Source: Mobula birostris (Eukaryota). From it: a DNA stretch of 64,000 nucleotides. Position numbers and translations under genes: made by a program. Of the stretch, positions 1 to 64,000 are shown piece after piece; the stretch's first letter is position 1; each line of letters begins with the position of its first letter. The stretch spans positions 12,612,316 to 12,676,315 of the forward strand of contig NC_092384.1 of NCBI RefSeq assembly GCF_030028105.1, given 5' to 3'. The notes under the pieces are model-generated. The model was given only the letters and a program-made list of their open reading frames with translations. It had not been told where the DNA came from and did not search any database.

Positions 1-39
1 GCGTTAAAGGGGAACAACCAAACGGAACCATGAGAACGT

Positions 40-2368
40 CTCTGGATCCCATGCCTTCTGACTTTCTGAATAAGCCTACCGTGTGGAACCTTGTCAAATG
101 CCTTACTAAAATCCATATAGATCACATCCACTGCAGAAACCTCATCTATATGCCTGGTCACCTCCTCAAAGAACTCTATCAGGCTTGTTAGACACGTTCT
201 GCACTTCACAAAGCCATGCTGACTGTCCCTGATCAGACCATGATTCTCTAAATGCCCAGAGATCCTATCTCTAAGAATCTTCTTCATCAGCTTTCCCACC
301 ACAGACGTAAGGCTCAGTGGTTGATAACTACCCGGGCTATCCCTACTACCTTTTTTGAACAAGGGAACAACATTCGCCTCCCTCCAGTCCTCCGGTATCA
401 TTCCCATAGACAAGGAGGACATAAAGATCCGAGCCAGATTCTCAGCAATCTCTTCCCTCGCCTCGTGGAGCAGTCTGGGGAATATTCCTTCAGGCCCCGG
501 TGACTTATCCGTCCTAATGTATTTTAATAACGCCAACACCTCCTCTCCCTTAATATCAACATGCTCCAGAACATCAACCTCACTCATATTGTCCTCACCA
601 TCATCAAGTTCCCTCTCATTGGTGAACACCGAAGAGAAGTATTCATTGAGGACCTCACTCACGTCCAGAGCCTCCAGGCACATCTTCCCACCTCTATCTC
701 TAATCGGTCCTACATTCACTCATGTCATCCTTTTGTTCTTCACATAATTGAAGAATGCCTTGGGATTTTCCTTTACCCTACTCGCCAAGGCCTTCTCATG
801 CCCCCTTCTTGCTCTTCTCAGGCCCTTCGTAAGCTCCTTTCTTACTACCCTATATTCCTCTATAGACCCATCTGATCCTTGCTTCCTAAACCTCATGTGT
901 GCTGCCTTCTTCCACCTGACTAGATTTTCCACCTCACTTGTTACCCATGGTTCCTTCACCCTACCATTCTTTTTCTTCCTCACCAGGACAATTTTATCCC
1001 TAACATCCTGATAGAGATCTCTAAACATCGATCACATGTCCATAGTACATTTCCCTGCAAAAACATCATCCCAATTCACACCCACAATTTCTAGCCTTAT
1101 AGCCTCATAATTTGCCCTTCCGCAATTAAAAAAAAATCCTGTCCTCTCTGATTCTATCCTTTTCCATGATAATGCTGAAGGCCAGGGACTGTTCCCCAGA
1201 TGCTCACCCACTGAGAGATCTGTGACCGGGCCCGGTTCGTTACCTACTACTAGATCTAGTATGGCATTCCCCCAGTCGGCCTGTCAACATACTGTGACAG
1301 GAATCCGTCCTGGACACACTTATCAAACTCTGCCCCGTCCAAACCCTTGGAACGCATCAGGTGCAAATCAATATTAGGGAAGTTAAAGTCACCCATGATA
1401 ACAACCATGTTATTTTTGCACTTTTCCAAAATCTGCCTCCCAATCTGCTCCTCGGTATCTCTGCTGCTACCAGGGGGCCTATAGAATACTCCCAATAGAG
1501 TAACTGCTCCCTTCCTGTTCCTGACTTCCACCCATACTGACTCAAAAGAGGATCATGCTACATTACCCACCCTTTCTGTAGCTGTAATAATATCCCTGAT
1601 CAGTAATGCCACCCCTCCTCCCCTCCCCCCCCATCCCTTCTAAAGCACAGAAATCCAGGAATATTGAGAATCCATTCCTGCTCTGGTGGCAGCCAAGTCT
1701 CTGTAATGGCCACAACATCACAATACCATTTATGTATCCAAGCTCTCAGTTCAACACCTTTGTTCCTGATGCTTCTTACATTGAAGTGCACGCACTTTAG
1801 CCCTTTGATCTTTCTACCTTTACATGCTTTATTCTGTTTCTCTTTCCTCAAAGCCTCTCTATATGTTAGATCTGGCTTTACTCCATGCATTTCTTTCACC
1901 ACCCTATCGCTCCGGATCCCATCCCCTTGCAAATTACTTTAAACCCTCCCGAACCATGCTCGCAAACCTACCTGCAAGGATATTGCTCCCCCTCCAGTTC
2001 AGGTGCAACCCATCCAATCTCTACAGGTGCCACCTTCCCCAGAAGAGATCCCACTGGTCCAAAAATCTAAAACCCTGCCCCCTGCACCAACTCCTCAGCC
2101 ACGCATTCAACTGCCATCTCCTCCAATTCTTACCATCACTATGATGTAGCACTGGCAGCAATCCTGAGAACGCCACATTTGAGGTTCTGTTCTTCAGCCT
2201 TCTGCCTAGTTCCCGAAGCTCACACTTCAGGACCTCATCCCTCTTCCTGCCTATGTCGTTGGTGCCAACATGTATCACGACTTCTGGTTGCTTTCCCACT
2301 CGTACCAGGATGTCGTGCACCCAGTCAGAGACATCCTGGACCCTGGCACCCAGGAGGCAACAAACCAT
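40..2368 (-). mobile_element. CR1-clade LINE, degenerate and internally deleted (ORF1 SGNH esterase, APE endonuclease, part of RT)
   Basis: Minus-strand ORFs: EVVIHVGTNDIGRKRDEVL (CR1 ORF1 esterase), KCVHFNVRSIRNK and GVFYRPP..VIMGDFNFPNID (APE), KENPKAFFNYVKNKRMT (ORF2 linker). Confidence 0.92.
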
Positions 2369-2374
2369 GAATAT

Positions 2375-3145
2375 CCTGCTTCTTTAGTCATTTGTTATGA
2401 GCTACTGGGCGGTGGAGTGTGGTGGGACAGATAAACGTCCTGATCTGGTGTACATTCCTCAAAGTGTTGTAGTGGATGGAGATTCTTAAACACCTGCGTC
2501 CATCTCTGGAAAGTGGTCCTCTTCCTTCCTTTCATGCACTTTGAAGCCTGTTTCGCCTGATTGATCTTGATCAAACACCTGATTGTGGTTTTCTGATCAC
2601 AAATGTTCGTGGTGTATGCTTCCGAACGATTGGTGAATTGGTCTGAAACTCCAACAGCTTCACCACTCCTGAATGGAGGCAACTTTTTTCTTCTGTGTCT
2701 CAGATCATGAATACTCTTCGCTTTCTCACATTGCTGCTTCAAAATTTCTCACTTTCTCTGGTGCGGTTATAGAAGCGAAGAAGGGATAGGATAGGTTTGC
2801 TCTCAGTGTCTGGCCCATAGACAGCTGTTATAGATTGTAAGCATTCACAGGAGGTTTAGAGACATAAGCTAACAGTGTTTTGTAGGGGTCTTTTGCTTTC
2901 AGTAGGGGATTCTTTTCAGTTGCGTTTGGAGTGCTCCTTTCGCTTCTCCGTTTGCCTGCGGGTACTGTGGACTTCTTGTCTGGTGTTTAAAGTCATAATA
3001 GCTAATAATGGCTTTGAATTCTGAGCAGCTGAATTGTGGACTGTTGTGTGGTACAAATGTTTCTGGTATCCAATGGCGAGCGAATACAGCTTTCAGGCGT
3101 TTTGCAACTGCTACGAAGGATGTAGAGGACGGCTTGACTCCTCAT
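2375..3145 (-). mobile_element. Gypsy-like LTR retrotransposon integrase remnant
   Basis: Manual minus-strand translation gives LKAVFARHWIPETFVPHNSPQFSCSEFK..SPQYPQANGEAK (integrase core), then HDLRHRRKKLPPFRSG (C-terminal region); stops and frameshifts present. Confidence 0.75.
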
Positions 3146-3169
3146 CTTTTTCTCCACTCCTGCTGAAGA

Positions 3170-3257
3170 CTCTCGGCCCGAAATGTCGAGTGTACTTTTT
3201 TTCTGTAGATGCTGCCTGGCCTGTTGAGCTCCTCCAGCATTTTGACTGTGTTGCTTT
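3170..3257 (+). repeat. Penelope-associated terminal repeat fragment
   Basis: tctcggcccgaaatgtcga..gatgctgcctggcctgttgagctcctccagcatttt..tgttgct recurs in reverse at about 3630-3735, 7380-7490 and 29710-29790. Confidence 0.7.
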
Positions 3258-3624
3258 AAAAGCTAAAGATTCTTGTCGATTACTGAAGTAAATTACGAGG
3301 TACTCAATATCAACACGTTATACATAAAGACTAGTACGATAATTTGCGGGAAAACATATACTGACGCAAAATAATGGCTTTCAGTACCTGGTTTTTGATT
3401 AGTACACATAAATATTTTGATCTTCAATGACAGCGTAGTGTTACACAGGAACTACACTTTGAGCATTGCAAGTCATCTCTTCTATGCAAAATTAACACCG
3501 TGAAAAACGTTGTCACGTGCGGGACAGGGAACATAAATGGAAAGCTGGCAGTCTGATTTATGGACGCACTATTCTGACGTCACTCACTCCAATCAACACT
3601 ATTCTATCTACGACATTCAATAGA

Positions 3625-6060
3625 ACATCTGCAGATGCTGGAAATTCGAGCAACACACATAAAATGTTGAGGAAATTAGCAGGCCAGAGAGCATCTAGGA
3701 AAAGAATACAGTTGACGTTTCAGGCCGAAACCCTAAGGCAGGAATGGAGAAAAAAAAGCTGGAGTAGATTTAGAATACCCGGCACGGCTGCGGGGTTGGG
3801 CGGCGGGGGGGAGGAAGAGAGAAACAGAAGATGATAACTAAAACCTGAAGGGGGAGGGGATGAAGTGAAGAGCTGCGAAGTGAATTGGCGGACGGAACAT
3901 AGCTGCTTGGCAATACGGTCTCTCCCACTCTACGCCGGGTCTCACCGATATACAGGAGGCCATATCTGGAGTACAGGACAAAGTATATGACCCCAGCAGA
4001 CTCAAAGGTGCAGTGTGGCGCCTCATCTGGAAAGACTGTTAAGGGCCCTGAATGGTAGCGAGGAGGTGTACGGGCAGGTGTTGCACTTGTTCTGCTTGCA
4101 AGGATGAGTGCCAGCAGGGATATAAATGGGGAGAGACCAATGGACAAGGGAGTCGCGTAGGGACCAATCCCTGCGGAAAGCAGAACGTGTGTGTGTGTTG
4201 GGGGGGGGAGGGAGGAGTAAGATGTGCTTGCTGGTGGGATCCCTTTGGGGATGGTGGAAGTTTCAGAGAATTATATCTGGTGGGGATGGTAGGTGAGCAC
4301 AAGGGGAACCCTATCCCTGGTGGAGTGCCGGGATTATCGAGTAAGAGCAGACGTGCGTGAAGTGGAAGAGGTACGGTTGAGGGCAGCTTTGATGGTGGAG
4401 GAAGAGAAGCCCCTTTAAACACAGAAATGTAGAAGATCTACAGTTTCTTTGAAAATGGAGGGCATCTCTTTCGTTCCAAAATGAAAGGCTTCATCCTGAG
4501 AACAGGTGCGGCGGAGACAGAAGAATTGAGAGAAAGGGTTGGCGTTTTTACAAGTAACGGGGTGGGAAGAGGTATACTCCAGGTAGCTGTGAGAGTCGCT
4601 GAGGTTATTATAGACATCACTGGATGAGCTGTATCCGGAGACAGAGATAGTGAGATCGAGAAAGGGGAGAGAGCTGTCTGAAATGGACCATGTAAATTCG
4701 AGAGTAGGGTTGAAATTGGAAGCAAAGTCGATGAAGTCGACGAGTTCAGTATGGGAGAAGAAAGCGGGACCAATGCAGTCATTGATGTAGCGTAGAAAAA
4801 GTGCAGGACGGTCACCAGTACAGCTTTGGAACATAGACTGTTCCACGGAGTCGACAACCAGGCAGACATAGTTGGGATCCAAGCGAGTACCCATGGCTAC
4901 ACCTTTTGTTTGAAGGAAGTGAGAGGAGCCAAAAGAGAAATTATTTAAAGTGAGGACAAGCTCCGCTAGGCGGAGGAGAGTAGTGGTGGAGGAGAACTGA
5001 TTAGGTTTAGTAATCGACAAGAATCATTAGCCTTATGGTGGTGGGTGGAGTTGTATAGGGACTGGACATCCATAGTAAAAATAAGATGATGGGGGCGAAG
5101 GAGTCTGAAATCATTGAAAAGATCCAGCGTGTGAAGTGTCACAGATGTAGGTTGGAAGCGGGAGTAACACGGAGTCGAAATATGTAAATATGAGTTCAGG
5201 AACAAGCCGAAACAACTGATTTAACTAGACAAGCGGTGTGCGCATCTTGGGTAGGAGGTACCATCGCGAGGTGCGGGATGAGGGGTGCGGGAACTATGGG
5301 GTTGGTGGCGGTGGATGGGAGATCCCCAGAATCAATAGGGTTGGCGATGGTGTGGGAGATAATGGCTTGGTGATCCTTAGTGGAGTCCTATTTGAGGAGT
5401 GGTGTCTGAAAGTTGGCGCTGGGTCTCAGCAAAGTAGAGGTCATTACGACAGTCAACTACAGCACCTCTCTTATTTGCGTGTTTGTGGTGAGGTTAGGAC
5501 TGGTGCTGAGGGAGTGGAGAGCCGAGTGCTTGGAAGGAGTGAGGTTGGAATAGGAGAGAGGAGTGTTGAAGTCTAGACGGTTGATGTCCCGTCGAGAGTT
5601 GGCAATGAAAAGGTCCAGAGCAGGCAGAAGACCAGGGCTGGGTGTCCAGGAAGCTGAGGAGGGTTGAAGACGGGAGCAGGGGTCATCGGTGCGGGGTGGA
5701 GAGTCCATGCTAAAGAAATAAGGCTCGGAGACCGAGGTGGCAGAAGAAGAGCTCAGCGTCGTGGCGGGCGCGGAACTCACTGAGGAGAGGTCGCAGGGGG
5801 ACAAAGGTGGAACCATTATTGAAGACAGAAAGTTCTGCCTCAGAGAAGGGTAGGTCAGAGGGAATGCTGAATACCGGCATGGATGAGAGTTGGGATTGGA
5901 AGGGGAAAGAGGATTGATTGTGTCTGAGGAATAGAGAGGTTTGGGGGTGTTCAGGAGTAGTGTGGCATGAGGGCTCTGCAGCTCTGTGTTCGAATGAAAG
6001 GTGTTGGTGTAGGCGTAATTGCAGGTTAAATGGAAACATAATTGATTTTGGTTCATGCAG
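3625..6060 (-). mobile_element. Penelope-like element (RT plus GIY-YIG endonuclease), frameshifted
   Basis: LTLNNFSFGSSHFLQTKGVAMGT..FLRYINDCIG (PLE RT); VIYFVLYSRYGLLYIGETRRR (GIY-YIG); N-terminal TFVPLRP..EFRARHDAELFF. Confidence 0.92.
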
Positions 6061-7361
6061 TGATATCAGAAAGGTATTATGCTAAGTGCCAAATGTATTT
6101 TAAGTATGAAAAAGACTTTTCAACCTAAACTGCCTATGTTAGTCTGCTAACTGTATGCACGAACCGAGAAAGGGCCAAGGTTACTAGGCAACGCCTTCGA
6201 GGTACACCCTAAAGGGAATATATTGTAATAACCGGCAATCCGCCTCTAGGGTGAGGAAGCGCACAGTGAAACAAACACAGCAGAGAATCAGAGAAGTAAG
6301 ATAAATTCTTATCGAGATAAAAGAAAATTTTTGTAGTCAAAATAAATAACTAATGAATAAATAAACAAACAAAAAAGAAAATGGAGCAATAACCCGCCGT
6401 AAGTATTTTCACTAACCTAATAAAGCTCCCACCCCGCAACCGGAGAGATTTGATTTCTCCAAACCAGGGAGATTTGAGAGATGTCACAGACACTCTGAAA
6501 GATTAAAGTTGCAAACAATCTCACTGTCTTCAGAAAAGCATCAAGTAAGCACACGTATATACTACACCTGAGGACTGCACATTTTCCCATGGAAGCTGCC
6601 TGCAGATCTTCTCTTGTTAGTGATAAGCTCTTAAATATAGTGCATTTGATTGAAGGATATCTGCACCACGGTTAGGACAATATTCTGGCAATGTTTATAT
6701 ACTGCACATAGTTTTTTTTAGGAATAACAATGAGAGAAAATGGTAAGCCGAGAGCCACTTGCATCTGCAATAAGCTGTTGCTGATGTTTTACTTTGAAGT
6801 GATATATCCCAGATTGCAGGACAGGAAACGCATCACAGGAAGTTGCTATCAGCGATTTGGTTCTATAGATGTTTCCCATGTCAACCCATAGATATTTGGG
6901 GGAAATTTTGATATAGTGGGTATACTGTTGCCTTCTATGTCATAATTCTTACAGTGTTATTACGTTTTGTCTCCAGACACCACTGACCACTGATGAAGAA
7001 ACACCGCTGTATTCATCGTGGGGTTACTTGGGGTGACTGGTGGAAGAGACATCGGGCTGAAGGTGACAGAACCTCATGCGAGAGGAAGGTAGAGCATGGA
7101 ATCAAGTGACGGCAGTGAGAGGGAAGATAGGATTCGAAAGAGGAGCCAGTGGGCGAAGCGTTTGGAAAATTGGCAGATGGAGTGAGTGGAGGAAGAGAAG
7201 GAAGTAGGATTTCGTGGTTTTGGGTGAATGCAGAAATAACTATGGAGATCCCAGATGAAAGAAGGGGACAGGGTTCAGCAGATTACCAGAAGCTTGAGAA
7301 ATCAACTCATAATGTCTACTTACGAGTTCTCTCCAATAATGCTGCACGATAAACCAATAAG

Positions 7362-8150
7362 CCCACAAACACGAGGAATTCTGCAGATGCTGGAAATTCA
7401 AGCAACACACATCAAAGTTGCTGGTGAACGCCGCAGGCCAGGCAGCATCTCTAGGAAGAGGTACAGTCCACCTTTCGGGCTAAGACCCTTCGGCAGGACT
7501 AACTGAAGGAAGAGCTAGTAAGAGATTTGAAAGTGGGAGGGGGAGGGGGAGATCCAAAATGATAGGAGAAGACAGGAGGGGGAGGGATGGAGCTAAGAGC
7601 TGGACAGGTGATTGGCAAAAGGGATATAAGCGGATCATGGGACAGGAGGCCCAGGGAGAAGGAAAAGGTGGGGGACCCAGAGGATGGTCAAGGGGTATAG
7701 TCAGAGGGACAGAGGGAGAAAGAATATGTGTATATAAATAAATAAAGGATGGGGTACGAGGGGGAGGTGGGGCAGTAGCGGAAGTTAGAGAAGTCAGTGT
7801 TCATGCCATCAGGTTGGAGGCTACCCAGACGGAATATAAGGTGTTGTTCCTCCAACCTGAGTGTGGCTTCATCTTTAGAGTAGAAGAGGCCATGGATAGA
7901 CATATGAGAATGGGAATGGGAATTAAAATGTGTGGCCACTGGGAGATCCTGCTTTCTCTGGCGGATAGAGCGTAGGTGTTCAGCAAAACGATCCCCCAGT
8001 CTGCGTCAGGTCTCGCCAATATATAGATCGCCACATCGGGAGCACCGGACGCAGTATATCACCCCAGCCGACTCACAGGTGAAGTGTCGCCTCACCTGGA
8101 AGGACTGTCTGGGGCCCTGAATGGTGAGTTCTTCCAGCATTTGATGTGTT
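7362..8150 (-). mobile_element. Penelope-like 3' fragment (GIY-YIG end and terminal repeat)
   Basis: EEQHLIFRLGSLQPDGMNTDFSNF and the reverse complement of YCVRCSRCGDLYIGET; mostly absent from the homologous site upstream of copy 2. Confidence 0.85.
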
Positions 8151-9189
8151 AATTATATTTTGTAGTCACATAATACAGAAATGTGAACAAAAAATGAATT
8201 ATTCATGCGTTGACCAAAATGTGTAAAATAACTTACTTCCATTTCTTTCATGCATCAACTCAAAAACATAGTGACGGAACATATAATAATAATCTTATTG
8301 TGGAAGAACGTCGCTATTTTCCCACAAAACAGTAAATGCCTCCAAATGGGAAACACTAATTACCTTTGGGCTGTATCTTAATAGCTCGAGAGTGTGCAAG
8401 AGCAGCTTCCCCCCCACCCACCCCCGCACAACACACTAGTCACTAAACTCCAGGAATAATGCGCTCTATCCCTATCAGCCTATGGCTTTTGTAGACAAGC
8501 CAAATCGAATCCATGTCAAATTGTCTCTGGATCCCATGGATTTTAATTTTCTAAATCAGCCAACCATGGCGAACACCATTAAGAGCCTTAGTGATATCCC
8601 TATGCTCCAAATCCACCGCTCTAGCTTCATCAATTTGTTTCACTATGGCATCGAATCTAGTTAATCAGGTTTCCGAGCACAATCAGTTCCTTCTAAAATC
8701 ATACTGATTATCTCTAATGAGACGATATTTATCCAAATTCTCGTATATCCTGTCCTTAGCAATCTTCTGCAGTAGAGTTCTCACCAGTCGCATAAGCTGA
8801 CTGGTCTATAATCACAAAATTATCCCTAGTATCTTTCTTGAAGAAAGCACAACTTAACAGCGTGACAACCTGCGATACCTTGATACGAAGCTTGCGGCCA
8901 TTGAAACGCACAGATCATGGTCAGCGCCCCAGATATCACGTTCATATTACCCATAATAACCTGGGATATATCTCTTCCAACCATGGGGACATCGATCCTA
9001 ATTTTTGACTTAAATTCCAACCCGACATGTTCCTGCAAAATTGCGTGTTCTAAGTTAACCACACATTCATGATCGGGGTCGAAGACGCTCAGCTCAAGAA
9101 CCAGCATATTCATCATATCTTTAATCGCCAATCGTCCTAGACTATTCCTGCTTATTATTCAAAATTATCATCAAAGTGCTCAGACGTGC

Positions 9190-9497
9190 AAACGCTGTGA
9201 AGATTTGGCATTGTAGATCTATTAGGTCATACAAAAATAACGTTTGTAGAAGTTCACAAAACTCTGTAAGATCTCCAGTATCTATTTCCAGATCTTCCAT
9301 CGGCAGGAAAGAACTTAAGTGTCAATAAAGAGAATAGCAACGAAAATCAAATAATTAAATATATATATCGGTCACTGGTTTACTGCACCGCCCCACTCCG
9401 CGACAGGGTATGAATCATCCGTCAGAGAATATAAACCACTCCCCTACTCAACCATTAAAATCGCACATCTACAGACTCATTGAATCTGTCAGGCAGT
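9190..9497 (+). promoter_or_regulatory. Conserved proximal promoter/5'UTR region of receptor copy 1 (homolog at about 38715-39060)
   Basis: Non-coding blocks shared by both paralogs: gtgaagatttggc.ttgtagatc, gatcttccatc, and catctacagactcatt just upstream of the ATG. Function is inferred only. Confidence 0.5.
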
Positions 9498-9549
9498 ATG
9501 TCAGCAAGTGTGTTTCTCTTTCTGGCAGTCAGTGGGATCATTTACATAG
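9498..9549 (+). CDS. VJ-C1 IgSF receptor copy 1, exon 1 (leader MSASVFLFLAVSGIIYI)
   Basis: ATG plus hydrophobic leader, phase-1 donor atag/gtacag, paralog at 39061-39109. Confidence 0.85.
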
Positions 9550-9686
9550 GTACAGCTTTATTCATTTCTGCGTGTTTTAATTTATCAATCAATGTCCGAT
9601 AAGATTACACGATATTGAAGCTAACTGTGAATCAGCTGTAGGTTACACTTTAATTCAACTTAGCTAAATTAACCGTTCCTTTTTAG

Positions 9687-10007
9687 CTGCGGATCAAACT
9701 TCGTTCAATGTATCTCAATCGCCCAAAGAAGCGGTGGTATCCAAAGGAGAGAACGTCACGTTCTACTGCGTATTTCCCATTTCTCAGGATGAATCCTGGG
9801 TAAAAGTCTATTGGTGGAAACAGGGCGAGAATGAATACCAACGGACAAGCACCGGCAGCAGAAAGCATTCCGGTCGGAGGGGTAAAAGAACTTGGTACTT
9901 TGAGTTGCAAAATGTAATGGGTCAAGATTCTGGATTGTATCTGTGTTCATTGACCCGCAAAGGATTGCCTGCAAGAAATGGAACCGGATCACTTCTGAAA
10001 GTTCATG
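9687..10007 (+). CDS. Receptor copy 1, exon 2 (germline-joined VJ-type Ig domain)
   Basis: Acceptor ttttag/ and donor g/gtaagc, 321 nt open. VTFYC..VYWWKQ..QDSGLYLC..NGTGSLLKV gives B-Cys, C-Trp, DxGxYxC and a J-like GxG. Confidence 0.92.
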
Positions 10008-10097
10008 GTAAGCTAAAATAACTGGAGAACAACTTATCCATGAAGTATAAAAATATACCACGCCAAGAAACAGGTTCACCATGAAAAGATCCTTTAA

Positions 10098-10326
10098 CGT
10101 CCTTTGAACAAGACAAATTAGGGAAATCTGCAGATGCTGGAAATCCAAGCAACACACACAAGATGCTAGAGGAGCTCAGCAGGCAAGGTAGAGTAGAGCC
10201 GACGGCTCGATCCGAGACTCCTCACCCAGCACTGATGGAGGGTCTCGGCCCGAAATGTGAACTGTACTCTATTCCAGAGGTGGTTCCTGGCCTGCTGAGC
10301 CTCTCCAGCATTTTGCGTGTGTTGCC
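10098..10326. repeat. Palindromic Penelope-derived insertion in intron 2 of copy 1
   Basis: 10149-10325 is self-complementary (gcaacacac..ctcagcaggc versus gcctgctgag..gtgtgttgc), flanked by TTAA on both sides, and absent at the copy-2 site. Confidence 0.7.
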
Positions 10327-11203
10327 TTAATATCGTTTGCCCTGGTTATGTTGTAAGATTAAAGTCAATGCTCTATCCCCTGTCTGCGAATAAGAGGGTC
10401 TTCGAGGGTTTCTCATGAATCTCTTAATTCACTAAATTTACCACCATCACTATCTCCAACACTAGTAATCGGAGACGTTGTTTCTTTATATATCTGTAAT
10501 ATAGATATATTCATAAAATTCCAATGAAAGATGTTATTTGGAGAATTGTTGGATTACACTAGATTAAATTGTGAACGGCTGTCATACTAAAATGTAAGGC
10601 TTCTCTGCAAGTAATACGGACAGAAAAGAAGGGCGATCAGGTACGAAAAGTCATCGATTTCCTGCTGAAATCTTTCGGCAACTTGATTTCTTGAAGTTGC
10701 TGCGTGAAAACATCACAGATCTCCATGAAGCTAGGCCCACAACTTTCAATGTCCTACTTTATTACGTCTTGTCTAAATGCCTTCTAATTTCATAACTGGA
10801 TCGGATCCACCGATTCCTCCTTTCTTCCGGGTATATGTTAGCTTGCTTTTCATACTCCTACGCGGAATAAAATGTTGTAGTAATCCAGGGTTTCTTTGCT
10901 TCAACACTCAGGTCACGCTCATCCTCCGTTGCTCGTCGTTCGTAGGAAACCAGGCAATACCATTTTACCACTTGATCAAAATCCTCCCAAACCAAGAAAA
11001 AAATATCTTAAGTCTTCGCCACTCCCTCCGGCATAACACATCCCTCCTACATTGTGGACACCAGACTGCTACGAATAAGGCAAACGGTGGTTTAACTAGT
11101 TTGATACAAAATTCCAATATAATATCCCAACTTCTATATTCTATCTGCTAACTCATCAAAGTATCATTCTGCGCCACCCTCTGTTGCCACTTTACGGGGA
11201 CAT

Positions 11204-12262
11204 GAACATAGAACAAAGAATAGTACAGCACAGTACAGGCAGTTCGGCCTACATTGTTGTGCCGACCCTCAAACCCTGCCTCCCATATAACCCCCCACTC
11301 TAAATTCCTCCATATACCTGTCTAGTAGTCTCTTAAATTTTGCTAGTGTATCTGCCTCCACCACTGACTCAGGCAGTGTATTCCACGCACCAACCACTCC
11401 CTAAGTAAAAAACCTTCCTCTAAATATCCCCCTTGAACTTCCCACCCCTTACCTTAAAGCCATGTCCCCTTGTATTGAGCAGTGGTGCCCTGGGGAAGAG
11501 GCGCTGGCTATCAACAACTACCTATTCCTCTTATTATCTTGTATACCTCTATCATGTCTCCTCTCATCCTCCTTCTCTCCAAAGAGTAAAGCCCTGGCTC
11601 CCTTAAACTCTGATCATAATCCATACTCTCTAAACCAGGCAGCATCCTGGTAAATATCCTCAGGACCCTTTCCAGTGCTTCCACATCCTTCCTATAGTGA
11701 GGCGACCAGAACTGGACACAGTCCTCCAAGTGTGGCCTAACCAGAGTTTTATAGAGCTGCATCATTACCTCGCGACTCTTAAACTCTTATCCCTCGACCT
11801 ATGAAAGCTAACACCACATAAGCTTTTTTAACTACCCTATCTACCTGTGAGGCAACTTTCAGGGATCTGTGGACATGTGCCCCCAGATCCCTCTGCTCCT
11901 CCACACTATCAAGTATCCTGCCATTTACTTTGTACTCTGCCTTGGAGTTTGTCCTTCCAAAGTGTACCACCTCACCCTTCTCCAGGCTGAACTCCATCTG
12001 CCACTTCTCAGCCCACTTCTGCAACCTATCAATGTCTCTCTGCAATCCTCGACAATCCTCTACACTATCTACAACAGCACCAACCTTTGTGTTGCCTGCA
12101 AACTTGCCAACTCACCCTTCTACCCCCACATCCAGGTCGTTAATAAAAATCACGAAAAGTAGAGGTCACAGAACCGATCCCTGTGGGACACCAGTAGTCA
12201 CAACTCTCCAATCCGAATGTACTTTCTTCACCATGGACCTTCTGCCTTCTGCAGGCAAGCCA
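11204..12262 (-). mobile_element. CR1 3' fragment in intron 2 of copy 1
   Basis: LYKTLVRPHLEDCVQFWSP, LERRRMRGDMIEVYKI, and a ctatgttc-type tail; absent from the homologous sites of copies 2 and 3. Confidence 0.9.
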
Positions 12263-12570
12263 ATTCTGAATTTAAAGTTTTTCCTGTTCAACAACAGTTC
12301 CTAGCACCCATACATCTATTGAATGTTTCATGACCCTTTATCACTTTCCAATATGCATTATATGGCACTTGGCTATATTACATCCCAATTTCCAATGCCC
12401 CCTAACTTTGTAATCTCATCTCTGACTGCTTACGCTACTGTTTGACATTCCGAAAGAAGTATAGAATAAATATAAAGGATTTAAAATACAGCGTGTAACC
12501 CAGTGTTGGTCAATTACACGGCATTGTATACTGGAGCGTGGAAAATTCAAAACATCACCATGAACTCTCA

Positions 12571-13700
12571 GAAATATGGAAACATAGAAAACCTACAGCA
12601 CAATACAGACCCTTCTTCCCACAATAATGGGCCGAACATACACTTAATTTAGAAATTGCCTAGGGTTTTCCATAGCCCTCTATTTTTCTAAGCTCCGTGT
12701 ACCTATTAAAAGAATCCATTAAAGAGTCTATTAAAAGCCCTATCACTTCCACCTCCAACGACATTGGTTGCAGCCCAGTCCACGCACTCACCACTTTCTG
12801 CATAAAACTTACCCGTCACATCTCCTCTGTACCTTCTTCCAAGCACCTTAAAAGTATGCACTATTGTGTTAGCCATTTCAGCCCTGGTAAACCCACTGAC
12901 TATCCACACGATCAATGCCTCTCATCATCTTATACATCTCTATCAGGTCACCACTCATTTCCCGCCGACCCAGGAGAAAACACCGAGTTCACTATTCTCA
13001 GAAGGCATGCTCCCCAATCCAGAGAACATCCTTGTAAATCTCTTCTGCACACTTTCTATGGTTTCTACATTCTTCCTCCAGTGAGGTGACCAGAACTGAG
13101 CACAGTCCTCCAAGTGGGGTATGACCAGGGTCCTATATAGCTGCAACATTACCTCTTGGCTGCTAAACTCAATCTCACGGTTGATGAAGGCCAATGGACC
13201 GTATGCCTTCTTAACCACAGAGTCAACCTGCGCAGCAGCTTTGAGTATCATATGGACTCAGACCCAAGAACCCTCTGATCCTCCACACTGCCAAAAGTCT
13301 TGCCATTAATAGTATATTCTGCCATCATATTTGACGTACATCACACTTATCTGGGTTGAACTCCATCTGCCATTTCTCAGCCCAGTTTTGCATCCTATCA
13401 ATTTCTTGCTGTAACCTCTGACAGCCCGCCGCACTATTCACAACTTCCCCAAACTTTGTGTCATTAGCAAATTTACTGATCCAAACCTCCACTTCCTCAT
13501 CCAAGTCATTTATAAAAAAATTACGAAGAGAAGGCGTTCCAGAACTGATCCCTGAGGCACACCACCGGTCACCGACCTCCATGCAGAATATGACCCGTCT
13601 GCGACCACTCTTTGTCTTCTGTGAGCAAGCCAATTCTGGATCCACAAAGCAAGTTGCCCTTGCTGAAATCTATATACACTGCATATACTGCTCTACCTTC
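12571..13700 (-). mobile_element. CR1 3' fragment in intron 2 of copy 1
   Basis: FINDLDEEVEVWISKFANDTK and LYRTLVIPHLEDCAQFWSP; absent in copies 2 and 3. Confidence 0.88.
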
Positions 13701-13869
13701 AATAAATAAAGGGCGATCAGGCATGTAAATGGTATGGCGTTGACTGCTGGCGAATTTGAAAACGATACATGATTTTCAACCACGTCTGTACAGAATATTT
13801 TTATTGTAAAGCAGATTCCATACTCATTTTCACATAATTGAACTGTAGTTTGCTTGCCACAATCTGTGT

Positions 13870-14045
13870 GCTACCCTTTAAGTTCTTGATTAGCCAGGGC
13901 ATCAAAGGTTATGGGGAGAAAGCAGAAGAATAGGTATGACTGGAAGAATTGGATCAGTCCATGATTGAATGGCGGAGCAGACTCGATGGGCCGGATGGGC
14001 CGAATGGCCTACTTCTGCTCCTGTATCTTATGGGCTTATGGTCTT
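13870..14045 (+). mobile_element. Short CR1 3'-end fragment
   Basis: gatgggccgaatggcctacttctgctcctgtatcttatgg is a CR1 terminal motif. Confidence 0.65.
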
Positions 14046-14296
14046 TCTCAAGGTTATTTTGTTAAATCTTTAGACGCCGTAAAATACAATATGAATATCA
14101 GAAGTGGTGTTATTGAGACACAGCAGATGATGTCGTCTAATATGAATCAGGGTCATGAATTATTAGCGGATATAGATCGTATTAAAAACATTTCTTCACA
14201 TGCATACATCATAGTTAATGAATCTAAGGATAATTTAAGGGAAATACTTCAATATCGCAAAGTCATTTAACATTTTTTCCATTATCTGTTCCACAG

Positions 14297-14599
14297 CAGT
14301 ACCAACTCAATTGAAGATTTTCGCGAAAAAGCATTCAACTACCGCCTTGATTATTGTGTGTGAAACAGCTGCATTTTATCCCAAGGACTTCTCGCTTACC
14401 TGGTATAAAAATGGTGTTGAAATAGTTTTGGGCACGCAGACTAATATAAAGAAGAACACCGAAGGTCTTTATGAGGTTTGGAGCAACTTGACAGAGATGC
14501 AGCCAGACAAGATCGGCAGAAATTATACCTGCATTGTATCTCATGTCTCGCTCAATACTTCAGCGGTGACAGTCTATTCTATTTCCAAATCTAACCAAG
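14297..14599 (+). CDS. Receptor copy 1, exon 3 (C1-set Ig domain)
   Basis: Acceptor ccacag/cag and donor g/gtacga, 303 nt open. IVCETAAFYPKDFSLTWYKNG..EGLY..YTCIVSHVSL carries the C1 hallmarks FYP and CxVxH. Confidence 0.92.
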
Positions 14600-15039
14600 G
14601 TACGAGGGCATGTCCTGCTACTTTATATATATACAAAATGCTATCACTGTTTGTCAGTGGTCGTGAGGAAAAGTCACCTTAATTCATTTAAGTGCAGAGT
14701 TTTGTTGACGGGCTTTTATTTAATATCGACTTCCATGTATTGCAAAATAGACAGCAATACATCCACTGTCCTGTGACTGGTGTTTATATCTAAACTCTTT
14801 TGTATGTTTTAGAAATTGGTAAACAAGTTTATTTATTTTAATAATTTGCATTACCACCCACGTATATTGATGCTTCTTCTGTGTACCAGTTGAAAAAAAA
14901 CATTTAATCTTTACAAGTTGCTCCGTTCCTTTCAGTTGCACAGTTTGCAGGAGCTTTCGTTTTACCTGGAGCTTCTATCAGTTTTCTACCCTGACCATGT
15001 TAAATCTCTCAATTCCAATCCTCCATCGACACCTCAGAA

Positions 15040-15040
15040 G

Positions 15041-15072
<32 letters not shown>
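15040..15072. repeat. (CG)n(CA)n microsatellite in intron 3 of copy 1
   Basis: Read directly; homologous tract at 42081-42140. Confidence 0.95.
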
Positions 15073-15073
<1 letters not shown>

Positions 15074-15523
15074 TCCACACTCAGCTCAGCTCCCACCGGA
15101 CGTAAACCATTGCTCCATTGCTATTCACTTACGAACATTTCCGGTACATATTTCTAAAGTACTACTCTTCCAAAATAAAGATTGTGACCTTCGACGTTTG
15201 CATTTCAATGAACGGTGGCTACAGGCTACAAGTTAAGAAATTATCAATCTCCGAATGAGAAAATGTCTTCCAGCTTCACCCTGTCCACCGGCAATCATCT
15301 TATAAAATGCAGTCTAGTAGCCTTGAGTTATCAGGCACTTCAGGGCAATTCAAAATCGTTCATCTGACCAATATAAGAATAACTTCACTGTTTATCTTGC
15401 TCAACAAGTAACATTACTCTTCCTTTAACGCTGTCCTGCTTATTTTCACTCCAATTGCCACAACCAGCAAAAACACCAACAGCTACCATTCCCTCCTTCT
15501 ATAAAAAGAGAATTATGTACTTA

Positions 15524-16970
15524 GAAGAAAGACATACAAGACTCACCACTCTCTGCATAAAACAAGGTACCCCTGTCATCTCCTCTGTACCTTCTTCCAA
15601 GCACCTTAAAACTATGCCCTTTCGTGCTAGCCATTTCAGCCCTCGGAAAAAGCCTCTGACTATCCACACGATCAATGCCTCTCATCATCTTATACACCTC
15701 TATCAGGTCACCTCTCATCCTCCGTCGCTCCAAGGAGAAAAGGCTGAGTTCATTCAACCTATTCTCATAAGGCATGCTCCCCAATCCAGACAATATCCTT
15801 GTAAATCTCATCTGCACCTTTTCTGTGGTTTCCACGTCCTTCCTGTAGTGAGGCGACCGGAACTGAGCAAAGTACTCAAAGTGGGGTCTGACCAGGGTCC
15901 TATATAGCTGCAACATTACCTCCCGGCTCTTAAACTCAATCCCACGGTTGATGAGGACCAATGCACCGTATGCCTTCTGAACCACAGAGTCAACCTGTGT
16001 AGCAGCTTTGAGTGTCCTGTGGACTCAGACCCTAAGATCTCTCTGATCCTCCACACTGCCAAGAGTCTTACCATGAATGCTATATTCTGCCATTATATTT
16101 GACCTCCCAAAATGAACAACCTCACACTAATCTGGATTGAACTCCATCTGCCACTTCTCAGCCCAGTTTTCATCCTATCGATGTCCCCCGTATCCTCTGA
16201 TAGCCCTCCACACTATCCACAACACCCCCAACCTTTGTGTCAGCAGCAAATTTACTATCCTATCCCTCCACTTCCTCATCCACGTCATTTATAAACATCA
16301 CGAAGAGTAGGGGTCCCAGAACAGATCCCTGCAGTATATCACTGCTCACCGACTTCCATTCAGAATAATCCTCCTCACTTTCTAAATAAGCCTTGCATGG
16401 GGTACTTTATCAAATGCCTTGCTGAAACCCATATACACTGCGTCTATGGTTCAATGCGTTTAGTCACATCCTCAATAAATTCAATCAACCTCATAAGACC
16501 TGCCTTTGACAAAGCCATGCTGACTATTCCTAATCATTTTATGCCTCTCCAAATGTTCATAAATCCTGTCTTTCAGGATCTTAATCAACTTACCTAACAC
16601 TGAAGTATGACTCACTGGTCTATAATTTCCTGGGAGATCTCTACTCCCTTTCTTGAATAAGGGAACAACAACCACAACCCTCAAATCCTCCGGTACCTCT
16701 CCCATCCTCATTGATGATGCAAAGATCATCACCAGACGCTCAGAAATCTCCTCCCTCGCTTCCCACAGTAGCCGGTGACTTATCCAACTTTATGTTTTCC
16801 AAAAGCTCCAGCACACACTCTTCCTTAATATCTACATGGGCAAGCTTTTCAGTCCGCTGCAGCCATCCCTACAGTCACTGAGATCCTTTTCCGTAGTGAA
16901 TATTGAAGCAAAGTATTCGTTAAGTACCTCTGCTATCTCCTCCGGTTCATACATACTTTTCCACTGTCAC
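15524..16970 (-). mobile_element. CR1 fragment in intron 3 of copy 1, flanked by ACTTA repeats
   Basis: RT C-terminal ORFs (15521-15985, 16481-16732); actta at 15519-15523 and 16971-16975; absent in copy 2. Confidence 0.88.
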
Positions 16971-17014
16971 ACTTAACCACAGCTTCCATAATGTATACTC
17001 TGACAAACTTCCAG

Positions 17015-17128
17015 GTTCCTCTGACAAATCTCTTTCCATTTGGGTTTCTGGTGGTACATTGGCTGGATTTGTGATTTTACTGCTAATGTTCATCATTCGG
17101 ACGCGGTGCCGAAAGCAGGAAAGGAAGG
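17015..17128 (+). CDS. Receptor copy 1, exon 4 (stalk and uncharged transmembrane segment)
   Basis: cttccag/ to g/gtaaga, 114 nt: GSSDKSLSIWVSGGTLAGFVILLLMFIIRTRCRKQERK; paralog at 42639-42752. Confidence 0.88.
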
Positions 17129-17267
17129 GTAAGATTTAAATATCGTTTTCCAAATCCACAAGCAGGATACTACTACAAGAAAACTACTTGAGCAACTTCC
17201 TCCAGGACAGCATGATCGTCGCAGGAGCTTCAATAGTCTGTTTTGCCTGTATTGTTTGGGTCACATA

Positions 17268-17830
17268 TAGTGCCTATAAAAAGTATTTACCTCCACGCCT
17301 GGAGTTTTAATGTTTTATTGTCTTACAACATTGGATCACAGTGGATTTAATTTGTCTTTTTTTTGACATTGAAACAACAACAAAAAAAGACTCTTTCATG
17401 CCAAAATAAAAACAATACTCTGCAAAGTGATCTAAATTAATTACAAGTAAAACACACAAAACAATTGCTTGCATAAATAATGTGGGGATGGTGTGCTTTT
17501 GATGATGTGCAGTGTTTCGCTTACTCCAAACATAGCGTTTAGTCTGATGGCTAGAAAGCGCAATTTTGGTTTTATCAAACCATAGCGTTTTCTTCCAGCT
17601 GCCGTCAGAGTCTCCCACGTTCGTTCACCCACTTCAAGTCAATATTTACTGGATGCACCTTTGTCAGCAATTACAGCCTTGAGTCTGTGTGGATAGCTGT
17701 CTATCAGCATTGCACATCTGGACACTGCAATTTTCCCCATTCTTCAAACTCTGTCAGATTGCATGGGGATCATGAATGACAGCCCTTTTCAAGTCCACTC
17801 ACAAATTTTCAATTGGATTCGGCCTGTTGT
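17268..17830 (-). mobile_element. Tc1/mariner remnant with one terminal inverted repeat
   Basis: TA followed by tagtgcctataaaaagtatttac (Tc1-type end); WKKTLWFDKTKIALSSHQTKRYVWSKRNTAHHQKHTIPT resembles the Tc1 W-S-D-E-T-K region. Confidence 0.78.
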
Positions 17831-17889
17831 GTGTTCTGCTTGATCTGACAGGATGCCAATTGATCCGATGTTCCAACTGATTTCCTTGT

Positions 17890-18470
17890 AACAAGGTACG
17901 CTCACCATTCTCCTGCTAATAACACACACTTCAGGAAATTTAGAATTACAACTTCAGCTAACCTGCATGAGTTTGAATGAGGAAGAACGCCATGAGTAGA
18001 GTGGGTGCGATCCTTCAGGATGGTAATCGCCTTTTTTCGGCACCTTATTGTACGTATCTGTGCCGGTGAAGTGTTGCCTGTTTTTGACTTCCCATTGTAG
18101 AGACGTCCTATCCAGCACCAGTGCAGGTTCTGTACCCTGCAGTGATGCAACATGTTTGCATTTCCTTTACTGTGTATCTGCAGAAGGACGTAAGTATAGA
18201 TGTGCATACGCCAGCTCCCTCAGACTCCTCGGAGTGTAGAGCAGTTGGTGAGCTTTCCTGCTTCTGTAGGATGTTCTGGAACCATGAGAGCTTGGGTAAG
18301 ATGTGCACACCCATGAGCTTGAAACTTTCCCCTTTGTAAAGAGTGGTGTGAGCGTTGCAAGTTTATCTGAAGCCCTCGGCCATTTCCTTTATATTGTTGA
18401 CATCACTGAAGCAGTTATTTGCCTGGCTCCAGGCCCCAAGCTCTTCCACTTCTTAACTATCTGAGGTCTT
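17890..18470 (-). mobile_element. L2-clade LINE 3' remnant
   Basis: SILTSFCRYTVKEMQTCCITAGYRTC resembles the L2 FYRCTVESILT.CIT.WYG.C motif seen at 36357-36689 and 58105-58470. Confidence 0.65.
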
Positions 18471-18479
18471 TTAAATCAG

Positions 18480-19970
18480 GAAGTCCAACAACAATTATTC
18501 ATCCAGGTCATTTATAAAAATCACGAAGAGTAGGGGTCCCAGAACAGATCCCTGAGGCATACCATTGGTCACCGACCTCCATGCAAAACATGACCCATCT
18601 ACAACCACTCTTTGCGTTCCGTGGGTAAGCCAGTTCTGGATCCACGAAGTAATTTACCCTTGGATCCCATGCCTCTTTACTTTCTCAGTAAGCCTTGCAT
18701 CGGGTACCTTGTAAATTGCCTTGCTGAAATCCATATACGCATTACATCTACTGCTGTACCATCGTCAATGTGTTCAGTTGCATCCTCAAAAAATTCAGTG
18801 AGGCTCATAACGCATGAGCTGCCTTTGACAAAGCCATGCTGACTATTCCTAATCTTATTATGCCTCTCCAGATGTTCATAAATCCTGCCTCTCAGGATCT
18901 TCTCCATCAACTTACCAACCACTGAAGTAAGTCTCACTGGTCGGTTATTTTCTGGGCTATCTCTACTCCCTTTCTTGAATAATGGAATAACATCCGCAAC
19001 CCTCTAGTCCTCCGTAACATCTCCCGTCCCCACTGATGATGCAAAACCATCGGCAGAGGCTCAGTAATCTCCATCCTCGCTTCCCACAGTAGCCTGGAGT
19101 ACATCTTGTTCAGTCATGGTGACACCCAACTTGATGCTTTCCAAAAGCTCCAGCACACCCACTTAATTAATGTGTACATGCTCAAGCTTTTAAGTCCACT
19201 ACAAATCATCCCTACAGTCGCCAAGATGCTTTTCCGTAGTGAACACTGAAGGAAAGTACTCATTAAGTACCTCTGCTATCTCCTCCGTTTCCATACATAT
19301 TTTTCCACTGTCACACTTAATTGGTCCTATTCTCTCACGTCTTATCCACTTGCTCTTAACATACTTGTAGAATTCCTTTTGGGTTTTCCTTAATCCTGTC
19401 CACCAAGGCCTTCTCATGGCCCCTTCTGGCTCTCCTAATTTCGTTCTTGAGCTCCTTCCTGCCAGCCTGATAATCTTCTTGCTCTCTATCATCTCCTAGC
19501 TTTTTGAACCTTTCGTAAGCTCTTCTCTTCTTGACTAGATTTATTACAGCCTTTGTACACCACGGCCCCTGTACCTTACCATATCTTTCCCTGTCTCATT
19601 GAAAAGTGCTTATGCAGAACTCCATGCAAATATCCCCTGAACATTTGCCACATTTCTTCCGTACATTTTCCTGAGAACATCTGTTCCCAATTTATACTTC
19701 CAAGTTCCTGCCTGATAGCCTCATATTTCCCCTGACTACAATTAAACGCTTTTCTAACTAGTCTGTTCCTATCCCTCTCCAATGCTATTTTAAAGGAGAT
19801 AGAGTTGTGATCCCGGTCTCCAAAGTGCTCTCCTACTGAGAGATCTGACACCTGACCAGGTTTATTTCCCAATATGAGATCAAGTACAGCCTCTCTTCTT
19901 GTAGGCTTATCTATGTATGACAACCTTTGTGGTTCTGCTGCTCAACTTCCGTCCTAACTACCTGTAGTCT
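18480..19970 (-). mobile_element. CR1 ORF2 fragment
   Basis: LTSVVGKLMEKILRGRIYEHLE..QHGFVKG and PTRREAVLDLILGN. Confidence 0.88.
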
Positions 19971-19974
19971 ACCT

Positions 19975-20614
19975 TAGATTAGATTAGATTATGAGGACAC
20001 GCAGTGCTCTTTTATTGTCATTTAGTAATGCATGCATTAAGAAATGATACAATGTTTCCCCGGAATGATATCAAAGAAACAAATGACAAAACGACTGAAA
20101 AACTGACAAAATCACATAATTATAACATATAGTTACAACAGTGCAAAGCAATACCTTAATTTGATAAAGAACAGACCATGGCATGGTAAAAAGTCTCAAA
20201 GTCTCTCGAAAGTTCCATCATCTGACGCAGACAGTGAACCTCCAGCGCCGCGAACTTGCCGATGCAGCGTCCTGGAAGCATCCGACCACAGTCCGACTCC
20301 GAGTCCGTCCGAAAACTCCGAGCCTCCGACCAGATCTCCGACACCGAGCACCGAGCACCAACTCTGCCAAGCGCTTCGACCCCGGCCCCGGCAACAGGCA
20401 ATAGGCAAAGCAAGGATTTGGGGCCTTCCCCTCCGGAGATTCTCGATCGCACAGTAGCAGCAGCAACGAAGTGGGCATTTCAGAAGTTTCTCCAGGTGTT
20501 CCCCTGTGCTTCTCACGGCTGTCTCCATCAAATCAGGTCTGAAGCACGGCATCCTAGTTAACACATACGATATCATTCTGAACGGCCGTGAGCGCTGCGC
20601 CGCGCCGCCATCTT
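19975..20614 (-). mobile_element. Non-autonomous retroposon-like repeat (GC-rich aagatggcg 5' end, short tandem tail)
   Basis: (agatt)n tail at the left, reverse complement of aagatggcggcgcgg at the right; similar 5' motifs at 23291 and 34202. Confidence 0.45.
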
Positions 20615-20629
20615 CTCCCTCCAGAGACC

Positions 20630-22960
20630 TCCTCCATTTTTCTGCTTATGTCTTTGGTACCAATATGTACCACGACCTCTGGCCGTCCTCCTTCTTACTT
20701 CAGGATATCTTTACGTGATCGGAAACATGCCGGACCCTGGCACCTAGGAGCTAAACTATCACCCGTGCTTCTTTCCTGCGTCCACGGAATCGCCTGTCTG
20801 ACCCCGTAACTATAGAGTCCCCTATCACTGCTGCCATCCTTTTCCTTTTCCTACCCTTCTGAGCCACAGGGCCAGACTCTGTGCCATAAACGCAGCCAAT
20901 GTTGCTTCCCCCAGGTAGGCCATCACCTCCCCCCCCCCCACTAAAAGTACTCAAGCAGGAGTACTTATTAAGAAGGAGTACAGCCACAGGGGTGCTCTAA
21001 ATAAACATAGAAAACCTATAGCACAATAGAGGCCATTCGGCCCACAACGCTCTGCCACAACTATCGTCAGAGGCTTTTTCCCAGGGATGAAATAGCTAGC
21101 ACGAGAGGGCATAGTTTTAAAGTGCTTGGAAGCAGGTATAGAGGAGTTGTCGGTGTAAGTTTTTTATGCAGATAGTGTTGAGTGCATGAAATGGGCTGCG
21201 GGCGGCGGCGGTGGAGGCGGAAACGAGAGGGTCTGTTCAGAGACTACTGGATGGATACATGGAGCTAAGATAAATAGAGGGCTATCGGTAAGCCTAGGTA
21301 ATTCTAAGGTATGAGCATGTTCACCCCAGCTTTGTGGACCGAAGGGCCTGTATGGTGCTGTAGGTTTTCTATGTTTCTGTGTTTCAATCCACACAATCAA
21401 TGGCTCTCATTATTTTGTACACCACTATCAGGTCACCGCTCATTCTCCGTCACTCCAAGGAAAAAAGGCCGAGTTCACTCAACCTATTCTCATAAGGCAT
21501 GCTTCCCAATCCAGGCAACATCCTTATAAATCTCCTATGTACCCTTTCTATGGTTTTCACGTCCTTCCTGTAGTGAGGCGACGAGAACTGAGCACAGTAC
21601 TCTAAGTGGGGTCTAACCCAGGTCCAATATAGGTACAACATTACCTCTCGGCTCTTAAACTGAATCCCACGGTTGATGAAGGCCAAAGCACCATATGCCT
21701 TCTAAACCACAGAGTCAACCTGTGTAGCAGACTTGAGTGTCCTATCGACTCAGACCCCAAGATCCCTCTGATTGTCCACACTGCCAAGAGTCTTACCATT
21801 AAGACTATATGCTATATTCTTCATGCTATATGCTATTTTTGACCTACCGAAATGAACCACCTCACACTTATTGGGGTTGAATTCCATCTGCCACTTCTCA
21901 GCCCAGTTTTGCATCATATCAGTGTCCCGCTGTAAACTCTGACAGCCCTCCACACTATCCACAATACCCCCAACTTTTGTGTCATCAGCAAATTTACTAA
22001 CCAATCCTTCCACTTCCTCATACACGTCATTTATAAAAATCACAAAGAGTAGGGGTCTCAGCGCGATTCACTGCAGCAAAAACAACTGAATAAAGTATAT
22101 TCCCTCAACTAATTTTCTGCAATTCAGAGCATTTTGTAAACTTTTACTGCGGCCAATCTTACATGCCTTCTTCGAGCTGTGCTCCTGTAATAAATTCGAT
22201 CAATTGATCTCCTTTCGCACTTGAAATTTGTCGGTTTTGGTTTTGATTTTGGTTTTGATCCCTGAGGCACAGCGCTGGTCACCGACCTCCATACAGAATA
22301 TGACCCTCCTACAGTCACACTTTTCCTTCTGTGGGCAAGCCAGTTCTCGATCCACAAAGTAATGTCCTCTTGGATCCCATGCCTTAAAACTTACTCAATA
22401 AGCTTTGCAAGGGTTACATTATCAGATGCCTTGCTGAAATCCATATACACTACATCTACTGCTCTACCTTCATCAATGCTCTCTAGCCTCTGAATCCTGC
22501 CCTTCCCTCTCCTGACTGTTACCCAATTATTTGTCTCTCCAAGCCCTGGTGTGCCTATAGCTCCTCTCTATCACCTCCTCACTCTCCCTGACCAGACAAA
22601 GATAATTGAGCTCCATCTCCAGTTCCCTAAGACGATCCCTAAGTAGCTGCAGCTCGACTCACCAGGCGCAGATGTGGCCGTCTGGGAGGCTGAGAGTTTC
22701 CCGGACATCCACATCCTTGACAACTCGTCTGACTCCTTCGTCACCTCGGCCGGCTTCGCCGCCGATACCAGTCCAGCTACTCCGATCAACGAGAAGCTCA
22801 CTGAAGGAGTAGCCTTGCAGTACCCGAAGTTCTTGGGCAGAATTGGCTTTGGATCGTAAAAGACAAATTTTACAAAGACGAAAGAACCTTTGGTTGGCCC
22901 CCGAGTGCCCACTGCATTCGCACGCGCCAATCTTACAATTGGACAAAGATCATAAACTGA
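20630..22960 (-). mobile_element. Composite of CR1 pieces (ORF1 VIGDSIV motif, RT 3' ends, ORF1 N-terminus)
   Basis: MAAVIGDSIVTGSDRRF, FINDVYEEVEGLVSKFADDTK, VRETLSLPDGHIC; one short plus-strand 3' end at about 21060-21370. Confidence 0.8.
22057..22245 (+). repeat. 189-bp direct repeat, copy A (copy B at 23056-23244)
   Basis: Read directly; 3 mismatches seen between the copies. Confidence 0.95.
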
Positions 22961-23055
22961 TAAATGAAAAAGTCCTAAGACTTTTCTAGCCTTCCTTCCC
23001 TTCTGTGTGTCCTTCACTTTTCATTATTATAATCCGAAGTTTCGTTATGTCTACG

Positions 23056-23244
23056 CTCAGTGCGATTCACTGCAGCGAAAACAACTGAATAAAGTATATT
23101 CCCTCAACTAATTTTCTGCAATTCAGAGCATTTTGTAAACTTTTACTGCGGCCAATCTTACATGCCTTCTTCGAGCTGTGCTCCTGCAATAAATTCGATC
23201 AATTGATCTCCTTTCGCACTTGAAATTTGTCGGTTTTGGTTTTG
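23056..23244 (+). repeat. 189-bp direct repeat, copy B (probable donor)
   Basis: Matches 22057-22245. Confidence 0.95.
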
Positions 23245-23364
23245 GCATTCAGTTTCCTAACGCTAATAGAAGATAAGGACCCTTAACGGTAAGATGGTGG
23301 CGCGTTCAGATGTAGCGGCCCTTAGGCAGCCAACCAAATGTACTTTTTTTTTCTATCTTAAATG

Positions 23365-24005
23365 TGTCCTAGAGCTGGAGAGATGCAAGAAGAGTACGGC
23401 TGGCACAGATTTGAGGAAGGCCATCACCTGCATCAAAGAGGGAGCCAGTCCTTTGGTAACCAAACAACCAAATCCCAATCTGCTGTCAATGGCCAGGTCC
23501 TGGGAGATGAGGGTCGATGTGGGAAGGAGGTTGCAGTTCCCGGATGTGGTGCACACAATCCCACGCCCGGACATTGTACTGTGGTCAACCGAAGACAAGA
23601 AAATAATTCTGGTTGAGCTGACTGTGCCGTGGGAGGAGGGATGGGAAGAGGCCCACGAGAGAAAGCCCTTGAAGTACCAGCCCTTAGTGCAGGAGTGTAA
23701 AGACCAGGGATGGCAGGATGGTTGTTCCCTGTGGAGATCGGCTGCAGAGGTTTCCCAGCCAAATCAGCATGGCTGTTGTTGTCAGATCTGGGCCTGGACG
23801 AAAGGAGCAAAAAACAAGCATCTGGTAGGATGGGGGAAGAGGCAGAACGAGCCTCTTGTTGGATTTGGCGTAGGCGAGAGGAGGGGAGCTGGAAGCCAGG
23901 AGCAGATGGGCAGTGATTTGGCCACTACTGCCCGCCCACCAACAGGAGAGTGTCGTGGTTAAGGGTCGGAACACTCTGTGAAGGTTGGGAAACACGTGAT
24001 GACAT
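23365..24005 (+). mobile_element. 3' fragment of a restriction-like-endonuclease non-LTR retrotransposon (R2 group, Hero/NeSL-like)
   Basis: RPDIVLWSTEDKKIILVELTVPWEE..AHERKPLKYQPLVQEC..GW, then after a frameshift FPVEIGCRGF: a PD-(D/E)xK REL domain. Confidence 0.8.
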
Positions 24006-25446
24006 TTGCTCCTGGCTGAAGGCTACGGTTACCTTATAAGATAACTGGAAAATGCACCCGAACAGGAGTATGTAACAAGTAATGTGTGTGTTTTTTTTAT
24101 GTTCACAAGTCTGCACTGGATGCCCAAGACTTCGAATGCAGCAAGTCTACGGCATCAGTGATGCTCGTTCATCTAAGAAGCGTGTTTGAGAAAGAGCAGC
24201 CGAACAGTGGGTGGGAGCAGCCTGCCGGTGTGTCGGATACGGAGCCGGCAGGCATGTCGGAGAAGGAGGAATCGGTTTGGGTTCGGAGGAGCTGACCTGG
24301 CTGTAGACCGTTGCTGCCGCTACTCAGAAACACCGCAGTTGGTGCATTATAACCGTGGGAGAATGTCGCGGACATTTCACTTGCGATCGCAAGACTCTGT
24401 TGGAAAGTGATAATGTAAGTTGACACAGATCTGTTACTCTTGTATGGTGGTGAGCAGACGAAATGGCAGCTGCGTGGCTTCGGTTGTAGCGAGCAGTCGG
24501 CTTCAAGGCTTGGACTTGCCTGCTGCTGCAGATCAGTTGAGAGGACGTAGAAGTGTTACAGTGTGTCGTCTGCGCTCGGCTGGGGCTTGGCCTCTCCTGC
24601 CTGTGCTGCCCTGCTAAGATGGAGCGGCGAAATGACAGGCTGCACGCATGCGTTTGCACACTACTGGGAGACAGTACTATCGATTGCCAAACAGTATCGC
24701 CCAGGGTGTTGGGCTTTATGTGTATGCTTTTTATGCTTCTTTGTTCGCAATTTTGGATTTTGTTACCCGTTATTTTGTTTGTCACTCGCTACCTTTGAAT
24801 GTTTTGCACCTTGGCCACAGAGAAACACTCTCTCGTTCAGCTATATGTATGATTTGAATGATAATTAAACTTGATTTGATATGATATATCTAAATTCAGA
24901 AAACAACGATTTAGTCGTGGTTTGGCTGTATATCCTGCAACAAGATGGAATTTACGCATGTGAAAACATAACTAGAGTGATAACTAGAGTGAATTGTACA
25001 TTCAGTTTCAGATAGAGAAGGAATCACGACGCATATTGAAATGAATTGTCATTTTAAGAAAAGAGATCAAACCAGCTTGTCTTCCATGGAACTAACACCG
25101 GAGGACACCAAATGTTATCTGGTAGCACAGTGGTTATCTTTCCTTTGAGGTGTTATGGCAAATGCAGTGCAGCCCCAGATGTCATGCCTTAGAGCTTCAA
25201 ATAATGGTACTTGATGGAACACCATTCCAGGGAACTACGTTGTCCTGGAAGCGTCCATGTTCTGGAGTACTGCGGGAAATCTGACCATCCAGATAATAAT
25301 CCATTCAATTTTTGATTTTTCGCTGTATATGATGGTAGCGCTTTGGGGAATCAGGAGGTAAACCGAGCCTTTAAGAATGTCATCCTTATATACGCTTTCA
25401 TGTGAGTTGGTTCAGCAGAGTTAACTAATTTTATGATGTACGCCCC

Positions 25447-25840
25447 TGTTGCAATGAACCAGGCGAACCCAAGCTCAGGACACAGGCACGGAGGTTGCGT
25501 TAGGATGTGGACGCGGGCATGAACGGTAAACAGGAGAGAGTGCGGAAAACTTATCTTGACACGAAGAGACTGAGTTTCACAGGTAATTCTCGGTACTGAA
25601 ACAAAACTTAGAACACACAGCCCTAAGCGGCCGGGAAACGTTAATTAACACACAGGCAAAACCAACGATCAGGCAACTAGTGAATGTAAAGCCGGGCTTC
25701 TTATGCTGCAGGTCTTAATGAAAACCAGGTGTGTCGTCATCAAAGGGAATTAAGACAAAATGAGGAATTAACTGTCGGAAACGTGGCGGAATCAAAGGGA
25801 ATTAGGAGAAAATGGGGAATTAACGGTCGGGACTGTGATA
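25447..25840. mobile_element. Solo LTR-like element, 394 bp, with GCCCC target-site duplication
   Basis: gcccc/TGTTGC..TGTGATA/gcccc; the right end reads TA instead of CA. Confidence 0.65.
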
Positions 25841-25845
25841 GCCCC

Positions 25846-26360
25846 AGCTTTTGCCTATAGCTTCACTATAGGAAGGATGTGGAAGCATTGGAAAGGGTAC
25901 AGAGGAGATTTACCAGGATGCTGCCTGGTTTAGAAAGTATGCATTATGATCAGAGATTAAGGGAGCTAGGTCTTTACTCTTTGGAGAGAAGGAGGATGAG
26001 AGGAGACATGACAGAGGTGTACAAGATAATAAGAGGAATAGATAGAGTGGATAGCCAGCGCCTCTTCCCCCAGGGCACCACTGCTCAATACAAGAGGACA
26101 TGGCTTTAAGGTAAGGGGTGGGAAGTTCAAGGGGGATATTAGAGGAAGGTTTTTTACTCAGAGAGTGGTTGGTGCGTGGAATGCACTGCCTGAGTCAGTG
26201 GTGGAGGCAGATACACTAGTGAAGTTTAAGAGACTACTAGACAGGTATACGGAGGAATCTAAGGTGGGGGAATCTTATATGGGAGGCAGGGTTTGAGGGT
26301 CAGCACAACATTGTGGGCCGAAGGGCCTGTACTGTGCTGTACTATTCTATGTTCTATGTT
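25846..26360 (+). mobile_element. Young CR1 3' end
   Basis: LERVQRRFTRMLPGL..LERRRMRGD and a ttctatgttctatg tail; very similar to 31109-31507 and to the reverse of 11204-11650. Confidence 0.9.
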
Positions 26361-26673
26361 TTGGATTTGTTCGATATATTGCAAATGGGATATACTTGCA
26401 TACCTTCAAGATCTGAATAGTCGGTTGCTATAGGATCCGTTCTAGAACAAATGTCTTCGGCACGTACATTACCAGATTAAGCTATGTCAAGGTTACCTGC
26501 AATTTTGTTCTATTACATGGTGTGCATCAAAGTGCGACGGACTCTATGACGTGAGTAACCTGCCCGGAATCCCAATTCTCTCCTCAGGCTGAAAAAGATC
26601 CTGAATGTTTCAGTCATGCCTAAGGAACTGGTGAACGACCTCGTCGAAGAAGCTAAGAAAAATATTCGAAATT

Positions 26674-27839
26674 TGTCATGGGGGGGGGCGTGGAAGCGGA
26701 CCCAAAAGCGAGACTGAAGTACTAGGAACAGGACTATGACTGGAGTTAGGGACATGCCAGGACACAGACTTGGTCTAGAACAGCGGGACCTGGACGAGGA
26801 ACTAGGAAATAGGAGCCTGGGCTTGGACTCCAAACCAGAGACTGGACAAGGACCCAGAACCTGGGTCTTGACTCGGGCTCGGACTCCAGATCCTGGCAAG
26901 GACAAAACATGGCTACAGATCTGGACGTGGCTAGGTTACAGGACTGGACGTGGAACTCCTGCACAGGATGAGAACCCAAAGCCTTGGGTTGGACTAGACG
27001 AGGTAATTGGACGTGGCTTGGTCTAGACGAGGTACTTGGATGTGGCTTGGTCCAGACGAGGTAATTGGACGTGGCTTGGTCCAGACGAGGTAATTGGATG
27101 TGGCTTGGACTAGACGAGGTACTTGGACGTGGCTTGGACTAGACGAGGTACTCCTGCACTGGGCGAGGCACAAGGACAGGACGAGACCCCGAAGCCTTGG
27201 GAGACAAGAACGCAGAACACAGAGCCTTGGTCTTGGGAGACAGGAACGCAGAACACAGAGACTTGGTCTTGGGAGACAGCAACATGGAACACAGAGCCGG
27301 GACCTCTTCTTGGGAACAGGACGTAGAGAGAGACAGTTCACAGCACAAGGTAGCAGCAAACGGCTGGACCTACATAGCGAAGGCGTGGACACAGAGACGG
27401 TTCCCAACACAAGGTAGCGGCAAACAGCCGGACTTGCCTAGCGAAGGTGTGGACACAGAGACAGTTCCAAAGAATGATAGACAGTTCCTTACCTAGACAC
27501 AGCATGACTCCGGTCTTGCTCCGGCTGTAGAATGATACAGGTTCATGCCGAGGTTGCAGGCAAGGCTCCAGGTCGAGGTTGCAGGCTGAGACTTCAGGCG
27601 GAGGTTGCAGGCAGAGGCCTCAGTTGGAGGCCTCAAGCAAGCTTTAGTAGGAAGATGAAGAGGAAGGTGAAAGGAACAGTCCAGCAGCCAGAGGCTGAAT
27701 CCTGAATCTATTTATGAAGGCAGCCCAAACGAGAATCAGGTGCCTCAACGGAAACTGGGAAGAACTGGTAAACCTGGAATGAGGAACGATGGATCGGACC
27801 ATGAAGCAGAATGCGGACTTCATGGACTGGACCATGACA
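26674..27839. mobile_element. LTR-type element (TGTCATG..CATGACA) with internal 29-bp and 36-bp minisatellites
   Basis: 7-bp inverted termini; flanks aaatt/aaact (5-bp TSD with one mismatch); same family as 32171-33418. Confidence 0.8.
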
Positions 27840-28228
27840 AAACTCGTACTTCTATTAGCTGTCTGATTGTCCACCACCACATCATGTCGCATGATACTAA
27901 CATTTTTCTGCAACTTTTTTGTCTGAGGGATTGGGGAGTTCCCATTATCTCATGTTCATTTAAAATGATTGTCTATTGAAGTTTTGCAAAGAGGGCACAG
28001 CATTTTAGTTCACATAGACAATTCATTGGAAACCTTTCTACTAGTTCACTTAAGGCAATGATCACCTGCCGGATTGAAATGATAGAGTAGAGAAAACGCC
28101 ATACATATGGAGGCATATGTTTCTACCTCATACGGCCTGTCATGCCTAATGACTGCTCAGTTATGATATACCTGCTCCACCTTGAAACATTCTTGTCTGT
28201 GAACCATATACACACCGGGCCATTCCAT

Positions 28229-28256
<28 letters not shown>
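28229..28256. repeat. (TG)14 microsatellite
   Basis: Read directly. Confidence 0.95.
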
Positions 28257-28259
<3 letters not shown>

Positions 28260-28689
28260 TAAATTTATTTGTTTAACAAATTTATAAAGAGATCTTGAGC
28301 ACCTTTACCAGTCATGTGAATCTGAATTCCCAGGACATAACAATTTTGAAATGATTCGGCATTCAAAAAGAACACCCGTGGTGCTGTCATCGAGGATTTG
28401 ATTTCGGAAAGTTTAATCACAAAATCAAAGATTGTCTTCTACTGCCGAAAGACTTCCTGAAATTGAAACCGTAAATGTTTATGCACTACATAAAATAAAA
28501 TTACATTTCTTGTTTTTTTAATCCCATGAAAGGCTTCTTTTCCAGCAGAAAGATCATAAGCTATCAACTTATTTACACAACCTAAGTTGGGAGTGATAGG
28601 TGTGATGTAATTGAACTGATTATTAATGTATTTGATTAATAATATGCCCAATTCTAATAAGATCCTATAGTCTCCAATAGTTGACTTTA

Positions 28690-29420
28690 TAGCTTATGAT
28701 ACAAAAGTGGGTGTCCTCACCGGCAACAATAATGAGTTGGCATTCAGAGAGGAAATAGACCTAACAGGTACAGAGGCTATTGTCAAATGGCGTGTGAACA
28801 ACAACCTCAGACTTATCGTGAACCTGAAAATCATTCTTGGCAACGATTGTGGCCTTCAGGAAAACGTAGCCGACTACTCTCTTGTGCATATCAATGCGTC
28901 TTCCGTGGAGAAAGTAAAGAGTACAATGTTCCTTGGGGTGCACGTAAGGGATGATCTTACCTGGACCCACAGTGCCTCCTCAATCAGTCAAGAAGACACA
29001 AAAGTATCGACATTTTCTGAAGAGACTAAGGCGTTCAAGTCTCCTCGCCCCAATTCTAAGAACTTCCTAAATGAGCACCATCGAGAGTATCCTGTCAGCT
29101 GCATCATTACTTGGTACGAATGCTGCAAGGCATACGTCTGCAGGGCATACGTCCACAAGGCTCTAGAGAGGATAATAAAAGCGCCGAGATGATCACTGGG
29201 GTGTCCCGTTACGTATTTAGCCTATTTATGTTATTTATTTCATGTTTACTTGTGCTCTGCAGTTCAAATGCATTTTGAATTATATTTTATCGATGTATTT
29301 GTGGTAATATTGTATTTTATCTGCTGTGTATTACTTATGCATTGTGAGTGCACTGTGGTCGGAAGGTAAGTTGTTTCACTTGGTTGCAGATATATGGTCA
29401 GATGACAAAACACTTGAAAA
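28690..29420 (+). mobile_element. L2-clade LINE 3' remnant
   Basis: VEKVKSTMFLGVHVRDDLTW and SCIITWYECC. Confidence 0.7.
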
Positions 29421-29699
29421 TGTAATTATGATCATTCTGAAATTTTACCTGAATAAAGTCGTTTTGTTTTGTAACAAAATGCAACAAATTCTTTGCAATA
29501 GAAATGAAATTACTTAAGCAGAGACGTCCAATAGGAAAAATAGGAATTATTTCAGATTCGCAAACGGTGATGGAAATATAAATTTTAAATTAAATGTATA
29601 TTCGTTTTTGCACAAATGAAAAAATTTGCTCTTTTAAAATTTATTCTTGGAGACCATGGATTACTTGCCCATTTCTGTTGTCCTTGACAAAATATTCAT

Positions 29700-31010
29700 T
29701 GTAACACACACAACAAGCTGAAGGAACACAGCAGCTCAGGCAGCATCTATGGTAATGAATAAAATGTCGACATTTCAGGCTGAGGCCCGTCATCAGGACT
29801 GGATAAGAAAGGAGGCGATGTCAAAATAAAAAGATGAGCAGGGTGAGGAAGACAAGCCGGATGGTGTGAGGTGAGGCCAGGTGAGTGAAAGAGCATAAAT
29901 GAAAAAGCTGGACAGTGATAGCTGGAAAAGGCAAAGGGCGGGAGTAGAAGGAAACTGTTAGGAAAGCAGAGTGGATCATGGGAGAAAGGAAAAGATGCAG
30001 GGCACTAGCAGAGGCGATAGATAAGCGAGGAAAATAGGTAAGAGGCCAGAGTGTAGACATGAAGAAGGAAAGCAGGACAAAATTTACCGGATGTTCATGC
30101 TATAAGGTTGGGCGCTACTTCAAGGGAATATAAGCCTGGGAGAGGCCTCCATGGCAGAAACTGAGGTGAAGAACCGACCTGTATGAACGGGAATGGGGAA
30201 TGGAATTGAAATGGTTGGACTGCGGGAAGAGCTGCTTTTTTGCAGATGGAGCTGGGCGTCTCGGAAAAAAAGGCCTCCCAATCTATTTCGGATCTCAATA
30301 ATGTAGAGGAGACCGCTTTAGGAACGCTGTATACAGCTTCACCAGCAAGTACTGTTTGGGGCCCTGAATTGAGATGAGGGTAAAGGTGAATGGACATGTG
30401 TAGTACTTCCTCGGCTTGCAGACATAATTCCGAGAAGTCTGATTAGCGTGGAAGGTCGAATGGACAAGGAAATCACGGAAGGAGTGATCCCTGCGGAAAC
30501 CGGGAAACTGGGGAAAAGTAACTATATATTTGGTGGTACGATTCGGTTGAAGATGTTGGAAGTTGCGGAGAATGATATGTTGGATTTGAATGCGCATGGA
30601 ATGAATAGGTGACAATTCTATCTTTGTCAAAGAAGCTGGAAGATAGGTTGAGCAAGGGCGGAGAATGAGGAGAAAAGTGTCAGAAAATGTGATTTTTAAG
30701 GGCAGCGTCAGAGTTACAGGCAAGGTTCGTGAAATTGATGAGCTCGGCATAAATGCGTGAATCAATGCAGTTGTCAATGTAGCGTAGAAAGAATTGGGAA
30801 GCATTGCAAGTGGAAGTTTGGAACACGTAGCCAACAAAAAGGCAGGCATAGCAGCGACAAATGCGGGTGCCCATGGATGCAAATTGCGTTTGGAGAAAGT
30901 GGGAAAGAAATTGCTTAGAGGCTCTTCTGCCGGGCGGAGGAAGGTGATGATGGAGGGGAAATGGTCGGGTCTGCTGTCAAGAAAGTAGTTGAGAACACTA
31001 AAGGCCTCTT
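29700..31010 (-). mobile_element. Degenerate Penelope-like fragments
   Basis: FFLRYIDNCID, GFRRDHSFRDFLVHST, and the terminal repeat at the left end. Confidence 0.72.
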
Positions 31011-31108
31011 AATGGTGAATTGAAATGACCCACATTTGGACATGTGGGATTGGACATCCATACTGAAAATGAGGCGATCAAGGCCAGGGAATTGAAAGTA
31101 ACCAACGA

Positions 31109-31507
31109 GATCGAGAGCTAGGGTTTTTCTCTTTGGAGAGAAGGAGGATGAGAGGAGAGATTATAGAGGTGTACAAGATAATAAGAGGAATAGATAGAGT
31201 GAATAGCCAGCGCCTCTTCCCCAGGGCACCACTGCTCAATACAAGAGGACATGGCTTTAAGGCAAGGGGTGGGAAGTTGAAGGGGGATAATAGAGGAAGT
31301 TTTATTGACTCAGAGAGTGTTTGGTGCGTGGAATGCACTGCCTGAGTCAGTGGTGGAGGCAGATACACTAGTGAAGTTTAAGAGACTACTATACAGATAT
31401 ATGGAGGAATTTAAGGTGGGGCCTTATATGCGAGGCAGGGTTTGAGGGTCTGCACAACATTGTGGGCCGAAGGGCCTGTACTGTGCTGTACTATTCTATG
31501 TTCTATG
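31109..31507 (+). mobile_element. Young CR1 3' end
   Basis: ERRRMRGEIIEVYKIIRGIDRV plus the ttctatg tail. Confidence 0.9.
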
Positions 31508-32170
31508 TGAAATGTGGCGGATGTAGGGACTGATCCAAGAGTATAAGATGAAGTCAAGATATGTGAGCACGTGTTCAGTTGAACAGGAACATGCAGAACA
31601 ATGGGCTCACCCGGACATTTAGGTTTGTGGATGATGGGCAGGAGGGAGAAATAGGAGTGTACTTGTTAACCACCGGTCTATCTAGAGAAAATTATTCCAG
31701 AGTACAGATGACTATCGGATACCGGGATTTTTCAATATCAAGAAGAAGCGCGGGAGATATAATGTACATTATTCCGAAAAAAATCTCCTTCTTGGAGATA
31801 GAGGTTGCTGTTTTGCGGGACCGTGTTCAATTAGAATAAGCGAACACCTGTGGCGTGTATCCAGAAGGTTATACACTACAGTCTATGTGCAGGTGTGTTA
31901 GATGAAAGTTGTTCAATGGTTACTAACCAAACGGTTAGTGATATGGTGATTCTTCCGAATCGTTTCAATTTTTTCGGCTGGACAGTAGCATGTACAATAT
32001 ATTGAAGTGGCCCAGAGGTCTTGAAATTTGGATTGTTCGCCGCAGGTACTCTAGCTTCCATAGTCAGTGCATTTTTGTTTTGTTTGGCTTAATGAATTAA
32101 CTTTTGGGCCAACACTGTGTAGATTGCTGGCATGGAATATCATTTGTAGACTATTTTTAAACACCCAGAT

Positions 32171-33418
32171 TGTCATGGGGGGTGGGGTTGCTGGGAGTGC
32201 GCCAAAATGCAAGACACAGACACTGAAGTACTAGGAACAGGATAGGGCTAGAGACTAGAGTTAGGGACGTGACTGGATGCAGAATAGGAAGTGGGATAAG
32301 AACACAGAATTGGGCTAGGGCATTGGATAGGCTTGCAGGACCAGGACTAGGAACTGGGAACTAGGAGCCTGGGCTTGGACTCCGAGCCACAGACTGGACA
32401 AGGACCCAGAACCTGGGTCTTGATTGGGGCTCGACCCCGGAACTAGGAGGACATGACGTGGCTATAGGACTGGACATGGTTTGAGTTCCTCGAGGCTTTG
32501 GTTCTTCGTGGCTTGGGTTCCTCGAGACTTGGGTTCTTCGTGGCTTGGGTTCTTCGTGGCTTTGGTTCCTCGAGGCGAGAACATGATGAGGCTTGGGTTC
32601 TTCGAGGCGAGGACATGATGAAGCTTGGGTTCGGACTTCGAGCCAGAGAATGGACAAGGACCCAAAACCTGGGTCTTGACTCCGGCTCGGACTCCGGAAG
32701 TAGGCAAAGACATGACGTGGTCTTGGGAGGCAGGAGCCTTGGACGAGGACTGGACGCTCGGAGCCTTGGTCTAGAGCATGGGAACGCGGAGCCTTGGACT
32801 TGAGAGAAAGAAACATGGAACACAGAGCCGGGACCCCTCCTTGGGAACAGGACGTAGGGCCGGGACTCATACACAGAATGCTGAACACGACGAGACGGTT
32901 CCCTACACTAGGTAGCGGCAAACGGCCGGACCAACCTAGAGCAGGAGTGGACACAGAGACGGTTCCCAACATTAGGTAGCGGCAGATGGCCGGACCTACC
33001 TAGCGAAGGCGTTCACACAGAGACAGTTCCAACTCAAAGATAGACAGTTCTTTATCTTGACACAGCGAGACTCCGGTCTCGCTCTGGTGTTTCAACTTGA
33101 CAAGGTTGCGGGCAAGGCTCCAGACACAGGTTGCAGACAAGGCTACAGATGGAAGGGGAAAGGAAGGAACAGATCCAACCGTAGAGTAACAGCAAAGACG
33201 GCCTGACTTACCCCACGGAGGCGAGGATGGGATACTGACAAGACGAACCAGCAACCACACTCGAACCCAGGACCACTTATATTCCCAGCCCCTAGACGAG
33301 CATCAGATGTGAATGATTAAGCCCAAATGAAAGAAGAGACAGCCCGAAGACCTAGAGTCTGGAGTACACGGACCGGGCCGTGAACCGGAACACTGAATTC
33401 ATGAACTGGACCATGACA
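32171..33418. mobile_element. LTR-type element (TGTCATG..CATGACA) with perfect CAGAT TSD and a 16-bp minisatellite
   Basis: cagat/TGTCATG..CATGACA/cagat; six gcttgggttc(c/t)tcg(a/t)g-type units at 32479-32574. Confidence 0.85.
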
Positions 33419-34199
33419 CAGATTCACTTTTATTCGAGACTGTCATTGTCAGGTTGTGGCGCGGAAGTTTCTTGGCACTTTTCGAACAATGCCTGAATGC
33501 TCTGCTAGTCTTTTTACACGAAAATATTAATCGTTTCACCAGTTAATCAGTTCACTCCATGTGCTGAAAGGCACGTGTAGTTAAAATATGCATCAAATTT
33601 AATTACAGCTTAATTCCGAGTTAAAGTTAAAGTCCTTATGAGAAATACTCAGCTGGTGAAGCGATATTTGCCGGGAACACTTTGCAGGCAATCTCTCACG
33701 TTGATAATGGCCGTTGTTTAGAATTTAGTTATAAACATTGGTTATAAAAGCTTCTCCATATTCCAAACTTTAATTCTGCATCCATGGAAATCAAAAATTT
33801 ACATGCTGTCCATCTATGTTTAGAAAATACTCGACAATAGTGTGCACTGAATTACGTAAAAAAAATCTAACACTTCCTCACCTTGACTTCATTTTTATCT
33901 TTCTCTGATTTGAACATTCCTTCTGCTTTCAAAAATGCGAAACCCAGCACTGGAGAATACAGCTAGCAGAAGTATCATCTTGACATTTCCCTGTTCAGTC
34001 CCCGAGAGAATAATTGAACAGCATCATCTTTCATTATTTTGAAATTCTGGAGAGTATAGCCAAATCCGGTTAATCCCAATCACAAAGGGCAATACTTCAT
34101 GTCAGTAATCAATCAGACTTGTGCATGCATTTCTGTAGGGTTCTGCACTCTTCTATGAATGAAATTCACTATTTAACTGAATAGGCTCTTTTAAGTTAA

Positions 34200-35250
34200 A
34201 GAAGATGGCGCTCGCGGTGTACGCGACGTTTTGCGCAGTTCAAAAACTACGAGATATAAATCTCCTGAACTGCTCTTGCTGAAATATGCAATCTGCAATC
34301 AACGGGTGAATTCATCAGAAAGTGAAGAATACGCCACGGCTGTCACGGACTTTATGAAGACACTCGGGGACGAGTGTGCTCACACAAAATTGTTCAGAGA
34401 CTTCCCCAACTAGAAGTCCTGGATGTTTCAAGAAAGCCGCTATCTGCTGAGGCCTAGATCAGTTGTGTTCAGGACTGGCGATGCTGGAAAGTAAAAGAGG
34501 TCCAAATATGACCTCTGGAAAGCTACCTCACGTGCATCGTGAGAATTCCGGACCAAACGAATTTCAGATGGATTCTCGACAGAAGTGGAAGGACTTGAAT
34601 GCCAATCCAATAGCAAAACCAGCAACATCAGTGACAACAATGTTTCGCACCCAGATTAGCTTTGACTGACAGAACACGGAGGCATCTTCACAAACTCTCA
34701 CAGCTCCTGAAAAACTTGTGATCTCTGTTTCTAGGACGAAGAGAAAATATCCTTGAGGAGGGTAAACCCGCAGAAAGGATCTGGCTCAGACAGTATACCT
34801 GACTGAGTACTGAATACCTGTGACAAATAACTGGTTGGACTGTCCACTGACATCTTCAACTTCTTGCTTCGGCAGTCAGAGGTATCTACCTGCTTCAAAC
34901 AGGCTTTAAACAAACTGGTAATCATAAGACTGTGGTAACCTGCCTCAATGAATATCGTCCAGAAGCACTTACATTAAGTGTGATGAAGTGCCTTGAGAGG
35001 TTGATCATGAAACTTATTAACACTTGTCTGAGGAATGACTTAGATCCGCTCCAATTTGTCCACCATCACAGCAGATTAAAATCAGGTGCCGTGTCACTGG
35101 CTCTTCATTTAGCCCTGGAACACTGAGACAATGAAGATGTATATACCAGGATGTTCATGACTCACTACTGTTCAGTATTCAACATCATTCCCTTGAACCT
35201 AACCATCAAATTCTAAGACCTAGGCCTCGAAGCCTTCTTGTGCAACAGGA
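34200..35250 (+). mobile_element. L2-clade LINE RT remnant
   Basis: CLNEYRPEALTLSVMKCLERLIM..LDPLQF. Confidence 0.7.
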
Positions 35251-36127
35251 TCCTCTTGCATACCCTATTTAACGTGGATTGGAAACAATAATTTCGATTA
35301 CATTTCACTTCCCTAGTAAGTTACAGGGCTAGGTAAAATCATCAGCCTCAAATAGTTTCGTTTGCGTTGGGAAAGTGTCAGTCCCGAAAAGTGTTCCGCC
35401 AAGTCAAACTAATCTAATCTTCCGTGACAGTGTTATTTTCAAATATATGAGGTTATTATTGGAAAACACTTCAAGCACCTTTGATACTTCGTATAATATT
35501 GTATTGATACATCCACATAAACCAAAACCTATTTAATTTCCATTTAAACGACAATTACGCCAATGCCAGCACAGTTCAATGTTCAATGATAGCCACAGTG
35601 CAACATCTTGTCGTAAATATTATACAGTTGATTAGAAGTGCCAGAATAGCACTTCCTTAAAATCAGAATACCAGCGTTTCATTCATTTTTTCCCCTCATA
35701 TGACAATGTTCCACACAGTATTAATTTTGCATAAAGGACATGACTTGTAACGTTCAAATTGTCGTTCCTATATAACACCATGCTGTAATTAGATAACACA
35801 ATATTTATGTGTAATAATCAAATATGAAACAGCAAACTGTAAACTATTATTTTGCCTCAATATATCCACCTTTTTCTGCAAAACATCATATTAATCTTTA
35901 AGCATAACCTGATAAATCTGGAATTTGGTTCAGTAATCGACTGTGAATCATGAGTTCTTAAATTACGCTTAACTGAATGAAGGCTATCTGCATCCCGGAA
36001 CAGGACAACATTCTGGCAATGTTACATATTGCACATAATTTTCAAAAGAATAATATTAAATAAAATATCAAACTGGGAGCCTATTGAATCTCTGAAATGT
36101 TGTTGCTGATGTTTTACTTTGCAGTGA

Positions 36128-36815
36128 TTGAACTGAATTGACTTTATTTCTTCCATCCTTCATATACATCAGGAGTAAAAATACTTACGTTACGTCTCCG
36201 TCTAAATGTGCAATGTGCAATTTATAGTAACTTATAATAAATGGCATGTACAACAGGATCGTCAGTATAACATAGAAATACAGTTGTATCAGCATGAGTT
36301 AGGAAATCTGATGGCCTGCTAGAAGAAGATGTCCCGGAGCCTGTTGGTCCTGGCTTTTATGCTGCAGTATCGTTTCCCGGATGATAGCAGTTGGAATAGT
36401 TTGTAGTTGGGGTGACTCGGGTCCCCAATGATCCTCCTGGGCCCTTTTTACACACCTGACTTGTAACTGTCCTTAATAGTGGGAAGTTTATATGTGCAGA
36501 TGCTGTGAAGTTTATACGTACAGATATCTGCACCAAACTCTGCAGAGTCCTGCGATTGAGGGAGGTACAGTTTCCAAACCAGGCAGTGATGCAGCCAGTC
36601 AGGATGCTCTCAGTTATGCCCCAATAGAAACTTATTAGGATTTGGCGATCCACACAAACTTCTTCAAACGTATGAGGGGAAAGAAGCACTTTTATGCCAT
36701 TTTCACCACACAGCCAGTACGTACCACGTGACTACGTGAGATCCTCGGTGATGTTTATGCCGAGGAACGTAGAGCTGTTCAACCTCTTAACCCTACATCC
36801 ATTGATATCAATAGG
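36128..36815 (-). mobile_element. L2 3' fragment specific to duplication unit 2
   Basis: FYWGITESILTGCITAWFGNC and FLGINITEDLT; copy 1 has the empty site actttgaagtgatatatcccag. Confidence 0.8.
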
Positions 36816-36914
36816 GATATATTCCAGATTGTGTGCACTCGACTTCTGGACAACAAACATTCCGAAAGATGTTGCTCTCAGCGGTCTGGTGCTGTAGATT
36901 TTTCCCAATGTCGA

Positions 36915-37795
36915 TGTTACGTAACCGGCAACAATGAATATTAATCGAGACAGGTTATATAAAAACAACCAAACAATTATTAAACACGGATAAAAAATAA
37001 AAAAAAAACAAACAAAAACCTTAACCGGAAGTTAACCGCTAAGCAGCCGTTCAACAAATCGTCACTCAGTACAGGTTGTTAAAACGTTAAATGCGTAAAC
37101 AGTTCTTAAAGCGGTAAAGTCAGATATAGTTCTTAAAATGGTAAATTCGAAAGTCCAACAGATTTATACGTTCAATTGGGAGAGACTTCTCTGGAGAAAG
37201 ATTTCTTCATAGACGCGAATTTTCTGCTGGTTCTGTCCAAAGGATTCACGATGCAGTAAATAAATAGTTTAAAACAACTGACCTTAAATTCTAGAGCGAG
37301 CAAGCCTTGCATGATCTCTGCTCTTTTGGCAAGAGTTATTCTCTAAGCAGGTCGCTACTCCTTCAACAAAGACTCAGTAAGGTCGATCCTTTGTTAAACT
37401 GCCGAATGATACTGACTCCTCTCAATCCTTCGGGTCCTGTACTTTGATAAAGTCTTCACTCTCCCTTCTACTGCTGGAATAAGGTACATCAACACATCTA
37501 GCAAAAATTTCCAGTCCAATAATATTGTACTTAGCAACAGAACGCAACACTTCGTTTTAAAAATGAAACTGCGTCATAAAAACAAATACGCAACAGAAAC
37601 GGAGACACTGTACGTTCTAGCTGGAAATCTAAAAACTACAAACTAACTGCGTCACCTGGGGTCTTCCCTTATATACCCGTGGTGCACATGTCGTCACGTG
37701 ACCTCACATCGGCGGGAAAATTACATCAGGTGACCTCCAAAAGACCATTACATCATTCTCACAAAAAAACACAGATCGCCTTGAGGTATGTAACA
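36915..37795. mobile_element. Solo LTR, 881 bp, with GTCGA target-site duplication
   Basis: gtcga/TGTTAC..GTAACA/gtcga; empty site in copy 1 at about 6870-6900 (gtttcccatgtcaacccatagatatttgg). Confidence 0.85.
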
Positions 37796-48899: not shown

Positions 48900-51800
48900 C
48901 CATAAGACCATAGGATTATTAGACATAGGAGCTGAATAAGGCCATCTGACCCATCGAGTCTACTCTGTCATTCAATACTTTTTTCTATCTCCTCCTCAAC
49001 CCCAGGTTCCTGGCTTCCTCCCCATAACTTTGATGCCATGTCCAATCAAGAAGCTATCAATACACCCAACGATCTGGTCTCCACAGATGCATTTGACAAC
49101 AAACTCCACAAATTCACCACTCTTTGACTAAAGAAATTTCTCCGTATTTCTGTTTTGAAAGGACGCCCGTCTATTCTGAGGCTGTGCATTCTTGTCCTAG
49201 ACTCTCCCACCATGGGAAACATCCTTTCCACATCTACTCTGTCTAGGACATTCAACATTCAAAAGGTTTCAACAAGACCCTCCCCACCCATCCTTCTCAA
49301 TTCTAGTGAGTGCAGACCAAGAGCTATCAAACGTTCCCGTCTGAAAACCCTTTCCTTCCTGGAATCGTCCTTGTGAACCTCTTCTGGACCGTCCCCAATG
49401 GAAGCACATCATTTCTAAGATGAAGGGCCCAAAACTGTTCACAATAATGAAGGCGAGTCCTCACCAGTGCCTTATAAAGCCTCAGAATCACATCCTTGCT
49501 CTTGTATTTTAAGACCTCTTGAAATCAATGCGAACATGGCCTCTTGCCTTCCTCACCTTGCAGGTTAACCTTCAGGGTGTTCTGCAGAAGGACTCCGACG
49601 TATCCCTGCATCTCAGATTCCTCGATTTTCTCCCTGTTTAGAAAATAGTCCGCTCATTTATTTCTACTACCAACGTGCATGACCATGCATTTTCCAGCAT
49701 AATATTTCATTTGTCACTTTCTTGCCTATTCTCATAATCTGTCTAAGGCCTTCTCTGTCGTACCTGTTTCCTCAACACTACCTGCTGCTCCACCAATCTT
49801 CGTATTATCTGAAAATTTGGCAACAAAGTCATCTATTCCATGAACTAAATAATTTACATACAGCATAAAAAGAAGTGGTCCGCACACCGATCCCTGCGGA
49901 ACACCTCTAGTCACTGGCAGCCATACAGAAAAGAATCCATTTATTCCCACTTGCTGCCTTCTATCAATCAGCCAATGCCCTAACCATGTTAATAGTTTAC
50001 CTGCAATACCATGGGTTCTTAACTTTGTAAACAGCCTCATGTGTGGCACCTTCTGAAAGTCCAAATATACAACATCCACAGCATCCCCTTTATCTATCCT
50101 ACTTGTAATCTCCTCAAAGAATTCCAACAGGTTCGTCAGGCAGGATTTTCCATGAAAGAAACCATGCTGACTTTGCACTACCTTGTCCTGTGTCACCAAG
50201 AACTTCATCACCTCATCCTTAACAATTGATTCTAACATCTTCCCAACTACTGAGGTCAGGCTAGCTGGCCTATAATTTCCTTTCTGCTTCCTTCCTCCGT
50301 TCTTAACAAGTGGATTAACGCTTGAAATTTTCTAGTCCTCTGGTAGCAAGCCACAGTCCAATGATATTTGAAAGATTATTTCTAATGCCTCCTCTTTCAG
50401 AACCCTAGAGTGCGGTTCATCTGGTCCGGGTGAATGATGTACCTTTCGGAGTTTCAACTTTTTGAGCACCTTCTCGCTTGTAACAGTAACATCACCTACT
50501 TCGCTTCCTTCATACACTAAAATATCACGCATACTGTCAGTGTCTTCCACAGTGAAGGCTGATGCAAGCTACTCATTTAGTTCAGCAGCCACCCCCTTGT
50601 CCACCGTTATTATTTCTCCCGCCTCATTTTCTGGCGGTTCTATATCCACTCTCATTTCTTTTTTATTTTCAACATACTTGAAAAAACTTTTACTATCCAC
50701 TTTGATATTATTTGCTAGTTTGCTTTCATATTTCATCTTTTCCATTCCAGTGTTTTTATTAGTTGCTCTCTGTAGATTTTTAAAAACTTCCCAAACCTTT
50801 ATCTTCCCACTAATTTTTTCCTTTGTTGTGTGTCTTTTGTTTTGCTTTTACAATAGCTTTGAATTCCCTTTTCAGCCACAGTTGTACTATTTTACCATTT
50901 GAGTACTCCTTCATTTTTGGAATACACATATCCTTCACCTTCCTTATTTTCCGCAGAAACACATGCCATTGCTTCCCTGCTGACATCTCTGCCAGCAGCT
51001 CCTTCTACTTTTCTATTTCCTGTTGTAACTTCTGGTTCACCTCCCAGCCACTGTTGAGAGGCCTGTATATAACTGCCATCAACGCCCTTTTACCTTTGCA
51101 GTTTCTCATTCCAACCCACAAGGATTCAACATCTTCCGATCCTATGTCACATCTTTCTACTGATTTGATGCCATTCTTTTCCAGTGGAGCCAGACCACCC
51201 GCTCTGTATACCTTCCTATCCCTCCGATATAATGTGTAACCTTGGACATCCAGCTTCCAATTACAACCATGCTTCAGCCAAGATTAAGTGATGGCCACAA
51301 CATGATGCCTGGCAATCTGTAATATTGCAATAAGATCATCCAGCTTATTTCTTATGCTACGTGCATTTAGATACAACACCTTGAGTACCATATTTACAAT
51401 CCTTTCTGGTTCTGTATCGCTAATGATTTGATTCTTGGCCTTTTGGCTGCAACTAAGTCCCATCACCTGTCTGCCCTACCGACAATCTGACTGCACGCTA
51501 TTTTCACTTTTTTGCCATTTTTACTTTCCCGAATCACAAGATCACAAGACAAGACAAAGGAGCAGAAGTAGGCCATTCGGCCCATCGAGCCTGCTCCGCA
51601 GCTCACTCATGAGCTAAACTATTCACCCATCTAGTTCCAATTTTGGCTTTTTCCCCATATCCCTTGATACCCTGACTAATTAGATAACTGTCAATCTCTT
51701 CCTTAAACACCCTTAATGATCGAGCCTCCACAGCTGTATGTGGCAACGAATTCCACAAATCCACGACCTAAAAAAATTTCACCTCATCTCTGTTTTAACC

Positions 51801-52070
51801 TGGTACCCTCTATTTCTAAGACTATGGACTCTTGTCCTGGACTCACCCACTAAGGGAAACAACCTTTCCACATCTTCTCTGTCCAACCCTTTCAACATTG
51901 GAGATGTTTCTATGAGATCCCCTCTCATTCTTCTATACTCTAACGAGTACAATCCAAGAGCCGACAAAAGCTCCTCATATGTTAGCCCCTCCAAGAGCCG
52001 ACAAATGCTCCTCATATGTTAGCCCCTCCAAGAGCCGACAAGCGCTCCTCATATGTTAGCCCCAGAATCC
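48900..52070 (-). mobile_element. Two CR1 fragments of other subfamilies
   Basis: QHGFFHGKSCLTNLLEFFEE..PQGSVCGPLLF and VLYLNARSIRNKLDDL; a second 3' end at about 51535-52063. Confidence 0.85.
51954..52063. repeat. 37-bp unit repeated three times at a CR1 truncation point
   Basis: ccaagagccgacaaaagctcctcatatgttagcccct starts at 51954, 51991 and 52028. Confidence 0.92.
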
Positions 52071-52539
52071 CTTCACTCCGGTTCCCAACTCCCTGCCAGG
52101 TTAGTTTAAACCCTCCCCAGCAGTTCTAACAAACGTGCCTGCAAGAATGTTGATCTCCTCCTATGATCTAGTCTCCTCTCTATCAGATTCCTTTCACTTA
52201 AGCCATTCTTTATCTTCCCTACCACTCCGGTTTCAGCAATCACCTTTTAACCATCCTCCTTCCTCTTCCTCTACCTTTTTATTCTGGCGTCTTACCCCTT
52301 CCTTTCCAGTATTGAAGACAGGTCTCGTCCGAAGCGCCTACTGCCATCGATGATGATTCCTGATTTGCTAGTTCCTGCAATATTTTGTATGTGTCGCTTT
52401 GGATTTCCAGCATCTTCAGACTTTCTCGTGGCTATGCTTCGTTGAAAAAATTTCAGGACTTTGGTGAGGCCTTATGTGGACCATTGTGTGCATTTTTTGG
52501 TCACCTACCTACAGTAAACATGTATTTAAGATCGAAAGA

Positions 52540-53900
52540 GAAGACAGAAAATTTACGAGATTGTTGCCAGGACTGCAGGATCTGATTTATAAGGAAACAC
52601 TTAATAGGTTACGACATTAATGCTGGGAACATAGACGATTGAGTGGAGATTAGAAAGAGGTATACAAAATTATGAGGGCTATAAATAGAGTTAATGCAGG
52701 TAGGCTTTTTCCACTCAAGTTGGGTGGAACTACAACCAGAGGTCATGGGTTAAGGTTGAAAGTAAGTTGTTTAGGCAAATTAAGAGTCTTCGCTCAGAGG
52801 GTTTGGAAGGCGTGGAAGTGCTGGAAGCACAATGCTGCAAGCGAGCTCGATTTCAACGTTCAAGAGAAGTTTGGATATGTACATCGATATGAGTGGTATG
52901 GTGGGCAGGGGGAATATGGTTCAAGTGTAGGTCGTTTGGACTAGGTAGTTTAAATGGTTCTGCACAGATTGGCCGGACCGAACGGCCTCTTTCTGTGATG
53001 TAGTATTCTATGATTCCATGGCTATGAAACCAAGAGCATAACTAAAAACAGGGTAGGACAACGCAGGTAAGAAGTGAGAAAATTAGGGCCAGAGTGAGGG
53101 AATGTGGGCAAATATTTGCAGAAGTAGATAGGCGGCCCTGTTCCACAGGGATCGGTGCTGGATCTGCTACATTTCATGTTATATGTTAATTATATGGATG
53201 ACGAAATTTATGGCTTGAGGCTAAGTGTTCCGAATGATACAAAGATACGTGGAGGGGCAGGTATCGTTGAGGAAACACGAAGTCTGCAGAAGCTGGTGGA
53301 TCGATGAGCAATATGGGCAAAGTGTTGCAGATAGAATACAGTGTAGGGAAGTGCATGGTCATGAACTTTATTAGAAGGAGTAAAGGCATAGACTATTTTC
53401 TAAACAGGGAGCTAATTTAGAAATCAGGAGTGCAAAAAAAAACAAGACTTGGGGTCCTAGTGCAGGTTAAGGGGCGTGTTGAGCTGCTGGAAGTAAAGGC
53501 TAATGTAATGTTGGCATTCACTTCACGAAGCCTAGAATATAAAAGGGATAACGGAATACTGAGGCTAACAGGGTATTGGTCGGGTCACAGTTGGATCAGT
53601 TTTCGGATCAATATCTAACAAAGAATGTGCTGACTTTGGAGAGGGCCGATAATAAGCTTACGAGAATGATCATGGGAATGCAAGGATGATCTCATGTGTT
53701 TGTACTCGCTGAAGTTTTGAAGAATGCGGGGTGGGGGTGGGCGTGCAATCACACATTTCATCCTACAGAATATTGAAAATGCCTATATAGAGTGGACGTC
53801 CAGAGTATGCATCCAATCGTGGGAGAGTTTACTCATAATAGAAGGACGTCCCCTTGGAACAGAAGAGGATGGATCTCTTTAGCCAGATGGTATCAATAGT
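52540..53900 (+). mobile_element. Old degenerate CR1 RT/3' fragments
   Basis: RAINRVNAGRLFPLKLG and LEVKANVMLAFTSRSLEYK. Confidence 0.65.
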
Positions 53901-54309
53901 CCAGATCTAAGCCCGAAAGTGGATCTTAACTCCAGAAGTCAATGTTCAATGGAGAGAGATGGAGTCTGCAAATCTCTGTGTATCCCCTGCGGAAGTCACA
54001 GGGGAATATGTCGAGCACAGGAGACTGCTGGACGCCGAGGCCGAAGATGCCCTGATCAGGGATTAGAAGACTGTGTGTGCCCGTGGGTGTATGTGTGAGA
54101 GGGAGAAAGGAATGATACTTCTTTAAAAGTCGTTGATTTGTCGCTTGTTATGTTCTGCTTTGATGTGTTTTGTATTTTAATGCGGAGAAAGGTGGGCAAA
54201 GTGGCGCTGGAATGTGAGGCGACTGCGAGTTGCACCAAGCATATTCTTGGGTGTGTTGGTTATTAACGACGGCGGCACATTTCACAGCATGTTCCGATGT
54301 ACAGTCAAT

Positions 54310-57300
54310 ATATTCACGGTATTTCTATATCAGACCAATACGTAATTGCATTTGTCACGTTATTCGCTCGAAGGGCTATTCTATTAAAATGGAAAGATGC
54401 CTCTGCTCTCACTTTGATACAATGGTTCTCTCAGGTGATGTTATGTCTTTTAATACTACACAATGGTGTTTTAATTCCAATTTACTTCAAGACTCAGATT
54501 TTGTAAAATTTATTAAGGATCAGATTGACTTTTTTTTTGAACTAATACTACGGACGAAATTCCCAGTGGGGTTATATGGGACACACTTAAAGCTTATATC
54601 CGTGGTCAGATCATTTCCTACTCGGCTGGATTGAAAAAAACGCACTAAGAATGAAATACTTGTGTTGGTTGATAAGATTAAAGACATTGATAAACAATAT
54701 GCCACTGCTCCTAATAAGCAGCTTTACTAACAGAGAGTTGAACTTCAAATGGAGCATAGTTTACTCTTAACATCGTCAATAGAAAATCAACTAATGAATA
54801 CAAGAAGTGAGTTTTATATACATAGTGATAAATCTGGTAAATTATTAACCAATCAATTAAAACAGCTTCGGTTAAACGTCAAATTACTAAGATTCGTAAA
54901 CCTAATGATACTTTAACAGTTGATCATGATGAGATTAATAACTCTTTTCAAGAATTTTATACATCTTTATATCAGTCAGAATTTTCTCATGATCCTAGGG
55001 AGATGCATGACTTTTTAAGGAAATTGAACTTTCCGAAATTAACACCCGAAGAACGTTTAAAGTTAAAAACACCTATTATGGACGAAGAAATAATGGGTGC
55101 TATTTCTTCAATGAATTCTGGCAAATCACCCGGCCCAGATGGCTATACAGCAGAATTTATAGTTTTTTTCTTCTATTCTTTCTCCCCAGTTGTACAGAGT
55201 TTGTAGAGGTGCAATTATTATAGGCAAACTACCCCAATCATTTTATGGAGCCTCTATTTTCTTTACTTAAAAAAATAAGGATCCTACTGAATGTGCATCA
55301 TATAGACCGATATCCTTATTGAATGTTGATTCAAAATTTTTTCTAAAATATTAGCATCTAGGTTAGAAAAAGTATTAACTCAAATTATTTCTGCGGATCA
55401 AACTGGATTTATTAAAAATCGTTATTCATCTTTTAATATTAGGAGATTAATTAATATTATTTATACTCCTTCACTGAGAACTTCAGAATGTGTTATTTCA
55501 TGAGATGCTGAGAAAGCTTTTTACAGAGTTGAATGGCCATATTTATTTAATAAGCTTGAGAAGTTTAATTTTAGCCCGATATTTATATCCTGGATTAAAC
55601 TGATATATCATACTCCTTTAGCTTCGGTTTTGACTAATAATCAAAGATCTCCGTTTTTCGATTATTTCGTGGCACTAGGCAGGGTTGTCCTTTAAGTCCT
55701 TTATTATTTGATATTGCTTTAGAACCTTTAGCAATTGCTATTCGAGATTCACCAAATATCTTTGGTATTACTCGTGAGAAAGAGATACTGTACATAAGTT
55801 ACCATTATATGCAGATGATTTACTATTATATATTTCTGACCCAGAAAAATCCATTCCTGCAACTCTATCCTTGTGGAATAAGTTTAGTAAATTTTCTGGT
55901 TACAAACTGAATCTTAATAAGAGTGAACTTTTTTCTGTTAAATATGATGGTTCCAAACTATAAATGTTTACCATTTAGATTAGTTACTGATCATTTTACC
56001 TATTTAGGAGTCAAAATTACTAAGAAGCCTAAGGGTTTATTGAAGGTTAATTTTTTACTGTTACTTGATCAGATTAAATGTTTGATTACTAAATGGTCAC
56101 CAATGTTCTTGTCATTAATTGGTTGGATCAACGTTGTTAAAATGATTATTTTACCTAAGTTTCTATATTTATTTCAAGCACTGCCAATTTTTATTCCGAA
56201 ATCTTTTTTTGATAATGTTGATTCAAAGATTTCCTCATACTTATGACAGAATAAAAATCCTAGACTTGGTAAAAGATATTTACAGAAGCCCAAAAAGGAT
56301 GGTAGCTTAGCATTGCCAAACCTTAGATTCTACTATTGGGCGATTAATATTCGTTATTTAAAATTTTGGACATGGAATTGGGATACAGTTCCAGGTCCGC
56401 AATGGGTTAATCTTGAATGTAATTCTGTTTCAGGATTTTCATTGGGTTCTATTTTAGGGACCCCACTTCCTTTTCCCTTTTCTAAACTGGACAAACAAAT
56501 GAATAACCCAATAGTTAAATATACCCTTCGAATATGGTTTCAGTTTCGAAATTTTTTTGGATTGAATCAATTTATTTTAGCAAGCCCTATTGTATCCAAC
56601 TTTCTCTTTCATCCCTCTTTTTTGGATCAAGCCTATCTAGTCTGGAAAACAAAAGGTATAATACGTTTTTCTGATTTATTTTTAGACAATTGTTTTATGT
56701 CTTTTGAACAATTATCTAATAAATATAATTTACCTAGATCATATATTTTAGATATTTACAGATTAGAAATTTTTAAAATACTGTTCTTGCTATCTTTCTG
56801 ATTTCATAGTCTACTGATATAGTGGGAAAAAAATTGGATTTAAACCTTTTTCAGAAAGGTTCAATAGCAATTATTTATAATATGATAAGGATGATTGGGA
56901 ATGGGATCTTAAGCTTACCTTACCTACTGAGAAATGGCAAAAAATTTTCCAACTAGTTAACTCTTCCTCTGTATGTGCTAAACATTAGCTCGTTGTTACT
57001 CTCATATAAGCCCTGTATGTGATGTCATTCTGAAATAACCTCATTAACTCATATGCTTTGGTCTTGCCCTTTATTGAGGGAATATTGGGACGATATTTTT
57101 GTTATTATTTCAACTGTCTTGAATATTGATTTACAACCTCATCATATTACTACCATCCTTGGTTTACCAATGATAGGAAAACATCATTTGACCTCTTCAG
57201 CTTGTCGGATGATTGCTTATGTTACTCTAATGGCTAGAAGATTTATACTATTGAATGGGAAAAGAGATTAATCCTCCTACTGCATTTCATTGGTTTTCTC

Positions 57301-57797
57301 AAACTATGTATTGTTTAAATCTAGAAGAAATTAAAAGTGTCATTTATGACCCATCTATTAAATTTGATGAGACTTGGAGAGTATTTCCACATGATGTAAT
57401 TTGACCCTTTCCAAATCTATTTTGTGAATTCAGTATACGGGGAGAGGAGCGGAAGTGGCGACACTATTGGTTCTATCTATGGTATCATAATAGCCCTTTC
57501 TTTTTCTTTTTATTAGTTGTCTTTTAATTTGGGTAGATTAGTTTTTTTTCTAATGGGGTATATATATTTTTCTTCTTCTGTTTTTTTTACGATGCTTTTG
57601 TATTTTATGTATATCTTTTATATATTTTATTGCTAATTTGTGTGATTTTGGGAGGTTTACTAACTATGTGTTACTTGACTGTACTGTATACTCTTATAAT
57701 ATAATAATTATTAATTAATACAATCCCAATCGCTCTGCATTTATTTTTTTGTAATGTATATGATGTTCAAACTAATAAAAACATTGAAAAAGAAAGA
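54310..57797 (+). mobile_element. L1/Tx1-clade LINE ORF2, AT-rich, many stops and frameshifts, with 3'UTR and A-rich tail
   Basis: [63 protein letters not shown]; aataaaaacattgaaaaagaaagaa at the end. Confidence 0.9.
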
Positions 57798-57799
57798 AT

Positions 57800-58480
57800 G
57801 GTCCAATAGGTGTTACACAACACCTCAAAAGTTTTTTTTTCTCCTCTCTGCCGCAATAATAAGAACACAATTATAAAAAAACATAATAAATATAAATGCA
57901 TGATACCTCATATACACCGGCTGATCGTATGTCCATAAAGTAACGATAGGCAGACGAGTGTCTGTACATGAGGTGACTCTTGCAGGAAACGATAAAATAG
58001 TGGTGGAGGGGACTGTGAAAGGGACTTGAGTGAAAAGAGGTGCTGATCAGCCTTACCGCTGGGGAACCTAATTGATTTTGATTCTGGTGAGATTGGTGTG
58101 GATGCTACGCAGCCTGCTTCCCGACGGGAATGGGACAAACAGTGCACGAGTAGGGTGGTTGCGATCCTTCATGATGTTGGTCCTTTTCCAACACCTTTCG
58201 GAAATTGATGGCGGGTAGGCGTGTACTGATGATGCATTGGGTAGTTTTGACTACCCGTTGTAGAGCCTCCCTGTCTCCTGCAGAGCAGGTTCTATACCGT
58301 GTAGTGGTGCAGAATGTTAGTATGTTCTCTACTGCGCATCTATAGAAGGACACCAGTGTAGATGTGCAGAGCTCAGCTATCTTCAACTTCCTCAGCATTC
58401 TTAGGTGGGCGGGTGAATAGTGCACGTAGGTAGCAATAACATAGGTAGGAAGAGTGATGAAGTTATGCAAAATGAATTCA
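57800..58480 (-). mobile_element. L2 3' fragment
   Basis: FYRCAVENILTFCTTTRYRTC. Confidence 0.7.
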
Positions 58481-59560
58481 GGGAGATAAGTGTTAAGTTA
58501 AAGCCATCCATGGTCTAGATGTCAGGATTGCTAACCGTGCCACTTGCTAGTGAGATTCGACGTAGGAAGTTTATACAGTTTAACACGTACTTAAGGAGTT
58601 GATGTAGAAGGGAGGGCATAAGAATTTTGGGTTATTAGGCTTAATTCTAGGGAAGCTGGGACCTGTACAGAAGAGACGGTTTTCACCTGAACTTGCGGGT
58701 GGGTGGAGGTGCGGATAATATCCTAGCGAGAAGGGGTTGAGGGAGGCGAGGATGTGGGTTAAACTAGAGTTGCAGTGGGATGGGAACCAGAGTGCCAGAA
58801 CATATAGTGGAGAGCTTGTGAAGATAGTTGTTAAGACCTCAGAAAAAGTCCGGAATCAAAGATTTAAGCATGGTACGGCTGATGTCCTAAGCTACTATAT
58901 TTCAATGAAAGAAGTATCGTAGGAAAGGCATTTAAGCGCAGTGAACACATCGAATTATGATATTGCAGCCATTAGTGCGACTTGTTTGCAGGAGTGGCAG
59001 GGCTGGCAGCACAGTATTCTGGGATTCCATTTGACGTGTCAGAGTGAGAGGAATTAAAGGAGGAGGGGTGGCGTTACTAGTTAGGGAAAATATCACGGCA
59101 GTGTTCAGTCTGGACAGAGTGGAAAACTCTTCTAGTGAGGCGTTATGGGTGGAACTGAGAAATAAGAAGTGTGTGGCCACGTTAATAGGGCTATATTACA
59201 GACTGCTCAACATTCCGGGTGATATAAAAGGAAAAAAAATGTACAGAGATTGCAGAATGTTGCAAAAAATAAGGTTGTTGAAGCATGTGATTTTAGCATT
59301 CCTCATACTGACTGGAACTTCCATACTGTAAAAAAGAAATAGATTGGATAGAGATTGTCGAATGTATTCAGGAAAGTTTCCTTAATCAGTACACAGTGGC
59401 CCCAATGACAGAGTGTGTGATACCTGTTCTGGTATTACGGAATGAGACTGGGTAGGCGACAGACGTTTGTGTAGGGGAACATTTTGCATCTATTAATCAC
59501 AATGCATTAGTTTCAAAGTAAATATTCAACAAGATAGGTATGGCCTGATCTCTCCTGTGC
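58480..59560 (+). mobile_element. Degenerate CR1 ORF1 end and endonuclease
   Basis: GGGVALLVRENITA..SEALWVELRNKK. Confidence 0.75.
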
Positions 59561-59584
59561 AGGTCTAACCTTCTCAGGAAGATT

Positions 59585-60690
59585 TAGAATCAGAATCAGA
59601 ATCAGATTTATTATCACCGGCATGTGACGTGAAATGTGTTAATTTAGCAGCCGCAGTTCAATACAATGCATAATCTAGCAGAGAAAGAAAAAATAATAAA
59701 TAAAATAAAACAATAATAAATAAACAAGTATATCAATTACGTATACTGTATTTTTTTAAATGTGCAAAAACAGAAATATTGTATATTTAAAAAATGGGGT
59801 AGTGTCAAAAGCTTCAATGTCCTTTTAGGAATCGGATGGCAGAGGGGAAGATGCTGTTCCTGAGTCACTGAGTGTGTGCCTTCAGGCATCTGTATCTCCT
59901 AACTGATGGTAATAGTGAGAAAAGGGCATGCTCTGGGTGCTGGAGGTCCTTAATAATGGACGCTGCCTTCCTGAGACACCGCTCCCTAAAGATGTCCTGG
60001 GTACTTTGTAGGCTAGTGCCCAAGATGGAGCTGACTAGATTTACTGCAGCTTCTTTTGGTCCCGTGCAGTAGCCCCTCCATACCAAACAGTGAAGTAGCC
60101 TATCAGAATGCTCGCCACTGTACAACTATAGAAGTTTTTTTTAGTGTATTTATTACCATGTCAAATCTTTTCAAACCCCTAATAAAGTATAGCCGCTGTC
60201 TTGCCTTCTTTAGACTACATCGATATGTGGGGACCAGGTTAGATCCTCAGAGATCTTGACACCGAGGAACTTGAAGCTGCTCACTCTTTCCATTTCTGAT
60301 TCCTCTATGAGGATTGGTATGTGCTCCTTCGGCTTACCCTTCCTGAAGTCCACAATCAGCTCTTTCATCTGACGTTGAGTGCCAGGTTGTTGCTGTGACA
60401 CCATTCCACTAGTTGGCATATCTCACTCCTGTACATACTCTCGTCACCACCTGAGATTCTAACAACAATGGTTGCATCGCCTGCAAATTTGTAGATGGTA
60501 TTTGAGCTACACCTAGCCACACAGTCATGTGTATACAGAGAGTAGATCAGAGGGCTAAGCACACACCCCTGAGGTGCGCCAGTGTTGATCGTCAGCGAGG
60601 AGGATATGTTATCACCAATCCGCACATACTATGGTCTTCCAGTTAGGAAGTCAGGGATGCAATTGCAGCGGGAAATACAGATCCAATGAT
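59585..60690 (-). mobile_element. L2-clade LINE RT 3' fragment
   Basis: TGAPQGCVLSPLIYSLYTHDC..KFAGD and FKFLGVKISEDLTW; (attctg)n tail. Confidence 0.88.
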
Positions 60691-60834
60691 CTAAAAATCC
60701 TATGCCCTCCCTCTTACACCAACTCCTTAGCCACTGTATAGCTTCCTATTTGTGGCATCAGTAGCACGGGGCACGGGTAGCAATCGTGAGATCGCAGCCC
60801 TGGAGGTCCTGCCCTTTACCCTACACCCCAGCGG

Positions 60835-62253
60835 GGAAGCATGAAGACTCTGCGATTTCCTGTAGGGATCTCTCTGCACTTTGATTTCTTGAAGTTAGTG
60901 CTTAAAACATCGAGGATCTGCACCATCTTACGACCACTACAATCAACATCCTACATTATTAAGCCCTGTCCAAATGCCTCCTAATCGTATAACTGCTTCA
61001 GATTACACCAGCCCCATCCGTTTTGAGTTCCTCTCAAATCTCGCCCAAATGCTTTTGAAAATTCCTCCCCTTTTTCCAAACATACGACGGCTTGCTTCTG
61101 ATTTTCCTACCACGTTGCAACTATTAAGTCTTTCCAGGCTTCGACACATAGGTCAATCTTAACCTCATTGGTTCGGAGGAAGAAGCTCAGGCGATACCAT
61201 CCTTGTTCATAACCAAAATCCACCCAATCCAAGAAAACGGCTTGCTGAGTCTTCCCCGCCCCTGCTGGCATAATACATCCTTCCTATATCATAAACAGCA
61301 GACTGACTCGATTAACGCAAATACTGTTTAACCAATCTGAAGCAAAAATTCCCGTATAACATTGCAACTTCTATATTTTATCTGCTAACCCATGAAAGTA
61401 AGCACTTTGCAACATTTTTTGTTGCCGTTTTACAGGAACATGAATCCCAAACAGCATCCCGTAGCATCCCAGCATTTATTATGATTCCCGCACCTTGACG
61501 ACTTCCCAGATACTTACATGCCACTTGCTCTTTAAAACCCCAATTTACAATTATCCTACCTCTGTAATCTAATCACTGACTGCTTAATTTACTGTTTAAC
61601 ATTCCCAAAGAAATATAGAATAAATGTAAAGAATTTAAGAGGCAGTGTGTAATACAATGCCTGTCAGCTACTCGACATTGTGTACTGGAGCATGGAAAAT
61701 TCAAAGTTGAACCACACACTCATCCAATAAATGACATACTGTAATTTGCAATTGCCATGGTGCTGCAATCCGGCGAAATTGAAAACGATATATTCCTTTC
61801 AGGCACTTCTGTCCAGGATATTTTATTATAAAGCAGCTTACTTTCTCATTTTCAGATAATTAAACTGTAGTTTACTCGTCACTATCCGAGTGAAACAAAT
61901 CTAGAGTTTCTTCGTGTTACCCTCTCTCGAGGTGATTTGGTTAAATCTCTGGACTCCAAAAAAATACAATATGAATATTTCAAGTCGCGTTATTATCGCT
62001 GAGTTCGTGAAACACAGCAAATGCCGTCGTCTAATTTGAATCTGGATCGTGAATTACAAGCTGATATAGTTAATAATAATAATAATAATAATAACAACAA
62101 CAACATTTCTTCAAATTTTACCATCTTAATTAATGGACCCGAGGTTAATTTAATGAAAATCATTTAACATTTTTCCCATTTTCTGTTCCGTAGCTGCTCC
62201 AACTCCATTGGATATTTTCGCAACAAATACTACAGCTGCAACTTTCATTCTCG
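60835..62253 (+). pseudogene. Receptor copy 3: intron-2 homolog plus the first 20 codons of a C1 exon (62194-62253), interrupted by an LTR element
   Basis: Colinear with introns 2 of copies 1 and 2; ttccgtag/ AAPTPLDIFATNTTAATFILV stops just before the B-strand Cys; no leader or V exon found upstream. Confidence 0.82.
62071..62105. repeat. (TAA)n(CAA)n microsatellite specific to copy 3
   Basis: Read directly; copy 1 has only attaaaaacatttc at this site. Confidence 0.9.
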
Positions 62254-64000
62254 TGTCATTCCGGCGTAGTATTTGTCGAGACTTGGACACAGCAACGCTT
62301 CGTTGCCTGCTTGTATTCCGCCTTTCTTGAGAAATTGAGCTGTCGAGTCAACAGACTCTGAAGACTACCCGTATGCTTTTATTCTTAGTTTTTCTTTTCA
62401 GCCACAGTGTAGGCTTCGCTTTCCATTTGAGAGATTTAGTTAACGGTCCTGCTTGGCCAAGCGTTTATTATTTTCTTTTCCTTTTAACACTGTTTGCATG
62501 AAAGTCTGTGAACTATCGACCTGCTTCAGTGTCTCTCACTCCACACTTGCGCCTTATCCGAACCTGGTGACAGTATCAGTCTATGAAATTACAGATAAGA
62601 TTATAAATGGTAGCAACATTTAAGGTGTATATATTTAGCTATTTTTGTTCGTCTACCAGCTTTAACGAAGTTGAACAGTTTATTTGTGTAACGTGTGGAA
62701 TGTGGCCCCGTCATGCTCTGAAATACCAAAATTTAGGATGTATATTGCAACAGCCTAAAAAGTTCTAGTGTTGAACACCAAAGGTCACTTCAAAGCTTGA
62801 AGGGTGCAATCAACAGAAAATCTATATTTTTAAAAATTTGCGTAGTGTTCCCTACATCTGCGTTTTGTGCAATGAAACTAGGTAAATGCTTGTTTGGAAA
62901 TGATTATTTAACTTTTTTGTTTCTATTATATATTGCAACACGTGTTTTCCTAAATGCTACATGTTTCCTTTTGTTTGTTTGTGGGTTATCTAAAGAAATC
63001 CAGTCAAATCAAGGAAGAAATTTTATGCCTGGATTATTCTAGCAGGTAGTTTATTAACTGGGAGCCAAGCAGATTACCTCGCCTGCGTACGATCCAGAAT
63101 CACAAGGAGCCTTAGAAAGGTTCCATTCTACCCTCAGAACCATGATTAGGACGTGTTGTGTTGAAAATGAGAAGGATTGGGATGAGGGAGTTCATTTGCT
63201 TTTATTTACATTACGGGAGTCAGTGCAGGAGTCCCTAGGCTTTAGTCCCTTTGAACCTGTGTTAGGGCACAGAGTCCGAGGACCTTTGGCATTGTTAAAA
63301 GAACAGTGGGTTAACGCAACACTACATAGTAATTTGCTGGATTGTGTCTTAAAATCTAAGGAAATATTGCAAAAAGCTTGCAGCTTAGCAAGGGAAAATT
63401 TAAAATTTGCTCAGGAAAGAAGGAAAACTTAGTATGAAAAGGAAGCTAGAATGAGGTCATTCAAGCCGGGAGATAAGATGCTGGCTCTTTTCCCTGTGTA
63501 AGCGAACCCTTTTCAAGCTAAATTTCATGGTTCTTAAGAGATAATATCTAAAGTTAATAATGTGGACTAGTTGGTAAAAATACCAGATCGACAAAGGCCA
63601 AAGCAGCTTTGTCATGTAAACATGATAAAACTATCTTATGAAAAACAATCCGCCGCTATGACTGTTGGTCTCAATAACAATGAGTCTGACCTCCCTGGGA
63701 ACTTGGTAGTTGGTCCATCTGAGGCTGATTTTAAACCAAACATTATTTCTGCCAGTCTAACAAATTCGTCAATTTTGGAAAATATTGTTGAGAAATTGGC
63801 TCATTTGCAGCCACAGCAGCGGCAGCAAATAAAGCAGTTAATTATGAAATTTAGGGATTTATTTCCATACCTTCCAAAAAAAAACACTGTAGCCTCACAT
63901 GATGTAGATGTTGGAAACGCCAAACCCATAAGGCACCATCCATATCGAATGAACGTGGAAAAATGTACTCTTGCCGAGCAAGAAATTAAGTATATGTTAG
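62254..64000 (+). mobile_element. Gmr1-like Gypsy LTR retrotransposon (candidate 5' LTR 62254-62572, integrase upstream of RT), running off the window
   Basis: TGTCA..TGACA termini; EIQSNQG..ESQGALERFHSTL..GFSPFE (integrase), PGDKML..CHVNMIK, then HDVDVGNAKPIRHHPYRM..EIKYML (start of RT). Confidence 0.82.

What the first reader, a model, noticed from the sequence alone, without database searches (positions are those of the whole stretch)
9498..62253. Tandem cluster of non-rearranging VJ-C1 immune receptor genes hidden in TE debris
Seen: two four-exon genes with open frames, GT-AG phase-1 junctions and identical V/C1/TM exon lengths (321/303/114 nt), plus a third broken copy. Each has a leader, a V domain whose J-like G strand (NGTGSLLKV) lies in the same exon, a true C1-set domain and a TM segment. 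Known: C1-set domains are restricted to Ig/TCR, MHC, beta-2-microglobulin, tapasin, SIRP and B7-H6-type molecules. Germline VJ and VJ-C1 genes such as NKp30 and SIRP are discussed as relatives of the pre-RAG antigen-receptor ancestor. Inference: an expanding birth-and-death innate receptor family in a cartilaginous fish. I cannot assign it to a named gene, and it may be undescribed.
Basis: partly seen in the sequence, partly recalled or inferred. Interest (0 to 1): 0.88.

Follow-up and report, generated by a model that had tools for sequence, protein, structure and literature searches.

The report
Paired antibody-like receptor genes in a manta ray
This stretch of a manta-type ray genome holds two intact genes and one fragment of a shark-and-ray-only family of cell-surface receptors built like a ready-joined antibody light chain, one wired to switch cells on and one of the kind that switches them off; relatives' genome annotations already predict the family, but I found no name or study of it.

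Summary
On the + strand there are two intact genes with leader, single-exon VJ-type V domain (321 nt), C1-set domain (303 nt) and transmembrane exon (114 nt). All junctions are GT-AG and phase 1. A third copy is only a fragment.

The genes are not four-exon genes. Copy B has two more short cytoplasmic exons. Copy A's Mobula hypostoma orthologue has three more, carrying an ITIM and an ITSM; a 6.7-kb deletion has removed them here.

B has an Arg in its membrane span and a short tail (activating type). A has the uncharged span of the inhibitory type. The pairing "Arg with short tail, Gly with ITIM tail" recurs across relatives, so this is part of a paired activating/inhibitory receptor cluster. 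The scan's own notes place further members on both sides of the window.

Homologues were found only in sharks, rays and chimaeras. RefSeq predicts them under conflicting automatic names (tapasin-related, SIRP-beta, B7-H6-like, Ig-lambda-like). By sequence and fold the family is equally distant (17-26% identity) from SIRP, B7-H6, Ig/TCR, TAPBPL and butyrophilins.

It is a real, already-predicted family that I could not find named.

The parts
9498..9549 (+). Gene A exon 1: ATG and signal peptide (MSASVFLFLAVSGIIYI), ends in phase 1
   Evidence: Read directly; spliced translation; 100% collinear with M. hypostoma P0164 exon 1
9687..10007 (+). Gene A exon 2: V-set domain with the J-like G strand (NGTGSLLKV) in the same exon, 321 nt, phase 1/1
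   Evidence: V-set E 9e-8; AF2 model pLDDT 87; nearest folds are shark VNAR, PD-1 and TCR V
14297..14599 (+). Gene A exon 3: C1-set domain (CETAAFYPKDFSLTWYKNG ... YTCIVSHVSL), 303 nt, phase 1/1
   Evidence: (C1-set E 5e-10, 40 bits against a cut-off of 21)
17015..17139 (+). Gene A exon 4: stalk, uncharged TM (WVSGGTLAGFVILLLMFII) and RTRCRKQERK. The canonical exon ends at 17128 (114 nt, GT donor); unspliced read-through stops at TAA 17137-17139
   Evidence: TM is 92% identical to the ITIM-bearing M. hypostoma orthologue
17990..17992 (.). Deletion junction. The 6.7 kb present in M. hypostoma (L001 18906-25620), holding A's cytoplasmic exons 5-7 with ITIM LSYATL and ITSM TEYAEL, is absent here
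39061..39109 (+). Gene B exon 1: signal peptide (MSSMLLLLAVSGNIYI)
39269..39589 (+). Gene B exon 2: VJ-type V domain, 321 nt
41380..41682 (+). Gene B exon 3: C1-set domain, 303 nt
   Evidence: (E 4e-12)
42639..42752 (+). Gene B exon 4: stalk and TM with Arg near its outer end (WVPRFVMGGLAILVLMIAIG), 114 nt
43899..43936 (+). Gene B exon 5: 38-nt cytoplasmic mini-exon ((G)KEECLTEANQRE)
   Evidence: matches the tails of Hypanus P0007/P0166 and Mobula P0128
44282..44568 (+). Old (about 75% identical) direct duplicate of 43617-43903, that is, the end of intron 4 with the exon-5 acceptor; it supplies the acceptor of exon 6
44564..44587 (+). Gene B exon 6: terminal exon VKSAIRA plus stop
   Evidence: the same tail (REVKSAIRV) is in Hypanus sabinus isoform P0007
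44594..44668 (-). Inverted relic of the canonical cytoplasmic exon 6 (KTEAVIIHYAAMDFSRHKNTPGRKG), in the wrong orientation for gene B
60853..62255 (+). Third copy, fragment only: intron-1 remnants (60853-62193) and the first 62 nt of a C1 exon (62194-62255, AAPTPLDIFATNTTAATFILV)
62256..64000 (.). Sequence that cuts off the third copy, probably a retroelement (weak, sub-threshold integrase traces); 97% identical to M. hypostoma L002 633-2385

Best explanation
The window holds part of a tandem cluster of germline-joined (non-rearranging) VJ-C1 transmembrane receptors. They belong to a large multigene family found so far only in cartilaginous fishes, and the family is organised as paired receptors. 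Gene B is the activating type. It has an Arg near the outer end of its membrane span and a 30-residue tail without tyrosine motifs. That tail ends in a short terminal exon whose acceptor is a duplicated copy of the exon-5 acceptor, sitting next to an inverted relic of the old tail exon. By inference, B signals through an ITAM adaptor of the FcR-gamma/CD3-zeta kind, docked on the Arg. Gene A is the inhibitory type. It has an uncharged span, and its M. hypostoma orthologue carries ITIM LSYATL and ITSM TEYAEL, which by inference recruit SHP phosphatases. In this genome a 6.7-kb deletion has removed A's tail exons, so A can at best make a tail-less receptor ending ...RKGKI, or it is on the way to being a pseudogene. 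The third copy is a dead fragment. The ectodomain is a compact V domain without a C'' strand (VNAR/PD-1-like) on a true C1 domain, and its ligand is unknown. Shown here: gene structures, domains, purifying selection, orthology, the deletion, the rearrangement, and the link between Arg and tail type. Inferred: adaptor use, phosphatase recruitment, expression and immune function.
For: Gene models and phases. Domains. Selection: A versus B dN/dS is 0.48 (V), 0.32 (C1) and 1.0 (TM), with exons free of indels while introns are 68-77% identical; A versus its M. hypostoma orthologue gives pN/pS 0.35. Orthologue P0164 is 95% identical and has a 108-aa ITIM/ITSM tail. The window lacks L001 18906-25620, which holds those exons. 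B's exons 5 and 6 match the tails of the Hypanus B orthologue, and the inverted exon relic and duplicated acceptor are seen. Among eight close relatives, Arg at the WxxR position goes with short tails and Gly there goes with ITIM+ITSM tails. A crude scan of 74 family members gave the same trend (Fisher p 0.01; sequences not independent). Family spread. Further members flank the window: L002 is collinear with the window's end, and scan notes say the same.
Against: No expression data were available, and no adaptor, phosphatase or ligand was tested. A's deletion could be an assembly error or a polymorphism. B's Arg lies at the very start of the span, so it might sit at the membrane boundary instead of inside it. 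The TM exon shows dN/dS of about 1 between A and B. The Arg/tail correlation across the wider family is noisy, with 13 of 36 'charged' members also scoring an ITIM; most of those have the basic residue just outside the span.
Confidence: 0.72

Rival explanations
1. These are the cartilaginous-fish members of the NKp30 (NCR3) / B7-H6 system already described by Flajnik, Ohta and colleagues (the 'shark NCR3 family', eight divergent subtypes). The V-C1 forms would be long isoforms or the B7-H6-like partners.
For: B7-H6 (NCR3LG1) is the top Swiss-Prot fold hit for the V-C1 model, and several relatives are auto-named NCR3LG1-like. V-only members and splice forms exist: Heterodontus P0073 and P0076 are the same gene with and without the C1 exon. 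A TM Arg plus a VJ domain is the NKp30 design. Nurse shark NCR3 genes are reported as a divergent multigene family (cited in PMC12227049).
Against: The B7-H6 hit leads by a trivial margin (E 1.1e-13 against 1.3e-13 for PD-L1; 19% identity). NCR3 is not among the 30 best Swiss-Prot fold hits or the 60 best PDB sequence hits for the V domain. No hit carried an NCR3 name. According to scan notes, which I did not check, MHC genes and an NKp30-like cluster lie on other pieces of this genome.
Confidence: 0.13
2. They are the chondrichthyan orthologues of the SIRP family (SIRP-alpha inhibitory, SIRP-beta activating).
For: Many relatives are auto-named SIRP-beta-1-like or PTPNS1-like. SIRPs have a VJ-type V, C1 domains and a paired ITIM / charged-TM design. 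SIRP-beta and SIRP-alpha are among the top fold hits at 21-23% identity. Some family members have two C1 domains (P0013, P0015, P0173).
Against: The similarity is no higher than to B7-H6, PD-L1, TCR-beta, Ig lambda, TAPBPL or butyrophilins. There is one C1 domain, not two. The TM residue is Arg at the outer end, whereas SIRP-beta (from general knowledge) has a mid-span Lys that docks DAP12. Beyond cartilaginous fishes, E-values drop from 1e-50 to 1e-11.
Confidence: 0.08
3. They are cartilaginous-fish members of the PRARP family (non-rearranging VJ-C1-TM-ITIM genes described in chicken and other non-mammalian bony vertebrates).
For: As I recall it from the literature, the architecture is the same: a single-exon VJ, a C1 domain, a TM and ITIM tails. 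PRARP is cited as an MHC-region VJ gene in PMC10751288. A scan note calls another gene of this genome PRARP-like.
Against: No bird, reptile or teleost V-C1 protein appeared among about 30 named hits, and the profile search fell to E 1e-11 outside cartilaginous fishes. No PRARP sequence or paper was available, so this is absence of evidence only.
Confidence: 0.07

Closest known systems
SIRP-alpha / SIRP-beta paired receptors
   Same: A germline VJ-type V domain followed by a C1-set domain, a single TM, and inhibitory (ITIM) and activating (charged TM, short tail) partners encoded side by side.
   Different: One C1 domain instead of two; Arg at the outer end of the TM, not a mid-span Lys; only 21-23% identity, no closer than other V-C1 families; no orthology shown.
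B7-H6 (NCR3LG1) and NKp30 (NCR3)
   Same: B7-H6 is V-C1-TM with tyrosine motifs in the tail and is the nominal top fold hit. NKp30 is a VJ domain on a TM with Arg, and V-only splice forms of this family look like it.
   Different: 19-20% identity with no margin over PD-L1 or SIRP. NCR3 is not among the best V-domain hits. Here one family supplies both the V-only and the V-C1 forms.
UrIg / UrIg2 (non-rearranging shark antibody-like genes; PMC12227049)
   Same: A single-exon VJ followed by C1 domains, non-rearranging, found in cartilaginous fishes. UrIg2 (PDB 9dmx) is the best single-sequence PDB hit for the C1 exon.
   Different: UrIg and UrIg2 have 3 to 11 C domains, form Ig-like dimers, and are secreted or have no ITIM/Arg pairing. 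The UrIg2 score is summed over three domains, and the best single domain scores only 27 bits.
PRARP (Fu et al. 2019)
   Same: From recall: VJ-C1-TM with ITIM tails, non-rearranging.
   Different: Described in bony vertebrates.
Ig light chain / TCR chains
   Same: VJ + C1 two-domain ectodomain, split leader, phase-1 exons. Light chains are the best PDB fold hits for the two-domain model and TCR/VNAR V for the V domain.
   Different: V and J lie in one exon with no gap and so no RSS; no extracellular interchain Cys; own TM with signalling motifs; the V domain lacks the C'' strand (58 residues between the cysteines).

Membership tests
Non-rearranging VJ-C1 receptors (general kind: SIRP, PRARP, UrIg, B7-H6-like) | V domain with the J-like G-strand motif (GxG[T/S]xLxV) encoded in the same exon as the rest of V | tested here: met
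   GTGSLLKV lies inside exons 9687-10007 and 39269-39589
Non-rearranging VJ-C1 receptors (general kind: SIRP, PRARP, UrIg, B7-H6-like) | A C1-set domain follows the V domain | tested here: met
   Pfam C1-set at 40 and 46.8 bits against a cut-off of 21; motifs FYPxxxxxxW and YTCxVxH are present
Paired activating/inhibitory Ig-like receptors | Closely related ectodomains on two kinds of genes: a charged TM with a short tail, and an uncharged TM with an ITIM/ITSM tail, in one cluster | tested here: met
   B has a TM Arg and a 30-aa tail. A has an uncharged TM, and its orthologue has ITIM+ITSM. The pattern repeats in 8 close relatives and as a trend in 74 family members
Paired activating/inhibitory Ig-like receptors | The activating form binds an ITAM adaptor and the inhibitory form binds SHP phosphatases | not testable with these tools
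   Needs biochemistry
SIRP | V-C1-C1 ectodomain and specific sequence/synteny relationship to SIRPA/B/G | tested here: not met
   Only one C1 domain; 21-23% identity, no better than six other families; synteny not tested
NKp30 (NCR3) | Single VJ domain with no C domain; V domain groups with NCR3; MHC linkage | tested here: inconclusive
   A C1 exon is present in both genes. NCR3 is absent from the top V-domain hits. V-only splice forms exist in the family. Shark NCR3 sequences and linkage could not be tested
B7-H6 (NCR3LG1) / B7 family | V-C ectodomain grouping with B7 members | tested here: inconclusive
   Top fold hit, but with E 1.1e-13 against 1.3e-13 for the next family and 19% identity. 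V-domain hits are mostly Ig/TCR V, with CD79b, PD-1 and CD8-beta among them; PD-L1 is the only B7 member, at rank 13
UrIg / UrIg2 | VJ followed by three or more C1 domains, Ig-like homodimer | tested here: not met
   One C1 domain followed by a TM; no extracellular stalk Cys
PRARP | Sequence grouping with chicken/reptile/teleost PRARPa/b | not testable with these tools
   No PRARP sequence or paper available; no bony-vertebrate close hits
Tapasin / TAPBPL | Large N-terminal domain before the Ig domains | tested here: not met
   The signal peptide is followed directly by the V domain; fold hits cover only the Ig part of TAPBPL (residues 198-407)

The most novel reading that the evidence does not exclude
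This is an unnamed lineage of germline VJ-C1 receptors found throughout cartilaginous fishes, with dozens of genes per genome, not orthologous to SIRP, PRARP, NCR3/B7-H6 or UrIg. It would be one more surviving branch of the pre-RAG antigen-receptor stock, and one that has independently evolved a paired activating/inhibitory system with module swapping between V, C1 and signalling exons.
Probability: 0.3. Interest if true: 0.72.

Novelty: new member of a known kind. Interest (0 to 1): 0.5.

Why it matters
Single-exon VJ domains joined to C1 domains are what people look for when they ask which gene the RAG transposon split to create antibodies and T-cell receptors. A large family of this kind confined to sharks, rays and chimaeras, equally distant from all named V-C1 families, adds a comparison point for that question. 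It also shows that the paired-receptor logic known from KIR, SIRP and NITR is present in the oldest jawed vertebrates. Within the window, two natural events show how such pairs are made and lost. A duplication and an inversion gave gene B a short tail, and a deletion stripped the inhibitory tail from gene A. In practical terms, the conflicting automatic names in public annotation (tapasin-related, SIRP-beta, MHC class II beta, Ig lambda) are misleading and should be replaced with one family name.

Tried and rejected
1. I looked for A's cytoplasmic exons in 17129-38900 with tblastn of orthologue tails, short-word blastn and motif scans. None was found, and the M. hypostoma comparison showed why: a deletion.

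2. I looked for ITIM exons of B on either strand. Only the inverted exon-6 relic turned up.

3. I looked for a V exon of the third copy and found none.

4. Profile searches of PDB sequences with the V and C1 alignments were uninformative. Whole-chain E-values add up over many Ig domains, so titin, ROBO and whole antibodies come top.

5. Word-indexed homologue searches did not reach beyond cartilaginous fishes.

6. I tried to fetch Hypanus sabinus DNA to date B's rearrangement. Two isoforms were not on record and no DNA was available for the third look-up.

7. Literature: Kinlein 2021, Fu 2019, Flajnik 2012 and 2023 and Ohta & Flajnik 2015 are not held, and I did not look up Ohta 2019. Searching 'PRARP' returns only unrelated acronyms.

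8. A synteny query of the scan's notes returned nothing.

9. Other long ORFs in the window (18.5-34 kb and 45-60 kb) are reverse-transcriptase/endonuclease debris or have no Pfam hit, so I found no other cellular gene.

Full report
**What is there**

The window has no N runs and is 37-48% G+C. The motif NGTGSLLKV occurs twice on the + strand, each time at the end of a long open frame. Reading the DNA and splicing it gives two genes.

- Gene A: leader 9498-9549, V 9687-10007 (321 nt), C1 14297-14599 (303 nt), TM 17015-17128 (114 nt).
- Gene B: 39061-39109, 39269-39589, 41380-41682, 42639-42752.

Pfam calls V-set and C1-set above the curated cut-offs in both genes. The C1 exons carry the hallmarks CETAAFYPxxFSLTWYKNG and YTCxVSHVSL.

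**Is it more than chance, and are the genes alive?**

A and B differ at 13-25% of exon bases without a single indel. Their introns and flanks are 68-77% identical (one 52-nt block is 88%) and full of indels. dN/dS is 0.48 for V, 0.32 for C1 and about 1 for the TM exon. Gene A's product is 95% identical over 263 residues to a RefSeq protein of Mobula hypostoma, P0164. The window as a whole is about 97% identical to that species' DNA, so it comes from another Mobula, which scan notes call a manta. Between the two species A shows pN/pS 0.35, based on 11 synonymous and 13 non-synonymous changes.

**The models are longer than four exons**

P0164 has 360 residues. Its tail is encoded by three more exons (L001 about 19180-19217, 19721-19816 and 19958-20112) and carries LSYATL (an ITIM) and TEYAEL (an ITSM). 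In the window, L001 14568-18905 aligns to 13658-17990 and L001 25621-29687 aligns to 17992-22061. The 6.7 kb in between, including those three exons, is missing. No trace of the exons is found elsewhere downstream of A. So in this assembly gene A is an inhibitory-type receptor that has lost its signalling tail. Read-through of the TM exon donor would end the protein at ...RKGKI (TAA at 17137-17139).

Gene B continues with a 38-nt exon, 43899-43936 ((G)KEECLTEANQRE), and an 8-codon terminal exon, 44564-44587 (VKSAIRA, stop). The acceptor of that last exon belongs to an old (about 75% identical) duplicate (44282-44568) of the end of intron 4 (43617-43903). Immediately after it, on the opposite strand (44668-44594), lies an intact but inverted copy of the canonical next exon, KTEAVIIHYAAMDFSRHKNTPGRKG. 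No ITIM exon follows on either strand. The same VKSAIR tail is present in a Hypanus sabinus isoform, P0007, so this arrangement predates the split of mantas and stingrays.

**The third copy**

Pieces of A's intron 1 align in order to 60853-62227. A C1 exon starts at 62194 behind a good acceptor and reads AAPTPLDIFATNTTAATFILV. At 62256 the similarity stops, and a sequence begins that is 97% identical to a stretch of M. hypostoma DNA, L002 633-2385. It has only weak integrase-like traces. No leader, V or TM exon of this copy is in the window. It is a dead fragment.

**Paired-receptor logic**

B has Arg in WVPRFVMGGLAILVLMIAIG and a tail without tyrosine motifs. A has Gly at that place. Across eight close relatives the rule is strict:

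- Arg with short tails: window B, Hypanus P0001 and P0166, Hemitrygon P0152.
- Gly with ITIM+ITSM tails: Mobula P0164 and P0128, Hemitrygon P0172. Window A also has Gly, but its tail exons are deleted.

A crude scan of 74 family members gives the same trend. Of 36 with a basic residue at or in the span, 23 lack an ITIM, against 12 of 38 without one (Fisher p 0.01). These sequences are not independent, and most exceptions have the basic residue just outside the span.

The modules are also shuffled. A's V domain is 94-95% identical to the stingray Arg-type genes, but its C1 is 80% identical and its TM 53-58%. In Heterodontus, one gene yields isoforms with and without the C1 exon (P0076 and P0073). 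Phase-1 exons allow this, and it produces an NKp30-like V-only form.

**Family and nearest relatives**

An exhaustive HMMER search with A's V exon found 165 proteins (54 at E below 1e-10). About 70 representatives share the motifs WWK...GTGSxLxV...YxCxVSH. Every one of the roughly 30 V-C1 or V-only hits whose name I looked up comes from a shark, ray or chimaera: Hypanus, Hemitrygon, Mobula, Narcine, Amblyraja, Leucoraja, Pristis, Scyliorhinus, Mustelus, Heterodontus, Heptranchias, Chiloscyllium, Hemiscyllium, Stegostoma, Carcharodon, Cetorhinus and Callorhinchus.

Their automatic names conflict. They include tapasin-related protein-like, SIRP-beta-1-like, PTPNS1-like, NCR3LG1-like, CD276 homolog, Ig lambda-1-like, MHC class II beta-like and uncharacterized. 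In the profile search, scores fall from E 1e-50 to 1e-11 at the first non-chondrichthyan protein.

An AlphaFold model of the V-C1 ectodomain of the orthologue (pLDDT 84) matches B7-H6, PD-L1, TCR-beta, SIRP-beta, Ig lambda, SIRP-alpha, CD276, TAPBPL and butyrophilins. All of these score E 1e-13 to 1e-11 at 17-23% identity. In the PDB it matches Ig light chains. A model of the window's own V exon (pLDDT 87) is closest to shark VNAR, PD-1, TCR V and CD79b. The list is flat (Z 13.8-14.7), and NCR3 is not among the top hits. The V domain has 58 residues between its cysteines and no C'' strand. By sequence, the best PDB match of the C1 exon is UrIg2 (9dmx), but that score is summed over three domains. 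No known family stands out as the home of these genes.

**Literature**

UrIg and UrIg2 are non-rearranging VJ genes of sharks with 3 to 11 C domains, so their architecture differs (PMC12227049). PMC10751288 names NKp30, PRARP and UrIg as the known non-split VJ genes of the MHC region. The papers on the shark NCR3 family (Kinlein 2021), PRARP (Fu 2019), B7H6/NKp30 (Flajnik 2012) and UrIg (Flajnik 2023), and the review by Ohta & Flajnik 2015, were not available. I did not look up the primordial immune complex paper (Ohta 2019). I therefore cannot say that the family is undescribed, only that I found no name for it.

**Context**

The scan's own notes place another member (TM Arg type) 3.4 kb before the window and an ITIM-type member 7.2 kb after it. 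The latter fits L002, the M. hypostoma P0128 gene, which is collinear with the window's end. The rest of the window is reverse-transcriptase/endonuclease debris and ORFs with no Pfam hit. Linkage to the MHC or its paralogons was not tested.

**Verdict**

They belong to a paired activating/inhibitory VJ-C1 receptor cluster of a family specific to cartilaginous fishes. Genome annotation already predicts the family, but it is not coherently named. Three things are new relative to the finding: the complete gene models, the loss of A's inhibitory tail, and the duplication-plus-inversion behind B's short tail. Signalling partners, ligand and expression remain inferred.

Noticed in passing
window 17990-17992 versus L001 18906-25620: A clean 6.7-kb presence/absence difference between this genome and Mobula hypostoma removes three coding exons of an otherwise conserved gene. 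It could be a species difference, a polymorphism or an assembly collapse.
   Followed up: partly
window 45777-47926 (-) versus L001 5619-7795: A 2.2-kb retroelement piece (RT/endonuclease ORFs) lies upstream of gene A in M. hypostoma but is absent from that site here. A 93%-identical copy lies downstream of gene B, which suggests recent TE activity in the cluster.
   Followed up: no
window about 15049-15073 and about 42100-42146: The same CA/TG-type microsatellite (read as HTHTHT in translation) sits in intron 3 of both genes, so it predates the A/B duplication.
   Followed up: no
P0073 / P0076 (Heterodontus francisci): Two RefSeq isoforms of one gene differ only by the C1 exon, so a V-C1 gene also yields a V-only, NKp30-like receptor. 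V-only 'NKp30-like' cDNAs in sharks could therefore come from V-C1 genes.
   Followed up: partly
window 9687-10007 and family alignment A3: The J-like motif is nearly always preceded by Asn (NGTGS), which creates an N-glycosylation sequon at the start of the G strand. A's V domain is 94-95% identical between mantas and stingrays while its C1 (80%) and TM (53-58%) are not, which suggests a strongly conserved ligand face.
   Followed up: partly
window 62256-64000: The element that cuts off the third copy has long open frames with only weak integrase-like Pfam traces (rve_3 E 0.02), and a 97%-identical copy sits at the matching place in M. hypostoma. The sequence just upstream differs completely between the two species.
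   Followed up: partly
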